From: a virus | Virus genome (UHGV): UHGV-0021788 | Strand: one strand, 5' to 3' | Length of the DNA: 64,000 nt | Shown: positions 1 to 64,000 of the stretch, one piece after another | How the letters are laid out: each line of letters opens with the position of its first letter | Position numbering within the stretch: position 1 is the stretch's first letter | The notes under the pieces: generated by a model | Seen by the model: the letters and a program-made list of their open reading frames with translations, nothing else | What the model was told of the DNA's origin: nothing | Databases searched by the model: none | Translations under genes and position numbers: made by a program

Positions 1-1919
1 TTTATTATCTCATTATTAAATGTTATATCACTATTGTTCACTTGGAGATAACACATTATATCAGTATAATTAGAATTATGAGTGTATGTTTTTTGACCTC
101 CACCACAATATTTTCTAATTCCATTATCAATATATGATATATAAAATGTTACATTATTATTACTAGTACTAGTTACATAAGTTTTACCATTAATAAAATT
201 AGGATAACACATACTTGCACCTAAAGAACTTACACCAGTAGAAGTACCATCAATTTGTATTTGATTATTTTTCATTGTCCAAGTCAATCCACCAGAAATA
301 TTAGTGTAATTACCATCTTTAATATGGCATTTATTCTTACCAGTAACTTTATAATCTACTTTATATTTACCACCTTTAGTTGAATCATAATCTGTAAAGT
401 CGTAATTAGTATAATCTCCTTCTATTATATAAACCCTTTTACCTATTTTAAAATGGTTATTCATATTATTTCTATTAAACATAAAAAGTCTATTTGGAAC
501 TGTATCTGCGTAACTTGTCAATTTAAATACTTTTAACCCATTGTTTTGTGTATTTAATTCATTTGATACTTTTACTAATGTTGAATCTGTTTTTTGCATT
601 AATCTAAAATGTAATATTCCTTCTGAATAATCATACATGTTAAATACTATTGTATAATCAGTTGAAGGTTTTAAATTAGGTAAATCAATATAACATCCAG
701 GTTGACCATCTGTAGATTGTGTATTATATTCTATATAATTATCACTTACTACTAATTTATTACTAGTAGTATATAAATTACTTAATGTTAAATTTTCAGG
801 TACTAACTTATCCTCAAATGAAGATTTCATACCTGTAAAGTAATCAGGTATAGGTTTATTAGTATAATCTCCTTCTAAAATAATAGGATTTTCTATTTCT
901 ATGTCCAAAGGGTTTGATTGAGATATACCAAAATATAATATTTGAGAAGCAAGAGTTAAAGTGGCTTTAGTAGTAAAAGTATACATTAATTTATTATCAG
1001 TAGTAATAATATTGTTTGCTATAAAATTATTAGTACCATTTCCATTTACCAAATTTAAATATGCAACACCTTTTAATTTATTAAAACATACTGTATAAGT
1101 AGTAGACGGTTTAAACATACTAGATTTCAACCCAGGGAATTTTACATATAACCATGTTTCCTTTATAGTACTATTTGTAGTTACTTTGATATATCCATTT
1201 TTATTAGTAATATTATAAATATTAGTAGATTCAACTGGTCTTTCAAGTGTAGGTGTTTTTAAGTCTATTAAATTAACAATAGTATTACCATATATATTAG
1301 GTCTACATTTACCATCATATTCACCTTGTAAAGCTATATGATTACCTGTTTCTACTGTGTAACTTTTAGTAATTGCAACAGGGTCTTCTTGGTCACATAC
1401 GTTTACCATAGTATTACCTTCTAGTGATATATCTACCTTACCACCATCTATCCCTTCTGTTAAAGTAATATTACTATATCCATTAGTATCTAAATTAGGC
1501 ATTAATATTAATTCTTTATCTGTATCTTTATTACAGTTAACCATTGTATTACCTTGGATATCGTCTATATTTATAGCACCTTCTGTAATTCCATCTAAAC
1601 TTATAACATTTCCATTTTTATCATCTATTACATGAGTAATAGGTGTTTCCTTTTCCATTTTACTAACATTTACATTAGTATCACCTTTTATTTCTTGTAA
1701 TTCAACGATACCATCTGTACTATTATCTAATGTGATTACATTAGATTTTTCTGTTTTCTCAATATTTTCATCATTAACTTGAGATAGGATACCCTTAAGT
1801 ATCCTATCTTGATTTTTATTATCTTTTATTAATTTAGCCATACCTATTCTTTTATTAAATTCATTTAAAGATTTTCCTATGGCTTCTTTTATACTTTTTT
1901 CCATTTTATTATCTGACAT
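1..1919 (-). CDS. Partial (window-truncated) large tail-fibre/receptor-binding-like protein; N-terminal ~250 aa paralogous to the neighbouring 2244-aa protein
   Basis: ATG at 1919 on the minus strand, ORF open to position 1. Translated N-terminus ('...ITLTEGIDGGKVD..LEGNTMVNVCDQEDP.AITKSYTVETGNHIALQGEYDGKCRPNIYGNT') is near-identical to residues ~190-280 of the 1909..8643 product. Confidence 0.7.
   Translation of the reverse strand, partial: MSDNKMEKSIKEAIGKSLNEFNKRIGMAKLIKDNKNQDRILKGILSQVNDENIEKTEKSNVITLDNSTDGIVELQEIKGDTNVNVSKMEKETPITHVIDDKNGNVISLDGITEGAINIDDIQGNTMVNCNKDTDKELILMPNLDTNGYSNITLTEGIDGGKVDISLEGNTMVNVCDQEDPVAITKSYTVETGNHIALQGEYDGKCRPNIYGNTIVNLIDLKTPTLERPVESTNIYNITNKNGYIKVTTNSTIKETWLYVKFPGLKSSMFKPSTTYTVCFNKLKGVAYLNLVNGNGTNNFIANNIITTDNKLMYTFTTKATLTLASQILYFGISQSNPLDIEIENPIILEGDYTNKPIPDYFTGMKSSFEDKLVPENLTLSNLYTTSNKLVVSDNYIEYNTQSTDGQPGCYIDLPNLKPSTDYTIVFNMYDYSEGILHFRLMQKTDSTLVKVSNELNTQNNGLKVFKLTSYADTVPNRLFMFNRNNMNNHFKIGKRVYIIEGDYTNYDFTDYDSTKGGKYKVDYKVTGKNKCHIKDGNYTNISGGLTWTMKNNQIQIDGTSTGVSSLGASMCYPNFINGKTYVTSTSNNNVTFYISYIDNGIRKYCGGGQKTYTHNSNYTDIMCYLQVNNSDITFNNEII
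1288..1492. repeat. ~200-bp near-identical DNA segment shared between the two tandem fibre paralogs (copy 1)
   Basis: Matches 7848..8052 at about 90% nucleotide identity ('ccatatatattaggtctacatttaccatcatattcaccttgtaa...gggtcttcttggtcacatac'). Confidence 0.7.
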
Positions 1920-4900
1920 TATTAATCAATTCCTCCAATTCATTATATTCTTCATTGGAAATTTTATTAGCTAATAAATATCTCTCTAATCTATATTTAT
2001 ATTCATCCGTACTATATCTTTTACTTAATATATCTCTCTTTAACATCTCATAACTTGGATTGAATATTTTATTAGCTTTCCTATTATTAAATAAGACATC
2101 TTCACTATCCAATCCTAATACATTTACTTCTAATCCTTGTGTACTTACATTTTTTAATTGAAGTTCGACAATTCTATAATCCATATCACACATATAAGGT
2201 ATAATATTTTCATTTATATCTGTTGTAGTAGATTCAACATTAGATGATAATTCTTTAGTAGCTGATACGATTGGTGCTTCACCTTTATATCTAACATCTA
2301 CTGTTGGTGGTATATTAGAATTTAATATTAATGAAGAATTTTCGTAATTTTCTAACATTAACTTAGATAAATCACATTCTACTTCTTCATATATTGGTTG
2401 TGCTAATTCATATATTACTGTTGTTGGATTTTGTTGTAACCATTGTCTACCATATTCTATATTAGATGATACATTATTAGGTATATTAGAAGGTCGTGCA
2501 ATAAATATACTTACATAATTATTAGGATTTATATTTATACCATAAAGTGATTTAATATCTTGGAATCCATTGCGGTAACAAGGTAACATATTACTATAAT
2601 AAGAACCTGTCATGTCTGATATTTGATATCCATAAAGTTCTATTCTTTTAGAATTACTATAACCACCATTACCCCAATCCTCATCGTCACTACCATCTAA
2701 AGTAGCACTACCACAATTTCTTTCCACTACTATTTTATCTTCTTTTACATATACTTTATCTTTTATATCTCCTACTCCTCTTAATGGTTCATTTAAATAG
2801 AATGTTATATTATTTTCTTTATTACCATCTGTAACTTTTACATTTACTTTATATTTATTTTTTTCTTCATCATATTCTTGTTCAAATGCACTTTCCATAC
2901 CAGTAAAGTATTTAGGTATATAATTTGTTTTATCTCCTTCTAATAACATTATATCTTTTGTAGTTAATCCTTTTCCACTAAATCTTAATACACTATCTGT
3001 TAAGGTACTAGGAGTAATTATTGTAAATACATTACTAGTAGAATCTACCTTAGTACTACCTATTTTAGCTGATATTGAACCTTGAGTATTAGTAACTACT
3101 GTATATTTAGTATTAGGTTTAAGTATACAATTATATCCTGTGTTTTTTATAACCATATTAGCTGGAATTAATGAATTATTAGATATATGAGTTATATCTG
3201 TATATACTTCGAATGGATTATAATCTATAGGTTCATAAGTTGGCTGTGCTAATTCATATATAAAAGTAGGTTGTTGTTTTAGTAAGGTTTTACATTGTTC
3301 TGTATTATACTGTGATAAAGTTAACCTGTTTTCATCATTTGCTCTTATAGCACTTATTCCTTTATGATAACCACTCCAACCTTGTGCTGTTGTAAGTTCT
3401 TTATCACAAATAATATCACTACCTACAGTATTAAAATAGTCATTTAATATTATATAGCTTACCACATTGTTATCAGTTGATAAATAAGTATACACCTCTT
3501 CATTACCAGTACTTACATACTTACCACAATTTCTCTCTATATACCATTTACCATCTATTATTACATATTTATCCTTTACTCCATTAGGCAATCCTCTTAA
3601 TGGTTCATGTGTCATAGTTTGTTTATTAGATAATGTGTTATCATTATTATTGCTTACTATTTCTAATTCTTCACATTCACCTACAGATTTCATTCCTTCA
3701 AAATAACTATCTATATTTTGTTGTGTTACTTTAACATTATTTATGTTAACTCCTTGTCCGTTAAATGTTAACATATTATTTGAATTACTAGGTGTTGTAA
3801 TTTCTACTTTATTAAATCCTACTTTAGTAGTATATATTAATTCACTACCACCTAAATTAATAATTATTTCTTTAGATATATCTGAATTAAATGTTATATA
3901 ATATTTTTTATCATTATATAAATATGGTAATGTTTCTTCATATATATTAAATGAAATATTTGATACTTGAATATTAGAAGTTGTTGATAATGAGCAATTA
4001 GCTATACTACTAAATTTCAATGGATATTCAGATATTTCTTCATAATATGGTGTTGCTAATTCGTATACTACTGTTATAGGATTTTGTTGTAGATATTGTT
4101 TTAATGTATCGACATTGTTTATTTTGTCAGTAACAATCATGATATATTTATTTACGGGGTGCAATCCTATACATTTATAATTTGTATTTGCATTTATATT
4201 ATTATTATATACAAAATTATTAGATATGTTTTTTGCAAGTTTTTTATATTCCAAGTTGTTAACTCTAAGATTAAATCTTTTTAAGTTTGCTTGTGAAAAG
4301 CTATTGTCGATAGTCCAACCTTCATCATCACTACCATCAAATACAATAGTTTTCATTTTATGATAATGTTGTAATTTATTATCTTTCCATATTATTTTAT
4401 CACCTTTAAGTAATGGTGAATTTAAATATACAGTTTGAGTTGATTCAAAATTTTCTCCTACCACTCTAGTATCTACTTTATACTTACCAAAGTTTTCATC
4501 ATTTACATCTGTAACTTTTTCACATTCATATGAACTCTTTAAACTATCAAAATATCCAATTGGGTCATTTTGTGGAGTTCCTTCAATTATCATTAAATTT
4601 TCTATTTTATTTCCTTTACTTGCAATTCTTATTGTTTTATCTACTAAAGTAGAAGGAGTTGTAAAAGTAAACTTATTAGATGAATTTACAGCAATAGCAT
4701 TATTATCTAATTTATATGTTAAACTAACATTATTTTTATTATTTACATAAGCAGTATACTTAGTATTTTCTTTTAATGATATTGTATTATATCCACTATT
4801 TTTTATTACCATATTACATGGTATAGTAGAGTTATTAGATATATGAGTAGTATCTGTATATACTTCAAATGGATTATAATCTATTTGTTCATAAGTAGGT

Positions 4901-7900
4901 GTTTGTAGTTGATATATTACTGTTATAGGATTATTTTGTAACCAAGAATTAAATTCCGATACCGTAACAAAATCAGTATATATAACTACTTTTTTATTTA
5001 TAGTAGAAATACAATTATAATTAGAATCCCAAGGAGAATTATTCCAGTAAACAAATGGTATCTTATCACAAATACCCTGATGTTTATAATCATTAGTCCC
5101 ATTAATCATACTATTATCTATAGTATAACTACGTTTCCCACTAGGTTCAATTGTTTTAAAATACCAACCTTCACTACCATTAAAAGTAACACTACCACAA
5201 TTTCTCTCTATATACCATTTACCGTCTAATATTACACATTTATCCTTAACTCCATTAGGTAATCCTCTTAATGGTTCATTTAATAAAATTTCTTTTTTAT
5301 TCATAGCATATGGTACATAAGAAGTTTTTTCACCTTCTTCTAAAATTACGGTATTAGGTTTAAATAAGTATGAACCGACATTATCACCATTATTTGATAT
5401 AATCGACACCTCATACAAATCTTTATCAGAAGTTGTAAACGAAGTGCTTATTTCTGTTTGTGTAGATGCTACTATATTATCAGTAGTTACTGCTTTTTTA
5501 CCAACTTGTTCTCTTACCCATACAGCCCACATATGAGAATTAGTATTATTAATCGTTTTGTTTATATAACTTAAAGTATATTTGGTATTTGGTTTTAATT
5601 TTACATTTTGCCAATATGTTTTTTGTCTATTAGCATACCCTTCATTATCTACTTCAAGATTTAATATTGGCAATAAGTTCTTATTTTGTGATAAAATTTC
5701 GATTTTATTACCTTCACATTCACCAACACTTTTCATTCCTTTAAAATATCCAAAAGGTTGCTCTACTTTAGGTGTTACTACTATTTTAGAAGCATTAAAT
5801 CCTATGCCATTAAAATCTAAAGTTCTCCATCCTTTATCTAAAGTAGTACAAGTAATTTTATTTAATCCTTTAACTACATCTATATTAGATAATGAAGCTC
5901 CATTCATATATAATAAATTCAATTTACCCACGTTGTCACTTTCAAATTGAATTGTATAATCTGTATTTGCATACACATATTTTAAAAGTATACTTAATGC
6001 TCTAAACACTACTTTATCTATAGGCACTACAGTATCTACATCTAAATGTCCATTAGTATAACTATCTAATAATAAATTATCATTAGATAATATTATTTCT
6101 TGTGTAGGTGTTGCTAACTCATATACTACTGTTATAGGATTTTGTTGTAGCCAAGATTTAAATTCATCTAATGTGGATATATCACAACCAATTTGTATTT
6201 TACCCGTACCAGTATTTTCAATAATACTTGTTTTTAATTTAGTCGTAGAAATAGTTGGTAGTTTATCACATATACTTGTTAATACATTTGCTTTAGCATT
6301 AGTAAAATTATTGTATATATATTTATAATAAGTTTTTTCAATATCACCATTTCCACTCCAACGTTCACCATCACTACCATCTAATACAACCTCTTTATAT
6401 CTATGATTATGTATTATATTATTACCACTTTGTTCTATTGTATCTCCTTCTAATAATGGAGAATTTAAGTATAATGTTTTAATAGATTCTTTATAAGGTT
6501 CATAATCTGTTGCAGTAGTACCTTCTTCTATTTGGATATAACCTATATTATCCAATAAGTAATTAACATATTCCATACCATTAGATATTTGTACATATAA
6601 ATATCCATCAACTGATTGTATAGTTTGTGTCTTGTTAAAACCTATAGTAGCATGATTCATCCATGCTCTACTACTAGATTTACCATAATCTTTGTTTTGA
6701 GTAATACATAAATAAGGTGTCATTTCACCATTAGTTATTAATGAATCTGCTCCTACTGATATATTATAAGTTTTACCCTTTTCTACTTTAAGTGGATAAT
6801 ACCAAAATCCATAATTTGTATACTCAGTACCAAAATTTGATTGATTACGAAGTAATTCTATATTTAATTTATTCTTACCAGTAACTTTATAATCTACTTT
6901 ATATTTACCAACTTTAGTTGAGTCATAATTTGTAAAGTCGTAATTAGTATAATCTCCTTCTACTACCATAATTCTATATTTAACACTACCAGTTGTATTA
7001 GTATTATCTAAATAATTAACTAAGCATCTAACACATCCATTTAAATCATTACTAGTAGTAATTGCATATGTAAAAATTCCAGTTTTACCCGAATCTATTT
7101 GAAAACGTGACATAATAGGTAATTGTGCATTAGTAGAACCATTCGTAATAAATAACATTGAATTCAAAGTATTTTCTACAATATCAGTTACTATAGTATA
7201 AGTTGTAGAAGGTTTTATAGTTGCTAAAGGTTTTAACATTGCATTTTGATAAGTACCATCAGCAGTCATTTTTATATATTCACCGTCTAATGTTACTTTA
7301 GGATTTAATGAATAAAAGTCATCTCTACTACTGAATTTATATAAATTCTCAGGTATTAACTTATTCTCAAATGAAGATTTCATACCTGTAAAGTAATCAG
7401 GTATAGGTTTATTAGTATAATCTCCTTCTAAAAGCATAGGTTTTGTAATAGTAATTGAACCTTTACTAATACCTTTATCTAATACAATTTCAATTTTATC
7501 ATCCCCCCATCCAGAAGCAACATCTTTATTTGTAACAAATGTAGTACAAACCAACCCAATAGATTTTGCAGGTATTCTCTTTGTTATACCAGTAGTATAA
7601 CCATTTGGAAAATTTATGTTAAATTCATTTACAAGATTCTCATCACGTACAAGTGTATTTTGTGTTATGTAACTAATCAAAGTATATGTTGTAGCATTTT
7701 TAAAACCTTGAGACAAATGAAAAGTACAATATCTGTAAGTTCCTGCACCACCCTGACTTTCATAATCATAAGTATAAGTATTATCTCCGTTATCTAAAAA
7801 ATGAGTAGCATTATTGATAATATCAGTAATCATATTAACCAAAGTGTTACCATATATATTAGGTCTACATTTACCATCATATTCACCTTGTAATGCTATA

Positions 7901-8643
7901 TGATTACCTGTTTCTACTGTATAACTTTTAGTTATTGCAATAGGGTCTTCTTGGTCACATACATTTACCATAGTATTACCTTCTAGTGCCACGTCTACCT
8001 TACCACCATCTATTCCCTCAGTTAAAGTTATATTACTATATCCATTAGTATCTATATCTCCATTAAGTGTTAATTCTTCACTACCATTTGATACATGATT
8101 AACCAATGTATCTCCTGTTATCTCTTTAACATCTACTTTTCCTGGAGAATCATTAACTGTAGTAACTTCATTAACAGTAGTTTGAAGTTTTCCATTATTA
8201 CTATTAATATCATCAAATTTATGAGTAATCATAATTGGGTCTTTAGTTTTACTAAGATTCACTTCAGTATTACCTTCTAATACTACATCTACTTTACCAT
8301 TATCAACCGTATCTTCAAGTGTAACATTAATTCCTTGAGCATCTATATCTCCATTTAATACTAATTCTTTATTACTATCCTTAACATTATTTACTAAAGT
8401 ATTACCTTTTATATCATCTACTATAACAATACCTTCTTTACTATAATCTAAGGATATGTTGGTATTTTCTTCTTCTTTTTTTATATAATCATCATCAAAT
8501 GCATTTATTAATGCACTTATCTTATGATTTTGTTCTCTATTTCTTTTTTCTACTTTACCTAATTCTTCTTTTAAACTTCTATCATATTGATTAAGGGATT
8601 CGCCTAATAACCATTTTTGTTCTTCTTTATTTCCTTTACTCAT
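1909..8643 (-). CDS. Giant modular tail-fibre / receptor-binding-like structural protein (2244 aa) with a shared N-terminal anchor region and five tandem ~400-450-aa modules
   Basis: Single uninterrupted ORF. Each module ends in a conserved 'WLQQNPITVVYELATPTYE'-like motif. Each also contains the motifs 'YF.GMKS..E.E' and 'LNEPLRGLPNGVKDK..I.DGKWYIERNCG'. The N-terminus has the repeated 'GNT.VN' beta-like repeats typical of fibre shafts. Confidence 0.75.
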   Translation of the reverse strand: MSKGNKEEQKWLLGESLNQYDRSLKEELGKVEKRNREQNHKISALINAFDDDYIKKEEENTNISLDYSKEGIVIVDDIKGNTLVNNVKDSNKELVLNGDIDAQGINVTLEDTVDNGKVDVVLEGNTEVNLSKTKDPIMITHKFDDINSNNGKLQTTVNEVTTVNDSPGKVDVKEITGDTLVNHVSNGSEELTLNGDIDTNGYSNITLTEGIDGGKVDVALEGNTMVNVCDQEDPIAITKSYTVETGNHIALQGEYDGKCRPNIYGNTLVNMITDIINNATHFLDNGDNTYTYDYESQGGAGTYRYCTFHLSQGFKNATTYTLISYITQNTLVRDENLVNEFNINFPNGYTTGITKRIPAKSIGLVCTTFVTNKDVASGWGDDKIEIVLDKGISKGSITITKPMLLEGDYTNKPIPDYFTGMKSSFENKLIPENLYKFSSRDDFYSLNPKVTLDGEYIKMTADGTYQNAMLKPLATIKPSTTYTIVTDIVENTLNSMLFITNGSTNAQLPIMSRFQIDSGKTGIFTYAITTSNDLNGCVRCLVNYLDNTNTTGSVKYRIMVVEGDYTNYDFTNYDSTKVGKYKVDYKVTGKNKLNIELLRNQSNFGTEYTNYGFWYYPLKVEKGKTYNISVGADSLITNGEMTPYLCITQNKDYGKSSSRAWMNHATIGFNKTQTIQSVDGYLYVQISNGMEYVNYLLDNIGYIQIEEGTTATDYEPYKESIKTLYLNSPLLEGDTIEQSGNNIIHNHRYKEVVLDGSDGERWSGNGDIEKTYYKYIYNNFTNAKANVLTSICDKLPTISTTKLKTSIIENTGTGKIQIGCDISTLDEFKSWLQQNPITVVYELATPTQEIILSNDNLLLDSYTNGHLDVDTVVPIDKVVFRALSILLKYVYANTDYTIQFESDNVGKLNLLYMNGASLSNIDVVKGLNKITCTTLDKGWRTLDFNGIGFNASKIVVTPKVEQPFGYFKGMKSVGECEGNKIEILSQNKNLLPILNLEVDNEGYANRQKTYWQNVKLKPNTKYTLSYINKTINNTNSHMWAVWVREQVGKKAVTTDNIVASTQTEISTSFTTSDKDLYEVSIISNNGDNVGSYLFKPNTVILEEGEKTSYVPYAMNKKEILLNEPLRGLPNGVKDKCVILDGKWYIERNCGSVTFNGSEGWYFKTIEPSGKRSYTIDNSMINGTNDYKHQGICDKIPFVYWNNSPWDSNYNCISTINKKVVIYTDFVTVSEFNSWLQNNPITVIYQLQTPTYEQIDYNPFEVYTDTTHISNNSTIPCNMVIKNSGYNTISLKENTKYTAYVNNKNNVSLTYKLDNNAIAVNSSNKFTFTTPSTLVDKTIRIASKGNKIENLMIIEGTPQNDPIGYFDSLKSSYECEKVTDVNDENFGKYKVDTRVVGENFESTQTVYLNSPLLKGDKIIWKDNKLQHYHKMKTIVFDGSDDEGWTIDNSFSQANLKRFNLRVNNLEYKKLAKNISNNFVYNNNINANTNYKCIGLHPVNKYIMIVTDKINNVDTLKQYLQQNPITVVYELATPYYEEISEYPLKFSSIANCSLSTTSNIQVSNISFNIYEETLPYLYNDKKYYITFNSDISKEIIINLGGSELIYTTKVGFNKVEITTPSNSNNMLTFNGQGVNINNVKVTQQNIDSYFEGMKSVGECEELEIVSNNNDNTLSNKQTMTHEPLRGLPNGVKDKYVIIDGKWYIERNCGKYVSTGNEEVYTYLSTDNNVVSYIILNDYFNTVGSDIICDKELTTAQGWSGYHKGISAIRANDENRLTLSQYNTEQCKTLLKQQPTFIYELAQPTYEPIDYNPFEVYTDITHISNNSLIPANMVIKNTGYNCILKPNTKYTVVTNTQGSISAKIGSTKVDSTSNVFTIITPSTLTDSVLRFSGKGLTTKDIMLLEGDKTNYIPKYFTGMESAFEQEYDEEKNKYKVNVKVTDGNKENNITFYLNEPLRGVGDIKDKVYVKEDKIVVERNCGSATLDGSDDEDWGNGGYSNSKRIELYGYQISDMTGSYYSNMLPCYRNGFQDIKSLYGININPNNYVSIFIARPSNIPNNVSSNIEYGRQWLQQNPTTVIYELAQPIYEEVECDLSKLMLENYENSSLILNSNIPPTVDVRYKGEAPIVSATKELSSNVESTTTDINENIIPYMCDMDYRIVELQLKNVSTQGLEVNVLGLDSEDVLFNNRKANKIFNPSYEMLKRDILSKRYSTDEYKYRLERYLLANKISNEEYNELEELINNVR
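7848..8052. repeat. ~200-bp near-identical DNA segment shared between the two tandem fibre paralogs (copy 2)
   Basis: See copy 1 at 1288..1492. Confidence 0.7.
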
Positions 8644-8645
8644 AA

Positions 8646-9659
8646 TTATTCATCTTCACCTTCTTCATCAATAGACATTAAATTCATTTCCATATCCATA
8701 AGATAAGGAATGATATTTGAATTAACATCATTTTTATTATTTTTTGCATTAACATTATTTTCTTTTATAGTATCTCTATAAGTTGCATCAATTCTATATT
8801 TTAAAGAACAACTTGGAGTGTTATTATTAACAACATCAGTTATTGTAATTATTGTATTATCATAAATATCCAAACTATAAGGATTATCTGCTAATTTAAT
8901 AGTAATTGGTTCAACTCTTGAGCAAACAATATTAATAGGTTTCTTAGCTAAATATTCCTTTAATGCTATATTGTATTCTTTAGATATACTTAATCTTTTT
9001 TTAGATATAGTAAAATATAGCTCATTATCATCACCTAATAAAAATCCTTCTTGTTTTATTAAATCTTCTATATTTAAAATAACAGGAAAATCATCAGCTA
9101 AAGCAATTATAGGTGAAACATTAACATCTTTTAATACTGTAGAAAGTACTACTCCTTCTTCACCATTATCTAATAAAGTTTCATTAATTATTTCCCAATC
9201 CTCTTTACCATTTAATAAAAAATCAACAGTTCTTTTTATTAAATTTGCATCAATAATTTCATCATATATAGGACTTCCATTATAATTCATACTATAAAGT
9301 GGTTTATCTAATATTATATTTAAAGTAGATGTTTCTTCACCATTAGATGATGAAATATTGATTTTATTACCTGTTGGTAACATTTTTAAATCATCAGTAA
9401 GTTTAGTCTTTTGTGGTATTATTCTAGTCACTATTGCTAAACCTTTTTTAGAATATAACAACTCAAAGTTACTATCTGTGGATAATGGAGTTACTATATA
9501 TTGATTACTTACATCACTTAATAAAAATTTAATTAATTTATTTTGATATTCATCTGTAAAAGTATTCTTTTTTACTTTATCTTTTATATCTATATTTTTA
9601 TAATAATCATTTAAAGTTCTTCCTATTAACCATTTAAGTTTTTCTTTATAAGTTGACAT
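8646..9659 (-). CDS. Hypothetical virion/fibre-associated protein (337 aa)
   Basis: ORF abuts the start of the giant fibre gene (stop 8646, next start 8643) on the same strand. No recognisable catalytic motif. Confidence 0.5.
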   Translation of the reverse strand: MSTYKEKLKWLIGRTLNDYYKNIDIKDKVKKNTFTDEYQNKLIKFLLSDVSNQYIVTPLSTDSNFELLYSKKGLAIVTRIIPQKTKLTDDLKMLPTGNKINISSSNGEETSTLNIILDKPLYSMNYNGSPIYDEIIDANLIKRTVDFLLNGKEDWEIINETLLDNGEEGVVLSTVLKDVNVSPIIALADDFPVILNIEDLIKQEGFLLGDDNELYFTISKKRLSISKEYNIALKEYLAKKPINIVCSRVEPITIKLADNPYSLDIYDNTIITITDVVNNNTPSCSLKYRIDATYRDTIKENNVNAKNNKNDVNSNIIPYLMDMEMNLMSIDEEGEDE

Positions 9660-9687
9660 TTAATCACTTCCTTTACTTAAGGAGCGA

Positions 9688-9837
9688 TTATTCAACCACT
9701 CCTTCTTCTTCTAAAATTAATCCTTCAACCATGTTTAAAACATCTTTTACATCTTCTTCTGTAAAATCTATATTTTGTAAACTCTCTATAATTTTTATTG
9801 TTTCTTTAGATAGAAAACCATCTCTAATAAAACCCAT
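9688..9837 (-). CDS. Small acidic protein (49 aa), possible fibre chaperone/assembly factor
   Basis: Minus-strand ATG at 9837 preceded by 'GGAGGTG' RBS 9 nt upstream; ends TAA at 9688-9690. First gene of the minus-strand fibre operon. Confidence 0.4.
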   Translation of the reverse strand: MGFIRDGFLSKETIKIIESLQNIDFTEEDVKDVLNMVEGLILEEEGVVE

Positions 9838-10028
9838 TGTTAAATCACCTCCATTCTAATTTGTTCTATAAATAAAATAATACAATTTTTTTATTGAAAA
9901 TGGAGGAACTACATTTTTATAATAAGACCGTCTTATTATATTTACTTATGATTTATCGTACATTTTATTTGACTTTTAATAATTACGTTAGTATAATTTA
10001 TGTAAAATATAATTTGGTGGGTGATGAA

Positions 10029-12341
10029 ATGGGTAAACTTATAAGATTAGATAATCCTATTGAAATAGAATTTACTTTGGATAAGAAGGTATATAAAAGT
10101 CCTAATAGTAACTTTATGATATTAAGAGTATTTAGTGATACAATGGAAATTAAACCTTACTTAAATCCTATATATAATAATGTTAGTATGAAAGTAAATA
10201 CAGTAGGAGATATAAAATATAATGTAAAATATAAAGCTAAAATAATGGAATTAGAATATGATAAAAAATGGGGGTATTCAATCAAAGGACAAGAGATAAT
10301 ACCTTCTGATTTTTCAGCAGATTCCATTAATGATGATAATACAATGTTAAATTTTATAGAATTATTTATAGGTGAAAGTATAGCAGATAAATTAAAAAAT
10401 GTAATCGGTATATGTGATATAATAAAAAATAAAAATACCGAAGAACTATTAAAAGTACATGGAATAGGAGAAAAGACAGTAAATAAAATATATAATTCTT
10501 ATCAAGAGAATGTTGAAAACGCACATTATCTTATGACATTAAAACAATTAGGATTTACAGATAATGCTATAAATAAATTAAACACAGTATATAATAAAAA
10601 CTTATATGAAGCATGTCAACAAATAAAGAGTAATATATTTGATTTAGTATTTAAAGGATTTAGATTAGATATTATAGACAATATATTCTTAAGCAAAATG
10701 GAAGGAGATAAAAGAGACGAGAGAAGATTAGAATGTTACACTTATAAAGCTATCAACGATGTATTATATGAAGATTTTGAAAGTTTTATAAGTATTAGTA
10801 GATTTATGAGATTACCAGTAATAGAAAATACAATAGATAATGTTGGAGATAAAATATTTAATAAATGTATAGATAAATTAATAAAAGATAGAAAGATTTA
10901 TATCATAGAAGATAAATATATAACAACTTATGGTATTTATAATTGTGATGTTAATCTATATAGAAATTTAAGAAGATTAATAAATGGAGATAACAAAAGT
11001 AATGTAAATATAGATATAGATAAAGAAATAGATTACGAAGAAGAAAGATTAGGAGTAAAATTAAACAAAGGGCAAAGAAATTGTGTTAAATCTGTATTAA
11101 CTCATAATATATCTCTATTAACAGGTGGTGGAGGTGTTGGTAAGACTTTCACTTTAAACATAATATTAAATATAATGGATAGATTATATGAACCATTCTT
11201 CCCTACTTTAGTAGCCTTAAGTGGTAAAGCTAGTGGAGTATTAGCTGAATCAACTAACAGAGAAGCAAGTACAATTCATAGAGCATTAGGTTTCTCAGGT
11301 GGATTTTTTATGTATGATGCAACTAATCCATTAAAAACTGATATGTTAGTTATAGATGAAGTTTCTATGGTGTCAAATGGATTAATGCTAAGTTTATTAA
11401 GTGCTATTGAAACTGGAACTAAAATATTATTTATAGGAGATGAAAAACAGTTAACTAGTATTGGACATTCTAACACTATAAATGATTTAAATAAATTACC
11501 AATAAACAAATGTCAATTAAATGAACCTATGAGACAAGCGATGAAAAGTGGCATATTAAATGTGTGTACTGATATAAGAAATGATAAGAATCCATTTGTA
11601 AATAAAAAATTTGCATTATATGGTGAATTAAAAGATATGTCAGTTACTATAGGTGATGATAAATATTGGGAAATGATTAATGATTATGTAAAAAATTTTG
11701 ATGTTAATAATAAATTAGATTATACAGTTTTAGCTTGTACTAAAAAAGAAACAAGTAGAATAAATATAGATATTCAAAATGAATTAATAAAAAAAGGTAA
11801 ACTTAATAAAGACAGTAATTATATAGAAATTAGTACTGACCTTAAGGAAGATGATAAGAAAGTTAAAATGAAAGTATATCCAGGAAGTGTATTACTTATA
11901 ACAACAAATAAATATAACTTATTATCTGAAGAAGATTACTATAATAATAGAAAAGACGGTAAAAAATGTTTATTCAATGGTAATACTGTAATAGTAAAAG
12001 AAATATATTCTGATGCAATTAAAGTTAGTTTCAATAATGAAAACTTTATAATTCTTAGTGAATTTTATGATATATTAAGTGGTGGCTATAGCTACTCAAT
12101 ACATCGTTCTCAAGGAAGTACTATAAAATATTTATATATTTACTTAAGCAACACATATGTTGTAAAAGAAATGCTATTAGTAAATGAAGCATTATATACT
12201 GCTGTATCAAGAGGGAAAACAAGTTGTAAGTTATATGCAGAAAATTATATTATATTGACAAAAGCAATAAACAACAGAGAGATAAACAAAAGACAAACAG
12301 TATTAGAATTATTAATAGATGGTAAAATAGCTCTTAAATAA
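10029..12341 (+). CDS. RecD-like SF1 (Dda/RecD2 family) DNA helicase
   Basis: Walker A 'GGGGVGKTF', Walker B 'LVIDEVSMV', C-terminal 'YSIHRSQGST' (RecD motif V/VI-like), N-terminal helix-hairpin-helix-like segment 'KVHGIGEKTV'. ORF is open from 9894, but the ATG at 10029 follows a 'GGTGGG' RBS-like run; start uncertain. Confidence 0.75.
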   Translation: MGKLIRLDNPIEIEFTLDKKVYKSPNSNFMILRVFSDTMEIKPYLNPIYNNVSMKVNTVGDIKYNVKYKAKIMELEYDKKWGYSIKGQEIIPSDFSADSINDDNTMLNFIELFIGESIADKLKNVIGICDIIKNKNTEELLKVHGIGEKTVNKIYNSYQENVENAHYLMTLKQLGFTDNAINKLNTVYNKNLYEACQQIKSNIFDLVFKGFRLDIIDNIFLSKMEGDKRDERRLECYTYKAINDVLYEDFESFISISRFMRLPVIENTIDNVGDKIFNKCIDKLIKDRKIYIIEDKYITTYGIYNCDVNLYRNLRRLINGDNKSNVNIDIDKEIDYEEERLGVKLNKGQRNCVKSVLTHNISLLTGGGGVGKTFTLNIILNIMDRLYEPFFPTLVALSGKASGVLAESTNREASTIHRALGFSGGFFMYDATNPLKTDMLVIDEVSMVSNGLMLSLLSAIETGTKILFIGDEKQLTSIGHSNTINDLNKLPINKCQLNEPMRQAMKSGILNVCTDIRNDKNPFVNKKFALYGELKDMSVTIGDDKYWEMINDYVKNFDVNNKLDYTVLACTKKETSRINIDIQNELIKKGKLNKDSNYIEISTDLKEDDKKVKMKVYPGSVLLITTNKYNLLSEEDYYNNRKDGKKCLFNGNTVIVKEIYSDAIKVSFNNENFIILSEFYDILSGGYSYSIHRSQGSTIKYLYIYLSNTYVVKEMLLVNEALYTAVSRGKTSCKLYAENYIILTKAINNREINKRQTVLELLIDGKIALK

Positions 12342-12350
12342 TTAGAAAAG

Positions 12351-12378
12351 GAGAGTAAAAAATACTCTTCTTTTTTTA
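12351..12378 (+). terminator. Rho-independent terminator after helicase gene
   Basis: Hairpin 'agagta-aaaaa-tactct' followed by a T7 run. Confidence 0.5.
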
Positions 12379-12482
12379 AAAAGTGTTTACAAATTTTTGC
12401 AAAAAGTTTATATAATATATATAGGAATTAACCAAAATGTTAATAAAATAGTCTTATATAATATTTGAAAGGAGTAATTTAT

Positions 12483-12695
12483 ATGAACACACTAAAAAAG
12501 AAAAGAATGGAACTTGGAGTTACACAAGATTACTTAGCAGAAAAAATAGGTGTCTCAAAAATTACTATAAATCGTTGGGAAAATGATGCAAGAATACCTA
12601 ATATTTGTGATTTGGAAAATATAATTAGATATTATCAATTAACCGATGAAGAATTACATGAATTTATTTCATATGTAAATAAAAATAATAGATAA
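12483..12695 (+). CDS. XRE-family helix-turn-helix transcriptional regulator
   Basis: 'LGVTQDYLAEKIGVSKITINRWEN' HTH_3 signature; ATG at 12483 preceded by 'AAGGAG'. Confidence 0.75.
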   Translation: MNTLKKKRMELGVTQDYLAEKIGVSKITINRWENDARIPNICDLENIIRYYQLTDEELHEFISYVNKNNR

Positions 12696-12711
12696 AGGAA
12701 ATGATGAAGCA

Positions 12712-14235
12712 ATGAAGCATTTTGATTTAGAATTTGAAAATTCATTAAGGATGGCAGAAAAAAGAGCTTACCTTTCTGATATAATACCAAGTAGTGAAAT
12801 GCAGTTATGGAATAATAAAAATCTAGTAGTGATACAAGCACCAACTGGCTGTGGAAAATCAACTTTAATACAAACTACATTATATGATTTAGCAAAAACA
12901 CAAAGTAAAAAAATTTTAATACTTGTCAACAGAGAGAAACTAAAGAAAGAATTTGAAACTGATATAATTAATAATAAAAAAGAGGATGTGATTGATGTTA
13001 TGACTTATCAAACTTTAGAGGCTTATACAAAAAATCATGGAACTCAATATGATTTGTCAGAATATGATTATGTAATATCAGATGAATCACATTATTTTCA
13101 CAATGATAGCTTATTCAATAAATACACTCAAGAATCATTTGACAATATAATAAATAGTAATTCAGTAAAGGTATTTATGAGTGCTACAAATAAATCATTG
13201 ATTAATTATTTAGATTATTATGAATATGATTATAAACTATATTCATTAGATACCGACTATTCATATGCTAATATAACATTCTTTAATAAAAAATTATACA
13301 TATATGATTTACTTAGAAGTTTAAAAGAAGAAGGTGAAAAAGCAATTATATTCATGCAAGATATAATGTTAGCTTATGAAATATATGACATGTTTAAAGA
13401 TGATAGTCTTTTCTTATGTAGTAAATCAAATAAACAATATTATAGATATGTAAATGAAGATAAAATAAATAATATGCTAGAGAATAAAAAATTTGATTGC
13501 TTATTTCTTATAACAACAACTGTTTTTGAAAATGGAAATAATATAAAAGATGAAAATCTACATCATATGATTATACAACTTAGTGATTTAGATAGTATTC
13601 AACAATGTATAGGTAGAAAAAGAATTGAATGTTCAGATGATTATTTGAATATTGCTATATGCAATTTAAATAATCAAGCTTTAGGTGGTTTATTAACTAA
13701 AAATAAAGAAGTTGTGAGAGGTGCTGAATTATTAATAAGATTAGGTGAAAGGGCTTATGTGTCAAGATATTCAAAAGACTATGACCCTTGTGTTTATGAT
13801 ATTTATAATGATGCTGAAAAAAGAGTTGAAAAAAGAATAAATAGTTTTAGATATTTTAAATGTAAAAATAATATTAAAATGTATTCTAAATGGTTAGCCG
13901 ATGAAGATAAAATGGGATTCAAAAAAGATGTTATTAAATTATTTGGAAAAGAATGGGAAGGAGGAATATATTGTTTTAATGAAGACGAAATAAAAGGTAA
14001 ACAAACATTAAATGAATATATGGAATCTATTAAAGATAAAGATTTGCTAAAGGACGAACAAAAGGATTTAATAAAAAAGATTGGGCTAAAGGATAGTCGA
14101 AATGGTAGATTGATTAAATCTGTTAATTTTCTAAATAATTACTTATCTGAAGAAGGATATAAATATCAAATAGAAAATAAAAGAAAGAGAATAAATAATA
14201 AACAAGTTACAGTTTGGATTGTTAAAAATAAATAA
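12712..14235 (+). CDS. SF2 (DEAD/DEAH-like) helicase / ATPase
   Basis: Walker A 'APTGCGKST', DExH-like 'VISDESHYF', C-terminal helicase motif VI-like 'QQCIGRKRI'. Confidence 0.65.
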   Translation: MKHFDLEFENSLRMAEKRAYLSDIIPSSEMQLWNNKNLVVIQAPTGCGKSTLIQTTLYDLAKTQSKKILILVNREKLKKEFETDIINNKKEDVIDVMTYQTLEAYTKNHGTQYDLSEYDYVISDESHYFHNDSLFNKYTQESFDNIINSNSVKVFMSATNKSLINYLDYYEYDYKLYSLDTDYSYANITFFNKKLYIYDLLRSLKEEGEKAIIFMQDIMLAYEIYDMFKDDSLFLCSKSNKQYYRYVNEDKINNMLENKKFDCLFLITTTVFENGNNIKDENLHHMIIQLSDLDSIQQCIGRKRIECSDDYLNIAICNLNNQALGGLLTKNKEVVRGAELLIRLGERAYVSRYSKDYDPCVYDIYNDAEKRVEKRINSFRYFKCKNNIKMYSKWLADEDKMGFKKDVIKLFGKEWEGGIYCFNEDEIKGKQTLNEYMESIKDKDLLKDEQKDLIKKIGLKDSRNGRLIKSVNFLNNYLSEEGYKYQIENKRKRINNKQVTVWIVKNK

Positions 14236-14366
14236 TGGTGTAATTTTTGTACATAAACTAAAATAGAATTTGTGCAAAAATTGTATGTAAGCTTAAATAG
14301 AGCTTGTGCAGAAATTGTATGTAAGCTTATAAAAAATGGTGTAATTTTTGTACATAAACTAAAATC
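14234..14366. repeat. Intergenic direct repeats (two 31-bp copies plus two 26-bp copies), iteron-like
   Basis: 'aatggtgtaatttttgtacataaactaaaat' at 14234 and 14335; 'ttgtgca(a/g)aaattgtatgtaagctta' at 14270 and 14304. Confidence 0.7.
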
Positions 14367-14397
14367 TCTCTATAGGAAATAAAGTTTATGCGAAAAT

Positions 14398-14434
14398 AAA
14401 AAAAGGAACAGAAAATTAATCTGTTCCTTTTTTA
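14398..14434. terminator. Bidirectional rho-independent terminator between the convergent helicase and lysis operons
   Basis: 'aaaaaggaacag-aaaattaat-ctgttcctttttt': perfect 7-bp stem flanked by A-run and T-run. Confidence 0.7.
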
Positions 14435-15159
14435 TTATCTAAAACCTTATTAATTATATTCATTCCATTTTTCTCTTTATGTTTATTAAATGATAAGAGA
14501 TAATCTTTGGCACTTTGTTTTTTAGGTTTTTTTAATAATTTATCAACTATTTCTTTATTTGTTTTTTTAGTGTTTGTTATTTTAACAGTGACACTCGCAT
14601 GTTTTTCTTTTTTAGATTTTTTTTCTTTAGGAGTTTTATCTTCTATTGATGTAATTCTATGCATTTGTTTTAACAACATATGATAATATCCGTGGTCACA
14701 TCCATTTTCTACCCAGTACATATCTCCTAAATCTTGTATATAATAACACGAATTAAAATAATAAGTGTTGGATTTTCTAACGCCAGACATTACAGCAAGT
14801 TTATCAATCATTGCTTTATAACCGTCTTTGATGTTTTTAAATCTCATCCAACCATGTTTGGCTTTTAGACCTCCAGGGTTGTTATAGCTTCTAAAAAGAT
14901 GACTTTTACCATAGCCTGTTTCTATACTTGTCATTGCTACAACTAATGTTGCATCCACTCCTACTTTATCACAGTATTCATAGATATAGTCAACACAACC
15001 CATTAATTTTTTACTAGTATTTCTATTGTATAAAAATACTTTAGCTTGATAAGGTGTTGATGTATTATCGGTTGCTATTATTGGTTTACTCGCATAACTG
15101 GAGCAAGGAAGTAAAACCATTAACATACATAAGAATAAAGTAAATATTTTCTTTTTCAT
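14416..15159 (-). CDS. Secreted GH73 family N-acetylglucosaminidase (mannosyl-glycoprotein endo-beta-N-acetylglucosaminidase-like)
   Basis: N-terminal signal peptide 'MKKKIFTLFLCMLMVLLPCSSYAS'; GH73 catalytic region 'VAMTSIETGYGKS...YNNPGGLKA'. Confidence 0.7.
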   Translation of the reverse strand: MKKKIFTLFLCMLMVLLPCSSYASKPIIATDNTSTPYQAKVFLYNRNTSKKLMGCVDYIYEYCDKVGVDATLVVAMTSIETGYGKSHLFRSYNNPGGLKAKHGWMRFKNIKDGYKAMIDKLAVMSGVRKSNTYYFNSCYYIQDLGDMYWVENGCDHGYYHMLLKQMHRITSIEDKTPKEKKSKKEKHASVTVKITNTKKTNKEIVDKLLKKPKKQSAKDYLLSFNKHKEKNGMNIINKVLDNKKGTD

Positions 15160-16046
15160 TATTTATCATCTCGATAAAAAATATTCATATCAACTTTACC
15201 TATACCATCAATATAACCCTTATCAGTGTATTGCCACATTCTAAATTTACCTAGTTTTATACATTTTCCATTCCATGAAGCAATCCATGTATAATGACTA
15301 TTCAATAAATCTTTTGTAAAATAATTATCACTAAAATCCAAATTTGTATATATACCACTATCGTATCCATCTTTTTCTACTATTCTACAAAATTCGTTTC
15401 CAAGAGATGTAACTAATTTTTTAGTGGGTCTAACTCCAAATTGAGTAGAATATCGTACTGAATCATATTCATAATCAAACCATACTCCTAATGTTATATG
15501 CTTTCTGTATGGTTCAATTAATTTTAAACAGAAATTTGTCTCTTTCTTGACATCATTTAAATCCATAGCATAACTAAAATGATACACACCTATTTCCATA
15601 TCATTTTTTATAGCTTGTTCTATATTATATTTAAATTTATAATCTTCTGTTTTAGCATATCCAGTTCTTATTATACAAAAGTCTATCCCTGCCTTTTTAA
15701 CTCTCTTCCAATCTATAGTCCCATTCCATTTAGAAACATCTATTCCTTTAAGTTGTTTCTTATCTGATTTTATATTACCCTTCTTTTTAGATTCTTTCTT
15801 TATCTCTTTTTCCAATTCTGTATTGTTGCTTATTACTTTAGTTTTCTCTTCTTTGTTTTTTCTACTTTCTTCAACTTTAGAATTCTTTCCGATAAGAGAA
15901 TTTATCAAATCTAAACCATTATTTTTTGGTCTTTGATTACTGTTGTCTAAAATATTGTAAATAATGTCAGTTGGTTGGGCATTAATTGTTTGTATTGGGA
16001 AAGTTAATACACATAATGCAATTAAAAAAGACAGTATCTTTTTCAA
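15159..16046 (-). CDS. Secreted GH25 family muramidase (lysozyme)
   Basis: Signal peptide 'MKKILSFLIALCVLTFPIQTINAQ'; GH25 signature 'GIDVSKWNGTIDWKRVKKAGIDFCIIRTGYAK...GVYHFSYA'. Confidence 0.8.
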   Translation of the reverse strand: MKKILSFLIALCVLTFPIQTINAQPTDIIYNILDNSNQRPKNNGLDLINSLIGKNSKVEESRKNKEEKTKVISNNTELEKEIKKESKKKGNIKSDKKQLKGIDVSKWNGTIDWKRVKKAGIDFCIIRTGYAKTEDYKFKYNIEQAIKNDMEIGVYHFSYAMDLNDVKKETNFCLKLIEPYRKHITLGVWFDYEYDSVRYSTQFGVRPTKKLVTSLGNEFCRIVEKDGYDSGIYTNLDFSDNYFTKDLLNSHYTWIASWNGKCIKLGKFRMWQYTDKGYIDGIGKVDMNIFYRDDK

Positions 16047-16047
16047 T

Positions 16048-16659
16048 CTAGTCGTCTTCTTTATCTTTTGGTATTATTACTCTGAAAGTTAATACACCAG
16101 CAACAACAAATAATCCCATTTTAAACAAATCAACCAAAATATTAACAAAGCTTTCTTGTAAAGTTGTAAACCATGCTCCTTGTGGTGATATGCCTAAAGC
16201 TAAAATGAACATAATTATCCACATTATCCCTATTGCTAGTTTTTGTTTGTTTCTTTGAAACCAAGTTTTTTTAGGATTAGGACAACATTTTTCACAATGG
16301 CATCCTGTTGGATGTTGTTCAGTTTTAGGGGATTCAACAACCATTTTCTTTTCCACAATACAAGATTCAACACCTTTGCAAGTAAGATGCTCATATTGTT
16401 CTTGTTGAATTTCACCATTAATAGGACAACCTATTCCATTTTTACTTGTGCTATTTAAGATGTTATTTATTTCATCTAGTTTTTTCATTTCAGCACATAA
16501 CTCATCTTTTTTCAATCTTATGTCTAAGTTTTGAGTTTCTCTTATTCTTTTTTCTTCTAAAGCTTCTTTAATCTCACGAATGTTTTCATTTCTATCTTTC
16601 TCATTCATAGTAATTTTTTCAGCTCCTTCTAACATGTTTTTGATTTTTAGAGATTTCAT
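16048..16659 (-). CDS. Membrane protein with coiled-coil and Cys-rich N-terminal domain and two C-terminal TM helices; possible holin-like lysis protein
   Basis: Translationally coupled upstream of GH25/GH73 (stop 16048, next start 16046); TM segments 'LAIGIMWIIMFILALGI' and 'GLFVVAGVLTFRVIIP'. Confidence 0.4.
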   Translation of the reverse strand: MKSLKIKNMLEGAEKITMNEKDRNENIREIKEALEEKRIRETQNLDIRLKKDELCAEMKKLDEINNILNSTSKNGIGCPINGEIQQEQYEHLTCKGVESCIVEKKMVVESPKTEQHPTGCHCEKCCPNPKKTWFQRNKQKLAIGIMWIIMFILALGISPQGAWFTTLQESFVNILVDLFKMGLFVVAGVLTFRVIIPKDKEDD

Positions 16660-16743
16660 GCTTCCACCTCACAATCTCTTATTTTTTTGATAATTATTTT
16701 ACATATATTTAATAATACATTTTTATTAATTTTATTAAAACTA

Positions 16744-16780
16744 TTTACTTTTAATAAAAGTTTTAGTATATTATATATAT
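16744..16780 (+). promoter_or_regulatory. Conserved sigma-A-type promoter cassette (copy 1a, degenerate -10)
   Basis: 'tttacttttaataaaagttttagtatattatat'; member of a 10-copy family. Confidence 0.5.
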
Positions 16781-16797
16781 AAAATTTTTTAAATATG

Positions 16798-16846
16798 TTT
16801 ACTTTTAACAAAAGTATTAGTATAATATAAGTAAAAGGAAGGAGAT
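16798..16846 (+). promoter_or_regulatory. Conserved promoter + RBS cassette (copy 1b) driving 16853 gene
   Basis: 'tttacttttaacaaaagtattagtataatataagtaaaaggaaggag'; -35 TTTACT, 17-nt spacer, -10 TATAAT, then GGAGG. Confidence 0.65.
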
Positions 16847-16852
16847 GAAGGT

Positions 16853-17176
16853 ATGAAAAATCCAGTTAATCAAATTCACAAAAAAATGTTAGAAGAATTT
16901 GAAAGTAAAAGAAAATATAATAAAAGAATGATAGAAGAAGATGTATCATGGAGAAAAGTACCGTTTGAAATAAAAAAAATATTTTATGAAGCATACGATT
17001 TAACAAATGAATTGTCAGATGAATTGTTAATAAAAATAGAAGATAGTAAAGAAGAATTTGATTATGAGATAGATGAATACTTTAATTATATTATGTTGGA
17101 GGAAGAATGGTATAATTTAATATTTTTCTCATTATGCAGAAAATATGGAATAGATAAAAATGTTCTATCAATTTAG
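16853..17176 (+). CDS. Hypothetical early protein (107 aa)
   Basis: ORF with promoter/RBS cassette immediately upstream. Confidence 0.6.
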   Translation: MKNPVNQIHKKMLEEFESKRKYNKRMIEEDVSWRKVPFEIKKIFYEAYDLTNELSDELLIKIEDSKEEFDYEIDEYFNYIMLEEEWYNLIFFSLCRKYGIDKNVLSI

Positions 17177-17230
17177 TGAAATATAAAATAAAAATAAAGT
17201 AAATATAGTTAGAAAATGGAGAGATAATGA

Positions 17231-18256
17231 ATGGAAGAAAAAGAAAAAAGAGCAATAGATATAGAAGATATGTTTGAAGTCTGTACTATAAAAGATGAAC
17301 ATGGGGAAGATGGTTATAGTTTAGGAACATACAAGGACAGACAAGCCCTAAGTGGTTTTTATATAAAAGCTAAAAGAGATAGTTTATTAGAGAGAGTAGA
17401 GGGTTTCTTTTGTGGTAAATTTAAATTAGAAAATGACCCTGAAAATTATAGACAAGAAGCGAGGATAGAGCTTTGGTTATCAATAGATAAATATTATAAT
17501 AAACTTGGCTATGATGATAGTGTTAAAGGAGATGGATTAATATTTACCAATTGCAAATATAAGGCAATGGATATGGCTAAATTGGCTAAAGGAAATGTAT
17601 CTGTTTGTGACAGAACAACTGGTAAATATTATATAAATAAAATAGAATCATTTGAACAGAAGTTCATTGAAGAAAATGATAAGATGAGAAATCAAAAAGA
17701 TGAGAAATATTTAAGTGAAAAATATAATATTGAAGATTTTAATAAAGTATTTACTGGAGAATATGAAACAACAAATGAATTTATTCGATGGTTTGAAAAA
17801 AATAAAAGTTATATATTAACAAAAAAACAAATAGATTATTTAAATGGAGATGCAATAATAAAAAACGCAAGTGGTGTTTGGATAATAAATAAAAATATAA
17901 GAAAAAGAGTAGAAAGTTGTTATGCAAATGATAAATTAAAAAAAGAAAGAATTAAGAAATTAAATAAAAAATTAAAGAGTGTAAATTATTTATTAGAATT
18001 TAGTGATGAAGAAGATTTGATTAATAGACTTAAAAGAATGTCAAAGAGAAAAGATGATAGGATTTTAATGAAATTATTTGAATATCTAAGTAAAGATGAA
18101 TGTATTCTATTAACTAGAATATTAAATGATAAAGACTATGAAGTTGAAAATAAAAAATTTTATTATAACATAATAGAAATATTAATAAATGAAGAAGTAT
18201 ACATAAATAATTTAATTGAAAATATGAAGAAGGAAGGTGAAATCCCTTGGGATTAA
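17231..18256 (+). CDS. Hypothetical early protein (341 aa)
   Basis: ORF with AGGAG-like RBS context; no confident domain. Confidence 0.55.
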   Translation: MEEKEKRAIDIEDMFEVCTIKDEHGEDGYSLGTYKDRQALSGFYIKAKRDSLLERVEGFFCGKFKLENDPENYRQEARIELWLSIDKYYNKLGYDDSVKGDGLIFTNCKYKAMDMAKLAKGNVSVCDRTTGKYYINKIESFEQKFIEENDKMRNQKDEKYLSEKYNIEDFNKVFTGEYETTNEFIRWFEKNKSYILTKKQIDYLNGDAIIKNASGVWIINKNIRKRVESCYANDKLKKERIKKLNKKLKSVNYLLEFSDEEDLINRLKRMSKRKDDRILMKLFEYLSKDECILLTRILNDKDYEVENKKFYYNIIEILINEEVYINNLIENMKKEGEIPWD

Positions 18257-18831
18257 ATAGAAGAAGTATTATGAATACTAATGAAAATACAACTAAAAAT
18301 GCTAGTAAAATAAGTTTAAGTGATTCTCAAAAAGAGGCAATAAAAATAGCAATAGCTAATAAAAAAGAAAATAGAGAAATAGACATATGTACTTTAGAGG
18401 AAAATAAAGAGGATATAAAGGAAGTTACTACTGAAAAGGTAGAATTAGCTAATGACATGGTTAAAACTCCAATAGAGCCAATTAATGAGGTTACAGATAC
18501 AATTGAAGAAGATACTAATGTTGTAGAGGTAGTCGAGGAAAAAGTGGTTGAAGAAGTAGCCGAAGTTCAAGAAAATGAAAAAGAAGAAATAGAAGATTTA
18601 AATACAGAAAAAGATGATATAGCAAAAATAATAGAAGAAGAAAGTAATAAATCAGAAGAAGATAAAAAAGTTATATGTTTAGATACTGGAATAGTATATG
18701 AAAACAGTAAAGATGCAGAAAGTAAAACTGTCGCTAAAGCCAATGCAATCACTAGATGTTGTAGAGGAAATTGTAAGAAAGCTGGTAAATTGAGATGGCA
18801 ATATTACAGTGATTATTTACTTGAAAAATAA
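18247..18831 (+). CDS. Acidic hypothetical protein with C-terminal Cys cluster ('CLDTG...TRCCRGNCKKAGKLRWQYY')
   Basis: ORF overlaps previous stop; Glu-rich centre; possible zinc-ribbon at C-terminus. Confidence 0.5.
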   Translation: MGLNRRSIMNTNENTTKNASKISLSDSQKEAIKIAIANKKENREIDICTLEENKEDIKEVTTEKVELANDMVKTPIEPINEVTDTIEEDTNVVEVVEEKVVEEVAEVQENEKEEIEDLNTEKDDIAKIIEEESNKSEEDKKVICLDTGIVYENSKDAESKTVAKANAITRCCRGNCKKAGKLRWQYYSDYLLEK

Positions 18832-18841
18832 AATAAAAACA

Positions 18842-18881
18842 TTTGACTTTTAATGAAAATATTAGTATTATATAAGTAAAG
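18842..18881 (+). promoter_or_regulatory. Conserved promoter cassette (copy 2)
   Basis: 'tttgacttttaatgaaaatattagtattatataagtaaag': -35 TTGACT, 17-nt spacer, -10 TATTAT. Confidence 0.6.
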
Positions 18882-18990
18882 CTACGATAAATCAATAAAA
18901 AACATATATAGTTGTCTTACATAAAAAATGTAATATTTCAATTAATACACCATAAACGGTATATTAATTAATATGTAAGGAGAGATAACA

Positions 18991-19785
18991 ATGACTGAAA
19001 AAGAATTTGTAAGGGCATTGGTAGCAGAATGTAAAAGGAATGGATATAGAATATCGCAACCTAATGTTAAGAAAGTAATAAAATCTTTAAGAAATTTGAC
19101 ATTTAAAACTTGCTTAGAAGGAGAAGAAGTTAGATTGTTAGGGTTTTGCACATTTACACCTGAAGAAACAAGAGATGTAATCCTACCAAATGGAGAACAC
19201 AATAAAAAGAGAACTGTCATAAGAGTAAAATTAACAGAAGTATTTAAAAGAAGGTTTAGAGATACAGCAGTATTAGTAAGAGATGGAGCTATGGATATAT
19301 CAGATATTCATTATAATATGTTCTTTGAAGATGATGAAGAATATGATGATTTATTTGATGATTTAGATGAAGAAATAGAGGAAATAGAAGAACAGATAGC
19401 AGAACTAGAAGATGAAGATGATGAAAATGAAATTGACGACGACGACGAAGAAGATACAGATACAGATGAAGAAGATGATGATGAAGAATTAGATAGCGAA
19501 GAGGATAATGATGCTGATGACGACAATATAGACAATGAAGAAACTGCTGATGATGAGGAAGAAGACGACAACTTAAATACAGAAGAAATGGAAGAAAATG
19601 ACGATGATGAAGATACAGATGATGATACTGATTCTGATGATGAATTAGAAGAAGAAGAAGATGAAACTGATGATGAAGATGATGATGAAGATGATGATGA
19701 AGAAAATTCTGAAACAGAAGAACTAATAGAAAAATTAAATAGTTTGTATGAAGAATTTAAAAGTAATTTAAGAGGTGGAAAATAG
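18991..19785 (+). CDS. HU/IHF-fold DNA-binding domain (~90 aa) fused to a ~170-aa polyacidic (D/E-rich) tail
   Basis: N-terminus 'MTEKEFVRALVAECKRNGYRISQPNVKKVIKSLRNLTFKTCLEGEEVRLLGFCTFTPEETRDVILPNGEHNKKRTVIRVKL' aligns with the HU pattern (helix-helix, 'V.L.GFG.F', beta-arm). It is followed by 'EDDEEYDDLFDDLDEEIEEIEE...DDEDDDEDDDEE'. Confidence 0.7.
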   Translation: MTEKEFVRALVAECKRNGYRISQPNVKKVIKSLRNLTFKTCLEGEEVRLLGFCTFTPEETRDVILPNGEHNKKRTVIRVKLTEVFKRRFRDTAVLVRDGAMDISDIHYNMFFEDDEEYDDLFDDLDEEIEEIEEQIAELEDEDDENEIDDDDEEDTDTDEEDDDEELDSEEDNDADDDNIDNEETADDEEEDDNLNTEEMEENDDDEDTDDDTDSDDELEEEEDETDDEDDDEDDDEENSETEELIEKLNSLYEEFKSNLRGGK

Positions 19786-20177
19786 TGGAATTAAGGGCTA
19801 TAAACAATATTAGTGATGTAATCATAAGTACAGAAAATTGTAGTAAATATTTATTAAAAACAATTAACTCTATAAAATTAATTTATTACAATAATGAAAT
19901 CTATATTAAACTATCTATTGAAGTATTTTCAGAAAAAGAAATAGAATTATATAAAAAGTTCATACAAAAAACAATAGAAGAAGAAAAAAGTGAAGTATTT
20001 ATAGATTTTTGTATAAATGAAATAGATACAAATGGTGATAGGTGTAATAAATATAATCATTTAGGTTGTTCTTATGGTATGCCAAACAATATATGTTTAT
20101 TAGAATTAAATTACACTGAAATTACATCAATAGATTATTATTTTAAAATTAATGATATTAATGAATTAAATTTATAA
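19785..20177 (+). CDS. Hypothetical protein (130 aa)
   Basis: ORF translationally coupled to previous (ATAGTGG overlap). Confidence 0.5.
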   Translation: MELRAINNISDVIISTENCSKYLLKTINSIKLIYYNNEIYIKLSIEVFSEKEIELYKKFIQKTIEEEKSEVFIDFCINEIDTNGDRCNKYNHLGCSYGMPNNICLLELNYTEITSIDYYFKINDINELNL

Positions 20178-20198
20178 TTAAAAAGGAGAGATGTTATT

Positions 20199-20408
20199 AT
20201 GGCAAAAATTTCAAAGAGTATGAGTTTTAAAAATTTTAGTTTTCGTATTAATAAAGATGAAGTATTAAATAAAGATGTTATATATTTAGTTGAAGAAACT
20301 AAAGATGACCAATTATTCCATTCATTAGATGAAATATTAGAATATTTTGCTGATGAAGATGGATTATCAATGACTATAAAAATAGAAAAGAACCTTGGCG
20401 AAGAATAG
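20199..20408 (+). CDS. Hypothetical small protein (69 aa)
   Basis: 'AAAGGAGAG' RBS 7 nt upstream of ATG. Confidence 0.5.
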   Translation: MAKISKSMSFKNFSFRINKDEVLNKDVIYLVEETKDDQLFHSLDEILEYFADEDGLSMTIKIEKNLGEE

Positions 20409-20444
20409 TAATAAAAAAGAAAAAATAATTGAGGTGAAATAATA

Positions 20445-20714
20445 GTGATAACAAGTCCAAAAAGATTAAGAAGTAAACATGGGGTATTTGAAAAAGAATA
20501 TGATATGATAGAATATCCTGAAGGTGTAGATATACAATTAGCTTATGAGTTCAATGTTTATAACTTAGGTGAGGTAAATGTAGAAATACAATTTAATGAA
20601 GAAGGAGATTTCTTAACTTTAGAACCAGGTGAAGGATTTGAAGTTTTCCTACCTATAACTCATGCTGTAGTTAAAACAAATAATAGTAGGCTAAAATATT
20701 CTTATTGGTTTTGA
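20445..20714 (+). CDS. Hypothetical small protein (89 aa)
   Basis: 'GAGGTG' RBS upstream; ORF. Confidence 0.5.
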   Translation: MITSPKRLRSKHGVFEKEYDMIEYPEGVDIQLAYEFNVYNLGEVNVEIQFNEEGDFLTLEPGEGFEVFLPITHAVVKTNNSRLKYSYWF

Positions 20715-20912
20715 TTTTTTTAAAAAAAAGAGTTTACAAAAGTGGGTAAAAATGTTATATTATATATATAAGATAAAATTATGTTTGGTTATATTAATTA
20801 TTCCTTCTAATTAGTGATTATAAAAGTATAATTAATGTTTTCCAAACAACAATATGATTTTATAATAAATATTTCATATACATCACCCCCTTTTATATAT
20901 TATATCCACTCA

Positions 20913-20947
20913 GTTCGTTTGAGTGGATATTTTTTTAAAAAAAAGAA
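20913..20947 (+). terminator. Rho-independent terminator
   Basis: 'atccactcagttcgtttgagtggat' hairpin followed by a T7 run. Confidence 0.7.
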
Positions 20948-20989
20948 ATAGTAGATATCACATCATTTGTTGTATATATAATAATTTAT

Positions 20990-21019
20990 GGTAGAAAAGT
21001 AATTTTCTACCTTTTTTTA
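20990..21019 (+). terminator. Rho-independent terminator
   Basis: 'ggtagaaaagtaattttctacc' followed by a T7 run. Confidence 0.65.
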
Positions 21020-21068
21020 TTTACTTTTAATAAGAGTTTTAGTATAATATAAGTAAAGGATAATAGTA
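21020..21068 (+). promoter_or_regulatory. Conserved promoter + RBS cassette (copy 3)
   Basis: 'tttacttttaataagagttttagtataatataagtaaagga'. Confidence 0.65.
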
Positions 21069-21090
21069 GATATAAAAGGAGAGATTGTAT

Positions 21091-22344
21091 ATGTTAGATG
21101 AAAAGTTCTTAAAAAGAGAAGATGAAACATTAGAAGAATATCAACTGAGATTATCCGTAATGAAACTAAAAGATGGAGAAGATATAGAATGGCAAGATAT
21201 TAAAGAATTATTAAACAGTGATGAACATAGAGATACGCTTAGAAGAAAAGGAAAAGGTCTTGTCATGGCTTACGATATATATGAAGAAAAGATAGCAAAA
21301 TTAGAAGATGAATATTATTATAAACTTAAAAAAATGAAAGAAAAAGTCGATGAAGAAGTAGAAGATAAAAGATTGAAAGAAATTAATAATAAAGTACTAC
21401 AACTTGAAAAAGAAAAAATAAAGCTGAAAGACCAACGTAATGATTTAAATGCTACAAAAAGAACAATAGCTAGAGTAGAACATTTAGTTGAATGTATGGA
21501 AGATAAAATAGAAGAATTAAGTAAAACTAAACCATTGCTTGAAAAAGAAATTATTAAACCAATCAATAGTACAGTTGGGATAGCAATGATATCAGATATA
21601 CATTTAGGGGTTGGAGTTGATAATGAATTATCACAATATAACCCTGAAATATGTAAGAAGAAAATGAGTTATTATATTAATGAAGTTATTAGATATGGAG
21701 AATTTAATAATATAAGTGAATTATATGTGTTAGGCTTAGGTGACTATGTTACTGGAATCATAAGAAATACAAATAGATTAGAATCAAGATTAAATATAGT
21801 TCAACAAGTTTTAACAGTAAGTGAATTGCTATCTGAATCCATTGGAAGATTATCAGAACATTTTATGTGTAAGGTAGGTTTAGTTCAAGGTAATCATGAT
21901 GAAGTTAGATTAGGTGATAAAGATAATACATTAATAGAAGAATCATTTACATTTTTTATAGATGAATATATAAAACAACGATTAAGAGAAAATAAAAATG
22001 TTGAATTTTTACCAGTTGAAGATAAAGAAAAAGAATACATAACATTTAAAATAAATGGATTAAATTTTTTTGCATCTCATGGACAAAGAGATAAAGACAG
22101 ACAACTTGATAGAACTATTGAAATGTTTGATGAAAAAATAGATGTTATATTAAGAGGTCATTTTCATCAACCATCAAAACATTATAAGAATAAAACATTA
22201 GTAATAACCAATGGGTGTTACTCAGGCGAACCATATTCGAAAAGAGCTAGATTATATACACCTAGTATTCAGAAGTTCTTAATATTTGATGAATGTGGGT
22301 TAGTATGTGATTATGACATTAATATAGATAGATATGAAAATTAA
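21091..22344 (+). CDS. Calcineurin-like metallophosphoesterase with N-terminal coiled-coil domain
   Basis: Motifs 'ISDIHLG', 'GLGDYVTG', 'GNHDE', 'ASHGQRD', 'ILRGHFHQ'. ATG at 21091 is 7 nt after 'AAAGGAGAG'; the ORF track start at 21085 is a TTG. Confidence 0.7.
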   Translation: MLDEKFLKREDETLEEYQLRLSVMKLKDGEDIEWQDIKELLNSDEHRDTLRRKGKGLVMAYDIYEEKIAKLEDEYYYKLKKMKEKVDEEVEDKRLKEINNKVLQLEKEKIKLKDQRNDLNATKRTIARVEHLVECMEDKIEELSKTKPLLEKEIIKPINSTVGIAMISDIHLGVGVDNELSQYNPEICKKKMSYYINEVIRYGEFNNISELYVLGLGDYVTGIIRNTNRLESRLNIVQQVLTVSELLSESIGRLSEHFMCKVGLVQGNHDEVRLGDKDNTLIEESFTFFIDEYIKQRLRENKNVEFLPVEDKEKEYITFKINGLNFFASHGQRDKDRQLDRTIEMFDEKIDVILRGHFHQPSKHYKNKTLVITNGCYSGEPYSKRARLYTPSIQKFLIFDECGLVCDYDINIDRYEN

Positions 22345-22524
22345 CATATATAAATTTTATTATACGGTGAGATATTATATAAAAATATTAAAAATGTAAA
22401 AAGTAGTCTTATAAAAATAGTGTAAGTTAATGTGGAAGGACGGTTTCACAGCTTACAAATTTCCTTCTTTTTTACTATACTATTCTTATAATAATCTATA
22501 TTTACTTTAATATCTCTCCGATTT

Positions 22525-22564
22525 GGGTATCATAGTCCTTTCAACTATGATACCCTTTTTTTAT
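22525..22564 (+). terminator. Rho-independent terminator / attenuator-like hairpin upstream of late genes
   Basis: 'gggtatcatagtcctttcaactatgataccc' followed by a T8 run. Confidence 0.6.
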
Positions 22565-22589
22565 TATATAAAACAGAAAGGAGAAAAAT

Positions 22590-23083
22590 ATGGCAAAAGC
22601 AAAAAAAGAAATAAAGAAAATAATATGTACTACTTGTGGAAGAGAATTGCCTGAAAAAGATTTTGGTAAATCTTACTCATTTAGAGATAAACTAAATGGA
22701 AGATTGCCAATTTGCAAAGACTGTTGTGCTAGTTTATATGATAAGCTAATGGTAGATTATCAAGATGAAATGAAAGCATTATATAGATTTTGTATGATAT
22801 TAGATTTATATTTTTCTAAGGATACAGTTATGGGATTAATAAGTAAGAATAGAAATTCCGAAAGTAATCTTGGATATTTATATGTATTAAAATATAATTT
22901 AGTACAATATAAAAATAAAACATTCCAAGATACAACGGCATTTGTAAATATATTTGGTATGACTGAAGAAGAAATGGAAGAAGCATTATATTTGAATACT
23001 GAAAAAACAAAAGAAGAAATAGAAAGAAAAACTAAAAAAATAGTTACTCCAGAAGTAATCAAGCGTTGGGGTAATTGCCCCCT
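22590..23083 (+). CDS. Exon 1 of a three-exon gene immediately upstream of terL (possible small terminase subunit; Zn-ribbon N-terminus 'CTTCGRELPEKDF...PICKDCC')
   Basis: ORF runs into the group I intron 5' region; the in-frame stop at 23091 lies inside conserved intron sequence 'ccctatgtttataaaaaacatag'. Exon end approximate. Confidence 0.5.
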
Positions 23084-23439
23084 ATGTTTATAAAAAACAT
23101 AGCAAACCTTTTGAATTGCTGGAAACCCCTAAAGCTTAATACACTACAACGTGGCTAGAAATGGCGAACGTGAATGTTACGAAAGTAGAAAAAAGTTGTT
23201 AAGATGATATATGGTTAAATCCTAAGTATTGTTAATAATGGGCAATCAGCAACTAAGATTCTAAATGATAATTTATCATATGAATAAAGTCCAACGACTA
23301 GAGCATAGCTCGTACACTCAAGCGAGTGGAAGTGGAAGGTGTCCTATAAATATAGGATAATGATATAGTCTAATCTCATATGAAAATATGAGCAGTCGAA
23401 AGACGGTATGTATGTGGCGAATACATATGAATATAAATG
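23084..23439 (+). mobile_element. Group I intron A (family 1, no ORF, ~356 nt)
   Basis: P 'gaattgctggaaa' (23117), Q 'aatcagcaac' (23243), R 'ccaacgactagag' (23292), S 'aatgatatagtc' (23360). P2 hairpin 'ctatgttt...aaacatag'; P9-like hairpin and 3' 'gaatataaatg'. Confidence 0.8.
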
Positions 23440-23809
23440 TTCAGATTTAGAGTTAGACGATTATATTTTTCTTGAAGATAGATATAATCAGATGCTTTTA
23501 GCCTATGATGATAAGAACCCTTCATCATTGTGGTCATATCAAGAAATATGTATGAATTATTTACTCCTTAGAAAAGATAGAGGAAATGTTCAACTTCAAA
23601 AAAGTATCCAAGAAATTAATAGTAAATTACAAGCAGATTGTAAAATGAAGTTATCACAAATAGATAATGATGATGATGATAATGCTTGTTTTGGAAAGTT
23701 TATAGATAAAATAGAATTATATGAACCATGTAATAAAAAATTACCATTCTTTGAAGATATAGATGGAATAAGACAATACTTAAAACGATGGAAACAAAAA
23801 GCCACGACT
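23440..23809 (+). CDS. Exon 2 of the terminase-small-like gene
   Basis: Open frame continuing from 23408 ORF; ends at 'gccacgact' before the intron B conserved block; in-frame with exon 3 by U/G-rule junctions. Confidence 0.45.
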
Positions 23810-24203
23810 GTATAGAAATATGCAGTGGACACAGATTTAATTGCAGGTAATTCCTAAAGCCTTACACCAAAACGGAAGGTGAAAACCTAAACGGCAACGG
23901 TACGAAAGTAGAAAAAACGTAAGGATGAATATAAGGTTAAATCCTAAGTATTCAAACATATTTATATATGTTAAAATGGATGTTCATGCAAGGAAGTTCT
24001 TAAGTGATATATTATTATATCATATGGAAAACCTTCAACGACTAGAGTTTAAATACTCGTAGGGTATAAGTGATTGATACTCGAAAAGGTCTGCCCTTAA
24101 CAGGTAGTGCTGAAGGTGAAGAAATAGTCTAGTCACTCTAGGAAACTAGGTGCTTAGAATTAACTAAGGTTTATAGTGTAGCGACTATAAATAAATATTA
24201 ACG
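23810..24203 (+). mobile_element. Group I intron B (family 1 variant, no ORF, ~394 nt)
   Basis: P 'taattgcaggtaattcc', Q 'ggatgttcatgcaagg', R 'ccttcaacgactagag' (24033), S 'agaaatagtctag' (24127). Its 5' and P/Q regions are near-identical to the TMP intron K. Confidence 0.75.
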
Positions 24204-24380
24204 TTCGTTTTGCCTTTTGCGAAGCAGTGGAAACTAGCTAAAAATGATGTATTAGAAGGAGAGGAAGGAATAGAGGATTATGAAGATGTAGATAAAATAT
24301 ATAATGAACAAAATAAAAATAAAGTCGAAGCAGAGAATGAAGTAGATAACGAGGTAGGTGAGGAAGACAATGACGAGTAG
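24204..24380 (+). CDS. Exon 3 of the terminase-small-like gene (acidic C-terminus '...EGEEGIEDYEDVDK...EEDNDE'), overlapping terL start
   Basis: 177-nt open frame ending TAG 24378-80, beginning directly after the intron-B terminal G. Confidence 0.45.
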   Translation, partial: FVLPFAKQWKLAKNDVLEGEEGIEDYEDVDKIYNEQNKNKVEAENEVDNEVGEEDNDE

Positions 24381-24920
24381 CGTAAAAGAAAATATCGAAG
24401 AAGAAAAAATACTTTCTGACGAAGTCATGAAAAGTCCTCATAAAAAAAGAAGAAATTTATCCCAAAGAAAAAAAGATAGATTAAATGAAGGTATGAAAAT
24501 ATGGACTGCATTCTATAGGTTAAACATCCATAGATTCGCACTCGATTTTTTGGGACTTAATTTATATCCGTTCCAAATTATATTGCTTTATATGATGAAT
24601 ATAATGTATAGCACTTGCCTAATATGTGCCAGAGGGTTATCGAAATCGTATATGACAGCAATATTTCTTTGTTGTAAAGCAATATTATATCCAAATAGTT
24701 TAATTGTAGTTTCTTGTTCAACTAAGGAGCAAGCCAGAAATCTTATAAAGGAGAAGATAGCTAAAGAACTATGTTCTCAGTCAAAAATGTTAAATAGAGA
24801 AATTGCTAAAGTAGTCACCGGTACTAATGAAACAGTGGTCATCTTCAATAACGGTAGTACTATTCAAGCGGTGAATGCTTCTCAAAATACAAGAGGTCTT
24901 AGATGTCATGTACTCGTGGT
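24358..24920 (+). CDS. Large terminase subunit, exon 1 (ATPase N-terminal part incl. Walker A)
   Basis: GTG start; 'CLICARGLSKSY' Walker A-like; ends '...RGLRCHVLVV' immediately before the expected Walker B 'DE'. Confidence 0.7.
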
Positions 24921-24989
24921 AGTAATCTGCCTAGATATACATATATATAAAAGTATATCCGTAATTGGGTAAAATCGGTAAAAGCTAAG

Positions 24990-25044
24990 TTTTACTTTAC
25001 ATTTTATAGTTATTATAGTATAATATAAGTAAGGAGGGGATATT
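24990..25044 (+). promoter_or_regulatory. Conserved promoter + RBS cassette (copy 4) inside intron C
   Basis: 'ttttactttacattttatagttattatagtataatataagtaaggagggg'. Confidence 0.6.
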
Positions 25045-25794
25045 ATGAGTAGAGTTGGTGAAAAAATTATTGATAATTATGGTGTTGAAATGGAAATTAT
25101 AGAATATACAAATTGTAAAAAAATAAAAGTAAGATTTAACGATGAATATGGAGTTATAATCAATACAAGATATGATTGTTTTATAGATAAGAGAATAAAA
25201 AACCCATATAGAAAATCATTTCAAGGAGTAGGATATATAGGTGTAGGTAAATATTCTTCAAAAAACACCGAAATAATGAATTGTTGGAGTAATATGTTAA
25301 AAAGATGTTATAAAGAAAACGGTAAAGATATAACATATGAAGATTGTTATGTTTGTGAAGAATGGCATAATTTTCAAAACTTCGCTAAATGGTATGAAGA
25401 AAATTATTATGAAGTAGATGGTAAATCTACATTTCTTGATAAGGATATATTATATAAAGGTAATAAAATATATTCTCCTGAAACTTGTGTGTTTGTACCA
25501 AGGTTAATAAATAATCTTTTTACCAAGAGACAAAATGAACGTGGCTTATATCCTATTGGTGTAGAACCATATAAAAACACAAATAAATTTATATCAATAA
25601 TTAGTGAAACTCATAGATATACAAAAACAAAAAGAACACATTTAGGTATTAGAGATACAATTGAAGAAGCATTTTATTTATATAAAATATATAAAGAAAA
25701 ATTAATAAAAGATATTGCAAATGAATATAAGAACGATATACCTAAAAAATTATATTATGCATTACATAATTATAAAGTAGAAATAACAGATTAA
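25045..25794 (+). CDS. Intron-encoded putative homing endonuclease / DNA-binding protein with AP2-like domain (different family from the other six)
   Basis: 'THLGIRDTIEEAFYLYKIYKEKL' resembles the AP2 DNA-binding domain common in phage HNH/NUMOD homing endonucleases. Lacks the 'LPFDFYLP' motif. No HNH/GIY-YIG motif recognised by eye. Confidence 0.45.
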   Translation: MSRVGEKIIDNYGVEMEIIEYTNCKKIKVRFNDEYGVIINTRYDCFIDKRIKNPYRKSFQGVGYIGVGKYSSKNTEIMNCWSNMLKRCYKENGKDITYEDCYVCEEWHNFQNFAKWYEENYYEVDGKSTFLDKDILYKGNKIYSPETCVFVPRLINNLFTKRQNERGLYPIGVEPYKNTNKFISIISETHRYTKTKRTHLGIRDTIEEAFYLYKIYKEKLIKDIANEYKNDIPKKLYYALHNYKVEITD

Positions 25795-26051
25795 ATAAAA
25801 TATGCCAATACCGAGTTAACTGATAAAATTAAAAAGTTGTCAGTAATGTAGAGCATAGAGATTGAACCTTTGTAAGAACTATTATATAATAGTTCTTTTT
25901 TGATTACAAAGAATAAAATATTTCCAAGAGTATCCAACACCTTATTGTATGAGGTGAAAATGTATGCCAAGCTTATAGGAAACTATAAGAGGTGGATGTG
26001 TGAATTGACACACTATTAATAGATAAAAAGCTCCACGATAAAACTTTGAGA

Positions 26052-26083
26052 TGAGTACAGAATGATACAAGGAGTAACATATA
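26052..26083 (+). CDS. Large terminase mini-exon 2 (32 nt) encoding '(V)DEYRMIQGVT' = Walker B
   Basis: Joining 24920|26052 gives '...VLVVDEYRMIQGV' (canonical TerL Walker B 'hhhhDE'). 5' exon ends in U, intron in G. Confidence 0.55.
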
Positions 26084-26442
26084 GCTCCCTATGTTTATAA
26101 AAAGCATAGAAAAACTCTTTAATTGCTGGAATATCCTAAAGCCAATTAAACTACAACGTAGAGTTAAAACTCAAGCGTGAACGTGGCGAAAGCAGAAAAA
26201 ATTAATTGGATAGCATAAGGTTAAATCCTAAGTGCTATAGACAATGGACAATCAGCAGGGAAGTCCCTTTAAAATGGGAAACCTTCAACGACTAGAACGC
26301 AAGTTCGTAGGGTGTAAGTGATTGACACTCGAAATGGGAGTTACCTAATTAAATAGGTAGTGATATAGTCTAGTCTTATATGAAAATATAAGCAGTTCAT
26401 AAGAGAACGTACATAATGTAGCGAATTATGTAGAATATAACG
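26084..26442 (+). mobile_element. Group I intron D (family 1, no ORF, ~359 nt)
   Basis: P 'taattgctggaat' (26120), Q 'aatcagcaggg' (26253), R 'ccttcaacgactagaac' (26293), S 'gtgatatagtctag' (26372). Confidence 0.8.
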
Positions 26443-26580
26443 GTTTTGATACCTTAAACTCAGTATTAAGACCATTCTTAAACTGTGTTAGAATACCAAA
26501 ATTTAAAAATAGAGATGATGGAAAATACGCAGATTATCCAACTGAGGAAAACCAAGAAATTTACTTAAGCAGTGCGTGGT
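26443..26580 (+). CDS. Large terminase exon 3 ('CFDTLNSVLRPFLNCVRIPKFKNRDDGKYADYPTEENQEIYLSSAW')
   Basis: Only open frame across this 138-nt segment between introns D and C'; frame-consistent with exons 2 and 4 under U/G-rule junctions. Confidence 0.5.
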
Positions 26581-26685
26581 AAATTCGTGCCACTTTATAT
26601 AGCGATATATAAAACAAATTGGGCAAAATCGGTCATAGTAAATCGTGAGATTAAGCTGATAAGAGAGACTAAGTATTGTTTAAAA

Positions 26686-26740
26686 TTTTACTTTTAATAA
26701 AAAATATAGTATAATATAAGTAATGGGGGTGAATATTAAA
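26686..26740 (+). promoter_or_regulatory. Conserved promoter + RBS cassette (copy 5)
   Basis: 'ttttacttttaataaaaaatatagtataatataagtaatggggg'. Confidence 0.6.
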
Positions 26741-27472
26741 ATGAATAAAATAACTACAGAAATAGCATTAAAACGAATTAATGATAAAATAAAAGAAACT
26801 AATACAACATTATATGTTGTTAATTTTGAATATGTAAAAAAGAAAAGTATAATTTATATGAAATGTAAAGTATGTGGAAAAGAAGTTGAAAGAGATTATT
26901 GGAGATTTATTCATGCAGGTGGAAAATGTGAATGCCAATATAAATATAGAAGATGGACTGAAGAAAGATGCATAGAATTAATAAAAAATAATGATTATAA
27001 TGATGAATATGAATTTGTAAATTTCAATACAGGAGCTAATATTACAATAAAACATAATATATGTAATCATGAATTTACTAGAGCTTCTTGGAATATAAAA
27101 GACAATGGTTTAAAATGTCCATCATGTTATCCACTTGATAGTGCAGGAGAATTGAATATTGAGAATTATTTAAAATCAAAAAATATTTTATATCAAAAAC
27201 AGAAAAGATTTAAAGGATGTAAAAATAAAAAGACATTACCATTTGATTTTTATTTACCACAATATAATTGTTGTATAGAATTCGATGGCGAACAACATTT
27301 TAAACCTGTCGAACACTTAGGTGGAGAAAAACACTATAATAATACAGTCATAAATGATGAAATAAAAAATGAATTTTGTAGAAAAAATAATATACTTTTA
27401 TTAAGAGTACCTTTTTATAAAATAAATGATGTAAATGATATTATTGAAAATTTTTTAAACAATATAAGTTAA
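26741..27472 (+). CDS. Intron-encoded modular homing endonuclease: 2 Cys/His DNA-binding-like repeats + C-terminal Vsr/DUF559-like (PD-(D/E)xK-variant) nuclease
   Basis: 'TLPFDFYLPQYNCCIEFDGEQHF...NILLLRVPF' matches the Vsr/DUF559 pattern (D...hIE.DG..H...R). ATG 26741 after 'GGGGGTG'. Confidence 0.65.
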   Translation: MNKITTEIALKRINDKIKETNTTLYVVNFEYVKKKSIIYMKCKVCGKEVERDYWRFIHAGGKCECQYKYRRWTEERCIELIKNNDYNDEYEFVNFNTGANITIKHNICNHEFTRASWNIKDNGLKCPSCYPLDSAGELNIENYLKSKNILYQKQKRFKGCKNKKTLPFDFYLPQYNCCIEFDGEQHFKPVEHLGGEKHYNNTVINDEIKNEFCRKNNILLLRVPFYKINDVNDIIENFLNNIS

Positions 27473-27712
27473 TACCGAGGTAAGATAGAAAATTAAAAAG
27501 TTCTATCCACCGTAACGCATAGAGATTGAACCTTTGTAAGAACTATTATATAATAGTTCTTTTTTAATTGCAAAGAATAAAATATCTCCAAGAGTGCCCA
27601 CTTCTATATTGTATAGAAGAAAATATATGCTGGACTGGGTATGAATCGACATACCATAATGCGAGGAAACTCCCAGAACTAGAGGATAAAAAGCCTTTAG
27701 GGTAACAAAACG

Positions 27713-28797
27713 TTGAGAATCATTGGAGTTATGACCTTTATTCTTCCCATGTTAAGAAAATGTTAGCAGGTGATGATTATTTTGTATGTAATCTGCCTTA
27801 TCAATTATCTGCCTATCATGGAATATTAACTAAAAAAAGAATACAAGATATTTTATCAGATGAGAATATGTCAGAAATATCATTTACGATGGAATTTGAA
27901 GCGTTATTTTATTCTGATAAAGATACTAGTTATTTTAAATCAAGTGATATATTACCTTGTAGAACATTAGAGTATGCATGGTATCCTCCAACACCAGAGG
28001 AATATTATAGAAATAAAAATAAAGAGAAAAAGAGTTATTATTTAAAGAAATTAAATGATAAAGAACTTAGAGTAATCAGTTGTGATATAGCTTTAATGAA
28101 CAGTAAAAATGGACATGACAATGATAATGCCGTATTTACTTTTATAAGAAGTATTCCAAAGAATCAAAATTATATATCACAAGTTTTATGGCAACAAACT
28201 CATGAAGGATACAAAGCTAAGCAATTAGCATTAAATATAAAAAGATTATATTTTGATACTCAAAGTGATTATATAGTACTAGATACTGCCGGTAGTGGTA
28301 TATCTGTATTAGATGAGTTAGGTGAATACACAACTGATGTAGAAAGAGGAATAGTTTATCCTCCATTAAAAGCAATGAATGATGAAAAATATGAAGAACG
28401 TTGTGGTTATTCAGAAGCACAAAAATCTATATTTTGTGTTAATGGTAGTACAAAGTTTAACCATGAAATTGCAGTAACTCTTAAAACAGCATTCCAAAAT
28501 AAAACCATTAGATTATTAAAAACACAATTTGAAGCAGATGATTTTATAGAGGGATATAATAAAATGTCTCCTAAAGAACAAGCTGATAAGTTGATGCCTT
28601 ATGTTCAAACTTCTTTAATGCAAGATGAAATAACTCAATTGGAATATGAAGTAAAAGATTCTTATATTAAACTTTATGAAACAACAGGTAAACGTAAAGA
28701 TAGATATTCAAGTTTAGCTTATGGTAATTACTTTATAAGAGAAAGAGAAAAAAAATTAAAGAAAAAGAAAAAAGGTGGATTAGCTAATCTATGGTAG
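27713..28797 (+). CDS. Large terminase exon 4 (nuclease domain)
   Basis: 'FENHWSYDL...RVISCDIALMNSKNGHDNDNAVFTF' (RNase-H-like nuclease first Asp motif); size and position before the portal gene. Confidence 0.7.
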
Positions 28798-28834
28798 TCT
28801 TATTAAAATATTGAGAAAGAAAGGGATGATATAA

Positions 28835-30295
28835 GTGAGTGAAGAAAAAAAGCAAAAGAAGTTGTTTGCTGAAACTTCTGTAGCTAACAATGCACAAAAA
28901 TATACAACTAAACCAGTTAAATATAGTGCTAGTGAAATAATGGGATTCTTAGAAGACCCACAAGCAAATGCACTTAATTTACAAAAAGCTAGTATTTGGT
29001 TGTATTATAATAGCGGTATTTATAATAGATTAATTAATAACTATGCTGGTATGAATATTTATGATTTATATTTATATCCAACTACAATTAGTAAATTTTC
29101 TAAATCAAAAAGAAAAATAACTCCTGAAAAATTATATAAAGATTATTTAGATATAAGTAATTTATTAGAAAGAATTAGTTGGAAGTCTAATTATCGTAAT
29201 ATAGGAATTAATCTTATGATACAAGGAGAAGTTTTCTTATATGATGTATCTGATAATCAAGGTACTATATTAAAAGAGATACCAACAGAAATATGTAAAA
29301 TATGTAAGGTTATAAATGATAATCTATATAAATATGCGATTAATATTAATAAATTAGGTACAGTTGATTATTATTCAATGATGCCTATGGGATTACAAAG
29401 ATTATATGACCAACATAAGGCAGGTACATTACCACCTGAACAATATTTAGGAACTGCTGGTTCTGGTTATGTAATAGTAGATGACCCAGAAGCAATATGT
29501 TTGAGTTTAAATAATATGACTTCAACAAAATCTGTTCCACCTTTATCTTATTTATTTCCTTCATTATTAAGATTAATGGAAGAAGAAGAAAATGAAGTTG
29601 TGGAAAATAAAGCCAATAACTTAAAAATGATACATATGCAATATGATGTAGATGATGAAGGTGAATCAAAAATAGCAGAAGCAGACCTTATAAAAATGCA
29701 TAATTCAGCTAAAGCTAATTTGCCAGTAGGAGTTTGTGTAAATACCAATCCTTTAAAAGTACAAGCGTTAACATTACAAAGAACTGGTAATGTAAATGCA
29801 AGTAATAGACAAACATTAACTGAATTAGTTTATAATAATTCAGGTGTTAATAGTGAAATATTCAATGGTAATCAAAGTAATAACCAAGCTATTCTTACTG
29901 GAGTAACAGCAGATGAAATATATTGTGATACTTTAAATAATCTATTTGAAAATTATACTAAATATAGAATAAAACAATTAAAAAGAAATCCTTTATGGAT
30001 GGTTAGATTTGTAAGAAATACGCAATACAATAAACAAATTTTAATAACTGAATCAATGCAAGGTTGTACAGTGGGATTATCAAGAATGAAATTTTTAGCT
30101 TGTAATCATTATGCACCATTAGAAGCATTATCATTACTTGAATTTGAAACTGAAAATGGTATAGATGAATTTTTTGTACCTCTAGCTACTTCTTATACTC
30201 AAAGTGGAGATGAGGAAGATTTAGGTAGACCTAAAAATTCAGATAACCCTGATAATCAAAAAGATGTTGGTGAGAATCCTGATAGCACTAAATAA
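28835..30295 (+). CDS. Portal protein (486 aa)
   Basis: Size, position directly after terL, acidic C-terminus; GTG start after 'AAAGGGATG' context. Confidence 0.6.
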   Translation: MSEEKKQKKLFAETSVANNAQKYTTKPVKYSASEIMGFLEDPQANALNLQKASIWLYYNSGIYNRLINNYAGMNIYDLYLYPTTISKFSKSKRKITPEKLYKDYLDISNLLERISWKSNYRNIGINLMIQGEVFLYDVSDNQGTILKEIPTEICKICKVINDNLYKYAININKLGTVDYYSMMPMGLQRLYDQHKAGTLPPEQYLGTAGSGYVIVDDPEAICLSLNNMTSTKSVPPLSYLFPSLLRLMEEEENEVVENKANNLKMIHMQYDVDDEGESKIAEADLIKMHNSAKANLPVGVCVNTNPLKVQALTLQRTGNVNASNRQTLTELVYNNSGVNSEIFNGNQSNNQAILTGVTADEIYCDTLNNLFENYTKYRIKQLKRNPLWMVRFVRNTQYNKQILITESMQGCTVGLSRMKFLACNHYAPLEALSLLEFETENGIDEFFVPLATSYTQSGDEEDLGRPKNSDNPDNQKDVGENPDSTK

Positions 30296-30381
30296 TACTT
30301 CGTTTTTCGATATTTTATTAAAAATATCGTCTTATAAATAATATGTAAGATTGACATTTTTCAAAGGAGAGTGTTGCTTTT

Positions 30382-30576
30382 ATGCTTGTTTATACGACTG
30401 ATGAAAGTATAAAAGATAAATTGTTAGATAATAAACAAGTCTTAAGAAAACAAAAAGAAGTTAATGGAGAAATGATTTATGTATTCTTTATTAATGATAT
30501 GAGTTTATTAAATAGAAAATTTAGTAAAGAAGAAAATAGTAAAATAATATTAGTAAATAACAAATTTACCTTCTAA
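30382..30576 (+). CDS. Small hypothetical protein (64 aa)
   Basis: ORF with 'AAAGGAGAG' RBS. Confidence 0.45.
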   Translation: MLVYTTDESIKDKLLDNKQVLRKQKEVNGEMIYVFFINDMSLLNRKFSKEENSKIILVNNKFTF

Positions 30577-30577
30577 T

Positions 30578-31160
30578 TTGAAAGGAGGTGTAATTATGGA
30601 TAACAAGCTTAGACTACCTATTAGAAAATTTGAAAGTACAGATGAAGTTTTAGCTAATACAAATTTTAAAAAAGTTAAGATATACATTATGCATACAGGT
30701 GAAAATCTTAATGGTTCTGTATTTTCATTAGATAGTATAAATGATTCAATAGATACACTTGCAAACATTCCAATATTGGCATTTGTTGAAAAAACTGATG
30801 GACAAGATAATAAAGATTTTGCAGGACATGAAACTGATTTAGATATATTTACAGATAAAGATGGAACAATTAAAGTAAGAGAATATTATAAAGAAGTACC
30901 TATTGGAGTAATACCTGAAAGTAATGAATATTTCTTTGAAGAAAAAGATGGAGAAACATACTTAGGGTGTTATGGTTACATATGGAAATGTTATTCTAAT
31001 GATGCTTATGACATATTAGAAGAAGACCAAGAAAAAGAAGTCTCTATGGAAATTTATATAAATAATTGTTCTTATGATAGAAAACAAAGATGTAATATTA
31101 ATAAATTTGAATTTCTTGGAGTAACAGTTTTAGGTGCAAAATATCCAGGAGTAATTAGCT
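30578..31160 (+). CDS. Head-morphogenesis gene exon 1 (protease/scaffold-like N-terminal part); exon end approximate
   Basis: ORF (TTG start, 'GGAGGTG' RBS) runs into the intron E 5' block 'tccctatattaag'. Position between portal and capsid genes. Confidence 0.4.
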
Positions 31161-31362
31161 CCCTATATTAAGTGATTAGTATAGAAAATTCTCTGAATTG
31201 CTTGTAATCCCTAAAGTCAACTAAACTACAACGTGATTGGAAACGATGAGCGTGAACGTGGCGAAAGCAGAAAAAATTAGTTGAATGGTATATGGTTAAA
31301 CCCTAAGTACTTTTGCAATGGGTGTCTAGCAGGTAAGATTCTAAATTTATTTAAATTAAATG

Positions 31363-31416
31363 TTTGACTTTTAATAACAAAATAGGTATAATATAAGTAA
31401 ATGGGGAGGTGATTAA
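31363..31416 (+). promoter_or_regulatory. Conserved promoter + RBS cassette (copy 6)
   Basis: 'tttgacttttaataacaaaataggtataatataagtaaatggggagg'. Confidence 0.65.
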
Positions 31417-32505
31417 ATGGCATGGAATAAAAATTCTATAAAAGAATATATAGATAAAACACAATATGAATTAATTAATTTTAAAATATTCGATGGGTTG
31501 AATTCTATAATATTAATAAGATGTAAAAAATGTGAAGAAGTTTATGAAATAAAATTCAGCAACTTTAAAAGAAAAAAAGATAAGAATTATTGTAAGAATT
31601 GTGAATTTATAAATAAAAAGAATGAGCTTATCAATAAATGTATAGAATTTGCAAATGATATAAATTATAAAGTTCTTAATGTTTTTTACGAAAACGAAAG
31701 ATGGTTTGTCGAATTACAATGCAACAATGGTCATGCTTTATATATTACTAGAATTGAACATTTTTTAAACAATCATTTATGTAGACAATGTGCAAATGAA
31801 TCTTTGATTATATGGGATGAAAATGCTATTAAAGAAGCTATAGAAAAAGAGAAATATCAATTAATTGAGATTCTTGAAAATAAGGGATATGAAAGTAAGA
31901 TATCTATTTGGTGTGGTAATAAAAATCATAGCCCATATACAACATATTTTTCAGAATTTCAAAAAAATCATAGATGTAGACAATGTTATAGTGGAAGTAA
32001 AATAAAATGGAAAAAAGATGATATAATTTGTTATGTTGAAAAAGAAAAGGAAAAATTTATAGATTTTATAGAATATAATGGTTTCAATTCTACTATTAAA
32101 ATATTATGCGAAAAGCATGGAGAATACAAAATTAGATTCGACCATTTCATAGAAGGTCAAAGATGCCCTATATGTAAAGAATCTAAAGGAGAAAAGAAAA
32201 TAAGAGAAAATTTAGAAAAACTTAATATTGAATTTGAACACCAATATACTTTCAAGGACTGTAAATGTTATAAAGAATTGCCATTTGATTTTTATTTACC
32301 TCAATATAATATGGTTATAGAATATGACGGAGAACTACATTATCAAATAGTTGATTATTTTGGTGGATTAGATAAATTTATAAATATCAAAATAAGAGAT
32401 ACTATTAAAACTGAGTATTGCAAAAATAACAATATTAAACTTATAAGAATACCATATTGGAATTTTAAAAATATTGAAAAAATAATTTGTCAAGAATTTA
32501 ATTAA
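31417..32505 (+). CDS. Intron-encoded modular homing endonuclease: 4 Cys/His repeats + Vsr/DUF559-like nuclease
   Basis: 'ELPFDFYLPQYNMVIEYDGELHYQ...NIKLIRIPYW'. Repeats each ~60 aa with C..C/H...C..C spacing ('CKKCEE', 'CRQCANE', 'CRQCYSG', 'CPICKESKGE'). Confidence 0.65.
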   Translation: MAWNKNSIKEYIDKTQYELINFKIFDGLNSIILIRCKKCEEVYEIKFSNFKRKKDKNYCKNCEFINKKNELINKCIEFANDINYKVLNVFYENERWFVELQCNNGHALYITRIEHFLNNHLCRQCANESLIIWDENAIKEAIEKEKYQLIEILENKGYESKISIWCGNKNHSPYTTYFSEFQKNHRCRQCYSGSKIKWKKDDIICYVEKEKEKFIDFIEYNGFNSTIKILCEKHGEYKIRFDHFIEGQRCPICKESKGEKKIRENLEKLNIEFEHQYTFKDCKCYKELPFDFYLPQYNMVIEYDGELHYQIVDYFGGLDKFINIKIRDTIKTEYCKNNNIKLIRIPYWNFKNIEKIICQEFN

Positions 32506-32760
32506 ATAAATATGAATAAACTTCAACGACTATTGAAATAATTGTAAGAACCTTATCAGAGGTTCTTTTTGATTGCAATTAAAGTAAAGTACTCTTAAGT
32601 AAGAGGAAGTAGAGAATGTCTTATTTAATTAATGTAAGATGAAGTAGAAAATGTCTTATTTAATTAATGTAAGATAATGATATAGTCTCAACGTTTAGCG
32701 AAAGCTAAAGAAGTTCATAAGAGAACTGCGTAAGAATAACGAACTTATGTGAAGATATTG

Positions 32761-33974
32761 CTATGGGGGAAGATTGTATACTTAGTATGAATTTTTCCAA
32801 AGAAGATGGTGAATATAAAGAATATTTATCTTCTGTTGAAAAATTAAATAAATTATTAAAATGTCAAAGAGAGGAGGGATTAAGTGTGGATGTAAATAAA
32901 GAAACTTCTACTGTTGAAAACAAAGAAGAATTTGCTGAAGAAAATAAAGACGAAGAAGTTTGTCCTACTTGTGGAAAAAATCCTTGCGAATGCAAAAAAG
33001 AAAATCATGCAGTTAATGATGATGAAGAAGATAAAGCAGATGACAAAGTAGATGATGATGAAGAAGAAGATAAAGACAAGGATAAAGAAGATGAATCTTG
33101 TAAAAAGAAAAATCATGCAACTGAAGATAAAGCAGATGATGATAAAAAAGACGATAAAGAAGATGATAAATCTGACGATGACAAAGATGAAGAAGAAGAT
33201 GATGATAAATCAGATGAAGAAGACAAAGATAAAGAAGATGAATCTTGTAAAAAGAAAAATCATACAGTAGAAGATGACAAAGCAGACTTTGGACTTTCTT
33301 TAAATAATACATTTAAAGCCATAAGAAAGCAATTAGAATCTTACACTTACGAATATGTGAGCTATTGGGGTGACACTTATACTTGGAGAAAATATTATGT
33401 AGTAGAATTAATCCCTGAAGATTCAGTTGTTGTTATAGAAGATGAAGAAGAAAATGAATTCTATGGAATAACTTATTCTATAAATAATGATGATGTTGCT
33501 TTAGATTTGGATAATAAAGTATTATATATTCAAGAATGGAGAGCCAAAGAAACTAGTTCTGCTAGATTTGAAAATACTGATAAAAAAGAAAAATATACTA
33601 CTAAAGATGAAGTATATCAAGCAGTTGGAAAAGAATTAAAAGAACTTAGACAATTTAAAGCTGATATAGAAGCTCAAGAAGAAAAAGCTCAATTCGATGA
33701 AAAAGTTAATAATATTTTATCACAATTTGAATTCAGTGAAGAAGAAACTTCTGATTTAGTAGAAAAAGTTTATAACAAATCAATTAATTTAGATATGTTT
33801 GAAACTTGCTTATTTGCTTTAGAAGCTAAAAAGAATAGAGCTGAAAAAGAAAAATTTGCTAAAATAGAAAAAGAAAACAGTTTAAATATAGTTGATTCTA
33901 AAAAAGAAGAACAAGCAAAACCAAAATCAAGATTTGATTATCTATTAAAAGAATTTGGAAATAAAAATAAATAA
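32761..33974 (+). CDS. Head-morphogenesis gene exon 2: scaffold-like, highly charged protein with tandem acidic 'DESCKKKNH..EDKADD' repeats
   Basis: Open frame continues upstream of the annotated ATG (32763) to the intron 3' end; coiled-coil/charged composition typical of scaffolding proteins. Confidence 0.45.
33000..33290 (+). repeat. Tandem in-frame acidic repeats within the scaffold-like gene
   Basis: 'gaagatgaatcttgtaaaaagaaaaatcat' occurs twice (33090, 33235) with flanking D/E/K-rich units. Confidence 0.6.
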
Positions 33975-33994
33975 TAAAAGGAGCATGAAAAAAC

Positions 33995-34519
33995 ATGGAT
34001 GTAAAAAATATAGTTAGATTAGACATAATCGAAGGTAAACCAAGAACATTCGTTTATGATAAAAACTTAGAAAATGGATTTTTCCTAGAAATAGATGGAA
34101 AAGCTGAAAATACTGTATTAGGAGTTCAAGCTGATTATGAAGCTTATAAAGTTAAATTAGCTACTGCTGATACTAAAAGAGCTAATTTATTATTCCATTG
34201 CAGTGTTGCAAACCAATATGATGAAAGAAAATTACCTTGTGAATTTGAATTAGAAGCAGGTAGACCAGGAAGAGGATATCAACCAGTTTTAGGTGACATA
34301 GTTACTATACCAGAAAAATTAGTTGCCGATACTGTAGTTGAAAAAGACGAATTAAAATTAGGAGCAGATGGTAAATTAGCTAAAGCTTCTACTGGTGATA
34401 CTGTATTAGCTGTTGTTGAAGCTAAAGAAGACATAGTAATACCTATGTATAAATATGAATTTGGAAAACAAGGTGTAGACGATGCAGTACAAAAATCATT
34501 AGTAATAAGATTTGTATAA
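33995..34519 (+). CDS. Hypothetical head protein (174 aa; possible decoration/auxiliary capsid protein)
   Basis: Position between scaffold-like and major capsid genes; strong RBS 'AAAGGAG'. Confidence 0.4.
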   Translation: MDVKNIVRLDIIEGKPRTFVYDKNLENGFFLEIDGKAENTVLGVQADYEAYKVKLATADTKRANLLFHCSVANQYDERKLPCEFELEAGRPGRGYQPVLGDIVTIPEKLVADTVVEKDELKLGADGKLAKASTGDTVLAVVEAKEDIVIPMYKYEFGKQGVDDAVQKSLVIRFV

Positions 34520-34562
34520 AATATAAAATATAAAATAAATAAAATATAAGATAAAAAGGAGA

Positions 34563-35017
34563 ATGAGACGAATGTCAGAATTAAATATAACTGATGTAAG
34601 AGATATGGCTTACAGTCTATATAAAGGTAAAACTGCTAATTTTGATGCTGAATCTGCAAATGAAGCTATCAAAAATATAATACTTAAAACAGCTGGATGT
34701 GAAGATGGTTGGGATATGTATAAATTCATGGATAACAAATACAAAGTATTTGCTATAATGAGAGAAATATTAACACCAGTTGTAGCTGAAAATGTTTTAG
34801 CAAGATTTGAATCTTGGGTAGACATAGAAGACATAGCTTTAGGTGATACTAAAGACTTTGAAATAATGAATCAAGAATTATTTGAAATAGGATATGTAGC
34901 TGATGGTACTTCTGAATTAAGAAGACAAAACTTAACTCATGGTAAAATCACTATGACTGGTTTCCAATTAGGAGCTAAATTATATACTGAATTTGACGAT
35001 TTTAGAAGGGGTAACTT
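34563..35017 (+). CDS. Major capsid protein exon 1
   Basis: ORF ends in the conserved intron 5' block ('tagacagccccctatgtttgtaaaaagcatag'). Joined product ~340 aa in head-module position, with strong RBS and a downstream hairpin. Confidence 0.55.
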
Positions 35018-35228
35018 AGTTTACTAGACAGCCCCCTATGTTTGTAAAAAGCATAGCAAATCCTTTTAATTGCTGGAAACTCCTAAAGCTCAATTCACTA
35101 CAACGTAGAGTTAAAACTCAAGCGTGAATGTTACGAAAGTAGAAAAAAGTAATTGAGATTACCCAAGGTTAAATCCTAAAGGTGAATGAATGGACAATCA
35201 GCAGGGAAGATTTTGATTAACACTTAAT

Positions 35229-35275
35229 TTTTTATAAGTTTATGAGTATAATATAAATAAATGGAGGTGATGAAA
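35229..35275 (+). promoter_or_regulatory. Conserved promoter + RBS cassette (copy 7, weaker -35)
   Basis: 'ttataagtttatgagtataatataaataaatggaggtg'. Confidence 0.5.
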
Positions 35276-36187
35276 ATGGCAAGAAAGATTTGGAATGAAA
35301 TTACAATAAAAGAATTTATAGAAAATGAAACAAATTATAAATTCATATCAATAGTTAAATTAAACGGAATGAAATCAATGGTATTAGTATGGTGTGGTAA
35401 TCCTAATCATAAGCCTTATAAAGTTCGATTTGATGCATTTAAAGGTACTTCTAAAAAAGAAGGAACGAGATGTGAACAATGTAGAAGAGAAAAAGATACC
35501 ATTTGGACTAAAGATGAAATTATAAAATATGTAGAATCTCAAGATTATAAATTTATAAGATTTGTAAAATTTAATAAATATGCAAGTACAATAGAAATTC
35601 AATGTAATAAAGGACACGAATCATATGAAACATACTTTAGTAATTTCTATAATAATAGAAGATGTTTTCAATGTCATATAATATGGTCTAAAAAAGATAT
35701 TATTAATTTTGTAGAATCTCAAGATTATAAATTTATAAGATTTATAACATATGAAAAAAATAATAGTTTAATAGAGATAAAGTGTCCTAAAGGACATATG
35801 AATCAAGTTAGATTTAGAAAATTTAAAGAAGGAACTAGATGCCCAAAATGTAATAAATCTAAAGGTGAGGAAAGAGTAAAAGATATATTAAAAGAAATGT
35901 GTATAGATTTTAAATCACAATACAAATTCAAAGATTGTAAATGTAAAAAAGAGTTGCCATTTGATTTTTACATACCTTCATTAAATATTGCAATAGAATA
36001 TGATGGAATACAACATTTTGAAATATTACCACATTGGGGTGGCATTGATAAACTTATAGAAACTAAAATACATGATGAAATAAAAACACAATATTGTAAA
36101 AGAAAAAGAATAAAACTTATTAGAATTCCTTATTGGGAATTTAAAAATATAGAAAATATACTTATAAAAGAATTAGTGTTAAATTAG
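35276..36187 (+). CDS. Intron-encoded modular homing endonuclease: 3 Cys/His repeats + Vsr/DUF559-like nuclease
   Basis: 'ELPFDFYIPSLNIAIEYDGIQHFE...RIKLIRIPYW'; ATG 35276 after 'GGAGGTG'. Confidence 0.65.
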   Translation: MARKIWNEITIKEFIENETNYKFISIVKLNGMKSMVLVWCGNPNHKPYKVRFDAFKGTSKKEGTRCEQCRREKDTIWTKDEIIKYVESQDYKFIRFVKFNKYASTIEIQCNKGHESYETYFSNFYNNRRCFQCHIIWSKKDIINFVESQDYKFIRFITYEKNNSLIEIKCPKGHMNQVRFRKFKEGTRCPKCNKSKGEERVKDILKEMCIDFKSQYKFKDCKCKKELPFDFYIPSLNIAIEYDGIQHFEILPHWGGIDKLIETKIHDEIKTQYCKRKRIKLIRIPYWEFKNIENILIKELVLN

Positions 36188-36345
36188 AATAACCTTCAAC
36201 GACTAGAGCATAAGCTCGTACACTCAAGTGAGTGGAAATGGAGGATGCCTAGAAATAGGTAGTGATATAGTCTTGTCTCATGTGAAAGCATGAGTAGTTC
36301 ATAAGAGAACGGATTAGGAGTAACGACCCTAGTTGAAAATAAACG

Positions 36346-36913
36346 CAGAACTGATTTTGCTGAATGGATAAGTAGATTAGGAAAATCTTTTGAAGTTAAA
36401 ATAGGTGAATATATAGTTAGAGGTATAGAAGATGCTTACACTAGCTTAGGTGCTAAATTTGGTGTAACTGGTGCATACCAAGATGAAAAAATGGTTGAAT
36501 TAATAGAAAGAGTTGAAGCCAAAACTGGACAAAAAGCTACTATATACGGAACTAAATCTGCTTTAGCTAAATTAAGAACTGGTGCAGATGGAGCATTCCA
36601 AGCTTACTTATCAGATAGTGACAAAGAAAACATAAGTAAAACTGGTAGAGTTGGAGATTACTATGGAACTCCTGTTGTTGAAATACCTCAATCAGTTAAC
36701 AGAAAAGACGAATTTATGTTAAATAATAAAATGCTTTATGTAATACCTAATGGAACTAAAATAATAAAATTATTATTTGAAGGCGATGTAGATGTTATAG
36801 AAGTATCTGACCCAGCAGTAAGAAAAGATATGCAATTTGAATATATGTTCATGAGAAGAATACAATTAGGTGTTTGTAAAGCTTCTGTTTATGGAATATA
36901 CAAAATGAACTAA
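36346..36913 (+). CDS. Major capsid protein exon 2
   Basis: Open frame from the intron 3' end through annotated ORF 36491..36913 ('...GTPVVEIPQSVN...'). Confidence 0.55.
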
Positions 36914-36978
36914 TTTATAAATAGTAAAAAAGGGAGGATATAATTCTCCCTCGTATAATTATTTAAAGGAGAGATAAT

Positions 36979-37569
36979 ATGCGTGAAAGAAAAAAAGATA
37001 GATTAGATAAAAAAACAATCAGTGAAATGAAAAGAGATTTAAAGGATGCAGATATAACAATTAAAAATAATTCTATATTTGAAGTTGTTCTTAGAAGTGA
37101 TAAAAATGGTGGAAGCTATATATCTTTAAAACCAACCGAAGAAGAAGATATAACTTTTAGTGATTTACAAAGTATAGTAAAAAAACAAAAGAGTTTATTT
37201 GAAGATTTTTCAGTTTTAATAGAAGATGTATATTGTCCAGATAATGATAATATTGGTATAGAAGAATTAGAACAAATAGTAGGATTAGGAAGAATTAAAA
37301 AAGGCATGGAAGAAATCCCTGATGAAGAGTATTTTGATGATTTACTTTCAGCAGACTGTAGTACAGATGAGTTTTTCTATGAAGTGGATAAAATGAAGAT
37401 TCAAGTAATTAATAGATTAATTGAAAGAGCTATTTATTTATATAAAGAAAAAGAATTTTCTAATAACTTTAAAATGTCTTATTTAGAGAAAAAACTTGGT
37501 GTACAAAATGTTTTTGATGATGTGGATAGAAGTATGAAGAAGATACAATCAGATGTAGATAGATTATAA
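36979..37569 (+). CDS. Hypothetical head/connector protein (196 aa)
   Basis: ORF with 'AAAGGAGAG' RBS. Confidence 0.45.
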   Translation: MRERKKDRLDKKTISEMKRDLKDADITIKNNSIFEVVLRSDKNGGSYISLKPTEEEDITFSDLQSIVKKQKSLFEDFSVLIEDVYCPDNDNIGIEELEQIVGLGRIKKGMEEIPDEEYFDDLLSADCSTDEFFYEVDKMKIQVINRLIERAIYLYKEKEFSNNFKMSYLEKKLGVQNVFDDVDRSMKKIQSDVDRL

Positions 37570-37576
37570 GAAGGAG

Positions 37577-38044
37577 GTGTTCATAATGACACCTGTTTCA
37601 AACATATATGCAAGAATATCAGTTCTTATTGAGGATTCGAGATATTGCAAAATATCTGATGAAGAAATTGAGTTTATATTTGAAAAATATATAGAAACTG
37701 CAATTGTTCTTTTTAAAGAATTAAATAAAAAATATAAACCTAGAGTAGTAGAAGATGAATTTGGCGAAAAATTTATTAAGAAAACTATAAATTCTGATGA
37801 TGAAGATTTAGATTTAGAAGAAGAAGTTATATTAGCTCATGGTATGATAATATCATGGCACAATAGTGTAGTTCTTAGAGATAGATTCTTAAAACAAAAT
37901 CTTAATACAAGCGATTTCCAACAATTATCTAATGCTACAATGTTAGCTAATAATGAAGTCTTACATGAAAGAATTCAAAAAGATTTCATTAAAATGAGGA
38001 TAAGATACAGAAATAGAGATTGGTCAGGTGATGGATTTGAATAA
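37577..38044 (+). CDS. Hypothetical head-tail connector protein (155 aa)
   Basis: ORF, 'AGAAGGAGGTG' RBS. Confidence 0.45.
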   Translation: MFIMTPVSNIYARISVLIEDSRYCKISDEEIEFIFEKYIETAIVLFKELNKKYKPRVVEDEFGEKFIKKTINSDDEDLDLEEEVILAHGMIISWHNSVVLRDRFLKQNLNTSDFQQLSNATMLANNEVLHERIQKDFIKMRIRYRNRDWSGDGFE

Positions 38045-39008
38045 TAAAGATTATCTTCAAATATTTAGAAGAAGAATGTATACTAATAGAGTTTGTAATC
38101 CATCAGAAGCAGGAACACTGGAAGCTAGAGAAACCTTCGATGATTTAATAGATAATAAACTTGCACCAACTGTACATACAGTTCCTTATGTAAAAAGAGA
38201 TAATGTTGGAAAAAGTACTAAAGATTGTGAGATTAATGTTTTGGTTGAAGATACTTCTAAGAATGACCAAAAAACAAATGATGAAAAATACTTTAGTTTT
38301 AAATGGGAAATGGATGTTAATAGTGGAGATATATTATTTTGGCATGGATTATGGTGGGTAATGTATCATGAAGAAAAGAGAGCAGTATTATCACATAAAA
38401 CTTTTACAGCTAAAAAATGTAATTTTTCATATGATTTTGATTTTCATGGAAAAAGATATATCGTACCAATGTTAGTAACAAACTTAACATTATATAGCGA
38501 TGGTTTAAAAGACAAAGTTTATATGTCTAATGAAGATGGTAAGAGAAGATTAACTTTTACAGATAATGAATTAACAAAACCACTTGATTGTGGTCTTAAA
38601 ATAATGGTTAGTGGTAAAGTCTTTGAAATTACTCATATAGATGATTTCAGTAGACCAGGTGTAAAAGATTGTATTATCGGACAAATTTTTTCAACATCAC
38701 TGGATGATAAAAAGAATAATCATGCTTATAATAAAGTAAATGATATAATTGATGAAAGTGGAATTATAGGTCTTGATTATATATATTTAGGTGGTAATGA
38801 AGTTTATACAACAAATGAAGAAGTTATCAGATGGGAAATAGAAGCAAAAGATAACTGTGTTTACATAGATACTAAATATAGTGGCAAAGGTTGTAGGATA
38901 ATTTGTACGGATGATATTGATTATATAGGCACTAAGGTTAAATTAAAAATAATAAGAAGAAATCAAGAAGATATAATTAAAGAAATTTTAGTGAAGGGGA
39001 TGTTTTAG
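38028..39008 (+). CDS. Hypothetical structural protein (326 aa)
   Basis: ORF overlapping previous stop (coupled). Confidence 0.45.
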   Translation: MMDLNNKDYLQIFRRRMYTNRVCNPSEAGTLEARETFDDLIDNKLAPTVHTVPYVKRDNVGKSTKDCEINVLVEDTSKNDQKTNDEKYFSFKWEMDVNSGDILFWHGLWWVMYHEEKRAVLSHKTFTAKKCNFSYDFDFHGKRYIVPMLVTNLTLYSDGLKDKVYMSNEDGKRRLTFTDNELTKPLDCGLKIMVSGKVFEITHIDDFSRPGVKDCIIGQIFSTSLDDKKNNHAYNKVNDIIDESGIIGLDYIYLGGNEVYTTNEEVIRWEIEAKDNCVYIDTKYSGKGCRIICTDDIDYIGTKVKLKIIRRNQEDIIKEILVKGMF

Positions 39009-39011
39009 AAT

Positions 39012-39512
39012 ATGGCATTATATGGTTATACGAATAAAGTGTTAGCTGAGATTTATGCACATTTAATGAAACACCCAGAGCTAACAAAATTCTTATATTA
39101 TACTGATAATGAATATAAAGAAAAAGATATACTAGAACAAGAAAAACCAACAATTAGTGATATAGCAAATAAAAAAATATTTATGTATAAAAGAGTAGAA
39201 GAAACAGTTAAAGATGCTGGTGCTTATATGTTTATAGATGTATATAGAATTACTCCTACAAAAATTGGGGGTAAGATTAGAGAAGTAACTTTTACAGTAG
39301 ATATATTAGTTCATCAAGATTGTGTTGATACAATGAATGGTAATAGAGCAATTTGTATATTATGTGCCCTAGAAGAATCATTAGGTGAGTATGTAAAAAA
39401 ACATTCCATTGGTTCTATTGATTTAATTAGGGTTGCACCTATATTAGGTATAATTAAAGAATTTATTGGATATCAAATGCAATTTAAAGCATATGGATTC
39501 AATGGAGATTAA
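39012..39512 (+). CDS. Hypothetical tail-completion/neck protein (166 aa)
   Basis: ORF; position. Confidence 0.4.
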   Translation: MALYGYTNKVLAEIYAHLMKHPELTKFLYYTDNEYKEKDILEQEKPTISDIANKKIFMYKRVEETVKDAGAYMFIDVYRITPTKIGGKIREVTFTVDILVHQDCVDTMNGNRAICILCALEESLGEYVKKHSIGSIDLIRVAPILGIIKEFIGYQMQFKAYGFNGD

Positions 39513-39515
39513 TAT

Positions 39516-40340
39516 ATGAAAAAGGTAAAAGAAGAAAAATTATATTTTGGTATACCTATAAAGTTTAACAATGAAGTTACTTTATATCAACCAACTTTAA
39601 AAGATATAATTTATAGTGATTTATCTTTTGAGGCTCTAGTAGAACCATTTATGTCTTTAGATAAAAGAAATTTTGAATCAGAAGAAGAAAATAGTGAATT
39701 AAATAATTTTGATATGTTTTTTATTCAAATATTTACTTCTTATCTATCTGTACTTAAAAATGGTGAAAATATCACTTTACAAGAATGGTTAGATTCAGAA
39801 ATCTCTAAAGGCTTAGTAATTAATAGGCTTGTAAAAGTTATTAAATTTTTGTTCAAGACTGATGATGTTCAAGTTTCAATATGTGAAAATATCATTGATA
39901 AATTGGATGATAATTATATTTTAATCAATAAGTCTTATAAAATAAATAGAAACAACTATGAGGACTTTAAATGGATAATCTGTGATATCTTTGATACAGA
40001 TATGAAAGTAGAAAAAAAACGTCCTCAAACTGAAGAAGAAGATGAACTTGCTAAAAGATTCGCTAAGAAGAAAGCAAGTTATGAGAAACAATATGGTAGA
40101 GAAGCTAGAGAAGGTAGAAATAAAGACCATTTAACAATTTATACTCTAGTTAACTACATAGTAAATAATAAAAATTCTCAATACACTTATGAAAGTATAC
40201 AAGATTTAACAATATATCAAATTAAAAATACTTTCAAATATTATCAAAATCAAGAAAGTTATGATATAGATATCAGATATAGAACTAGTGGTAATTTTAA
40301 AATAGATAAAAAAAGTGAACATTGGTTCTTTGATAAATAA
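39516..40340 (+). CDS. Hypothetical structural protein (274 aa)
   Basis: ORF; position. Confidence 0.4.
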   Translation: MKKVKEEKLYFGIPIKFNNEVTLYQPTLKDIIYSDLSFEALVEPFMSLDKRNFESEEENSELNNFDMFFIQIFTSYLSVLKNGENITLQEWLDSEISKGLVINRLVKVIKFLFKTDDVQVSICENIIDKLDDNYILINKSYKINRNNYEDFKWIICDIFDTDMKVEKKRPQTEEEDELAKRFAKKKASYEKQYGREAREGRNKDHLTIYTLVNYIVNNKNSQYTYESIQDLTIYQIKNTFKYYQNQESYDIDIRYRTSGNFKIDKKSEHWFFDK

Positions 40341-40373
40341 AATATAAAATAATAAAAAGAAAGGTGATTATAA

Positions 40374-40559
40374 ATGGCTACACTTTTTGCTATAAAAGAT
40401 GCTATAGATTTAAAAATAACTAAAAAAGGTGAACAAACAGTTTTCACTACAATAGACTATTTAAATGATTGTCAAATAGAAATGGACTCAGAACAAGTAT
40501 ATGCACTTAAAAAAGGAGATAACTACATATCATTCTCAAGTGGTAGAACAGGAATAACT
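40374..40559 (+). CDS. Major tail (tube) protein exon 1
   Basis: ORF ends 'GITY*' inside the intron 5' block; junction 40559(U)|41699 gives '...SGRTGIT-ALTMNCQV...' in frame. Confidence 0.55.
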
Positions 40560-40765
40560 TATTAATAATAAAACGTTCCCTATGTTTGTAAAAAGCATAG
40601 CAAATCCTTTTAATTGCTGGAAACTCCTAAAGCTCAATTCACTAAAACATAATCTGAAAATGATAAGTGTGAATGTTACGAAAGTAGAAAAAAGTAATTG
40701 AGATTACCCAAGGTTAAATCCTAAAGGTGAATGAATGGACAATCAGCAGGTAAGATTTATATTTA

Positions 40766-40822
40766 TTTTACTTTACTTTTAATAATTAAATTTGTATAAT
40801 ATAAGTAAATGGAGGTGGCAAA
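40766..40822 (+). promoter_or_regulatory. Conserved promoter + RBS cassette (copy 8)
   Basis: 'ttttactttacttttaataattaaatttgtataatataagtaaatggaggtgg'. Confidence 0.6.
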
Positions 40823-41536
40823 ATGGGAGTTATTAAATATGATTATGATTTCGTTAAAAAATATATCGAAAGTTTTAATTATAAATTATTAAGTGATTAT
40901 ATTGGTATACATGATAAAATAACATTAAAATGTCCTAAAAACCATATTTATAAAACTTCATTTAATAGTTTTTATAGTAACAACTGTAGATGTGGAAAAT
41001 GTAAAAATTTAGAAACAGCAAATAAGAGAAAATATTCAATTGAATACGTTAAAGAATATTTAAATTTATTTGGATATAAATTATTAACAGAAAACTATAT
41101 TAACAATAAACAAAAATTAAAAATAGAATGTGAAAAGGGACACATTTTCTATATGAGTTTTAGTAAATTTAAAAATGCAAAACAAAGATGTCCAGTGTGC
41201 AAAATGTCAAGTGGCGAACAAGAAATTTATAGAATATTACATAAATATTTTGATGACATTGAAATACAATATAAATTTAATGACTGTAAAGATAAAAAAA
41301 GACTTCCATTTGATTTTTATTTACCTCAATATAATTGTTGTATAGAATTTGATGGTATTCAACATTTTGAATATCAGCCACATTTTGGAACTTATTCTAA
41401 ATTTTTAAAACAGCAAAAAAGAGATGAAATAAAAACAGAATATTGTAAAAAAAATAATATAAAATTAATAAGAATAGCTTATTATGAATTTGATAAAATA
41501 GATGAAATTATAAAAAATGAATTAAAAGTAAAATAA
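40823..41536 (+). CDS. Intron-encoded modular homing endonuclease: 2-3 Cys/His repeats + Vsr/DUF559-like nuclease
   Basis: 'RLPFDFYLPQYNCCIEFDGIQHFE...NIKLIRIAYY'. Confidence 0.65.
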   Translation: MGVIKYDYDFVKKYIESFNYKLLSDYIGIHDKITLKCPKNHIYKTSFNSFYSNNCRCGKCKNLETANKRKYSIEYVKEYLNLFGYKLLTENYINNKQKLKIECEKGHIFYMSFSKFKNAKQRCPVCKMSSGEQEIYRILHKYFDDIEIQYKFNDCKDKKRLPFDFYLPQYNCCIEFDGIQHFEYQPHFGTYSKFLKQQKRDEIKTEYCKKNNIKLIRIAYYEFDKIDEIIKNELKVK

Positions 41537-41698
41537 TAAATATGAATAAACTTCAACGACTATCCCTAAATGGGAGTACACTCAAGTGGGTGGAAATGGA
41601 GGATACCTAGAAATAGGTAGTGATATAGTCTACTCTTACATGAAAATGTAAGCAGTCGAAAGACGGTATGAGATTAACGACCTCATGCGAATGTTAAG

Positions 41699-42070
41699 GC
41701 ATTGACAATGAATTGTCAAGTAATGGACGATGACTTCTTATGTATGATGCTTGGTGCTACTAAAAGTTCAGATGGTAAAATATCTGTAACATCTTCAGTT
41801 CCAAACCAAAGTTATACAGCAGAAGGTACTTTTAGAACTACTTCATTAGCTGGAGACCAATACAAAAAAATAAAATTCTACAACTTAAAAGCACAAGTTT
41901 CAGCTGACTTAACTTTATCTGCTTCTGATGTTTCTGAATTCTCATTAAAATTAGATATAATGGCAGATGATACTGGTAAAATATTAGATATAGAAAACAC
42001 TACTGGTGGTATATCTGCTGGATTTAATGAACCAGAAGTTGTTTCTATAAAAACTAAAGCTGATAAATAA
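41699..42070 (+). CDS. Major tail (tube) protein exon 2
   Basis: Open frame from the intron terminal G through 42070; Ser/Thr-rich beta-type sequence typical of siphovirus tube proteins; strong terminator follows. Confidence 0.55.
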   Translation, partial: ALTMNCQVMDDDFLCMMLGATKSSDGKISVTSSVPNQSYTAEGTFRTTSLAGDQYKKIKFYNLKAQVSADLTLSASDVSEFSLKLDIMADDTGKILDIENTTGGISAGFNEPEVVSIKTKADK

Positions 42071-42091
42071 TTAAATATATACTTGATAAAT

Positions 42092-42129
42092 GGTGAGAGA
42101 TAACTACTATCTCTTACCATTTTTTTTAT
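42092..42129 (+). terminator. Rho-independent terminator after tail tube gene
   Basis: 'ggtgagagataactactatctcttacc' followed by a T8 run. Confidence 0.75.
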
Positions 42130-42173
42130 GCCCTAATAGTCTTATTTTAGATATGTAAAATAAAAAGAAGGAG

Positions 42174-42728
42174 ATGATTTTTGTGGATAGATTAGCATTC
42201 ACAAGCGATTTAATCGCAGACGATATAAGATGTAAATTAAAAGTTATAAGTAAAGAGGATGGTGAACCTAGCTATATAACTGTATGGAATATTAAAGGTG
42301 AAAGAAGACAAGAAGTATTAAATGAATTAAATACTATTATGGAATTACATAATGAAGATGATGAAAAATTATTTAATATGTTTTATACTAACCTTATCTT
42401 AGAATTTACTGATTTAGTAATGGATACTGATGATGTATTATTTTTATTAAATGATAGTACATTAGCTGGAAAAATGTTAATGCAAGAATTTAATGATATG
42501 ATATATGAAATACAATATGAAATAGCTATGGATAACTTACAACAAACTAGAAATTTAGCTATGGCTTTAATAACTCAAACTGCAATAGATGAAATGAATT
42601 ATGCACAAGAAAGAGTAGACAGAGCTAAAGATAAAAGAGATAAAAATATTTTTATAGATTTAGAAAAAGAAAAAAGAGAAAAACATCTTGCCTGTAAAAG
42701 AAAAGGAAATAAAAAATATAAAAAATAG
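42174..42728 (+). CDS. Tail assembly chaperone-like protein (184 aa, acidic/helical, basic C-terminus)
   Basis: Position between tube and tape measure genes; composition. Confidence 0.45.
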   Translation: MIFVDRLAFTSDLIADDIRCKLKVISKEDGEPSYITVWNIKGERRQEVLNELNTIMELHNEDDEKLFNMFYTNLILEFTDLVMDTDDVLFLLNDSTLAGKMLMQEFNDMIYEIQYEIAMDNLQQTRNLAMALITQTAIDEMNYAQERVDRAKDKRDKNIFIDLEKEKREKHLACKRKGNKKYKK

Positions 42729-42731
42729 GAT

Positions 42732-43157
42732 GTGATTGAATTGGTTTTTGATTCAATGGGACAACTAGAAGCATATGTATTAAGGGCAATGAATGATTGT
42801 GCTAAATTAAGTGCAGATAAAATGTTAGATATAATGACAGAAGAATTAGAAAATAGAGTTTATGATAATTATTCACCTAACATATATGTAAGAACAGGTG
42901 ATTTGATGAATACACCTCAAGTAATTTCTGCTAATTCAACTGGAATGCATACTGAATTTGTAGATAATGGTGGTTGGTTTAGTTTAGTAGGTGCAACAAA
43001 AGGGCAACATTTCTTTGCTTTAGAAGGATTAGAAGGTGGTCATTCTTGGGGAAGAGAAGCAACGAATGCTTACCCATTTGCTTACACTAGATGTCTTTCT
43101 GAAATACCAGATTATTATAGAAAATGTTTAGTGGCATTTGGGATACCAATAGTTTAA
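42732..43157 (+). CDS. Second tail-assembly-chaperone-position ORF (141 aa), same frame as the previous ORF, separated by a single TAG
   Basis: GTG at 42732; upstream ORF stop TAG at 42726-28 is in the same frame. Confidence 0.45.
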   Translation: MIELVFDSMGQLEAYVLRAMNDCAKLSADKMLDIMTEELENRVYDNYSPNIYVRTGDLMNTPQVISANSTGMHTEFVDNGGWFSLVGATKGQHFFALEGLEGGHSWGREATNAYPFAYTRCLSEIPDYYRKCLVAFGIPIV

Positions 43158-43191
43158 TCAATCTATTAATAAGAAAGAGTGGTGGTAATTA

Positions 43192-46100
43192 GTGAGCGAA
43201 TTTGATATAAGAATTGGTACGCAACTAGATACTAGTAAAGCGTTACAAGAATTAATGGAATTTGTCAAAAAATATGACAATAAAGAAAAGATAAATATAG
43301 ACATAGGTCAATCAAAAGGTGCTAATAATGTAAAGAATACAACTAAAGCTATGAAAGAAATGCAAAAAATAGCTAAGACATTAGGAAATACAAAGATTGA
43401 CGTAGGTAGTAACATAGGTAAAGCAACCAATGAAGCTACCAAATCATTAGAAAATAGTATAGATAAACAAGCCAAATCTATTGCTAAAATAACTAGTGGT
43501 GCACAAAGAGATTTAACTAAAGATGCTCAAAAGGGTATTGAAAATAGTCTTAAAGGTATTACTACAGAAATGAAGAATACCCAAAGAAATGTCGACAAGA
43601 TGATTGGTACTCTTGAACGAGCTAAGAAGGTTGAATTAATAGACCAAAAAGGTTTAGATGAAGGATTAGCTAAATTAAAAGATATGAAAGCTAACCTTAG
43701 AATAGACAATGTTGGTGATGTAGAGAAAAAATTAGGCGAAGTAGCAAATGACTATAAAAGATTAATGTCAGATGCAACTAAAGAAGCATTTAATAATGTT
43801 GAAGTATCAGGATTATTAGAGGATTTAAAAGTTGTTAGAGAAGCTATGTCAGCTAAAAACATGGACTTAACTGGTGTTGATACTTTAATTTCTAAAGCTA
43901 AACAACTTACTTCTTTAAGTGTTGACCAAATGTTAAAACAATATAAAGAGTTAAGACAAGTATTTAGTAAAGAATTAAAGATACCATTAGGTTTAAATGG
44001 TGTAATGAATGCTGAAACTGCAATTAAAAATGTTTTAGATTATAAAAACAAATTAACTGCTAAAATTTCAGTTGAAACAAATTCAGAGCAAGTAGATATT
44101 TTAAGAGATAAAATAGTAAGATGTGATGAAGTTGTTAAACAACTTGAAGGAGACTTAAATTTAGTAGGTAGAAGTACAGCATTAAACTTAATGGAACAAT
44201 CCAATGAAAGAGAATTAGATACATTAAGTGCTAAGTTAAAGAGATGTAAGAATGATTATGCTAACTTAGAAAAAGAAAGACAAAGATTAAATAGAGATAG
44301 TAGATACATTGGAACAGAAGATTTAAGTAATATAGAAAAACAATCATTAGCTATAAAGAAAGCTCTTGATAGTTTAAATATTGGAAATTTAAATACAGAT
44401 AAAATAAATAAAGTTACTGGCGATATAAATAATTTAAGAAAAACAATAGAATTAACTGGTAATTCAGCTAAAAAATTAGATATAGAAGCAACAGTTAAAG
44501 TAGATATGAAAACTGCTCAAGACCAATTAAATGGTATGTATTCTGCTTTAATAAAATCTAATAAATCTACCGTAATGGTTAAAAAATATAAAGATGAATT
44601 AGAAGGATTATTTGATTTATCTAAAACTAATCCAGGTGTAGCATTAGATAAAATAAGTGGTTTTATAGAAAAAGTAAATAAAGAAGCAAGTAATAAAGGT
44701 TTAGGTAAGATAACTGGTGGTTTAGACCAATATAAACAATATTTAAAAGATTATGAAACATTAGTTAAAAAGGCTAGTGGTACTACAGATATTGGTTTTG
44801 CAAAAGCTTACAAATCAGAAGTTACACAAATAGAAAAAGCATTAGACCAATTAGAAAGTGGATTTAATCAAACTCAAAAATCTATGGCTAAAGCTTTAAG
44901 ATTAGAATCAATTAATAAGAACACTCAAGAGTTTACTAATCAAGTTGAAAAATCTATTAAGAAAACTCAAGAATATAAAAAAGAGTTACAAACTCTTAAT
45001 AAAGATGTAAATTTTGATGGTCTTACTTCTAAATTAGGTCAAAAAGTCAAAGAAGAATTTGACGGAATGATTAACAAAACTAATCAATTAGAAAAAAGAC
45101 TTGGTAATATGTTATCATCAGGTAACATAAATACTACTGAATTATCTAAATTAAAATCAGAACTTGAAAGTACTTTTTCTGGTCTTTCTAAACTTAAAGA
45201 TACTAGTATTAAAATTAAAACTGATGAAACTATATCAGGACTTAATAAAATTAAAAAAGATTTAGAATCATTAGGTCAAGATACTAGTCAAATAGAAAGA
45301 GTTATTAATGCATTAAAACAACTTAAAGCTAATTTCAGTGGTGGTACAGCAGGTTATAAAGAATTAGCTAATGGAATAAAAGCTATTGGAAAAGATAATA
45401 ACTTGGAAAAACTAAATAGTTCTTTAGAAAAATCAACTAAAAAATTTAATAACTTAGCTAAGGTTGTTGGAGAATTAAAGGTTAAAAATATAGGAAATAT
45501 AGACCAAGGTGCTTTTCAATCTTTAGACAGTCAAGTTGCACGAATACAATCTCATATAGAAGGTTTAAATAAAAAAGATATATCTTTAATAGATGTTAAA
45601 AAGGTTGAAGCTGAAGTAAATGAATTAAGCAACTGTGTAGAAAAAACGAGTAGTGAATTAACTCAGTATAGTAGATATTTAGAAGAATATAAAAGATTAT
45701 CTAGCCAAGCAGGTAAAACAAATGATGTTAATTTAGCTACAAAATATCAACAAGAAGCAGAAGGTATAAAAGGTGTATTAACTCAATTAGAAAGCGAATT
45801 TACACAAGCTCAAAAATCTATTGCTCAAGGATTAAAAACAGATGCCTTCTCAAATGCTAATGAAAAAATGTCTTCTGAAATTAATAAAACAATTAATACA
45901 GTTGATGGTCTTAAAGAAAAACTTAATTCATTAAATAAAGATGTACATTTTGAAAATATGACATCTGAATTAGGTAAAGGATTAAATGACCAATTTAATA
46001 CTTTAACTAGTAAAGGTGAAGAATTAAAAAATAAATTAAGTAAAATATTAGCATCTGATAATGTGGATATTTCTGCTTTAAGTAAAATTAAAAAAGAAAT

Positions 46101-48327
46101 AAATGAGTTTGCAAGTGAAGTTAATAATTTAAAAAATTCTGCAATGGATAATGTTATTAGAGAATCTTTTGATAACATTAAAATACCTAATTTAAATAAA
46201 CAACTAGAAGCAGTTAAAGATTTAATGTCACTTAAAAATATGGATACTAGTGGTATAGATGCCTTAATAGAAAGAACTAAAAAACTATCAAGCTTAAGCG
46301 TAGATAAAATAGGTCAAGAATTTAAGGAAATACAAAATGCACTTGGTAAAGAAATTAATTTACGTTTAGGTACTAGTGGTATTAAAGATATAGAATCTGC
46401 ATTAAAAGTCATATTACAATATAGAAATGAATTAAAAAATAAAATAGCAGTAGAAACAGACCCATCAAAAGTAAAAGACCTTAATAGTCAATTAGAAAAA
46501 ACTGAAAGCATAATAGAAAAACTTAAAGGTCAAACAAGTAATGGGCTTGGTGCAAGTTTAATTGGTGATGCTGACAAAAACAATTTGAAACAATTAGAAG
46601 ATACTGCTGATAAATTAAAGAAAACATTCTCTAATTTAGAAAACGAAGTAAATAAATTAAACAATGAAGCATTGAATAAAGTTGACATAAGTCAATTAAG
46701 AGAAATGAATGAAGTTGTTAATGATGTAAAGAAAAATTTAGCATCTATTGGAGAAGGAAATGTTAATGTTAATTCAATAAATAAAACAGCACAAGACATA
46801 GAAAAATTAAAAGGACTAATAGAAAACACTAAAAAGACAATTAGTGATATGAAATTGGAAGTTTCATTTAATGTTAAATCAAATGAAGCAGAACAATATT
46901 TAGCAGGTTTTGAATCAGCATTATTAAGATTAGGTAAATCAACCAGTGGAATAAATGCTTTAAAGAGTGAATTTGAAAGTATAAAAAATTCAGCTAATGG
47001 AAATTTAAGTAGTGCCATAAAAATGATTGATGACTTTATTAACAAATTAAAACAAATGGGTAGTAAACAAGGCTTAGGCAACATAAGTGGTACTATGTCT
47101 CAATATAAACAATATACTAAAGAATTACAACAAGCCATGAGTGGGGCATTAAAATCTAGTGGTTCTGATACAGCTAAAGGATTTGAACAACAAGCTGAAC
47201 GAATAAAGAGTGCTATAAAACGTTTGGTTGCAAGTTTCAAAGAATCACAAAGAGAATCGGCTAATGCTTTTAATGGTAGTACATTTAGTGGTTTTTCTTC
47301 TAAATATGAAGCTGAAATAAATAAAGTTGAAAAAAGCATAAACAGATTTAAATCATCAATGCAAAACTTAGATAAAGCTGTAAACTTTAAAGGCTTTCAA
47401 ACAAATTTAGGTAAAGGTTTATCTGAAGAATTTGACCAAATAATGGCGAAAGCTGAACAATTAAGGGATAAATTAAAGAGTGCATTATCTTCTGGTACAT
47501 TTGATATAAGTGAAATAAATAGAATAAAAGATGAATTAAAACAAGTTGAACAAGAAGCAGATTCATTAAAACAAAAATCTATAGTATTAAAATGTGCTGA
47601 AAGTATAACAGAATTAGAAAGACTTAGTGGTAAGATAAAAGATATAGGTGGAGACACATCAAAAATAGAAGAATTAAAAAATAAATTTGTTACACTTGGT
47701 ACAGGTATAAGAGAAGGTACTACAGGAATAGATGATGCAATTTCTAAATTAAAATCCTTATCTTCCGAAGCACAAAGAACTGCTAGTTCTTTTGAATCAA
47801 CTACTGGTAAAATAGGTTCTTTTGGTTCTAAAATACAAGGTTTCTTTAGTTCTATAAAGAATTCATTTAGTACTTTTACTATTGGTAATTTAATGGCTGA
47901 TGGTATAAATCAAGCTGTTTATCAAATAAAAGATACTATAACAGGTTTAGATGAAGCAATGGCTGAATTTAAAAGGGTTGCTCCTGATAACTTTAGTTTA
48001 AATACATCTAATTTACAAAGTGTTGCTAATGAAGCAAGAGAAATAGGTATTAGTGTTGGACAATCAGTAGAAGATGTTATCACTGGAATGAGTACTGCAT
48101 TACAAGCAGGTGCAGGTGATATTAAAACAGCTTCTGAAATAGCTAAGAGTTCTGCTATATTCCAAAATGTTACAGATATGAGTGCAAAGGGTGCTTCAAA
48201 AGCTATTTCTTCAATGGTTAACCAATATTATGATATGGATTCAGCATTAAATCAAGTTGACCACGGTGTAGGTAAATCCGTAAAAGGGTACAACAACCTA
48301 ACCGAAGCGATGGATTTGGTAATTGAT
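43192..48327 (+). CDS. Tape measure protein (TMP) exon 1 (~1712 aa); 3' end approximate
   Basis: GTG start after 'AAGAAAGAGTGGTGG'; long coiled-coil repeats; conserved TMP region '...NLTEAMDLVID'. The ORF-track tail 'LPFILEII*' is intron sequence conserved with intron J ('ttgccgt(c)tt..ata(g)aaata...attagaggg'). Confidence 0.65.
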
Positions 48328-48615
48328 TTGCCGTTTATATTAGAAATAATATAAATTATTAGAGGGCAAAATCGGTGAAGACTAAGTTTTTATAAATATG
48401 TTGATACCGAGATAACTTATTAGATTGCGAAAGGCTAATAAGTATTGTAGAGCATAGGAATTGAATAAATATAATATTCCCAAGAGTGCCCTCCATTCTA
48501 ACGTAAAAAGACGAGGATGAAAATATATGCCATACTGAGCTAGAATTGACTAGCTGATGAAAATGAGGGAAACCTCCAGAGCATAAGATAAAAAGCTTAT
48601 GGATAATAACAATAG
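48328..48615 (+). mobile_element. Group I intron H (family 2, no ORF, ~290 nt); boundaries approximate
   Basis: P 'aaaatcggtgaagactaagt' (48369), Q 'gataccgag' (48402), R 'gtagagcataggaattgaa' (48447), S 'gaaaatatatgcc' (48521), 3' 'gataaaaagcttatggataataacaatag'. Confidence 0.65.
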
Positions 48616-48640
48616 AAATTACGCTGGTTAGAATTAGCCA

Positions 48641-49008
48641 GGCTATATGGAAACATGTAGTACAAATCTCTTTTGAATTGCTGGAAAGGACTTAGAGCCT
48701 ATTGAACTACAACGTAGATGGAAACATCAAGCGTGAATGTTTAAAAATCAATAGGATTGTTTAATCAGCAGGTAAGATTCTAAGTAATAATTTTATATTA
48801 TTATATGAATAAACTTCAACGACTATCCCTTGGATGTTGAAATACATCAATAGGAGTACGGCTCAAGTGATTGGAGTGGGTGAGAATCCCTTAAATGGAA
48901 GTGGAAGAGGACTTATAAAGGTTCAAGATATAGTCTACTCTCGTAGGAAATCTACGAGCAGTCCTTTTTTGGACGGTATATGTGTAGCGAACATATATGA
49001 ATATTAAG
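48641..49008 (+). mobile_element. Group I intron I (family 1, no ORF, ~368 nt); 5' boundary approximate
   Basis: P 'gaattgctggaaagg' (48676), Q 'taatcagcaggtaagattc' (48764), R 'aacttcaacgactatccc' (48823), S 'aagatatagtctac' (48928), 3' 'gaatattaag'. Retains 'atgaataaacttcaacg', the sequence found at the 3' end of HEG insertions. Confidence 0.75.
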
Positions 49009-49396
49009 GAATAACTTTGCGATTTCATCTGATGGTGTAACAGAAGCATTACAACGTGGTGGTTCTGTATTATCTAACTATGGAGTAGATTTAAAAGATT
49101 CTATTGCAATGATAACTGGGGCAAATGAATCTTTACAAGACCCCGCTCGTATAGGTAATGGTTTAAAATCTATAGCAATTAACCTTTCAGGTATTAAAAC
49201 AAATGCAAAAACAGGTGCTCTTGAATTAAATAAAACAGCAAAAGCATTGCAAGAAACTGCTAAGATAGATATATTTACTGATAGTACTAAAACACAAGTT
49301 AAAGATGTTGTTACTATAATGGATGAAGTAAAAGATAAATGGGCTTCTTTAACTGATGTTGAACAAAAAGGATTGTCAGAAGCTATAGCTGGTAAT
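49009..49396 (+). CDS. TMP exon (conserved TMP core '...NNFAISSDGVTEALQRGGSVLSNYGVDLKDSIAMITGANESLQDPARIGNGLKSIAINLSG...')
   Basis: Open frame from the intron-I terminal G through 'AIAGN' at 49396; the downstream TAA (49400) and the next 50 nt are closed in all frames and so are intronic. Confidence 0.7.
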
Positions 49397-49768
49397 ATGT
49401 AAGATTAGTAAATTTATATAAATTTTTATAAAATACAAAAATCTTAAAATTGCCGTCTTTGATAGAAATATTAAAGATAATTAGAGGGATGTATCGGTGA
49501 AGCCTAAGTCGAAAGATATGGTAATACCGAGGGTATCTTAACAGAGAATATCCGTAACGCATAGGGAGTGAGCGATATTGTTAGCAATAACCTCCCCACG
49601 AGCTTCCTCCACGATTATATATAGGATAATCACTTATAGATGTTGCTACTATAAGTTCTAACGTTAAACGAGAGTGAAAATATATGCTGGACTTATGAGA
49701 AATCATAAGAAGTGGATGTGTGAATCGACACACTATTAATAGATAAAAAGCTCCACGATAACAAATCG
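49397..49768 (+). mobile_element. Group I intron J (family 2, no ORF, 372 nt)
   Basis: P 'gtatcggtgaagcctaagt' (49490), Q 'aataccgagg' (49521), R 'ccgtaacgcatagggagtgagcg' (49551), S 'gaaaatatatgctgg' (49677), P9 'gtggatgtgtgaatcgacacac...ctccacg'. Junction 49396(U)|49769 gives in-frame '...AIAGN-KTQAGVFQALMTGW...'. Confidence 0.75.
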
Positions 49769-52700
49769 AAAACCCAAGCCGGTGTATTCCAAGCATTGAT
49801 GACAGGTTGGGAAAGAGTTCGTCAATTCCAAAAAGAATACAATGAAGGTTGGATGATAGGTTCAGCCCAAAGAGAAAATGAAATCTTTATGGATTCCATT
49901 GCTGGTAAAATGAATACTTTAAAAGAAAATCTTAAAGGATTATTAACTAGCAATGTTACAACAGATATGTTTAAAGGTCTATTAGATGGTGCTAATAAAG
50001 TAGTAGAAGCAGTAGGAAAAATAAGTTCAAGCTTAGGTAAAATTGGTTCAGCTGGTGCTTTAGTAGGTATTTCATCTTTCGTAAAAACTTTAGCAAATTT
50101 GGATAAAGCTAAAACAATAGGTGGTGGTTTTACAGGATTTGATAAAGTTTTAGAAGTAATACAAGGTACTGCTGTTACTTCTTCTGGTGAAATAAAAACA
50201 CTAGGCGATAGTTTTAAAGAATTAGGTGTTAAGACAACTCTATCTAAAGTAGCATTAGGATTATTTAAAGGTGTATTAATGGGTATTGCATTTACTGCTG
50301 TTGTTAAAGGAATAGATGCTATGGTAAAAGCATGGGATAATTATATTCATGCAACAGAAAATGCAGTAAAGGCTTCTAAGGAAAGACAAGATGGATTTAG
50401 AGATGAAGCACAAACATTAAGTACTAAAAAATCAAGTCTACAAGAAATAGCTAAAGAATATGATAATTTAAATAATAAATCTGATAAAACTGCTGAAGAT
50501 TTAACTAGATTAAATGAATTAAAACAACAAATAGGACAAATAGCTCCTGACCTTGTTAAAGGATATGATTCAGCAGGTAATCCAATATTAAATCTTACTA
50601 CTAGTATGCAAGGTTATATAGCTGAATTAGATAAAGCAATTGCTAAACAACGAGAATTATATAATTATGAAACTAAAAAACAAGCACAAGAATACATGAA
50701 GAAAAATGACACTAAAAATGGTGCTCAAGACCCAGATAGGAATTCTTATGAAACTGAATTAAATCATCTTCAAAATGCAAATGATAGAAAAACTAGAGAA
50801 GAAAAAAGATATACTGGTAGCTTAAAAAATATTATTAAAGATAGAAATAAATATAGAGAAGACCAAGAAAAAAGCATTAATGAAAGATTAGAAAGGATTA
50901 GAAACGCACAAACAGAAGTTAATAATAGAGATGCTACAATTGAAGATAATTATGTTAACGAATTTAATAAGAAAACCAAATTAGCTGAAAAAGAACAAAA
51001 TAAATTTGCTACCTTTATGAAAGGGTTAAATTGGGGTACTTATGGCGAAGCAGAAGCCAATAGAATGTCTAAAGGTTTACAAAAATTATCTGAAAAGACT
51101 GCATTCACAACTCAAGAGATGACAAAAGGATTATCAGGTAGTCTATCAAAAAAAGTTTCAGAAGAAATTTCTAAAGTAAATGCAGAATTCAAAAAAACAA
51201 ATGCTGTAAATGAATGGGGAAAAGGTTTAAGAAAAATAGCTAATGAAACAGGAAAATTTGATTTTTCAAATTGGAGTAATTACTTATCAGAAGTTCAAAC
51301 TCGTTTTGAACAAGGAGTAAGTACTAATGAACAATATACACATTCATTAGGAATTATGGCTGATGCTATGGAAGATTTAACTGGTATAGATTCAGATGTA
51401 TTCTTACCAGCTTTAAAAGGTGGAGCAGATTTAGAAGAAGCCTTTAAATCAGCAACTGAAGGCTTAAATGGTTTTATGAGTGCTTATGGTTCTTCTACTG
51501 CAAAATTACAACAAGGTGATTCATTTGCTAAAAAATTAGAATCTCAATTTAAAGAACTTCAAAATTTTGAAACTGAATTTGAAGGTCAATATGAGATGCA
51601 AGGTAAAGTTAGTGTAGATTGGTTAGTAGAACAAAAAGATAATGAAGATTTACCTAAGCAATTAAGAACTATAATAGATGCAGTAACAAAAGATGGAGAA
51701 GTAACAGAAGTAGAAGAAAAATTAGTATTAGCTTGTGAAACAGAAATAAAAGATAAAGGTAAATTAGAACAAAGCACAATAGATGCAATAAATCAAGTTA
51801 TGGATGGAACATGGGATGTAAATAAAACTATTGAAATAGGTGGTATGGAATTTACATCATCTGAAATAAGAGAATTAATGTCATTGGCAGACCAATTAGG
51901 TATATCTTTAGAAGGTTTAAATATTGGTGATACAGGATTAGAAGGAGAAAATCAAAAAGCTCAAGCATTAAAAGATACAATAGATTCAATTACAGATAGA
52001 GATATAAAAGTAGCAATAGAAGCAGAAGGATTTGAGAATTCAGACCAAGTTAACAACATAATGACAGTTATTGACCAAATAGATGGAAAACAAGCCAAAG
52101 TCGATTTTATAGCAGATGCTTCTCAATACTTTATGGAAAATGATAGTGTTGAATCAGCAATAAAAGCTATGCCTGATGAAATAAAACTTAAATATAATAT
52201 TGGTGTTGAAGGCGATGAAAGACTAGAAGGAATACAAAGTAGACTTGAAAAATTACCAAAAGATATTAGAACTATGGTATATGCTCAAACATATGGTGTT
52301 GAAAATGTTGAAATGCTAGAAAACATAGTAGATGCTTTTGGTGGAAAAACTGCAACAGCAATATTACAGTTAGATGGTATAGATGAAGCTCTTAGAAATG
52401 CTAGTACATTTGAGGAACAATTAAAAATAATTGGAGATTTTATATGTCAACCTGGAGTAGAAATAGAAGGTAAAGATGACATAATTAAAACAATTGATGA
52501 AATATTAAAGAAATTAAAAGAAACAGATGAAAAAGAAAGTAATCCTAAAATAAATGTAGAAGGAGATACTTCTGGTGCAGAGAAAGTAGAAAAAGAAGTA
52601 GACAATGTAGGCAATAAAAAAGGTACTGCTAAAGCAGATGTGGATGGAGATACTTCTGGTGCAGAGAAAGTAGAAAAAGAAGTAGACAATGTAGATGGTA

Positions 52701-55700
52701 AAGAAGGTACTGCTAAGACAAAAATAGAAGGAGATACTTCTGGAGCTGAAAAAGTAAAGAAAGAAGTAGATAATTTAGCTGTCAACAAAAAAGGTACGGT
52801 TACTTTATTAGTAAATGGTCAAGAAAAAATAGCTGAAGCTAAAGTTGTCAAAGGTCAATTAGAAGTAGATGGTAAAGCAGTTACAAGTATTTCTGTTAAT
52901 GGTAAAGACCAATTACCAATAGCTATTAATGAAAAAGGTCAATTAGAAGTAAATGGTCAAGCTATAACTGATGTAACTGTAAAAAATGGAGACCAATTAA
53001 AATTAACAAGAAATGAAAAAGGTCAATTAGAAGTAAATGGTCAAGCTATAACTGATATCAAGGTATATGGGAAAGAAAATGTTAAAGATGCAAAAAAAGA
53101 TGTTGATGATTTAACCAAAGATAATAAAAATGTTAGTATTAACATTGATGTTTCATTAAAAGAAACTGTTGGTGAAATATTATCAAGATTTGGATTAAAT
53201 AAGAAAACAGAAAATGTTGAAATTAATGTAACATGTAATGATAATGCAACTCCAGTATTAGAAAAAATAATGGCAAGACAAGATAAAACTATACAAATAA
53301 AAGTAGACTGCCAAGATAATGCAACATCTAAAATAAACAGTATAGCTAAAATAGGAAATAAAACTGTAACAGTTACAATAAATTGTCAAGATAATGCAAC
53401 ATCTAAAATAAACAGTATAGCTAGTATGGGTAATAAATCTGTAACAGTTACAATAAATTGTCAAGATAATGCAAGTTCTACAATAAATAGAGTTACAAGT
53501 GCACCTTCTTCTAAAGCAATAAATGTTGTAGTAACTTGTACAAATGGTGGAGCAGTTCTTAATACTCTTTCTCAATTAGCTAGTAAAGTAATACCTAGTA
53601 AAAAATTTACTATAAACTGTACAGATAGTGCTAGTAGTGTAGTAAGTAGAGTTAATGGTTTAAAAATATCTGATAAGAAATTTACTATAAATTGTACAGA
53701 TAATGCAACTGCTAAAATAAATAAAGTTATTAGTAAAAAAATACCAAATAAATCATTTACTATAAGTTGTACTGATAATGCTAGTAGTAAATTAAGTAGT
53801 ATTATAAGTAAAATAAGTAATATTCGTAGTAAATCAGTAACAATTACTACTAATCATGTAAGCACAGGCGACCATTCATCTGTTGGTGAACCAACAATTG
53901 TTGATTTACAACCTCAACCATTTAGTAGTACTCAAGCTTCTAATCCTCAAGTGCAATCATTAGGAGAACAAGTTCAAGTATTAAGCGATAGTGTGCAACA
54001 ACAAACTGACAACAATAATGAAGTTAGCGTAATGGCTAAGAAAACATATAAAGCTAATATTGATACAGGTTTAACAGTAAGTGCAGTTAAATATAATATT
54101 GATTTATTAACTAACATGACTAATATGCTTAAAAAATTAGGAACTCAAGTTGATATATTAAAAGCTAAACAAGAAAGAACTTGGGGTACTGCAAGTGCTA
54201 AGTTACTTAGAAATCAAATTTCTTTACTAACTAAACAACAAGATTTAACTAAAATAAATATTAAAAACATGGAAGGTATGGCTAAAAAACTTAAAGGTAG
54301 TTTACAAAAACAAGGATTTAAGTTTAAAGATGATGGAACTATAAGTAATTACAATAGTAAGCTTATAAAAATGCAAAAAAATGTTGAAAGTTTAGAGAAA
54401 GCTGAAAAAGCACTAGAAGACCAAATAAGTAAAACTGAAAAACAAATTTCAAAATCTGAAAAGAAATCTTCAAGTAAGAAGAAATCAACTAGTAAGAAAA
54501 AGAAAAGTACTAGTAAGAAAAAGAGTACGAGCAAAAAGAAGAAAACTTCAAGCAAGAAGAAATCAACTAAGAAAAAGAGCACTAAGAAGAAAACTACTAA
54601 GAAGAAGAGTGCTAGTAGAAGCAATAGAAAAACTACATCAAGTAAAGCTAGTAAAAAGAAGACTACTAAGAAGAAAAAATCAACTAGTAAGAAAAAAAGT
54701 ACATCAACTAAGAAGAAGAGTACTAAAAAGAGTACTAAAAAGAAGACTACTTCTAAGAAGAAATCAACCACTAAGAAGAAAAGTACATCTTCAAGCAAGA
54801 AATCAAAAGCAACTAAAGCATTAGAAAAGAAAAAGAGCGGATTAGAAAAGAAAAAGGATGCAATAAGCAAACAATTAGAAAAAGCACAAAAAGAATTATC
54901 AGAAACTCAAAGCAAATTAAATGAATATTATAATTTACAATTTAGTGAAATTCCTGAAGCTCAACAACAATGGGAAGAATATGCTAATGCTATAGCAGAA
55001 GCTAAGGCAGAAATAATTAGATGTGAATTAGAAGCTAAAACATTCTTTAAGACAGTTAAGATGGAAATGAAAGATGCTATGATTAGCAGAAATGAAACTT
55101 GGGCAGATACATTTATGTTGAAGGCTGATTTAAGTAGTTGGTCTAAAGCAATAGGATATATTAAAGAAGCTAATAAATTATTAGCAAAAAATCAACAACA
55201 TCAACAATCAAAATTAGAAACAGCTCAAGCAAGAGCAGAAGATAACAAGGCATTTTTAAAGAAACAAGGATTTAAATTTGATAAAAATGGATATGTAACA
55301 GGTGCTGAAAAAACTTTACAAAAACTTAAAAAGAAGAAATCATCACAAGAATATGATGCTATAAAAGAAGCATTTGATAGTTATGTTGATGATATGTATG
55401 AAAATATTCCCAAAGCTGAAAATGAATGGTGGAAATTAGAACAGGAAATAAAAGAAAATGAAAGACAAATAAAAGAAACTACTAAATCTATGAATGATTT
55501 AGTTAATTCAGCTAAAGTAGATAAATTAACTAGACAATTTGATGTACTTTCAAATACTTTAGATATATTAGACCTTAAAATGGAACGTGCTTATGGAGCT
55601 AATAAAATAGACTATATGAAACAACAACTTGATATATTATCTAATATGAAAAGTAAGAATCAAGAAATCATTAATCAAAATACTGAGTTATTAAATAATA

Positions 55701-56615
55701 GTAAGAAACAATTAGTTAAATATGGCATTACATTTGATGAAGATGGCAATATAGACAATCTATCAAAAGCATTGAAAAAATTAGATAATCTACAAGATAT
55801 GGAAGATTTAAAAGATTTAGCTGATGAATATAATGATTATAAAGATTCAATAGATGATGCTAGTAAATCAATTGAAGAAGAAACTAATAAACAACTTGAA
55901 TTAAAAGATTCAATGATGGAAATTAGAGAAGAAATGAGAAAACTTAGAGATGATGCATGGGTTAAAACTTATGAAAATGGTCTAAAAGTTATTCAAAATC
56001 GTATTGATACAATAGATTCTTTATTAGATTTAGAAGATGAAAATCAATTTAGTTTACTAAATCAAAAAATTGAAGAATATAAGAATTTAACTAAAGCGAC
56101 TGAGGATAGTTTGGCTTATCAAAAACATAGAAAAATCACTATGCAAAAAACATTGATTGATTATGGTTTCACTATTAATGATGATGGTACAATAGATGGA
56201 ACTGCTAATAAATTAGAACAACTTAAAAATACATTATCTGAAACTGAATTTGGTATAGTAAGTGATACATTAGAAGATTATTTTGATACTGCTTTAGATA
56301 CAATTCCTGAATTAGAAAGAGAATTAATAAAATATCAAAAAGATTTAAAAGATATACAAAATACTAAACTAGAAAAGACTAAAACTATTGAAGAAAAAAT
56401 TACTGAAATATATAACGATGAAATAGATAAAAGAACTAAAAAGATACAAGAAGAAGCAGAAGCACAAACTAAAGCACTTAATAAAGCCAAAGAATCTTAT
56501 CAGAGATGGAGAGACGAAGTTGACTATAAAGATGATTATAATAAACAATTAAAAACTGTTGAAGATTTACAAAAGAAAATAGAAATAGCAAAACGAGATG
56601 ACAGCCTAACTGGGT
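49769..56615 (+). CDS. TMP main exon (~2282 aa)
   Basis: Open frame from the intron-J terminal G (upstream of annotated 49796 start) to 'DSLTG'; TM-like hydrophobic hairpins near the N-terminus of this exon ('LGLFKGVLMGIAFTAVVKGI'), long coiled coils. Confidence 0.7.
52557..52800 (+). repeat. Three tandem ~84-nt in-frame repeats in TMP ('EGDTSGAEKVEKEVDNV..K.GTAK')
   Basis: Copies starting at about 52563, 52646 and 52730. Confidence 0.75.
52845..53060 (+). repeat. Tandem 'KGQLEVNGQAITD..V' repeats in TMP
   Basis: 'gaaaaaggtcaattagaagtaaatggtcaagctataactgat' duplicated (52930, 53015) plus a diverged first copy. Confidence 0.7.
53215..53840 (+). repeat. ~9 tandem Cys-containing ~20-aa repeats in TMP ('TINCQDNATSKINSIA' / 'FTINCTDNA..K...')
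   Basis: Repeated 'aattgtcaagataatgcaa' / 'aattgtacagataatgc' units. Confidence 0.7.
54460..54820 (+). repeat. Lys/Ser/Thr low-complexity tract (~120 aa of 'KKKSTSKKK...') inside TMP
   Basis: Continuous 'aagaagaaatcaactagtaagaaaaag' style repeats; composition almost purely K/S/T. Confidence 0.8.
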
Positions 56616-56825
56616 AATGTTGCCCTAGTCGTAAAGTAATTTGCGACTGAAAATAGATTTAATTGCAGGTAATCCCTAAAGCTCTACACCACAATATATC
56701 TGAAAAGAATATATGAAGGTACGAAAGTAGAAAAAACGTAGAGATTCTCATATGGTTAAATCCTAAGTGAGAGTAACAATGGGTGTTCATGCAAGGAAGA
56801 TTCTAAATTAAATTATTTTAAATAT

Positions 56826-56877
56826 TTTACTTTTAATAAAATAAGCAGTATAATATAAATAAGGAAGGGGTGAAATT
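56826..56877 (+). promoter_or_regulatory. Conserved promoter + RBS cassette (copy 9)
   Basis: 'ttttacttttaataaaataagcagtataatataaataaggaagggg'. Confidence 0.6.
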
Positions 56878-58002
56878 ATGAAAACTAAGTGGACAAAAGA
56901 AGCAATAATAAAATATATAGAGGAACAAGATTATATTTTTATAAATTTTATAAAATTTGATAAATTAAGCTCAAGAATATTAATAAGATGTAATAATAAA
57001 AAGCATAAACCATATGAAGTTACTTTTGCTAATTTCAAAACTGGGAAAAGATGTCCAAAATGCAGTGAAATAAAAAGAAGAAAAAAAAGAACAATATGGA
57101 ATAAAGAAAAAATAATTGATTTTGTAGAAGATAATAACTATGAATTTATTGAATTTGTTAAATTTGATAAAATTGAAAGTATAATTAAGGTATGGTGTAA
57201 AAATTTAAAACATGAACCATATAATGTTAAATTTGCAAATTTTAAAAATGGACAAAGATGTAGAAAATGTTCTGATGAAATAAAAAGTAAAAAATTTTCG
57301 CATAATTATGAATATGTCAAAGAATATATTGAATCATTTGGATATAAAATGTTATCAAACGAATATATAAATTTACATAGCGAAATAAAAATATTATGTG
57401 ACAAACATGGGATATATAAGACAACATTTCAATTATTTAAAATGGCGAAATATAAATGCCCAAAGTGTTCGGATGAACATAGAGGAGAATATCATAAATT
57501 AAATTATGAATATATTAAAGAATATATTGAATCATTTGGATATGAAATATTATCAAATGAATATATAAATATGAAAACAAATATATTGGTAAAGTGTCCA
57601 AATGGTCATAAATCATATTTTACTAATTTTGATAGGTTTAAAAGAGGAGACAGATGCCCTTATTGTAACGAATCTAAAGGTGAGAAAAAAATTAATGAGA
57701 TTTTAAATAAATATAATATGAATTTTAAATCACAATATAAATTTAATAATTGTAAAAGTAAAAGAGAATTACCATTTGATTTTTATATATCTGATTTAAA
57801 TATAGCGATAGAATATGATGGAATACAGCATTATAAAATAATAGAATATTTTAGTGGACTTGATGGTTTCATAACCACTAAAATACATGATGTTATAAAA
57901 ACAAGATATTGTGAAGATAATAATATAAAATTAATTAGAATACCGTATTGGGAATATGATGATATAGAAAGTATATTAATAAAAGAACTTAATTTAAAAT
58001 AA
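56878..58002 (+). CDS. Intron-encoded modular homing endonuclease: 4 Cys/His repeats + Vsr/DUF559-like nuclease
   Basis: 'ELPFDFYISDLNIAIEYDGIQHYK...NIKLIRIPYW'. Four ~65-aa repeats each with C/H...C..C ('CPKCSE', 'CRKCSDE', 'CPKCSDE', 'CPYCNESKGE'). Confidence 0.65.
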   Translation: MKTKWTKEAIIKYIEEQDYIFINFIKFDKLSSRILIRCNNKKHKPYEVTFANFKTGKRCPKCSEIKRRKKRTIWNKEKIIDFVEDNNYEFIEFVKFDKIESIIKVWCKNLKHEPYNVKFANFKNGQRCRKCSDEIKSKKFSHNYEYVKEYIESFGYKMLSNEYINLHSEIKILCDKHGIYKTTFQLFKMAKYKCPKCSDEHRGEYHKLNYEYIKEYIESFGYEILSNEYINMKTNILVKCPNGHKSYFTNFDRFKRGDRCPYCNESKGEKKINEILNKYNMNFKSQYKFNNCKSKRELPFDFYISDLNIAIEYDGIQHYKIIEYFSGLDGFITTKIHDVIKTRYCEDNNIKLIRIPYWEYDDIESILIKELNLK

Positions 58003-58175
58003 TTTAACATGAATAACCTTCAACGACTAGAATGCGAATTCGTAGGGTGTAAGTGATTGACACTCGAAAAGGTCTACCCTTAATATTAAGGTGAAGAAAT
58101 AGTCTAGTCTCATATGAAAGTATGAGCAGTTCATAAGAGAACGGTATATGTTTAGCGAACATATATGAATATAAG

Positions 58176-58795
58176 CGCAAAAACGTTTAGCTGATTTGAT
58201 GAAGGAATTAAAAGAAGAACAAGAAAATCTTGAAGATTTAGTTCAAGACAAAATAGATTCGGATATAAATAACATGTTTGATGACCAAATAGACAAGATA
58301 GAAGAAAATTCTGATGAAGAAGTTAAGAATTTGGAAAAAACATGGTCAGAAAGCAAAATAGCTGAAATGGTTAAACAAGCACTCGATACTGGAGTCTTTA
58401 CAGATATTGATGGAAATATCAAAACTCTTCAAACAGCATTAATGGATTTTGCTAATACAAGTTCTGATTATTTTGGAGTTATGGGTAGTTCATTAAAGAA
58501 AGAATTATTAGACAATCTTAATGTAGCATTGGAAACTATGAAAGAACTTCAAAAAATGTCAGATAATTATACAGCTCCTAATATAGATTATAGTAATACG
58601 GTACTTCCAAAAGATAGTACTATTAATACTTCTCCACAAGTTTCTAGTAATGTTGAAACTAATAATATTACAATTGGAGATACAAATATTACAATTCAAG
58701 GTAGTGCAGATAATGTTACTTTAGGAAAAGTAGATGAAATGTTAAAAGATTACAAAGCAAGTATTTGTAAGGAAATTGTTAAAAATATGAAATAA
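58176..58795 (+). CDS. TMP terminal exon (~206 aa)
   Basis: Open frame from the intron-K terminal G; annotated ORF 58196..58795 is its 3' part; terminator follows. Confidence 0.65.
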
Positions 58796-58801
58796 ATTTA
58801 C

Positions 58802-58840
58802 GAAGGAAGGGTTAAAATATAACTCTTCCTTCTTATTTTA
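58802..58840 (+). terminator. Rho-independent terminator after TMP
   Basis: 'gaaggaagggttaaaatataactcttccttc' followed by 'ttatttta'. Confidence 0.7.
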
Positions 58841-58871
58841 TATATGTAAGATAAAAGAAAGGAGAAAGAAT

Positions 58872-59582
58872 ATGGCAAAGCCTGATTATTTAAAATTTAA
58901 AATATGTAGTACTTGTAAAAACATATTGCATATAAGTAAATTTAATAAAAATAAAAAATGTAAATATGGGGTTTCATCTCGATGTAGAGAATGTGATAGA
59001 AAATATCATAAAAAATATTATGAGAATAATAAAGAAAAAATAATAGAAATAAATAAAGAATATTATAAGGATAATAAAGAAAAAATTTTAGAATATCATA
59101 AGGAATATTATGAAGACAATAAAGAAGAAATCTATAAAAGAACAAGACAATATGCAATTGATAATAAAGAGAAATCTAATGAATATAAAAGAAAATATAA
59201 AAAAAATAATCCTGATAAAATATTTAATGATAGTATAAAAAGAAGATTAAATGAAAAAACACAAGGTAACGGAATCACTAAAGAACAATGGTATGAAATG
59301 ATGAAATTTTTTGATTGGAAATGTGCTTATAGTGGAGAATATATAGGTGGAAATAATGATAATAGAACCATAGACCATATTGTACCTTTAAACAATAGTG
59401 GAGAACATGAAATTTGGAATTGTGTACCTATGTATCAACCTTACAACAGTGGGAAACGTGATAGAAATATGTTAGAATGGTATTTAAAACAAGAATATTT
59501 CTCAATAGAAAAATTAACTAAAATATATGAATGGAGAATATATGCATATAATAAATGGGGTGATGATATAAATGGCAAGTAG
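58872..59582 (+). CDS. Free-standing HNH endonuclease with N-terminal Zn-ribbon and Tyr-rich tandem repeats
   Basis: 'CSTCKNILHISKFNKNKKCKYGVSSRCRECD'; repeats 'NKEKI(I/L)E..KEYY.DN'; HNH core 'DHIVPLNNSGEHEIWNCVPM...N..K'. Confidence 0.7.
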   Translation: MAKPDYLKFKICSTCKNILHISKFNKNKKCKYGVSSRCRECDRKYHKKYYENNKEKIIEINKEYYKDNKEKILEYHKEYYEDNKEEIYKRTRQYAIDNKEKSNEYKRKYKKNNPDKIFNDSIKRRLNEKTQGNGITKEQWYEMMKFFDWKCAYSGEYIGGNNDNRTIDHIVPLNNSGEHEIWNCVPMYQPYNSGKRDRNMLEWYLKQEYFSIEKLTKIYEWRIYAYNKWGDDINGK

Positions 59583-60354
59583 TTTTTGGAATGGTAGCTT
59601 TTATTTCAATAATGTATATTCTGAAACTTTCAATGTTGTAATAATTGATTTTGATAGTTCGGATAGACTAAAACAAATAGGAAGTACAATTAATATAGAA
59701 TTAAATGAAGAAAATACACTTAATGGAAAAAAGAGTTATATTGAAGGAACTCGCACTTCTGAAAATATAATTTTACAATTAATGAAAAAAAATGGTGATA
59801 TATGGAGTGATGGAGATATAATCAATGTATATAATTGGTTATTCCAAAAAGATTTTAAAAAATTCCAAACAGTAGATTATTCTAGTGGATATAATCTATG
59901 TTATTATTTAAAAGCAGTAAGTTTTTCAAAATTTTTAACTCCTGATTTTAGGGGTTATTTAGAAATAGAATTTATGAGTTATGCTCCTTATTGCTATTCT
60001 ATACCAACAAACAGACTTAGTTTGAGTGCCAATGGTCAATCAGGTGTTTTATTTAATTATAGTAATCTATATGAAACATATAAACCAAAAATTAAAATAA
60101 CTGCTTCAAATAGTGATAGTATTAAAATATTAAATAATACAAATGGTACTTTTGTAGAATTAAGTGGATTAAACAATGGAGAAATGGTTACGGTAGATTG
60201 TGCTATGGGAACTGTAATAAACAGTGGTGGAGCTAATAGATTTGAAACATTAAAAAATTATAATTTATTAGAATTAGATAAAGGAAATAATAATATAACA
60301 CTTACTGGAAGTGCAAATATAGAATTTATTTGCGAATTTCCTGTAATTATATAG
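59572..60354 (+). CDS. Distal tail protein (Dit-like, 260 aa)
   Basis: Position immediately after TMP; size; overlapping start (coupled). Confidence 0.5.
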   Translation: MASSFWNGSFYFNNVYSETFNVVIIDFDSSDRLKQIGSTINIELNEENTLNGKKSYIEGTRTSENIILQLMKKNGDIWSDGDIINVYNWLFQKDFKKFQTVDYSSGYNLCYYLKAVSFSKFLTPDFRGYLEIEFMSYAPYCYSIPTNRLSLSANGQSGVLFNYSNLYETYKPKIKITASNSDSIKILNNTNGTFVELSGLNNGEMVTVDCAMGTVINSGGANRFETLKNYNLLELDKGNNNITLTGSANIEFICEFPVII

Positions 60355-60365
60355 TAGGTGATTAA

Positions 60366-62051
60366 ATGAAAATAAGAGGTGCTAAAGATTCATACAATCT
60401 AATATTAAGTAAAATGAATGGAAAAAAATTAGGTATCATACCTTGTTCTATTATAGAAAGTATGCAAAAGGGTGTTAAAACTGTTAGTGAATTTACATTT
60501 TCAGTTAATAAATATTATGGTGAAAATAATGAAATAAATCCTCTGTACGATGAACTTAAAACAGAAAGATTTATATTTTTAGATGAAGATGAATGTTATG
60601 TAATAAAAAATATAAGTGAAGAAAATGAGAAGAAAAAAACTATAACAGCTTATTCGAGAGAAAAAAAATTATTTAAAAATATAGCAGAATTTGAGGATAT
60701 TACACTAACATTAAAAACTCCATATGCTGATATAGAAGGTTGTTTTAGTTTAGATGAATTATTATATGATGCAACTGGTTGGCATGTTGGATATGTAAGT
60801 CCTAAAGTTTTATATAAATCAAAAGAAACAATATTGGATAATGTTACAGGGGAAATAATAGTAGAATTGACAAAGGAAGAAAAATTAAGATACCAAGAAA
60901 GTGTATCGTCAAATTGGTATGATTTTATTAATGATGATATATCAGAACAATTTGAATGTTTTCCTGTATTTAACAGCTATGATAAAACAGTTGATTTATA
61001 TGATGATGAAGAATTAGGTAATGACCCTAATTTAATGTTGTCTTATGACAATTATCTTAAGAGTATGGAAAAAGAAGATGATACAGAAGATATTACAACT
61101 GTATTAATATTATCAGGAAATGATGATTTAACTATAAGTGAAGTTAATCCTAGTGGTGATACTTATGTGGAAAATTTTTCATATTTTATGGAAAATGAAG
61201 AAATGAGTACTGAATTAATAAATGCATTAAATAAATATTATCAAATGGTAAATGTAAGAGCAGTAACATGGAATCAATTGAGAACAGAAAAAGAAGAAAA
61301 AACTGCTACATTAACACAGAAGAAAAATAGATTATTAATAGTTTATGCACAAATGAAATCTATTGAATTTACTATGAAACAAACTACTGATGAAAAGTTT
61401 AATGCTCAACAACAAGAAAGATTAGTAAAACTAAATGATGAAAAAGTATTATTAGAAAAAGAAGTAACGGAATTAGATGAAAACATTAGAAATATAGATG
61501 CTTCAATAGAAAATATAAATAAATTATGTAAGAAAAAATATGCAACTGATGAAAATGGTGTATTGATATTTACCGAGAGTTTATTGAATGAATTAAAAGA
61601 TTTTATATATCAGGATACTTATAGTAATGATTCTATTACAGATGGATTAACCTTAATGAGAATAGGTAAAAAACAATTAAAAGAAAGTTGTTATCCTACT
61701 AAAACTTGGACTATTGATTCTGTTAATTTTATTGAAAAATTAATTGATAATGGTTTTAGACAACATTGGAATGGAGAATTAGGCTTAGGAGATATGATAG
61801 TATTAAAAGGTGAAGAAACGATTGAAGTTGTATATTTAATAAATTATACACAAAATTTTAAAGATAAAACAATCGAATTACAATTATCTAATAAAAAAGA
61901 TGAAAATACATTTTCACTATCAATAGGTGAGAGATTAACACAAGGTAAAGAGGCTTATGAAATAGCTAAAAAAAGTAGAAGTACTATTAATAGAGTAAAT
62001 AAGAATAGAGTAGGACTTAATTATGACAAGATTAATAAAAAAATTTTATAG
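60366..62051 (+). CDS. Tail-associated lysin / tail endopeptidase-like protein (Tal-like, 561 aa)
   Basis: Position after Dit; size; coiled-coil centre. Confidence 0.5.
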   Translation: MKIRGAKDSYNLILSKMNGKKLGIIPCSIIESMQKGVKTVSEFTFSVNKYYGENNEINPLYDELKTERFIFLDEDECYVIKNISEENEKKKTITAYSREKKLFKNIAEFEDITLTLKTPYADIEGCFSLDELLYDATGWHVGYVSPKVLYKSKETILDNVTGEIIVELTKEEKLRYQESVSSNWYDFINDDISEQFECFPVFNSYDKTVDLYDDEELGNDPNLMLSYDNYLKSMEKEDDTEDITTVLILSGNDDLTISEVNPSGDTYVENFSYFMENEEMSTELINALNKYYQMVNVRAVTWNQLRTEKEEKTATLTQKKNRLLIVYAQMKSIEFTMKQTTDEKFNAQQQERLVKLNDEKVLLEKEVTELDENIRNIDASIENINKLCKKKYATDENGVLIFTESLLNELKDFIYQDTYSNDSITDGLTLMRIGKKQLKESCYPTKTWTIDSVNFIEKLIDNGFRQHWNGELGLGDMIVLKGEETIEVVYLINYTQNFKDKTIELQLSNKKDENTFSLSIGERLTQGKEAYEIAKKSRSTINRVNKNRVGLNYDKINKKIL

Positions 62052-62066
62052 GAAGGAGTTGGTTTA

Positions 62067-64000
62067 ATGTTATTACCTAACATTCCTGCAACGACATATA
62101 TATCTTGGACTGGATTAGTAATAATTGATAAATCAGATAATACACCATACATAGTAAATGATGGTAAATCTTGTATGAAGTATATATATTGGGATATGAA
62201 TGATAATCCATATGTATTAAAAGAAAGTAATGAATGGATAAAAGAAACAGCAACTAAAAAAATGATATATATAAATGAAAATGGTATAGGAACACAAGTT
62301 CCCCATGATGATTATGATATTTATTATAATGATACTGGTAATGGAAGTTCTTCTCAATTAACAGGTGAAGCATTAGGTAAATATAATGAATTAAATGGAA
62401 AATATATGACAATAAAAGAAGATGTAGATGGGATTAAACAAGTATTAGGTTCTACTGAAAGTGGTTCAGGTTCTTTAGTTGAAAGGGTTAATAAAATAGA
62501 AAAAACTGCTGAAGAAACTAAAGAAACAATATCCACTGTTGAAAAAAACTTTAGTAATAACAAAGAGTTAGAAGAATTAAGAAATAATATAAACGTTTCA
62601 ATGATAAATCTGGGTGAAACATTAGCTCAATACGAAGAATTGATAACAAAAGTATCAGAAGATATGGAAGTTTCATCTGATGAAAAAATAGATATATCAG
62701 CTATACAAAACCAATTACTAGATAATTATACTGTTATGTCACAATATCATCAAGTTTTAATTGAAAGATTAAAAAGTTCAGAGGAAGATAATACTGATAC
62801 AATAAATAATTTAAATAAAAATTTAGATGCATTAAATACTTCTATTAATAATTTAAATTCATTAGTTAATGATTCTATAAGTGATAATACAATAGTTCCT
62901 AGTGAAATTACTACTATGTTAAATGCAATAGCTAATGTGGCTGTAAAAAATACTCAATATAAAAATGCAGTATCAGATGCAATATTATTAGGCATAGGTG
63001 GTAAATTAGTAGAAAGTATTTTAGATATAAGAAAAACTTCTAATAATTTTAGTCAAACAATATCTAAAATGGAAGAAGATATTGATGGTAAAACAGGTTT
63101 AAAAGTTTTAGTTCAAAAAAATGCCACTGCAATTAAACAAACTGCTGATAATTTAACTTTGAATTATGTTAAGTATAATGAAACTACTTCTCAATTAACT
63201 ATTGGAGATAATGTAATCAAACTAGATGCTGGAAAAGTATTAATGACAGGAACATTAACTTGGGATAGTTTGGACGATTCAGCTAAAAAGAACTTAAAAG
63301 GTGAAGCAGGTTCTGCTCAATATATAATGTTAGTTGGAGACCAAATATTTAAATACGATAAAGATGGAAATCCTAATGTTTCAGCAATAACTTTAAATGT
63401 TCAAGTATCCAATATACAAAATCCTGTATTCGACTGGTATTATAGAGATGCTAAAGTATCTAGTGAATGGACAAATATACCTAGCAATTCTAACTTAAGT
63501 TCATTTATATTAAAACATGATGACCCAATATGGGGAAATAATTCAAATTCTATCACTATAAAAGTGGTATGTGGTGATTACACAGATGAAATGACTATTG
63601 TAAAATTACACGATGGTGTAATTGGTGAAGATGCTAAATCAGTATCAATTAATGGTAACCAATTATTTAGATACAAAGGTGGTTTTACAGAAACCCCAAA
63701 TCCAACTTCAATCACATTAACTGCTACTAGAAATAATATATCAGCTGATAAAACTTCAAGATGGTATTATAGAGTTTCTGAAAGTGATGATTGGACAGAA
63801 ATAACTTCATCAAAAAACGCAAATACTTTAATAGTAAATCATGATAGTTATTTTGGTGATTCAAAAATATTAATGATAAGATATGAAGTAGAAACTTATT
63901 ATGATATTATGACATTAGCAAAAATCACTGATGGTGCAGATGGATATGCAGTATTATTAACTAATGAAAATCATAGCGTTCCTTGTGATGAAAATGGTAA
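62067..64000 (+). CDS. Partial (3'-truncated) tail fibre / host-specificity protein with coiled-coil stalk
   Basis: ATG 62067 after 'GGAAGGAG'; open to the window end (>640 aa); coiled-coil heptads and 'W.Y' rich beta region. Confidence 0.6.
   Translation, partial: MLLPNIPATTYISWTGLVIIDKSDNTPYIVNDGKSCMKYIYWDMNDNPYVLKESNEWIKETATKKMIYINENGIGTQVPHDDYDIYYNDTGNGSSSQLTGEALGKYNELNGKYMTIKEDVDGIKQVLGSTESGSGSLVERVNKIEKTAEETKETISTVEKNFSNNKELEELRNNINVSMINLGETLAQYEELITKVSEDMEVSSDEKIDISAIQNQLLDNYTVMSQYHQVLIERLKSSEEDNTDTINNLNKNLDALNTSINNLNSLVNDSISDNTIVPSEITTMLNAIANVAVKNTQYKNAVSDAILLGIGGKLVESILDIRKTSNNFSQTISKMEEDIDGKTGLKVLVQKNATAIKQTADNLTLNYVKYNETTSQLTIGDNVIKLDAGKVLMTGTLTWDSLDDSAKKNLKGEAGSAQYIMLVGDQIFKYDKDGNPNVSAITLNVQVSNIQNPVFDWYYRDAKVSSEWTNIPSNSNLSSFILKHDDPIWGNNSNSITIKVVCGDYTDEMTIVKLHDGVIGEDAKSVSINGNQLFRYKGGFTETPNPTSITLTATRNNISADKTSRWYYRVSESDDWTEITSSKNANTLIVNHDSYFGDSKILMIRYEVETYYDIMTLAKITDGADGYAVLLTNENHSVPCDENG

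Follow-up and report, generated by a model that had tools for sequence, protein, structure and literature searches.

It is known that phages can encode HU proteins, and it is known that acidic tails can be autoinhibitory. Among the virus-encoded proteins of the DNABII superfamily, SPO1 TF1 has a short C-terminal extension only, and neither TF1 nor ASFV pA104R is known to have a polyacidic extension. The acidic tail of HMGB1 is ~30 residues long, the known anti-restriction mimics are folded, DNA-shaped proteins, and in the tails of the SSB type a hydrophobic tip comes directly after a short acidic run. In SPbeta, YonN is a DNA-binding and DNA-untwisting homologue of HBsu (PMC3258159). In phi29 p6 a D/E-rich tail, which follows a short helix, negatively regulates the DNA binding and contacts a basic patch, with the tail length varying between related phages (PMC10899789), and in HMGB1 the D/E repeats autoinhibit the DNA binding and alter the target search (PMC10250230). 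The tuning of DNA binding by D/E tails has so far been studied mainly with the eukaryotic HMGB1 and with artificial constructs, and in our literature searches no description of an HU/DNABII domain with a polyacidic tail was found.

Here, we analyse a gene in which an HU domain is joined to a long acidic tail, called the HU-acid gene below. It is carried by a human-gut phage with a genome of ~200 kb and lies in a stretch of 64,000 nucleotides of the virus genome UHGV-0021788 (the window). It was originally predicted from the sequence that the ORF at 18991-19785 on the + strand has an HU-like N-terminus and a polyacidic C-terminus, and both are indeed present.

The HU body and the acidic tail

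The coding sequence, 18991..19785 on the + strand, is complete from ATG to TAG, with 264 residues and the stop codon (ORF list and translation), and the Shine-Dalgarno sequence AAGGAGAG stands ahead of the ATG at 18991. The encoded protein consists of the following parts.

18991..19281, + strand: HU/IHF (DNABII) domain, residues 1-97 (AlphaFold, Foldseek, family profile); elements in the AlphaFold model are a1 3-16, a2 23-42, b1 47-49, b2 53-59, arm 60-74, b3 75-81 and a3 83-97
19282..19326, + strand: linker, residues 98-112, DGAMDISDIHYNMFF (alignments)
19327..19710, + strand: polyacidic tract, residues 113-240, 72% D/E, no K or R (composition, codon usage)
19342-19410, + strand: amphipathic helix-like segment, residues ~118-140 (hydrophobic moment)
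19711..19782, + strand: C-terminal segment, residues 241-264, ETEELIEKLNSLYEEFKSNLRGGK (conservation, high helical hydrophobic moment)

We regard it as established, on the basis of family profiles and the predicted structure, that residues 1-97 carry the HU fold. An HU/IHF fold of the first ~90 residues had been proposed, with its recovery by structure prediction as the test, and the AlphaFold model of the body recovers it with pLDDT 88.8 and the canonical a1-a2-b1-b2-arm-b3-a3 topology, the best 50 Foldseek matches in the PDB being all of the HU/IHF/Hbb type. The match of the window protein to Pfam PF00216 (Bac_DNA_binding) is marginal and spans profile positions 1-56 only, with 22.7 bits for the full protein and 24.6 bits for residues 1-119 versus the gathering threshold of 22.4. 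An exhaustive profile search of 1.84 billion representative proteins brought up a small divergent family of proteins of 85-112 residues sharing an invariant LPNG motif. PF00216 is matched by 17 of the 18 members of this wider LPNG family, with the best E of 2.4e-10, and the 18-sequence family profile, when compared with the PDB, brings TF1, HU, Hbb and IHF first; this larger profile was needed, as HU was not found among the PDB sequences with a 4-sequence profile. The hhalign comparison of the body with HBsu gives E 5e-6, with the alignment ending before the arm. The LPNG subfamily is divergent within DNABII and apparently undescribed; the database sources give its members no name, and the PHROGs search of the window protein returned no match. 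None of 50,697 phage records was matched in tblastn of the protein.

The arm deserves a closer look. Within the LPNG motif, P66 and G68 do not vary among the 18 family members and are located mid-arm in the model (60-74), the equivalence of P66 with HU P63 / 'NPxTG' being judged by the position in the model and not by a residue-level structural alignment. The canonical arm arginines of HU (R55, R58, R61) are not found on the ascending strand TPEETRDVIL, which has R61 alone and is net negative, the basic residues being on the descending strand NKKRTVIRVK. Since the ascending strand is without the canonical HU arginines, the DNA binding may be altered. Two further departures from canonical HU are that 5 residues are inserted between a1 and a2 and that the arm is shorter. 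The alignment shows the dimer-core phenylalanine F52 to be invariant and GF-x-x-F to be kept in the close lineages.

The linker is non-acidic and ends in YNMFF in the window, an instance of the aromatic motif Y-x-M/I-F-F that is kept in four close lineages, and the aromatic-acidic motif Y-x-M/I-F-F-E-D-D-E-x-Y-D is common to the short-tail and long-tail lineages. As for the 170 residues that were originally described as almost entirely D/E, their polyacidic character stands but their extent does not: the tract comprises residues 113-240, i.e., 128 residues with 72% D/E, and is followed by the non-acidic residues 241-264. In this ~128-residue tract 92 residues are acidic, the codons are nearly all GAA (45), GAT (40) and GAC (10), and periodicities of 3, 6, 9 and 12 nt are present (TRF). 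The run free of K and R is longer, covering residues 98-247 (150 residues), and residues 1-112 have a net charge of +7, as against -95 for residues 113-263. From its sequence the tail would be expected to be disordered. The C-terminal segment ETEELIEKLNSLYEEFKSNLRGGK is non-repetitive and amphipathic as well as non-acidic, with the helix-like part at 244-261. No copy of this C-terminal helix outside the long-tail genes was found by local tblastn of the window and the relatives' loci; a database search with the helix, made as a fusion test, returned nothing and missed its own protein too, owing to composition bias.

The searches of Pfam (full protein, E up to 1) and PHROGs gave no match to the Ocr or ArdA families, with the tail, which is of low complexity, giving only spurious Pfam matches far below the curated cut-offs. 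The blastn matches to Xanthomonas/Erwinia jumbo phages were judged compositional and not homologous, being restricted to the GAA/GAT repeat (query 2409-2704). It is noted that these matches, such as that of the GAA/GAT tract at 19408-19703 with PV764603.1 17258-17546, fall in 'hypothetical protein' genes of jumbo phages, which suggests that D/E-repeat proteins recur across large phages. Note also that the window has a second charged tract, KADDDKKDDKEDDKSDDDKDEEEDDDKSDEEDKDKEDE, at 33105-33260 in the ORF 32763-33974 (403 aa, structural block), which is of mixed K/D/E and differs in kind from the K/R-free tail of the HU-acid protein.

Gene order, promoter and leader

The gene order around the HU-acid gene begins with a lysis cassette on the - strand, continues on the + strand with ORFs of 107, 341 and 194 aa and the HU-acid gene itself, and proceeds on its 3' side with a 130-aa ORF, a YonK-like gene, an 89-aa ORF, a Metallophos exonuclease, an intron-split YonG_N-like gene and terminase fragments. 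The elements adjoining the gene, and the promoter copies in the window, are as follows.

18843..18879, + strand: sigma-A-like promoter copy TTGACT-17-TATTAT, extended ...ATATAAGTAA (regex scan; 10/12 in the consensus scan)
18880..18990, + strand: 5' leader of ~110 nt, with TCTTACAT at 18915-18922, ATGTAA at 18928-18933 and ATGTAAGGAGAG at 18973-18984
19785..20177, + strand: 130-aa ORF with a GTG start overlapping the TAG stop of the HU-acid gene (TAGTG); weak match to phrog_36410 only
9969, 16744, 16798, 18843, 21020, 24996, 26687, 31364, 40772 and 56826, + strand: promoter copies

The 130-aa ORF is probably coupled translationally to the HU-acid gene; among the relatives it is syntenic in L001, L003, L004, L007 and L009 and is missing from L005. 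One relative has the YonG-like gene annotated as a putative small subunit of the terminase. By exonuclease identity, the nearest cultured relatives are phiCD211-like C. difficile phages (33%) and SPbeta-like Bacillus phages (29%), and an HU gene is present at the same relative position in both groups, namely the 'histone-like' CDS of phiCD211 and the YonN-type HU between YonO and YonK in SPbetaL1. A direct sequence kinship with the phiCD211 histone-like protein was considered and rejected (BLASTP E 0.011, hhalign probability 3%), the link being positional only. A scan of the GTDB genomes found no relatives, and no host or prophage was assigned.

Some further features of the neighbourhood are recorded here. 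The 194-aa ORF (18247-18831), which overlaps with the 341-aa ORF at the end of the latter, is acidic in its central part and matches with its C-terminus only the C-terminal end of phrog_4538. A group I intron at 23063-23392 (Rfam RF00028, 85 bits, E 3e-20) splits the YonG_N/phrog_3314-like gene into the ORFs 22590-23093 and 23408-23815, and the presence of '...gatatagtct...cagtcgaaagacggtatg'-like sequences upstream of 41702, 58196 and 32763 suggests further introns there, below the Rfam threshold. Between the 89-aa ORF and the exonuclease, relatives have a gene of ~700 aa (L001 10600-12702, L005 4772-6874, L007 11531-13636, L009 12282-14387), for which Pfam TerD is recorded in the copies of L007 and L009-L011; in the window its place, 20715-21084, is occupied by ~370 nt with two terminator-like hairpins and a promoter copy. 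In addition, the phage with the 272-aa allele has IS605/TnpB-like fragments (HTH_OrfB_IS605, Cas12f1-like_TNB; 6686-7747 in L009 and L010) between the lysis cassette and the 107-aa ORF, which are absent from the window.

That the HU-acid gene stands behind a conserved promoter, as was claimed, is confirmed: the copy at 18843-18879 is one of ~10 copies of the extended motif TT[TG]ACTTTTAAT-N11-TAT[AT]ATATAAGTAA found by regex scan on the + strand of the window. The promoter usually abuts the RBS, and at the HU-acid gene alone it is ~110 nt away from the ATG. The ORFs behind the promoter at 25045, 26723, 31367/31417, 40823 and 56878 lie between or inside structural genes, and they may be homing-endonuclease-type insertions. 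The associated claim of an early gene in an early region is not supported, as promoter copies also precede ORFs in the structural block and the HU-acid gene has the lysis cassette on one side and the exonuclease/YonG/terminase block on the other. Because copies are present also within the structural block, the promoter gives no timing information.

The leader contains several pairing possibilities. The sequence ATGTAAGGAGAG includes the Shine-Dalgarno sequence, and TCTTACAT can pair alternatively with the adjacent ATGTAA or with this SD-covering ATGTAAGGAGAG. The exact palindrome CTTACAT-N5-ATGTAA has a single occurrence in the window, which is in this leader. In the RNAalifold analysis of five lineages, CTTACAT pairs with the SD-proximal ATGTAAG by 8 pairs that are essentially invariant, and in an inner hairpin enclosed by these pairs, 5 pairs show compensatory changes. 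The leader may act as a switch of translation or as an operator, its pairing pattern pointing to a possible role in translational control.

Tail length, charge and natural truncations

The family provides a natural series on one body, with no tail, ~5, ~18 or ~150 acidic residues, plus truncation alleles, and so comes close to supplying, ready for use, an experimental series on the tuning of DNA binding by D/E tails. In most relatives, represented by hundreds of contigs, the tail ends after ~18 acidic residues at genuine stop codons within the contigs. The variant P0002 with its cluster, of 125-129 aa, is found on hundreds of contigs, one of them of 205 kb, with the same gene order, and P0004 (128 aa) and P0007 (133 aa) are other short-tail orthologues in this gene order; all of these are more distant from the window protein than the long-tail alleles. 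The charges of body and tail go together. The tail-less members have a body charge that is mostly near-neutral, 0 to +5; the members with a body of +7 to +17 have tails of -1 to -17, the short-tail relatives having +12 to +17 in the body and -12 to -17 in the tail; and the long forms have a body of +10 and a tail of -97 to -104 (+10 and -97 in the window). As in the phi29 p6/HMGB1 class, a basic domain is followed in the family by a C-terminal D/E tail that offsets its charge. The combination of an HU body with an acidic tail had been called unusual, which is right as far as the tail length is concerned and otherwise not, since in the family a tail that is acidic but short is the rule, and acidic autoinhibitory tails on phage or architectural DNA-binding proteins have been described already.

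Intact long-tail alleles have 264 aa (window), 269 aa (P0008, L007) and 272 aa (P0025, L009-L011, human gut). The latter two are from other samples, have the same gene order, and show many substitutions, with indels of whole codons only. Between the alleles the HU body has 0-1 nonsynonymous versus 3-10 synonymous changes, and the acidic tract has 18-39 nonsynonymous and 11-20 synonymous changes with 16-20 gap columns, D/E swaps making up a third to half of the nonsynonymous changes in the tract. The C-terminal 24 codons have 0-4 nonsynonymous changes. Despite the fast evolution of the tract, some parts of the tail are thus kept, which are the proximal residues 113-145, the island TEEMEENDDDEDTDDDTDSDDEL within the tract, and the last 24 residues.

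Moreover, the tail has been cut from the body at least twice in the long-tail lineage. In L003, codon 131 (GAA, window 19381-19383) has become TAA at L003 4900-4902, giving a 130-aa product of the ancestral length. In L012 (~866) and L013 (~476), which are from two separate samples, the C of codon 111 (TTC, window 19323) is deleted, and the same 1-nt deletion frameshift at codon 111 is present in four protein variants, P0026-29. Because the tract 3' of the TAA or the deletion is still open in each case, the truncating lesions are recent. Programmed frameshifting at the deletion was considered for L012 and L013 and rejected in favour of a plain mutation, the sequence ATG TTT TTG AAG having a T5 run only and no X XXY YYZ heptamer. 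As two independent natural lesions remove it, the extra tail length appears to be accessory and not essential. The long tail is lineage-specific, evolves fast and is truncated in some natural genomes, as would be expected of an element that is accessory or serves for tuning, rather than of a core function in host take-over.

Proposed model, alternatives and comparison with known systems

We propose that the product of the HU-acid gene is a phage HU-type architectural protein with a cis-acting (autoinhibitory) acidic shield. This is the best-supported reading, to which we give moderate confidence, because of the charge compensation across the family, the short acidic tail as the norm, and the direct experimental precedents of phi29 p6 and HMGB1. 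In the model, the body would dimerise, and its two beta-arms would bind and bend DNA by using the tip proline of LPNG. The acidic tail would shield the body electrostatically in cis, or compete with DNA intramolecularly; it would fold back on the basic saddle and the arms, lowering the affinity for non-specific DNA and thereby tuning the site and the residence time on DNA. The ancestral tail has ~18 residues, roughly cancelling the body charge, and has been inflated to ~150 residues in the long-tail lineage, probably through slippage on the GAA/GAT codon repeats. With the inflation, the tail has gained two amphipathic helix-like segments, at ~118-140 and 244-261, through which the tails of a dimer may pair with each other or a partner may be docked. 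The ~130 extra residues have the look of an expansion that was driven by slippage, is tolerated and is perhaps put to use; because the amphipathic segments (here delimited as 119-139 and 244-261) are conserved, the expansion does not appear to be pure junk.

It should be mentioned that several observations do not sit easily with the cis-acting shield. The tail of -97 versus the body of +10 is a ~ten-fold excess of charge, far beyond what shielding needs, and with such an excess the binding of DNA by the full-length protein may be lost altogether. The conservation of the C-terminal helix hints at a pairing function or a specific partner, which simple shielding leaves unexplained. In addition, the ascending arm TPEETRDVIL is without the canonical HU arginines, and the long tail is removed by two independent natural lesions.

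As regards the extra length, the shield model overlaps with a reading in which only the proximal ~18 acidic residues matter, the other ~130 being tolerated slippage with no function of their own. To such a runaway near-neutral expansion we assign a low but appreciable probability. It would account for the GAA/GAT repeats with their 3-12-nt periodicity, the length polymorphism of 264/269/272 aa, the high rates of nonsynonymous changes and indels in the tract, the natural alleles with a nonsense codon or a frameshift, of which one yields a product of 130 aa, the ancestral length, and the abundance of short-tail lineages without the expansion. It has more difficulty with ~150 codons staying open across three diverged alleles in a 26% GC genome (the GC of the window region), and with the conserved islands and the non-repeat C-terminal helix, which are made only if the whole tract is read in frame.

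By contrast with a shield in cis, the tail could work in trans as a polyanionic DNA mimic or decoy that soaks up restriction enzymes, host HU and other basic nucleoid proteins, which we consider unlikely; the accompanying idea that the HU body serves as the anchor, or heterodimerises with host HU, we consider unlikely to the same degree. A tract of 128 residues with 72% D/E inside a 150-residue run without K or R, with a charge far above that needed for neutralising the body, has the composition expected of such a decoy, and its fast evolution, restriction to one lineage and repeated loss are typical of accessory functions in an arms race. Phage proteins targeting HU do exist, e.g., SPO1 Gp46 (PMC8892312). 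However, the tail matches neither Ocr, ArdA nor any other Pfam family, and the known mimics are folded and DNA-shaped, whereas the tract is of low complexity and presumably disordered. Nor is an early or leading position of the gene demonstrable, and for most relatives an 18-residue tail suffices. If the long tail does act in trans, a group of uncultured human-gut phages of ~200 kb, which is abundant, would have provided a disordered DNA mimic of a new type.

Another candidate, by analogy with SSB, T7 gp2.5 and T4 gp32, is a tail that recruits partners, which we hold to be quite unlikely. The more specific version, equally doubtful, is that the aromatic-acidic motif and the C-terminal helix dock a phage protein of replication, recombination or packaging and bring it to the HU-bent DNA. 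This would agree with the conservation of the aromatic-acidic motif in the short-tail and long-tail lineages, the purifying selection on the C-terminal helix, the neighbouring exonuclease, YonG-like gene and TerL fragments, and the probable translational coupling with the 130-aa ORF. Against this, the C-terminal helix is missing in the short-tail majority, and the support is by analogy only, with the SSB-type tails having the hydrophobic tip right after a short acidic run.

A more speculative possibility, which we regard as improbable, is that the long-tail protein acts as a dominant-negative 'HU poison', or as the counterpart, in a virus of prokaryotes, of a histone chaperone. Here the body would target DNA or heterodimers with host HU, and the ~130-residue polyanion with the two helices would strip or sequester basic nucleoid proteins of the host or DNA-targeting defence enzymes, a scheme that is in our opinion just as improbable. 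If it is true, DNA would be cleared for the phage by an HU-anchored disordered DNA mimic, a mechanism undescribed for any DNABII protein.

Finally, that the tract is untranslated in the HU-acid protein and arises from mis-assembly or as a frameshifted low-complexity artefact, which the original prediction had itself named as what would refute it, is hardly credible, for although the tract is interrupted in some database entries (by TAA in P0001, by the 1-nt deletion in P0026-29), five public contigs (NCBI, ENA, Logan), the longest of 206 kb, carry the identical 264-aa protein, two more intact alleles, of 269 and 272 aa and with whole-codon indels, are from other samples, and across the tract one frame is open, the remaining frames being closed or nonsensical.

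The comparison with known systems is then as follows. Like SPbeta YonN and the phiCD211 histone-like protein, the window protein has the HU/DNABII fold, belongs to large Firmicute siphovirus-type genomes, and is encoded upstream of YonK, the Metallophos exonuclease, YonG and TerL. Unlike YonN, which is a canonical, tail-less HU of 92 aa with 68.5% identity to HBsu, it is of the divergent LPNG type, with the 5-residue insertion between a1 and a2, the shorter arm without the canonical arginines, and the acidic tail. The identity of SPO1 TF1 and ASFV pA104R to the window protein is ~10-20%. Ocr and ArdA share with it only the strongly acidic character of phage or plasmid proteins, as they are folded, mimic the DNA backbone with surface carboxylates and have no DNA-binding domain, whereas here the tail is of low complexity, presumably disordered, and joined to a DNA-binding domain. 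HMGB1 and HMG-D are alike in having a DNA-bending architectural domain followed by an uninterrupted D/E tail, but they are eukaryotic, have the HMG-box fold and are evolutionarily unrelated. The closest functional analogue is phi29 p6, a phage architectural, genome-organising DNA-binding protein with a disordered acidic C-terminal tail, although its fold is unrelated and its tail has ~24 residues, 10 of them acidic, compared with ~128 and 92 here. Thus, fold and position place the protein in the DNABII superfamily, as the counterpart of YonN, and by its proposed mechanism it most resembles phi29 p6 and HMGB1.

Follow-up and report, generated by a model that had tools for sequence, protein, structure and literature searches.

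Twelve putative mobile group I introns of two lineages in the late morphogenesis module of a tailed phage

The td, nrdB and nrdD introns of phage T4 (subgroup IA2) begin with UAAUUG…, contain P7.1/P7.2, carry an endonuclease ORF looped out of a peripheral helix and spread by homing during co-infection; these three introns all lie in nucleotide-metabolism genes and use a canonical 5' splice site, and we know of none in T4 virion genes. Among the Herelleviridae, the Twort-type (IA2) set includes three introns in the Twort tail tube gene orf142, two in Twort terL, lys-I1 of phage K, and the terL introns of Romulus and Remus. Across the whole subfamily Bastillevirinae, 45 IA2/IA3-like introns were described (at most six per genome and three per gene), some of them in terL with phrog_559 VSR-like endonucleases; a small internal exon and exon skipping were also seen, and introns in capsid, tube or tape measure genes were not reported (PMC11878797). 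The jumbo gut "Jug" phages (360-402 kb) carry 18.5 group I introns on average, about one per 20 kb with an average length of ~206 nt, which split terL and other essential genes and whose splicing was partly confirmed by metatranscriptomes (PMC12880540). In Cluster J mycobacteriophages, group I introns are reported to splice in siphovirus capsid and tail genes (PMC3706429).

We analyzed a 64,000-nt stretch of the virus genome UHGV-0021788 (hereafter, the window) and found exactly 12 group I introns between positions 23,072 and 58,177, each of them on the + strand. They range from 295 to 1609 nt and sum to 10,110 nt (28.8% of this span), at a density of one per 2.9 kb, and were assigned to family 1 (n = 8; I1-I8) and family 2 (n = 4; F2a-F2d). 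The most probable explanation (probability about 0.92) is that the late morphogenesis genes of a large tailed phage, AT-rich and a distant relative of phiCD211 and SPbeta-like phages, have been colonised by mobile group I introns of subgroup IA, twelve in all, from two ribozyme lineages. The assignment to group I rests on covariance-model matches, a core with compensatory changes, six restored frames and intron-less relatives. A sequence-only reading had proposed at least 12 such introns in ~35 kb; this is confirmed, and its distribution over six split ORFs (2 + 3 + 1 + 1 + 1 + 4) is correct. Intron removal yields six uninterrupted ORFs of 336, 603, 595, 338, 183 and 4,329 aa, and each spliced product is covered by one protein profile without a break. 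Of the six gene names, three ("terminase-small-like", "scaffold-like" and "tail tube") were positional guesses, backed by location and by PHROG families whose function is unknown or generic.

The window shares with T4 the intron architecture described above and, as proposed below, homing during co-infection; it differs in intron number, host genes and, for family 1, the predicted 5' splice site. Family 1 is related to the Twort/K-type IA2 introns, with which it has the P7.1/P7.2, P9, P9.1 (GTTCATAAGAGAAC) and P9.2 modules in common; its nucleotide similarity extends to introns in 248 Staphylococcus phage records, to the annotated "Group I catalytic intron" of Clostridium phage D-1873, and to introns of Bacillus, Enterococcus and other phages. 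Family 2 is an IA-type lineage for which no close relative was found among GenBank phages. The Twort-type introns also occupy the same host genes (terL, tail tube), encode the same endonuclease family (phrog_559, VSR/EDxHD) and delimit very short internal exons (Twort exon 3, ~22 nt). However, Twort has two or three introns per gene, about five in two genes, while the 12 introns here lie in six genes over 35 kb and their hosts include the capsid and tape measure genes. Unlike those of the Jug phages, the introns in the window are full-size and concentrated in the virion module, and the Cluster J mycobacteriophages are unrelated in host phylum and intron lineage. The earlier generalization of 0-3 introns per phage no longer holds, given the Jug phage average (PMC12880540) and a Bastillevirinae genome with six introns in two genes (PMC11878797). 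The locus is an extreme instance of something already known in phages: what stands out is its local density, together with internal exons as short as 12 and 26 nt, and not the kind itself.

All eight core motifs quoted in the sequence-only reading (P, Q, R and S of both families) are present where it had placed them. Family-1 P sites resembling AATTGCTGGAAA occur at 23114, 23839, 26121, 31196, 35068, 40612, 48676 and 56661, and R sites (TTCAACGACTA; 9 matches versus 1.2 expected) at 23290, 24034, 26284, 32522, 36195, 41552, 48815 and 58019, while the family-2 P, Q, R and S motifs occur in four elements. Profile HMMs were built from the 5' and 3' halves of the introns; because the window copies match by construction, the informative outcome is that no copies beyond 8 + 4 were detected, none outside 23-58 kb, and all on the + strand. 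The suggested search with the Rfam model RF00028 gave matches both on the whole window (I1 only, 85.1 bits) and in short sub-ranges (I3, 72.8; I7, 68.9; I2, 44.5 bits, E = 2.8e-8; F2c, 36.0 bits, E = 3.6e-7; F2d, 28.2 bits, E = 7.9e-5), with I2, F2c and F2d below the gathering score. These scores cover the six ORF-less introns and, from relatives, orthologues of I4 (L001, 53.7 bits) and I8 (L007, 54.0 bits) without a homing endonuclease gene (HEG). The RF00028 alignment of F2c places P3, P4, P8 and P7 as expected. In the family-1 3' half, 20 of the 28 pairs predicted show compensatory changes; so do 9 of 16 pairs in family 2, whose long-range P3 is formed by differing complementary helices (TTGGGT/ATCCAA, TGGGC/GCCCA, TCAATC/GATTGA, GAGAAC/GTTCTC, GAGGGC/GCCCTC and GAGGGA/TTCCTC).

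We found that 11 of the 12 introns are missing to the nucleotide from phage contigs with 93-99% identity. The excised lengths equal the deletions in these relatives: 368 nt for I1 (L005), 412 nt for I2 (L001), 368 nt for I3 (L001 and L003), 1132 nt for F2b (L003), 1334 nt for I5 (L001, L004, L029 and L034), 375 nt for F2d (L029) and 1563 nt for I8 (L008). The exception, I4, is bridged by a distant uninterrupted phiCD211 homologue in which GAMG is conserved. It is highly improbable that the interruptions are instead free-standing endonuclease cassettes, coding insertions or inteins, pseudogene debris, or the result of repeat mis-assembly. The window does come from an uncultured phage, and split annotation is common, since PHROG has separate families for TerL halves (phrog_15503 and phrog_26582). 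However, six interruptions (I1, I2, I3, F2c, I7 and F2d) lack any ORF, the other six holding an endonuclease gene; every upstream frame meets a stop 1-17 codons after entering the interruption; 12- and 26-nt exons could not stand as genes of their own; covariation is seen in the ribozyme core; and independent contigs share a colinear order, differing only by clean intron presence or absence.

The first split gene (22590-24380; all features described below are likewise on the + strand), immediately upstream of terL, encodes a 336-aa product from exons at 22590-23071, 23440-23791 and 24204-24380, and matches phrog_3314 in one stretch (positions 2-276 of 286), whereas its unspliced ORFs match separate halves. 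Its introns, I1 (23072-23439, 368 nt) and I2 (23792-24203, 412 nt), lack ORFs, and removal of I1 restores the frame. I2-bearing alleles show five substitutions over the first 45 nt of the 3' exon, every one of them synonymous when read in the restored frame, and I2 of L003 and L005 holds an extra segment of ~1 kb, presumably a HEG. The terL gene (24358-28797) encodes 603 aa in exons at 24358-24920, 26049-26074, 26443-26580 and 27713-28797, and the spliced product has weak Terminase_6N and TerL_ATPase matches. F2a (24921-26048, 1128 nt), identified by its core motifs, interrupts terL at the Walker-B VVDE motif; L005 and L006 have the intron-less allele, and L001 and L003 a HEG-less version. The 26-nt exon between F2a and I3 (26049-26074) encodes (V)DEYRMIQG(G) and is contiguous in L005 and L006, where the allele is intron-less. 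It is followed by the ORF-less I3 (26075-26442, 368 nt) and by F2b (26581-27712, 1132 nt), which has U at -1 and a terminal G.

Further downstream, I4 (31152-32760, 1609 nt) splits a head-module gene of phrog_3313 (30578-33974; exons 30578-31151 and 32761-33974; 595 aa), and the junction PG|AMGED aligns gap-free to KGAMGSN of the uninterrupted phiCD211 gp20005. The major capsid gene (34563-36913; exons 34563-35011 and 36346-36913; 338 aa) is interrupted by I5 (35012-36345, 1334 nt); its spliced product matches phrog_4088 at positions 4-331 of 332 (E = 1e-86), with a weak Phage_capsid match. I6 (40555-41699, 1145 nt) lies in a tube-like virion gene (40374-42070; exons 40374-40554 and 41700-42070; 183 aa) homologous to a split gene of Alicyclobacillus phage KKP_3916, and the intron-less allele GGAACATTGACA of L001, L030 and L033 is identical to what splicing is predicted to produce. 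The tape measure gene (43192-58795) has its 4329-aa frame restored from exons at 43192-48320, 48616-48627, 49009-49393, 49769-56614 and 58178-58795, with a PhageMin_Tail domain in exon 3. Its introns are F2c (48321-48615, 295 nt), I7 (48628-49008, 381 nt, with a short P5 region) and F2d (49394-49768, 375 nt), all ORF-less, and I8 (56615-58177, 1563 nt). F2c and I7 are jointly missing from L034, whose intron-less allele shows the 12-nt exon between them (AAATTACGCTGG, 48616-48627) as (V)NYAG; in L030 and L032, F2c holds a 769-nt extra segment, presumably a HEG.

To our knowledge, U before the 5' splice site is near-universal in group I introns, and in Twort and phage K this U at -1 is paired with G. 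Family 1, however, is predicted to be cut after G (seven introns) or A (I6), one nucleotide ahead of what looks like the U·G wobble. The exon-terminal G or A would be Watson-Crick paired to the guide sequence, and the apparent wobble U would be the first intron nucleotide. This predicted site rests on the excised lengths, fixed by intron-less alleles, together with the reading frame: the sole G-ending register of I1, I2, I5, I6 and I8 has G or A at -1, and keeping the U creates a stop codon in I8 and frameshifts elsewhere. Applied to family 2, phage K lys-I1 and the three Twort tube-gene introns, the same procedure returned the canonical U(-1) with a terminal G. We consider it unlikely that these real introns are canonical after all, cut after the U of the U·G, with the discrepancy arising from a non-G terminus or another 3' site. 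Such a cut would fit the P1 architecture (exon stem, then U·G), shared with phage K lys-I1, whose U belongs to the exon, and the Rfam model, which places the family-1 U on its conserved U; moreover, the I5 product with U kept and the nucleotide after the conserved G removed equals the intron-less allele, and for I3 and I7 a fully canonical alternative (U at -1, terminal G) likewise keeps the frame. But the cut after U would need an intron 3' end of U in I1 and I2 and of C in I5, I6 and I8, and would introduce a UAA stop into the tape measure gene at I8 and a Thr to Ile change at I6 relative to three intron-less alleles. In addition, neither I2 nor the KKP_3916 intron has a U at the site, and I4 yields the phiCD211-like GAMG only with an exon ending in G.

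Five of the six HEGs are paralogues of one another with phrog_559 matches: those of F2b (26723-27472, 249 aa, E = 1.3e-50), I4 (31417-32505, 362 aa, E = 9e-67, with treble-clef zinc-finger repeats), I5 (35261-36187, 308 aa, E = 9e-65), I6 (40823-41536, 237 aa, E = 1.4e-59, with a weak DUF2726 nuclease-like match) and I8 (56878-58002, 374 aa, E = 1e-75, with CapR-homology and zinc-ribbon repeats). By homology, they form one putative zinc-ribbon plus VSR/EDxHD-like nuclease family, consistent with the VSR/EDxHD character described for phrog_559 and the Romulus/Remus terL intron endonucleases (PMC11878797). The sixth, in the P5 loop of F2a (25045-25794, 249 aa), is predicted to be of HNH type (phrog_953, E = 2.5e-55; weak AP2 match).

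The analysis established in silico the intron core and its covariation, where each intron begins and ends, the restored ORFs, the polymorphism among alleles and the families to which the endonucleases belong; actual self-splicing, endonuclease activity and the route of homing are inferred. The genes would be transcribed with introns in place, and the early in-frame stops would halt ribosomes. Each intron would fold into a P1-P9 core with P7.1/P7.2 insertions (family 1 adding P9.1/P9.2 extensions) and excise itself through two guanosine-initiated transesterifications, leaving continuous mRNAs for all six products (gene-1 protein, TerL, phrog_3313 protein, major capsid, tube-like and tape measure proteins). 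Certain introns may depend on protein cofactors or may splice poorly. An alternative, which we regard as unlikely, is that decay or dependence on a cofactor no longer lets some of the twelve self-splice efficiently; some host genes would then be poorly expressed, or the phage would rely on a helper factor or on co-infecting intron-less relatives. Consistent with this, the endonuclease gene was lost or never present in six, three score under the Rfam threshold and P1 helices span just 3-5 bp; in Bastillevirinae, four of eight introns are reported to have spliced only in infected cells (PMC11878797). However, every core element and the terminal G are kept in all 12 introns, the exons are still open with only synonymous substitutions beside I2, and the same introns persist across several 93-99% identical genomes. 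As for mobility, the six HEGs sit in peripheral loops (P6 in family 1, P5 in family 2), and during co-infection their endonucleases would cut intron-less alleles, into which the intron would then be copied. Such homing would explain the patchwork of intron presence and absence across the relatives, which carry at least 13 further insertion sites.

We compared the predicted spliced products with uninterrupted homologues and alleles, and the sequence-only reading, which had claimed at least 12 group I introns of two families at 23084-58175, held up. Excision of 12 segments, comprising eight introns of family 1 (I1 to I8, relatives of the Twort/K-type IA2 introns) and four of family 2 (F2a to F2d), restored six continuous frames of 336, 603, 595, 338, 183 and 4,329 codons, and the introns together account for 10,110 nt (28.8% of 23072-58177). 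They interrupt gene 1, which belongs to phrog_3314 (I1, I2), terL (F2a, I3, F2b), the phrog_3313 gene (I4), the capsid gene (I5), a tube-like gene (I6) and the tape measure gene (F2c, I7, F2d, I8). The unspliced pieces matched separate halves of single PHROG profiles; the spliced products match in one stretch (phrog_3314, positions 2-276 of 286; phrog_3313, 19-469 of 480; and, for the capsid product, phrog_4088, 4-331 of 332, E = 1e-86). Intron-less alleles were available for 11 of the 12 introns, together with a homologue from phage phiCD211.

These alleles come from close relatives among uncultured contigs (L001-L008 and L029-L034, from IMG/VR 3300045988_*), whose main difference from the window is the clean presence or absence of intron segments. 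Exact-length deletions were found in at least one relative for I1 (368 nt), I2 (412 nt), I3 (368 nt), F2b (1132 nt), I5 (1334 nt), F2d (375 nt) and I8 (1563 nt), and in L034 the region made up of F2c, a micro-exon and I7 is reduced to uninterrupted coding sequence of equal length. F2a is missing in two relatives (L005 and L006), and the I6 site is unbroken in three (L001, L030 and L033). For I4, no intron-less allele was present among the relatives compared, and the predicted spliced sequence (…LGAKYPGAMGEDC…) aligns gap-free with the uninterrupted phiCD211 homologue (…LGSDVKGAMGSNC…). With the splice site marked by a slash, the predicted spliced junctions read …CGTTGGGG/TTCAGATT… for I1 and …AACTGGG/CAAAAACG… for I8. 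Two micro-exons were delimited, one of 26 nt in terL (26049-26074), between F2a and I3 and right behind the Walker-B 'VVDE', and one of 12 nt in the tape measure gene (48616-48627), between F2c and I7. Each is flanked by adjacent introns of different families; skipping of the 12-nt exon would stay in frame with the loss of NYAG, and leaving out the 26-nt exon would put terL out of frame. The phages Twort and SIOphi provide documented cases of such skipping.

The core motifs quoted in the sequence-only reading (family-1 P and R, and the family-2 elements) were recovered in the region as well. The family-1 R element TTCAACGACTA occurs there in eight copies (window-wide, nine matches against 1.2 expected), each one 139-1358 nt downstream of an AATTGC(T/A)GG P element, and the family-2 series AATCGGT…ATACCGAG…GCATAG…AAAATATATGC occurs four times. 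With profile HMMs of the 5' and 3' halves, the copy number came out at exactly eight for family 1 and four for family 2; every copy is on the coding strand, and the rest of the 64 kb contains none. A catalytic core (P3-P4-P6, P7-P3'-P8, with P, Q, R and S in the correct order) is present in all 12 introns, and covariance-model alignments position P3, P4, P7 and P8 as expected, family 2 included.

A covariance-model search, which the sequence-only reading had put forward as a check, returned Rfam RF00028 matches (gathering threshold, 50 bits) for both families. The scores cover the six ORF-less introns and orthologues of I4 and I8 that lack the homing-endonuclease gene. Within family 1, the threshold was exceeded by I1 (85.1 bits), I3 (72.8 bits), I7 (68.9 bits) and the ORF-less orthologues of I4 (from L001; 53.7 bits) and I8 (from L007; 54.0 bits), and I2 fell under it (44.5 bits, E = 2.8e-8). 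Family 2 missed the threshold with significant scores for F2c (36.0 bits, E = 3.6e-7) and F2d (28.2 bits, E = 7.9e-5), so its membership in group I rests on core architecture, covariation and exact excision. Across the full 64 kb, Rfam at the gathering threshold reported one of the 12 introns (I1), and a 40-kb search at E <= 10 reported two, adding I2; I3 and I7 exceed 50 bits in short ranges (25950-26500 and 48300-49800), yet were missed in the 64-kb cmscan. Absence of the introns was rejected as the cause of these misses, given that short sub-ranges recover I3, I7, F2c and F2d, and the whole-window undercount is an effect of the speed filters. Routine annotation would badly undercount such introns, and gene callers fragment all six genes. 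Nucleotide similarity links family 1 to introns in 397 records of GenBank phages (hosts Staphylococcus, Bacillus, Enterococcus, Lactococcus and, for c-st and D-1873, Clostridium), one of which carries group I intron annotation, and family 2 gave no meaningful match to GenBank phages.

The predicted layout of family 1 consists of P1, P2, P3, P4-P5 with an extension, P6 (the ORF location), P7 (GACTA/TAGTC), P7.1, P7.2, P8, P9, P9.1 and P9.2, followed by the 3' tail GAATATAA-NN-G. Its P3 helix varies across the alignment (e.g., CCTTTT/GGAAGG, CAGATT/GGTCTG and ACTCTT/GGGAGT), and RNAalifold on 18 family-1 3' halves recovered P7, P7.1, P8, P9 and P9.2, with double compensatory changes in 20 of 28 predicted pairs. 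The family-2 layout consists of a short P4-P5 (the ORF location), P6, P7 (GCATA/TATGC), P7.1 (or P7.1/P7.2), P3', P8 and P9 with extensions; here RNAalifold recovered P7, P7.1 and P8, with compensatory changes in 9 of 16 pairs, and the long-range P3 is formed by several different, complementary helices. The extra P7.1/P7.2 helices are the mark of subgroup IA in the Michel-Westhof classification. Such hairpins, with compensatory changes, follow GACTAG in family 1 and GCATAG in family 2, which places both families, as predicted structures, in subgroup IA (IA2-like). All 12 introns end in the terminal G (omega-G), in the register set by the intron-less alleles.

We further examined the 5' splice sites of the two families. 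All four family-2 introns have a U at the last exon position, which forms U·G in P1 (GGU/A…GCC), but family 1 lacks it, the nucleotide at -1 being A in I6 and G in the other seven. In family-1 P1, the exon stem is followed by a U (A in I2) opposite a G of the guide sequence, resembling the canonical U·G, and we infer from the reading frames and intron-less alleles that this U would be excluded from the mRNA. Where an allele fixes the excised length, the sole register ending in G gives G at -1 (I1, I2, I5 and I8) or A (I6); a register that keeps the U would leave these introns with U, C, C, C and U as their 3' ends and, at I8, would bring a UAA stop into the tape measure frame. The conserved GAMG at I4 is obtained only with an exon ending in G, the I2 site contains no U whatever, and I3 and I7 fit the non-U register, these two alone also accommodating the canonical one. 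Shifted registers and alternative downstream G residues did not reconcile family 1 with the canonical rule. An alternative P1 for I2 (hairpin ACUGUAUAGAAAUAUGCAGU, Rfam's P1) was rejected because the homologous hairpin of the ~41810 intron in relatives is P2, and also because of purifying selection on the 3' exon frame. A canonical I4 junction (PGVED, with the junction at U) was likewise rejected, as it needs a 2-aa gap against phiCD211.

Further sites gave additional 5' junctions, the window serving as the intron-less allele for introns carried by its relatives. The last exon nucleotide is G at the portal, ~41810, ~58395, ~40520 and ~41716 sites, C at ~56490 and U at ~49130 (L029), the sole U case, in which the intron still starts with its own U. 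In Alicyclobacillus phage KKP_3916, the tube-gene intron (GGAG/C…G/AT) leads to GQGDYS, parallel to KKGDNY of the window, and in Bacillus phage vB_BceH_LY2, the 59-residue junction peptide predicted for the portal intron (GGAG/UAAC…CGG/CG) matches, along its whole length and at 96.6%, Bastille-type portals that lack the interruption. Both introns are of family-1 type, follow a non-U nucleotide and are unannotated (OQ846916.1, 24.7-25.1 kb, and ON366411.1, 112.5-114.3 kb, respectively); the KKP_3916 tube-like gene is annotated as two hypothetical proteins, and the vB_BceH_LY2 intron has two 'transposase' ORFs downstream of the ribozyme, an IStron-like arrangement. Under the same procedure, the four family-2 introns (F2b and F2d by the register test), the family-2 ~49165 intron of relatives, phage K lys-I1 and three Twort tube-gene introns all came out canonical, with U(-1) and a terminal G, which argues that the non-U result is not a method artefact. 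The Silviavirus DELF3 and Clostridium phage D-1873 loci, checked for splice sites, were uninformative.

These results suggest, with a probability that we put at roughly 0.55, that a Twort-type IA2 sub-lineage has dropped the near-universal U·G requirement of the 5' splice site, in this clade at about 15 insertion sites and also in the KKP_3916 tube gene and the vB_BceH_LY2 portal gene. The same joint figure covers the pairing scheme: the exon would end in G, A or C, Watson-Crick paired to the guide (U only at ~49130 of L029), and the intron would start with a nucleotide of its own, in most cases U, that pairs with the next guide base; this guide base would then pair with the 3' exon at its first nucleotide. 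The guide G opposite the intron's first U is mostly also able to pair with the first 3'-exon nucleotide (U or C), and at ~56490 the guide base is A and both partners are U; such a shared guide base fits the ordinary exchange of a P1 extension for P10. A non-U splice site in family 1, if borne out by cDNA, would conflict with the rule, stated in PMC2504315, by which a U precedes 'virtually all' group I introns. Our literature search, whose coverage was incomplete, turned up no phage group I lineage described as non-U. If the loss is real, the lack of need for a target U could have let this lineage invade many sites in one module. Confirmation by cDNA would challenge the textbook rule of 5' splice-site selection and would be relevant to ribozyme engineering, e.g., the design of circular RNAs without sequence scars.

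In the mechanism we propose, late transcripts would contain all 12 introns, and the stop codons 1-17 codons into each intron would end translation from the upstream exon. Each ribozyme, judging from its predicted core, would fold and then excise itself, and TerL and the capsid, tube-like and tape measure proteins would be made only from fully spliced mRNAs, making virion assembly dependent on a dozen splicing events. Endonucleases would spread the introns into intron-less relatives at co-infection, producing the observed mosaic.

Same-site presence and absence among close relatives, the pattern by which mobile introns are recognized, was seen for 11 of the 12 window introns, and the relatives hold family-1 or family-2 introns at at least 13 sites that are uninterrupted in the window. 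The additional sites lie in terL (~24522, 24637, 24738 and 24868; L005/L006/L003), the portal gene (29733; L003-L006), the tube-like gene (~40520 in L001/L029/L030/L033, ~41716 in L030 and ~41810 in L001/L029/L034) and the tape measure gene (~48302 and 49130 in L029; ~49165, family 2, in L031/L033/L034/L007; ~56490 in L008; ~58395 in L007/L008). L006 appears to carry seven or more introns within terL alone, and together with the window introns these sites bring the clade total to about 25 insertion sites in this module. Relatives also have additional segments of 0.8-1 kb within I2, F2c and F2d, which are presumably endonuclease genes. A 611-nt insertion at the start of the L029 tape measure gene (L029 11030-11625; window site ~43190-43200) bears no ribozyme signature of either family and may not be an intron but a free-standing ORF. 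Insertion sites of both families lie mostly in or beside glycine codons (GGN): GGU invariably precedes the family-2 sites, and GG(A/G)G, UGG or GGAA the family-1 sites. UAA is the first triplet of six family-1 introns (23072, 26075, 31152, 35012, 40555 and 56615).

Six of the introns contain ORFs. The F2a ORF matches an HNH endonuclease PHROG (phrog_953, E = 2.5e-55), and phrog_559 is matched by the remaining five (E between 1e-50 and 1e-75), which are paralogues (34-46% identical) with a common C-terminal domain and a varying number of N-terminal zinc-ribbon repeats. Proteins of phrog_559 have a VSR-endonuclease signature and are located in terL introns of Bastillevirinae, and EDxHD endonucleases are listed for the Romulus and Remus terL introns in the supplement of the same paper (PMC11878797), from which we take the VSR fold of phrog_559. 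In the translations of these putative VSR/EDxHD-like endonucleases, the motif …IE(F/Y)DG.QH… is seen. Searching with the intron ORFs by tblastn found no further endonuclease copies in the window, and a sequence search of two endonuclease ORFs against the PDB gave no significant match. One endonuclease family occupies two ribozyme scaffolds (family 2 in F2b; family 1 in I4, I5, I6 and I8), which goes beyond the ordinary. Ahead of the endonuclease ORFs of F2a and F2b (25010-25044 and 26700-26722) lies a shared sequence, TAGTATAATATAAGTAA(G/T)GGGGG, which combines a -10-like box with a Shine-Dalgarno sequence and suggests that these ORFs may have their own promoter and ribosome-binding site inside the intron loop.

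Group I introns in virion genes are established for the tube gene and terL of Twort for terL of Romulus, Remus and Bastillevirinae, and for capsid and tail genes of Cluster J mycobacteriophages; the known intron-rich Jug phages carry 18.5 introns per 360-402 kb genome, with partial transcript support. The window is therefore an extreme case of a known phenomenon, mobile self-splicing introns in phage virion genes, and it stands out by local density, micro-exons, pan-clade polymorphism, a second IA lineage under the Rfam threshold and a possible non-U splice site. The density reaches one intron per 2.9 kb, or 29% of the morphogenesis module, with three introns falling in terL and four in the tape measure gene. 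Clean presence or absence at about 25 sites across six or seven near-identical genomes amounts to a natural experiment, ideal for studying homing, co-conversion and the cost of late-gene introns.

All ORFs at 22.6-58.8 kb lie on the + strand, and head and tail families were matched by the large terminase, the portal (phrog_2739), a virion protein (phrog_2729) and the capsid (phrog_4088, with a weak match to Pfam Phage_capsid); the tape measure protein contains a PhageMin_Tail domain. Pfam labels for the products of gene 1, the phrog_3313 gene and the tube-like gene were weak or absent, which leaves 'terS-like', 'scaffold-like' and 'tube' as positional names for these three genes. Megablast of 22 kb against GenBank phages found nothing beyond one 114-nt intron fragment, which indicates that close relatives are lacking among cultured phages; the portal protein shares 31% identity with its counterparts in phiCD211-group phages of Clostridioides, and a search with it across GTDB genomes found no relative. 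The closest relatives are the uncultured IMG/VR contigs (173-204 kb; 93-99% nucleotide identity), and our literature search, again of incomplete coverage, found no description of this clade. PHROG 15503, 26582 and 24618, listed as 'unknown function', correspond to N- or C-terminal TerL pieces (window 24358-24972 and 27760-28797) and were probably created from intron-split terminase genes of reference phages. The phrog_3313 gene has a long Asp/Glu/Lys-rich low-complexity insert at ~33000-33300, with a duplicated …KEDESCKKKNH… motif, which overlaps spurious minus-strand ORFs. The spliced tape measure protein (43192-58795) has 4,329 aa, implying a very long tail, and long internal duplications are apparent from the translation of its N-terminal 1,700 aa.

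Follow-up and report, generated by a model that had tools for sequence, protein, structure and literature searches.

The window that we analysed, a 64-kb stretch of phage DNA, contains a large terminase (TerL) gene of the SPbeta yonF / phiCD211 type, which very probably consists of four exons interrupted by three group I introns. All four pieces of the gene lie on the + strand, with a yonG-like gene, at the place of the small subunit, upstream and a portal gene (phrog_2739) downstream. The features of the locus are as follows:

24370..24920, + strand: TerL exon 1, from the ORF listing and gapless alignment to homologues P0001-P0021
24921..26048, + strand: intron 1, 1128 nt, class-2 group I-like, from sequence, covariation and empty or ORF-less alleles
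25045..25794, + strand: putative homing-endonuclease gene 1 (249 aa; AP2-type, labelled "HNH"), inside the intron 1 P5 loop
26049..26075, + strand: TerL exon 2, a 27-nt micro-exon, from gapless alignment; both flanks are contiguous in intron-free relatives
26076..26443, + strand: intron 2, 368 nt, without an ORF, Twort/T4-td-like (IA2-type) group I, Rfam RF00028
26444..26580, + strand: TerL exon 3, 137 nt, encoding FDTLNSVLRPFLN...EIYLSSAW
26581..27712, + strand: intron 3, 1132 nt, class-2 group I-like and related to intron 1, from sequence and covariation
26741..27472, + strand: putative homing-endonuclease gene 2 (243 aa from ATG 26741; ORF open from 26723), inside the intron 3 P5 loop
27713..28797, + strand: TerL exon 4, with ORF 27760..28797 and stop codon 28795-28797

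Exon structure and identity of the terminase

The original prediction that three introns divide a TerL gene into four exons holds in its main lines, and its boundaries at 24920, 26580, 27713 and 28797 are right. The micro-exon had been placed wrongly, as 32 nt at 26052..26083 rather than 27 nt at 26049..26075, and exon 3 starts at 26444, one base after the proposed 26443. The predicted joins were said to follow the rule of a U at the last exon position and a terminal intron G, which holds at only four of the six positions (26051 and 26083 are both A). These joins are indeed in frame (1818 nt), as claimed for an uninterrupted product of ~600 aa, but the motifs are incomplete: the product reads VLVV-EYRMIQGVTYSFDT, lacks the Walker B Asp and carries a four-residue insertion relative to every homologue. 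With the corrected exons, U precedes all three introns (24920, 26075, 26580), G ends all three (26048, 26443, 27712), and the product, which includes ...LVVDEYRMIQGVFDTLNS... and ...LSSAWFENHWSY..., has no gaps against 14 homologues (alignment A1). The uninterrupted homologues that align gaplessly with it share 68-73% identity. Translation more likely begins at ATG 24370 than at GTG 24358, because GAGGA lies 5 nt upstream of the ATG and the gene calls of relatives begin there.

Exon 1 covers the N-terminus, the Walker A motif (ARGLSKS) and, of Walker B, the hydrophobic half (HVLVV); it ends at U24920 in codon phase 2. The micro-exon (A GAT GAG TAC AGA ATG ATA CAA GGA GT) encodes (V)DEYRMIQG(V), with the Asp-Glu of Walker B; the five bases at its 3' end, GGAGU, also belong to P1 of intron 2. 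Exon 3 ends at U26580, directly past the SSA C-motif, and exon 4 supplies the remaining ATPase domain and an RNase H-like nuclease domain (ISCDIAL Asp, KDRYSSLAY). Alignment columns C362/D363/I364/A365 of exon 4 are invariant, and a protein 96% identical to the exon 4 product (P0027) is present on 22 or more contigs.

The spliced product has the motifs of a terminase in the order ARGLSKS, HVLVVDE, LSSAW and ISCDIAL (Walker A, Walker B, C-motif, nuclease Asp). It matches the PHROG family phrog_2, "terminase large subunit" (E 7e-18), and the SPbeta yonF and phiCD211 terminases in a single tblastn piece; for the join first proposed, this piece covered 91-94% of the query against phiCD211, LIBA2945 and SPbeta yonF, in agreement with the predicted colinearity. 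Alignment to Pfam profiles, the other check proposed for the product, gave a mixed outcome: the original joins had no Terminase_6N match, and the corrected product scored 20.6 bits, under the cut-off of 22. Its TerL_ATPase score was 16.8 bits (cut-off 23.7), while an uninterrupted homologue that is 73% identical (P0002) passes Pfam at 28.9 bits.

Relatives with about 90-95% nucleotide identity have intron-minus alleles that run straight over all three sites. Site 24920|26049 is empty in L007, L008 and L009, in which exon 1 continues uninterrupted, site 26075|26444 in L004, L005, L006 and L021, and site 26580|27713 in L021. Assemblies of different samples in ENA, JGI, Logan and IMG/VR show the same interrupted architecture, and many independent assemblies (89-97% nucleotide identity) retain intact exon frames and all catalytic residues. 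The pattern of interruption is far beyond chance.

Intron scaffolds and endonuclease genes

The three introns lie within Walker B (VV|DE), 9 codons downstream of Walker B and 2 codons past the SSA C-motif, which bears out the prediction of insertion at or near the ATPase motifs. Also as predicted, two of them carry endonuclease genes of two different families (phrog_953 and phrog_559), which have no detectable similarity to each other. In all three introns, the final U of the upstream exon and a G of the internal guide pair as a U·G wobble.

Intron 2 aligns over its full length with Rfam RF00028 (72.8 bits, E 1e-18; gathering threshold 50), a match obtained when the intron was scanned alone and missed in larger scans. 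Its P1 pairs GGAGU (26071-26075) with GCUCC (26084-26088), the R and S core elements are CAACGACTA at 26286 and GATATAGTCT at 26362, and an additional 3' hairpin precedes G26443. The minimum free energy (MFE) fold gives P1 and P2 (z -4.06). A class-1 core model scores 132 bits on intron 2, which is among the model's source sequences, so this score is not independent. Intron 2 shares a CAACGACUA...GAUAUAGUCU core and P7.1/P7.2-type insertions with the other class-1 introns of the window, and we take its core sequence to resemble those of Staphylococcus phage Twort orf142 and T4 td (subgroup IA2).

Introns 1 and 3 have a second, class-2 scaffold. The P1 of intron 1 pairs GGU|AG (24918-24922) with CUGCC (24927-24931), with the wobble at U24920·G24929, and P10 pairs AGAU of exon 2 with AUCU (24925-24928). 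Its P3 (24965-24970 with 25932-25937), P4 (24975-24979 with 25810-25814) and P7 (25853-25857 with 25963-25967) follow, and the last base is G26048. Intron 3 has the corresponding elements P1 (GUGGUA, 26576-26581, with UGCCAC, 26588-26593), P3 (26620-26624 with 27596-27600), P4 (26629-26633 with 27474-27478) and P7 (27517-27521 with 27626-27630), and ends at G27712. ORF-less copies occur at the same sites: 325-328 nt for intron 1 in L005 and L021, and 352 nt for intron 3 in L008 and L011. The MFE fold of the 352-nt copy independently gives P3, P4, P6, P7.1 and P8 (z -3.24).

Across 13 diverse copies of the class-2 structure (P3, P4, P6, P7, P7.1, P7.1a), 92.9% of cells are paired, compared with 36-50% when the partners are slid; 20 pairs are altered on both sides, and the covariation score was surpassed in 0 of 500 shuffles. 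P3 is a long-range helix that spans the ORF, varies at all six pairs (10 different helices) and crosses P7, which is the group I pseudoknot topology. Covariation is strong in P3, P6 and P7.1a; P7 and P7.1 are invariant in this test set, and thus complementary without covariation evidence, partly because the pattern used to collect the copies contains P7/P7.1. Copies in unrelated host genes have matching exon-guide pairs as well. The 5' half of the scaffold resembles Herelleviridae introns, including one in the SIOphi DNA polymerase gene, and the scaffold is common among Firmicutes phage genes, with a terminator-like P7.1a hairpin that is lineage-specific. Neither intron 1 nor intron 3 matched RF00028, nor did the ORF-less intron 3 copy (L008:6602-6953) at E<=10. 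The failure to match reflects the limits of the model no less than those of the sequences; the core of introns 1 and 3 is a variant, GCAUAGAGAUUGAACC ... GAAAAUAUAUGC, that RF00028 leaves unscored. The class-1 core model has a weak match in intron 1 at 25900-25989 (E 0.019).

Endonuclease gene 1 has a putative ribosome-binding site of its own (AAGGAGGGG) and, in a promoter scan, a promoter-like TTTACA-17-TATAAT at 24996-25024. Its product matches phrog_953 (E 2.5e-55), 374 and 2081, all labelled "HNH endonuclease," and shares 46-52% identity with Bacillus phage proteins annotated AP2-domain/HNH. In Pfam, it scores 18.1 bits for AP2 (cut-off 33.3) and has no HNH match. A 96% identical copy is found in the same intron of L006. 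Endonuclease gene 2 is preceded by a promoter-like TTTACT-17-TATAAT at 26687-26715, and in its product, zinc ribbons precede a Vsr/PD-(D/E)XK-like domain (FDFYLP...IEFDGEQH). The product matches phrog_559 (E 1.3e-50) and phrog_9084, "homing endonuclease"; P559 is a VSR-fold nuclease found in TerL introns (PMC11878797). Pfam scores for DUF559 (12.3 bits) and DUF2726 (14.2 bits) are below the cut-offs, the PvuRts1I-N match is weak, and a PDB sequence search found no match. Homologues in lactococcal phage 949, PBS1 and AR9 carry the annotation group I intron protein or homing endonuclease. AlphaFold models of both endonucleases were unusable (pLDDT 34 for endonuclease 1 and 33 for endonuclease 2).

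Across the relatives, each of the three introns is found absent, ORF-less or ORF-containing. The intron 2 site holds 378 nt without an ORF in L008 and 1537 nt with a 370-aa ORF in L007, L009 and L023. TerL genes of relatives have up to seven interruptions. The 64-kb window as a whole contains at least nine introns.

Alternative readings of the locus

The micro-exon could often or mostly be skipped, with the 5' site of intron 1 joined to the 3' site of intron 2 and a TerL made minus DEYRMIQGV. The 27 nt are a multiple of three, the resulting exon 1-exon 3 join (GT|T) is in frame, and group I exon skipping is documented for Twort orf142 and gives the dominant variant for SIOphi TerL (PMC11878797). 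Against this, P1 and P10 of each intron fit the exons that flank it, and the skipped product, which has no Walker B carboxylates, would be ATPase-dead. Since DNA cannot be packaged by a TerL without ATPase activity, the phage has to make the full product, and we consider frequent skipping unlikely. If skipping is real, the phage could make an ATPase-dead TerL isoform, and splicing, instead of being neutral, would then switch or time DNA packaging. Such a packaging switch, and/or the possibility that introns 1 and 3, by their scaffold, represent a separate group I subgroup not yet described, with this lineage as its richest reservoir, is a speculation to which we jointly give little credence.

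A second question is the exact position of junction 2. Once the 5' site is set at 26075, 26444 is the sole in-frame exon 3 start after a G (G26443), but shifting both sites together by one base (26074|26443) is likewise in frame. Exon 2 would then be 26049..26074, with exon 3 from 26443, the intron still G-terminated (26442) and the mRNA reading CAA GGA GGT TTT (QGGF). This placement reproduces the GGAGG|TTTT of intron-free relatives with no exon substitution required, and homologues mostly have G or E at the junction residue. Group I introns cut after the wobble U, however, and in the shifted version the upstream exon ends in a G-C-paired G, while the wobble of U26075 with the G of GCUCC moves into the intron. 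T also occupies the 26075 position in every intron-containing allele. At site 1, a flanking exon base differs between intron-plus and intron-minus alleles wherever the junction is drawn, so flank substitutions do accompany the TerL introns. Altogether, the leftward junction appears distinctly unlikely, and we retain 26075|26444.

We regard it as highly improbable that introns 1 and 3 are non-autonomous endonuclease cassettes with decayed or non-catalytic flanks, in a TerL that is a pseudogene or a set of fragments. Such a reading could draw on the silence of Rfam on these two introns, on gene callers that give the TerL pieces as separate ORFs, and on two PHROGs families of "unknown function" (phrog_15503, phrog_26582) that match TerL fragments only. 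It is opposed by the strong covariation across 13 diverse copies, with P3 bridging the ORF, by ORF-less copies of 325-352 nt that retain the entire scaffold, and by the full conservation of exon frames and catalytic residues in an essential gene, one exon of which, at 27 nt, is inexpressible as a protein fragment. Inteins, group II introns or assembly artefacts have practically no probability: nothing favours them beyond the gene being interrupted, stops in all three frames within each insertion show that these are not inteins, the insertions (368-1132 nt) lack a reverse transcriptase and have no group II match in Rfam, and artefacts would not account for an architecture repeated across four assembly sources.

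Proposed splicing and comparison with known systems

From the sequence, we infer that the preferred structure of four exons and three group I introns is resolved by splicing. The whole 4.4-kb unit would be transcribed as a single pre-mRNA, in which each intron would fold as a ribozyme with its internal guide paired to the last bases of the upstream exon and the U·G wobble at the cleavage site. Excision would proceed by the two-step guanosine-initiated reaction, ending on the terminal G. The predicted ligated junctions are GTGGT|AGATGAG, GGAGT|TTTTGAT and TGGT|TTGAGAAT, the second of which, with U at -1, would read GGAGTTTTTGAT (five T). The four ligated exons would form a TerL mRNA of 599 codons in which Walker A, Walker B, the C-motif and the nuclease motifs are all intact. 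Intron 2 would be a compact Twort/td-like ribozyme with no ORF, while introns 1 and 3 would share the second scaffold, IA-like with a P7.1/P7.1a insertion, each with a different endonuclease gene that has a putative ribosome-binding site and a promoter-like site of its own. The endonucleases, possibly expressed from these signals, would presumably cleave TerL alleles that lack the intron in co-infecting relatives, and repair would copy the intron in (homing). Because some related Bacillus-phage introns are spliced in vivo only (PMC11878797), strict self-splicing of the TerL introns is not guaranteed.

The SPbeta yonF and phiCD211 genes belong to the same TerL family (37-41% identity, colinear, gene order yonG-yonF-yonE) and, unlike the TerL described here, have no introns. 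The T4 td/nrdB/sunY and Twort orf142 introns are in host genes other than TerL and differ from introns 1 and 3, which have the core variant; in Twort orf142, a single gene contains three introns, and exons can be skipped (cited in PMC11878797). The Jug (jumbo gut) phages are likewise gut phages with terL in two or three fragments via group I introns and with many introns per genome, and their splicing is backed by metatranscriptomes (PMC12880540). They are 360-402 kb phages of Bacteroidota (Bacteroides) with ~206-nt introns, averaging 18.5 per genome (PMC12880540), compared with at least nine introns in 64 kb of an SPbeta-like phage here.

Among Bastillevirinae Bacillus phages (SIOphi, phiAGATE, Moonbeam and others), TerL genes have group I introns that are mostly IA-like (PMC11878797, NAR 2025). 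As in our phage, there are two or three of them, with endonuclease genes in ribozyme loops; PHROG 559 VSR-fold nucleases are specific to TerL introns in that group, ribozyme type and nuclease type are decoupled, and a small internal exon and exon skipping also occur (PMC11878797). In contrast, the TerL here is phrog_2/yonF rather than phrog_675, and the phages are SPbeta/phiCD211-like, with 26% GC, on gut or environmental metagenome contigs of 170-210 kb. The intron load in the lineage is also higher, with up to seven interruptions in a single TerL, for which splicing is deduced from sequence. Introns are unusually numerous in this SPbeta-like, AT-rich phage lineage. Published precedents of a TerL interrupted by two or three group I introns, in some cases with demonstrated splicing, exist for Bastillevirinae and Jug phages (PMC11878797; PMC12880540), and the phage TerL described here is a further example.

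Reconstruction of the terminase gene

In the window (26% GC), the gene for the large terminase subunit (TerL) is spread over four coding pieces, with two 249-codon open reading frames (ORFs) between them.

Coding pieces of the TerL gene and intervening ORFs
24358-24972, + strand: coding piece 1, open frame from the ORF listing
~26050-26080, + strand: coding piece 2, a short stretch
26403-26580, + strand: coding piece 3
27760-28797, + strand: coding piece 4, an ORF
25045-25794 and 26723-27472, + strand: the two 249-codon ORFs

The original prediction joined four exons across three introns, and the four-piece gene is real: the join is in frame (1818 nt) and colinear with uninterrupted TerL, aligning as one tblastn piece over 91–94% of the query at 37–41% identity. 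These matches are to Clostridioides phages LIBA2945 and phiCD211 and Bacillus phage SPbeta (yonF), all uninterrupted. The product matches phrog_2 (“terminase large subunit”; E 7e-18) in PHROGs, and a metagenome protein collection search returned ~20 uninterrupted TerL homologues (68–73% identity). The neighboring genes, yonG-like upstream and portal (phrog_2739) downstream, are those of SPbeta and phiCD211 as well. A 9-kb megablast query found no match among GenBank phages, and the TerL profile found nothing useful among PDB sequences. P0027, a homologous protein encoded on >22 contigs (the largest 210 kb), shares 96% identity with the exon 4 ORF, and in eight P0027 loci and IMG/VR contigs found later, the TerL exons are 89–97% identical to the window. 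Samples with such contigs include JGI 3300045988 and ENA ERZ27957739. Two PHROGs families of “unknown function,” phrog_15503 and phrog_26582, match only an N- or C-terminal TerL fragment, an indication that earlier cataloguing entered split TerL copies as separate proteins. Based on a GAGGA 5 nt upstream of ATG 24370 and on relatives' gene calls, which begin at that ATG, translation more likely starts there than at GTG 24358. Altogether, the reading of a TerL gene split by introns with endonuclease genes is supported.

The micro-exon, however, had been misplaced. In an alignment to three reference TerL proteins, the original join reads VLVV-EYRM, without the Walker B Asp and with GVTYS inserted, and the U(-1)/terminal-G rule invoked for it fails, as bases 26051 and 26083 are both A. 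We re-read exon 2 as the 27 nt at 26049..26075 (A GAT GAG TAC AGA ATG ATA CAA GGA GT) and the start of exon 3 as 26444, giving exons 24370..24920, 26049..26075, 26444..26580, and 27713..28797; the predicted junction peptides are VLVVDEYR and LSSAWFENHWSYDLYSSHVK. Against the uninterrupted homologues, this corrected product shows no gap at the junctions (alignment A1), as in the stretches RCHVLVVDEYRMIQGVFDTLNSVLRPFLN (e.g., homologue RCHTLVVDEYRMIQGEFETLNSILKPFLN) and LSSAWFENHWSYDLY (homologue LSSAWYSSHWSYGLY). In the proposed comparison with TerL profiles, Terminase_6N spans junctions 1 and 2 of the corrected join at 20.6 bits, below the cut-off of 22, and does not match the original one.

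Intron-free alleles exist at all three sites, so every predicted ligation product occurs naturally as a contiguous gene. Among related contigs, site 24920|26049 is empty in L007, L008, and L009 (GTACTTGTGGT|TGATGAGTAT), site 26075|26444 in L004, L005, L006, and L021 (CAAGGAGG|TTTTGATAC), and site 26580|27713 in L021 (GCCTGGT|TTGAGAATCATTGG); the intron-free sequence is GTGGTTGATGAG for the L007 type and GCCTGGTTTGAGAAT for the L021 type. At site 1, the first base of exon 2 is A with the intron and T in empty alleles.

The exon 2–exon 3 junction has two candidate readings, GGAGTTTTTGAT and GGAGGTTTTGAT. Placing it at 26074|26443, also in frame and giving GGAGG|TTTT, would agree with the empty alleles, in which the last base of exon 2 is G (T with the intron); we rank this junction lower because cleavage would then precede the U·G wobble by one pair. 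For the preferred junction, 26075|26444, the start after G26443 is the sole G-preceded, in-frame option for exon 3 if the 5′ site is 26075. All three frames are closed over 26393-26443, and the intron is therefore read as continuing through an extra hairpin to G26443. An in-frame join of exon 1 to exon 3 is possible as well, the micro-exon being 27 nt, and skipping it would delete exactly DEYRMIQGV, Walker B carboxylates included. Readings of the TerL interruptions as an intein, a group II intron, a pseudogene, or an assembly artefact were rejected.

Intron classes and predicted folds

Scanned alone, 26085-26392 of intron 2 (26076..26443) matches RF00028 over its full length (72.8 bits, E 1e-18; gathering threshold 50). 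RF00028 did not find this intron in a whole-window scan at the gathering threshold or in an 8-kb scan at E≤10. Its P1 pairs GGAGU (26071-26075) with GCUCC (26084-26088), both P1 and P2 appear in the minimum free energy (MFE) fold (z -4.06), and the core, with motifs CAACGACUA ... GAUAUAGUCU, is one that we take to be of the Twort/T4-td type (class 1).

Introns 1 (24921..26048) and 3 (26581..27712) had no Rfam match when each was scanned alone, and an ORF-less intron 3 copy had no RF00028 match even at E≤10. Their 3′ halves resemble each other. ORF-less copies of intron 1 (325–328 nt) occur in L005 and L021, and of intron 3 (352 nt), at the same site, in L008 and L011. The class-2 layout that we read from these sequences has all the parts of a group I intron. 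It starts with a P1 containing U·G (intron 1, GGU|AG with CUGCC; intron 3, GUGGUA with UGCCAC), followed by a P2 hairpin, P3, J3/4 (AAAA), P4 (UCGGU with ACCGA), J4/5 (GAAA), a short P5/P5a with the ORF in its loop, P6, J6/7, and P7 (GCAUA with UAUGC). The 3′ part comprises P3′, P8, J8/7 (GAAAAUAUA), P7′, and P9 hairpins, ending in ...GAUAACAAnnnG. As in subgroup IA, a P7.1/P7.1a-type insertion lies between P7 and P3′, and AACGCAUAGA and AUAUAUGC parallel the class-1 R and S elements AACGACUAGA and GAUAUAGUC.

Class-2 copies were gathered from IMG/VR with the 16-mer GCATAGAGATTGAACC (40 loci; high-GC chance matches dropped). The P3 5′ strand was placed only by its fixed position before a nearly unique AAAATCGG motif, and in every copy it is complementary to the 5–7 nt after GAGU, with ten helix sequences (e.g., UUGGGU/AUCCAA, UGGGC/GCCCA, UAGAGC/GCUCUA, UCAAUC/GAUUGA, CUGCUC/GAGCAG, and GAGGGU/AUCCUC). 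In 13 copies (alignment A2), 92.9% of cells pair versus 36–50% with partners slid 1–3 columns; this count leaves P8 and inner P6 partly or wholly outside, their register shifting by one base among copies, and takes as unpaired the P3 of copies L016 and L036, which is one column off register and by eye perfect (GUGCUGA with UCAGCAC). Both sides have changed in 20 of the 38 pairs (P3, 6/6; P6, 9/10; P7.1a, 4/7), while P7 and P7.1 are complementary and invariant, hence uninformative on covariation, partly because the 16-mer includes their 5′ strands. The covariation score is 0.412 versus 0.135 shuffled (exceeded in 0/500 shuffles). The MFE fold of an ORF-less copy independently recovers P3, P4, P6, P7.1/P7.1a, and P8 (z -3.24), and a class-1 core model, which had intron 2 among its build sequences, weakly matches the P3′-P8-P7′ region of intron 1 (22 bits, E 0.019). 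Sequences similar to the class-2 5′ half occur in introns of numerous Herelleviridae that infect Staphylococcus, Listeria, Enterococcus, and Bacillus, among them one in the SIOphi DNA polymerase gene. On these comparisons, we assign introns 1 and 3 to a group I class that is IA-like and lies outside Rfam model coverage. The model gap for phage introns is described explicitly in PMC11878797.

At 25870-25905 and 27534-27569 (+ strand), P7.1a is stretched to a 10-bp stem plus U6 (GAACUAUUAUAUAAUAGUUCUUUUUU). This extension is found only in the present lineage, at the same place in L004-L011, L021, and L023; class-2 copies of other lineages have a 2–5-bp hairpin. Just downstream of the endonuclease ORF, it looks by eye like a putative intrinsic terminator, which a terminator scan did not flag because of its few G-C pairs. 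Class-2 core segments also occur in GenBank phages without intron annotation, Clostridium phage phiCP39-O (L012 ~2430-2900) and Streptococcus phage Javan355 (L013 1116-5077). The annotation of Javan355 divides the tape-measure gene into two CDSs on either side of a “homing endonuclease,” and a class-2 P4′-P6-P7 segment lies at the end of the latter ORF.

Putative endonuclease genes and insertion sites

The ORF at 25045-25794 matches phrog_953, phrog_374, and phrog_2081 (“HNH endonuclease”; best E 2.5e-55), contains a Pfam AP2 domain below threshold, and shares 46–52% identity with Bacillus phage proteins of the AP2-domain/HNH kind. The second (26741-27472) is open from 26723, where ATG 26723 sits at the ribosome-binding-site position. 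Its PHROGs matches are phrog_559 and phrog_9084 (“homing endonuclease”). DUF559, DUF2726, and PvuRts1I-N score weakly around FDFYLP...IEFDGEQH, and homologues in lactococcal phage 949, PBS1, and AR9 carry the annotation homing endonuclease or group I intron protein. PHROG 559 proteins are reported to be VSR-fold nucleases in TerL introns (PMC11878797). As originally proposed, the two ORFs represent different families, their mutual similarity being below detection. Searches with both gave nothing useful among PDB sequences and no NCBIfam match, and single-sequence AlphaFold models (no alignments supplied) had pLDDT 33–34.

Upstream of each ORF lie the conserved string TAGTATAATATAAGTAA and a strong ribosome-binding site. 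The top + strand promoter-like matches of the region are located there, at 24996-25024 (11/12 positions) and 26687-26715 (10/12); the scan as a whole was not enriched (37 versus 33.9 in shuffles), and it is their position and conservation that are suggestive of candidate promoters.

The intron positions make apt the earlier remark on homing into the most conserved DNA. Intron 1 interrupts Walker B at HVLVV|DE, intron 2 is 9 codons past that site, intron 3 is two codons past the SSA C-motif, and relatives have a further class-2 intron inside Walker A (ICARG|LSKS). The site-1 intron of L006 contains a 96% identical version of the 25045-25794 ORF. Among relatives, all three introns occur in absent, ORF-less, and ORF-bearing states, as would be expected if they were homing elements. 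These states in close relatives form a natural series for the homing cycle, and the lineage shows endonuclease genes and ribozymes moving independently. It also lends itself to studying how co-infecting phages compete at the best-conserved packaging-ATPase codons (Walker A, Walker B, C-motif), and its ribozyme-flanked micro-exons (23–27 nt) are a good test of adjacent group I intron folding and splice-site choice.

Intron load and comparison with known systems

Mapping the spliced CDS of the window onto relatives gave at least nine TerL interruption sites (cds 151, 267, ~370, ~502, 528, 551, 578, 712, and 715); the exact junction of the intron near cds 370 was not reconciled with the U/G rule. 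In L023 (710-9887), seven interruptions stretch 1.8 kb of coding sequence over a 9.2-kb gene. L006 (1611-8038) has six, with successive micro-exons of 26 and 23 nt, and L009 (2494-8038) and L010 have five each. Most, not all, of the relatives' insertions contain class-1 or class-2 core motifs, and two different class-2 introns occupy cds 712 and 715, 3 nt apart, in separate genomes.

Run on the window with filters off, the class-1 core model found cores at 23280, 24024, 26274, 36185, 41542, 48811, and 58009 (50.7–132 bits); signals at 32512 and 49654 were weaker. Counting TerL introns 1 and 3 along with these seven cores, the 64-kb window has at least nine predicted introns. Only one of them was matched in the whole-window Rfam scan at the gathering threshold (23063-23392).

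Other group I elements in the window
~23072-23440, + strand: group I intron in the yonG-like gene, RF00028 85.1 bits at 23063-23392
from ~23810, + strand: second group I element in the yonG-like gene, RF00028 44.5 bits, below threshold
32512-32690, + strand: weak Twort/td-like group I core, core model 18.8 bits
36185-36294, + strand: Twort/td-like group I core, core model 95.3 bits
41542-41652, + strand: Twort/td-like group I core, core model 79.5 bits
48811-48958, + strand: Twort/td-like group I core, core model 50.7 bits
58009-58126, + strand: Twort/td-like group I core, core model 108.3 bits

Paired CAACGACTA/GATATAGTCT motifs occur in the cores at 32512, 36185, 41542, 48811, and 58009. Partial class-2 motif sets on the + strand at 48368-48530 (AAAATCGGT at 48368, ATATTCCCAAGAGT at 48474, GAAAATATATGC at 48519) and 49523-49709 (AATACCGAG at 49523, GAAAATATATGC at 49676) may represent one or two further class-2 introns; the weak core-model match is at 49654-49709 (+ strand).

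The yonG-like gene upstream of TerL (22590-24380, + strand; phrog_3314) is likewise split; in relatives, the 285-aa yonG-like gene matches Pfam YonG_N. Its second element scores 95.5 bits with the class-1 core model (24024-24152), and its P1 (ACUGU|AUA...UAUGCAGU) would place the apparent stop TAG 23813-23815 inside the intron. Splicing to ~24204 or 24213 would add the acidic 56-aa ORF 24210-24380 to the product, a tail similar to the acidic C-termini of SPbeta YonG and the LIBA2945 homologue. In the window (28835-30295, 486 aa), L008, and L011, the portal gene is uninterrupted; in L004-L007, L009, and L010 (8076-10850), it is in two pieces with an endonuclease-like ORF between them. A yonD-like gene is also split in several relatives; across the packaging and head module, intron and endonuclease occupancy differs gene by gene.

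Gene callers fragment TerL into pieces and “hypothetical” ORFs, and phrog_15503 and phrog_26582 consist of such fragments only. Together with the Rfam recovery of one in at least nine introns, this indicates that AT-rich gut phages need intron-aware annotation.

Multi-intron TerL genes are already known. In Bastillevirinae, TerL has two or three group I introns with a small exon between two of them, SIOphi TerL undergoes exon skipping, and ribozyme and nuclease types are decoupled (PMC11878797). In Jug phages, group I introns divide terL into two or three fragments, with metatranscriptomic support (PMC12880540), and Twort orf142 has three introns and exon skipping, as cited in PMC11878797. The arrangement in the window is thus of a known type; it differs from these systems in occurring in another phage group (SPbeta/phiCD211-like), within a lineage whose intron load is exceptional.

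Follow-up and report, generated by a model that had tools for sequence, protein, structure and literature searches.

Short exons enclosed by tandem group I introns have been described before, and the locus described here is an unusually dense form of this arrangement. In phage Twort, introns I2 and I3 of orf142 are separated by an exon of 23 nt (Landthaler & Shub, 1999, via PMC10136302). As far as that work is relayed there, the case resembles the present one in that a very short exon of a phage structural gene lies between two complete group I introns; in Twort, however, these introns are IA2 introns very similar to each other, and the exon is skipped, whereas those described here belong to different families. 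The introns of Twort-like phages are homologous to our family 1, and the Romulus homologue of orf142 also contains two tandem introns. In our case, the exons measure 26 and 12 nt, the hosts are two essential genes, terL and the tape-measure gene, and the arrangement is read from DNA. In the 23S rRNA gene of Coxiella burnetii, an IB2 and an IA3 intron surround an exon of 34 nt (PMC10136302). According to the summary given in that source, a short exon is likewise enclosed by two group I introns of unlike subgroups, but these subgroups are not the ones found here, the exon exceeds ours in length, and the interrupted gene encodes bacterial rRNA instead of a phage protein.

Prophages of the B. cereus group carry IA1 and IA2 introns in their tape-measure and large-terminase genes, with P1 adapted to each site (Tourasse & Kolsto, 2008, PMC2504315). 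Likened by description, they share with the present locus the same two host genes, two IA subclasses, insertion where the gene is best conserved, related introns at different sites in which only P1 is changed, and many introns without an endonuclease gene. However, three tape-measure sites, single terminase introns and no mini-exons this small were described in that study (PMC2504315), against at least seven sites in the tape-measure gene, at least nine in terL and up to seven introns per terL here. In the Bastillevirinae, terL and the rNDP reductase gene are multi-intron genes, and terL contains a small internal exon (Weglewska et al., 2025, PMC11878797). As here, two or three group I introns interrupt terL, two of them with a small exon in between, and a PHROG 559 endonuclease is encoded within terL introns there and within intron E below; however, these are Bacillus myoviruses with a lower intron density, and splicing was shown experimentally. 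Another parallel is offered by Clostridioides phage phiCD211, the terminase of which is ~37% identical to ours. Its tape-measure gene contains, in the same PF10145 domain, a family-2 intron, an exon of 33 nt (EKVGTALKTIG) and a second group I intron, but the insertion sites are different, and the core of the second intron is different and smaller. Only this second intron is annotated in the phiCD211 record, and the gene is split into two CDS.

The DNA analyzed, hereafter the window, is a stretch of 64,000 nucleotides of the virus genome UHGV-0021788. It was compared with near-identical phages from IMG/VR and gut metagenomes; a megablast search with the portal/terL region found nothing similar among GenBank phages. 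Intron boundaries were set by the reading frame, the terminal G, P1/P10 complementarity and the intron-less alleles of relatives (L007 and L009 for intron D, L011 for intron C, and L015 for H and I together). The parts of terL are:

24370..24920, plus strand: terL exon 1, from the ORF listing and alignment to uninterrupted terminases; ends ...RGLRCHVLV + gt
24921..26048, plus strand: intron C, family-2 group I, 1128 nt; absent from L011
25045..25794, plus strand: homing endonuclease gene in intron C, 249 aa; PHROG 953/374/2081 "HNH endonuclease", E=2.5e-55
26049..26074, plus strand: terL mini-exon, 26 nt (27 nt if U26075 is exonic)
26075..26442, plus strand: intron D, family-1 (IA2-like) group I, 368 nt; alternative register 26076-26443
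26443..26580, plus strand: terL exon 3, 138 nt; ends ...SSAW + t; alignment A1
26581..27712, plus strand: intron E, family-2 group I; P1 GUGGU/GCCAC, terminal G
26723-27472: endonuclease gene in intron E; PHROG 559, E=1.3e-50
27713..28797, plus strand: terL exon 4

The mini-exon is joined to exon 1 in L011 (gtggt followed by tgatgag) and to exon 3 in L007 and L009, which do not contain intron D (caaggag followed by gttttgat). The junctions of exon 3 agree with L009, which is also without intron E and reads gcctggtttgagaat at that site; in L011, L012 and L008, the E site is replaced by a family-2 intron 3 nt upstream. Together, the four exons amount to 1800 nt, i.e., 599 codons plus the stop codon, and the spliced gene is collinear with the SPbeta/phiCD211 terminases, which restores an uninterrupted frame. 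In the alignment, ...LIVDEFRMV... of the uninterrupted terminases stands opposite ...HVLVV of exon 1 followed by DEYRMIQG of the mini-exon. Thus, the product of the mini-exon, (V)DEYRMIQG(G/V), is the Walker B motif, and the proposal of the first-pass annotation that it brings in the Walker B DE was right. The final base of exon 1 is a U, which pairs with the G of the intron C guide GCC. As read from the sequence, P10 of intron C would be formed by the first 4 nt of the mini-exon (AGAU) with the guide AUCU, and P1 of intron D by its last 4 nt (GGAG) with the guide CUCC. The endonuclease gene of intron C is located in the P5 loop; its product shows a weak match to Pfam AP2, and homologues of the gene in Bacillus phage DNA are annotated as HNH/AP2. 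The copies of intron C in L007 (323 nt) and L009 are without this gene. Intron D contains no endonuclease gene in the window, but has one in P6 in L011, L012 and L008; its homologues are introns of Clostridium phage c-st and of Staphylococcus Twort-like phages.

In the tape-measure gene, where the intron cluster is covered by the PF10145 domain, the parts are:

43192..48320, plus strand: first exon of the tape-measure gene, from the ORF listing; ends ...LTEAMDL + gt
48321..48615, plus strand: intron H, family-2 group I, 295 nt, without endonuclease gene
48616..48627, plus strand: tape-measure mini-exon, 12 nt (13 if U48628 is exonic), aaattacgctgg with or without a further t; encodes (V)NYAG
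48628..49008, plus strand: intron I, family-1 group I, 381 nt, without endonuclease gene; alternative register 48629-49009
49009..49393, plus strand: exon after intron I, 385 nt
49394..49768, plus strand: intron J, family-2 group I; in alignment A2

The L015 allele without H and I reads gtgaattatgctggcaat and encodes the same protein, ...DLVNYAGNNF..., as predicted from splicing. The guide of intron H, UGAUUU followed by GCCG, would form a P10 of 6 bp with AAAUUA of the 3' exon and P1 with UGGU of the 5' exon, and P1 of intron I reads CUGG(U)/(G)CCAG. Hence, all 12-13 nt of the mini-exon are occupied, 6 by P10 of H and 6-7 by P1 of I. To our knowledge, no natural exon flanked by two group I ribozymes is shorter. 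Intron J is missing from L017, where gctgga is joined to aaaaccc, and C. difficile phage pCD1602_4 contains a homologue of it at about the same site. The families are ordered 2, 1, 2 in both genes (C-D-E and H-I-J), and the claim that a family-2 intron is closely followed by a family-1 intron in both was borne out. Several boundaries given in the first-pass annotation were displaced by some bases, because the P1 loop of each downstream intron had been counted as exon. Intron C was said to end at 26051 instead of 26048, intron D to occupy 26084..26442 instead of 26075-26442 (or 26076-26443), and the terL mini-exon to comprise 32 nt ending ...QGVT, instead of the 26-27 nt found here. For introns H (~48328..48615) and I (~48641..49008), the ends hold (or 49009 for I), but the starts move to 48321 and 48628 (or 48629), and the tape-measure mini-exon shrinks from ~25 to 12-13 nt.

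Introns C, D, H and I are complete group I ribozymes, the self-splicing activity of which we infer from sequence. The full RF00028 model is matched by D (72.8 bits, E=1e-18), I (68.9 bits, E=2.4e-17) and H (36 bits, E=1.8e-7), each over model positions 1-253, and also by introns A and B; the endonuclease-free C copy of L007 scores 24.4 bits (E=3e-4). Thus, D and I lie above the gathering score of 50, and H and the C copy below it. Family 1 is of an IA2-like type that is common in phages of Staphylococcus, Bacillus and Clostridium, whilst the ribozymes of family 2, of a divergent IA type, are barely detected by Rfam. The family-2 alignment, which contains introns C and, as alignment A2, H and J (seven sequences from five phage lineages), has 91.2% of its cells paired, vs. 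33-44% with slid partners, and compensatory changes in 38 of 65 pairs, vs. 9-13 in controls. These changes are located in P2, P3, P4-P6, P7.1, P8 and P9, whilst P7, with which P3 is pseudoknotted, is invariant. Each transcript therefore contains two full cores with an exon of 26-27 or 12-13 nt between them, i.e., tandem ribozymes. Between the two adjacent cores lies coding sequence that intron-less alleles also contain, and the arrangement is not a twintron or twin-ribozyme, in agreement with the earlier statement that each member has a full core. Readings as an intein, a group II intron or a twintron were ruled out by size, in-frame stop codons and core structure.

A terminal G is found in all 12 introns of the window, including C, and in all those examined in relatives, with junctions fixed by intron-less alleles. 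For introns F, G and X, candidate 3' ends within the P9.2 loop region were ruled out by L007 and L015. According to a near-universal rule for group I introns, the 5' exon ends in U. Family 2 follows this rule throughout (C, E, H, J and its members in relatives), with the U forming a U.G wobble with the guide. In family 1, however, the junction given by intron-less alleles precedes the U by one base in at least nine cases; D and I themselves fit either register, and the upstream one is given here in preference to the canonical one (26076, 48629) on these grounds. The 5' exon of family-1 introns thus appears to end in G rather than in the canonical U. Tentatively, D, I and their at least nine paralogues in this lineage may constitute an IA2-like branch in which the splice point lies 1 nt before the conserved U.G wobble, an idea that we consider somewhat less likely than not. 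If true, the exon would end in a Watson-Crick-paired G or A, with the wobble at intron position +1.

Every intron site is polymorphic among the relatives. The exons are 93-99% identical between phages, yet more than 20 intron sites differ almost throughout. Of the C/D pair, L007 and L009 possess only C, and L011, L012 and L008 only D; of the H/I pair, metagenome contig L032 possesses only I and L015 neither member, and H is missing from L017 as well. In L027 and L028, a family-1 intron, T1, is located 25 nt upstream of I in place of H. A search of IMG/VR with strict patterns yielded no H-only or I-only alleles; the I-only alleles were recovered by a looser metagenome scan. Thus, the comparison of relatives found each of C, D and I alone, but H, which occurs together with I in nine contigs, in none without it. 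Since near-identical phages have C-only, D-only, I-only and H/I-less alleles, the C/D and H/I pairs are not composite units. The closest relatives of C are E and J, those of D are G and K, and that of H is J. Endonuclease genes are present in C, E and K in the window, and in D, H, J and T5 in relatives (J and T5 in L013; H in L030 and L031). Intron-encoded endonuclease genes and site polymorphism together mark these elements as mobile introns, with cleavage being predicted.

The clustering of the introns is real and mostly explained by hot spots. In this lineage, the terL sites lie at nt 155, 262, 367, 499, 528, 551, 577, 712, and 715 of the CDS, i.e., within 560 nt, with none in the last 1085 nt, and the tape-measure sites are all in or adjoining PF10145. 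The joint probability of both spacings is ~0.001 if introns are distributed uniformly over the two coding sequences and rises to ~0.03 if they are confined to the hosting segments; some extra attraction, e.g., by endonuclease footprints or hitch-hiking, may exist. The insertion preference suggested earlier therefore survives in the form of hot spots, with many distinct sites in the ATPase motifs of terL and in PF10145. The recurrence of the same order, in contrast, carries no significance: relatives show the reverse order in three close pairs and a family-1/family-1 pair in one, and their other short exons (29, 49, 52, and 30 nt) include some with reversed order. Seven of the eight close pairs are of mixed families (p ~0.035). 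That close pairs are always of different families was considered, but is weakened by the T1/I pair with its 25-nt exon, so that it amounts to a weak trend.

The identical order in terL and the tape-measure gene could be taken to mean that a family-2 and a family-1 intron moved jointly, by one conversion or transposition, into both genes, as the first-pass annotation suggested under the name of co-mobilization. Every contig with H also has I, and the 12-nt exon is too short to serve as a recombination endpoint, so that any conversion at the tape-measure site carries both introns. However, such movement between genes is largely refuted by the separate alleles of C, D and I, by mini-exons that are unrelated in sequence, differ in length and match the local host gene, by the fact that C and H, and D and I, are not nearest relatives, and by the close pairs with reversed order or of one family. 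We regard it as very unlikely, although a residual linkage of H and I by co-conversion may exist. The evidence leaves somewhat more room for the idea that hitch-hiking itself favors clustering, with endonuclease-less introns persisting in the co-conversion tract or footprint of an endonuclease-bearing neighbor; in a variant, insertion beside a neighbor may eliminate the target site of a rival endonuclease. That homing is accompanied by co-conversion of flanking markers is established (PMC3984707), and only some introns of a cluster contain an endonuclease gene, which ones varying between near-identical phages: the gene of C is present in the window and missing from L007, whereas that of D is present in L011 and missing from the window. 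The residual probability of ~0.03 fits this idea as well. Yet, C and D are inherited separately though 26 nt apart, and H, I and J in the window are more than 7 kb away from any endonuclease gene. On balance, hitch-hiking as the cause of the clustering is possible but rather doubtful.

A regulatory role of the pairs is more improbable still. If a mini-exon were skipped, TerL would be truncated or lack Walker B, or the tape-measure protein would be altered, and this might act as a switch in timing or dosage. Exon skipping is documented for Twort orf142, Coxiella 23S rRNA and the SIOphi terminase, where the exon-skipped form is the dominant product (PMC10136302; PMC11878797), and the catalytic DE sits on the terL mini-exon. 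However, relatives without one or both introns show that the tandem arrangement is dispensable, skipping of the 26-nt exon would cause a frameshift and an early stop, and the partners differ in family and guides; in engineered tandem introns, distinct core structures and splice-site elements (P1, P10) suppress skipping (PMC10136302). Finally, the elements might be decayed relics or not introns at all, but assembly artifacts or intein-like or other insertions in broken genes. A whole-window Rfam scan at the gathering threshold found only one of the 12 introns, family 2 lies under the threshold, and D, H and I were also missed by E-value scans of 7 and 5 kb. Nevertheless, they were recovered by scans of about 400-700 nt, and only by these, D and I with 69-73 bits; covariation in family 2 is strong, a terminal G is found everywhere, removal of the introns gives the exact protein of the intron-less alleles, and independent assemblies, one of them with 250x coverage, contain the same structures. 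It is thus hardly conceivable that these are relics or artifacts.

With good confidence, we favor the explanation that each pair consists of two independent, complete group I introns that colonized neighboring, conserved hot spots separately. The stretches concerned, very short and highly conserved, are the Walker B/ATPase core of terL and the PF10145 core of the tape-measure protein, in a lineage of human-gut phages with genomes of ~170-200 kb, in which introns are extremely numerous and turn over fast. Each ribozyme would recognize its own splice sites by its own guide sequence, the upstream intron placing P10 on the first 4-6 nt of the mini-exon and the downstream intron P1 on its last 4-7 nt. 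With separate guides and a mini-exon shared in this way, two separate excisions would retain the mini-exon and restore the reading frame. Spread would presumably proceed by endonuclease-driven gene conversion at co-infection. Introns without an endonuclease gene would be carried on conversion tracts begun by neighbors, and new sites may be reached by related ribozymes through a change of P1.

The window and its relatives constitute a natural experiment in intron dynamics, in which the re-targeting of ribozymes via changes in P1, the persistence of introns without an endonuclease gene, and the minimum spacing of ribozymes for splicing, here 12 nt wholly taken by guide pairing, can be studied from sequence. 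The records of Romulus and Clostridium phage D-1873 contain no annotated splice joins for the homologous introns. Nearly all introns described here escape gene callers and a standard Rfam scan, and consequently gut phages of this kind will have their terL, portal, capsid and tape-measure genes annotated as fragments, of which the phiCD211 record is an existing example.

By self-comparison and motif scans, 12 introns were counted in the window, belonging to family 1 (IA2-like group I introns) or family 2 (divergent IA-type group I introns).

Introns of the window, by position
23072-23439: A, family 1, gene upstream of terL
23792-24202: B, family 1, gene upstream of terL
24921-26048: C, family 2, terL
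26075-26442 (or 26076-26443): D, family 1, terL
26581-27712: E, family 2, terL
~31157-32715: F, family 1
~35018-36343: G, family 1
~40553-41661: X, family 1, tail gene
48321-48615: H, family 2, tape-measure gene
48628-49008 (or 48629-49009): I, family 1, tape-measure gene
49394-49768: J, family 2, tape-measure gene
56615-58177: K, family 1

This load is extreme, with 12 group I introns in ~36 kb over six genes. The packaging, head and tail module of the phage runs on the + strand from ~9.9 kb on. The phage had no match in the GenBank phage set. Its relatives in IMG/VR are five contigs of 173-204 kb from a single metagenome, plus fragments from another, with portal proteins 96-99% identical to that of the window, and more copies are present in human-gut metagenome assemblies. 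Exons are 93-99% identical between relatives, yet nearly every intron site differs. The gene directly upstream of terL (22590-24380), probably encoding the small terminase subunit, is split by A and B; A is absent from relative L011 and B from L007.

At the gathering threshold, a scan of the whole window with the Rfam group I intron model (RF00028) detected A alone (1/12), and A and B were already detected in a 7-kb scan. Run with default settings, Rfam has very low sensitivity for such introns, which are AT-rich and contain long insertions. On short stretches, full-model matches were obtained for D (72.8 bits), I (68.9 bits), against a gathering score of 50, and also for H (36 bits, E=1.8e-7). 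In windows of 400-700 nt, four of the five intron-bearing stretches reached E < 1e-3, namely D, I, H and C as it occurs in L007. Family 2 was aligned from seven copies of five lineages without an endonuclease gene in the aligned stretch, i.e., H, J, C of L007, the intron at the E site of L011, and those of phiCD211, pCD1602_4 and the crAss-like phage cr6_1, the latter copy beginning just downstream of an endonuclease gene. The consensus structure follows the group I plan, with P2, P3, P4-P5, P6, P7, a P7.1-type hairpin, P8, P9 and the P3/P7 pseudoknot. Paired cells amounted to 91.2%, against 33-44% with slid partners, and compensatory changes were found in 38 of the 65 pairs, against 9-13 in slid controls; none of 500 shuffles reached the observed values. 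Because of the full-model matches and this covariation, both families are, as judged from sequence, genuine group I ribozymes with a full core in each member of each pair, which agrees with the first-pass annotation that no twin-ribozyme is involved.

In terL, exon 1 ends at U24920. C ends in G, and L011, which lacks C, reads gtggt/tgatgag across the site (slashes mark splice junctions or, in guides, the P10/P1 boundary). The mini-exon begins at 26049. D begins at its P1 loop, nine bases before the start first proposed; since L007 and L009, which lack D, have the junction caaggag/gttttgat, D is placed at 26075-26442 and the mini-exon measures 26 nt. In the alternative register the U is exonic and the mini-exon measures 27 nt; reading frame and terminal G are kept in both. 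E is absent from L009, where the junction reads tggt/ttgag. With exon 3 (26443-26580) and exon 4 (27713-28797), the four exons total 1800 nt. Full-length identity of the spliced large terminase is 37-42% to terminases from uninterrupted genes, both in SPbeta-like Bacillus phages and in Clostridioides phages of the phiCD211/LIBA type. As noted at first pass, the Walker B motif lies in the mini-exon, since its product (V)DEYRMIQG aligns with LIVDEFRMV of homologues. As read from the sequence, the C guide AUCU/GCC would form P10 with the first mini-exon bases, AGAU, and P1 with GGU of exon 1, whilst the D guide CUCC would pair with the last bases, GGAG. At an SSAW motif further on, two distinct family-2 introns occupy sites 3 nt apart, after GCAU versus after UGGU, each guide fitting its own site (window 26580/26581 versus L011 8534/8535, also L012 and L008).

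The first tape-measure exon ends at U48320, and the mini-exon aaattacgctgg(t) occupies 48616-48627 (or -48628). L015, without H and I, reads gtgaattatgctggcaat, and its product ...AMDLVNYAGNNFAISS... is exactly the protein expected from separate removal of H and I. The H guide UGAUUU/GCCG is predicted to form a 6-bp P10 with AAAUUA of the mini-exon and to pair with UGGU of the upstream exon, and the I guide (G)CCAG to pair with CUGG(U); the 12-13 nt would thus be fully used, without overlap, by the two ribozymes. The tandem pairs described at first pass stand in substance, with corrected coordinates. J begins 385 nt after I, so that in both genes a family-1 intron stands between two family-2 introns. 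In some gut-metagenome contigs (L030 1221-2672 and L031), the stretch with H and I exceeds that of the window by ~760 nt, and H (or I) therefore probably contains an endonuclease gene there.

The one-base alternatives in mini-exon length reflect the choice between a before-U and an after-U register. At all family-1 junctions fixed by intron-less alleles, the exon ends one base before the U facing the guide's G. These are the junctions of A, B, G, X and K in the window, and of T1, S3, S4 and a portal-gene intron in relatives (L017 7910-9254; L011 6301-6654; L009 7300-8608 among them); F was placed in the same register from reading frame and terminal G, without an intron-less allele. These introns start with UAA and end in G. 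The exon-final base is G, or A in two cases, and is Watson-Crick paired, the G-C to A-U replacement being a compensatory change. The evidence is decisive for K, where GGG UAA, with a stop codon, would result if the U were kept, whereas L017 and L016 read TGQKR. The insertion point of family-1 introns thus appears to lie behind a G (or A), with the U facing the guide's G as the first intron base. The canonical ...U/UAA... is found in the family-1-like introns S1 and T4 of relatives and in Twort-like homologues in Romulus, whose UAAC start aligns with the start seen here.

The partners were followed through the relatives.

Occupancy of the tandem sites
terL, C without D, C lacking the endonuclease gene: L007, L009
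terL, D without C, endonuclease gene in P6 of D: L011, L012, L008
terL, both introns: window
Tape measure, both introns: window, L013, L014 and another six contigs
Tape measure, no H and no I: L015
Tape measure, no H and no I, T1 (family 1) inserted 14 nt upstream of where H would sit: L017
Tape measure, only I: L032
Tape measure, T1 followed by I after an exon of 25 nt: L027, L028

C, D and I each occur without their partner, whilst H without I was not seen among the contigs compared. Co-mobilisation of the pair as a unit, one of the readings offered at first pass, is not supported by these alleles, and transfer of a composite unit between the two genes is largely ruled out, because the partners occur separately, the closest kin differ (C with E and J, D with G and K, H with J, by self-comparison) and both mini-exons are merely local host-gene sequence. 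H and I were likely co-inherited by conversion, simply because 12 nt cannot be a recombination endpoint. Nor does the ordered pair of types seem special: relatives have close pairs in which family 1 precedes family 2, around exons of 29, 52 and 30 nt, and the shared order in the window is therefore without special meaning.

Spliced genes placed onto relatives showed that insertion sites gather in hot spots. The terL sites are at CDS nt 155, 367, 499 and 577 (D) for family 1 and 262, 528, 551 (C), 712 and 715 (E) for family 2. All nine lie within the first 715 nt, i.e., the ATPase domain, and none in the other 1085 nt. In one relative (L012 786-9963), terL is interrupted by seven introns and includes exons as short as 29 and 49 nt. 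Seven sites are packed into ~520 nt of the tape-measure gene, all in or adjoining PF10145, the sole Pfam-detectable domain in this protein of >4000 residues. phiCD211 contributes another two sites in this domain, where a family-2 intron and another group I intron flank an exon of 33 nt. In the published record (LN681537.2 28580-29180), the gene is divided between a 'Minor tail protein' and a 'Tail tape measure protein', and only the second intron is annotated, not the family-2 intron or the 33-nt exon. The tail gene has a further hot spot by the X site (window 40553): in L007 (20480-20560), X is absent and another family-1 intron ends ~40 nt upstream. In simulations, the joint probability of both spacings was 0.001 anywhere in the genes and 0.03 within hot segments. 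Close pairs show a weak trend towards mixed families (7/8, p ~0.035), which is not a rule, as the T1 and I pair exists. [quoted passage not shown]

C is predicted to encode an HNH-type endonuclease (PHROG 953/2081) and E one of PHROG 559, a family also reported from Bastillevirinae terL introns (PMC11878797). Endonuclease gene carriage per intron varies among near-identical phages. Introns with a 5' region and guide nearly the same as those of D are found at AGGAG/ sites of terL, of gene F and of the portal gene in relatives, and all family-2 introns follow U, 6/10 following GGU; both patterns match the adaptation of P1 to new sites reported for IA1 and IA2 introns of tape-measure and terminase genes (PMC2504315). 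The portal intron of relatives (L009 7300-8608, also L010-L012), of family 1 and with an endonuclease gene, occupies the site corresponding to window 29733 and is absent from the window and L007. Its first ~190 nt are ~86% identical to those of D, its guide is the same, and its target is similar (AGGAG/UUUG versus AGGAG/GUUUUG for D), which suggests that the guide or the endonuclease directed spread to a look-alike site.

Twort orf142 (23 nt) and Coxiella 23S rRNA (34 nt) are earlier known cases of a short exon between tandem group I introns (PMC10136302), and the arrangement in the window is a further, denser example. The lineage hosting these pairs is marked by exceptional intron load and turnover.
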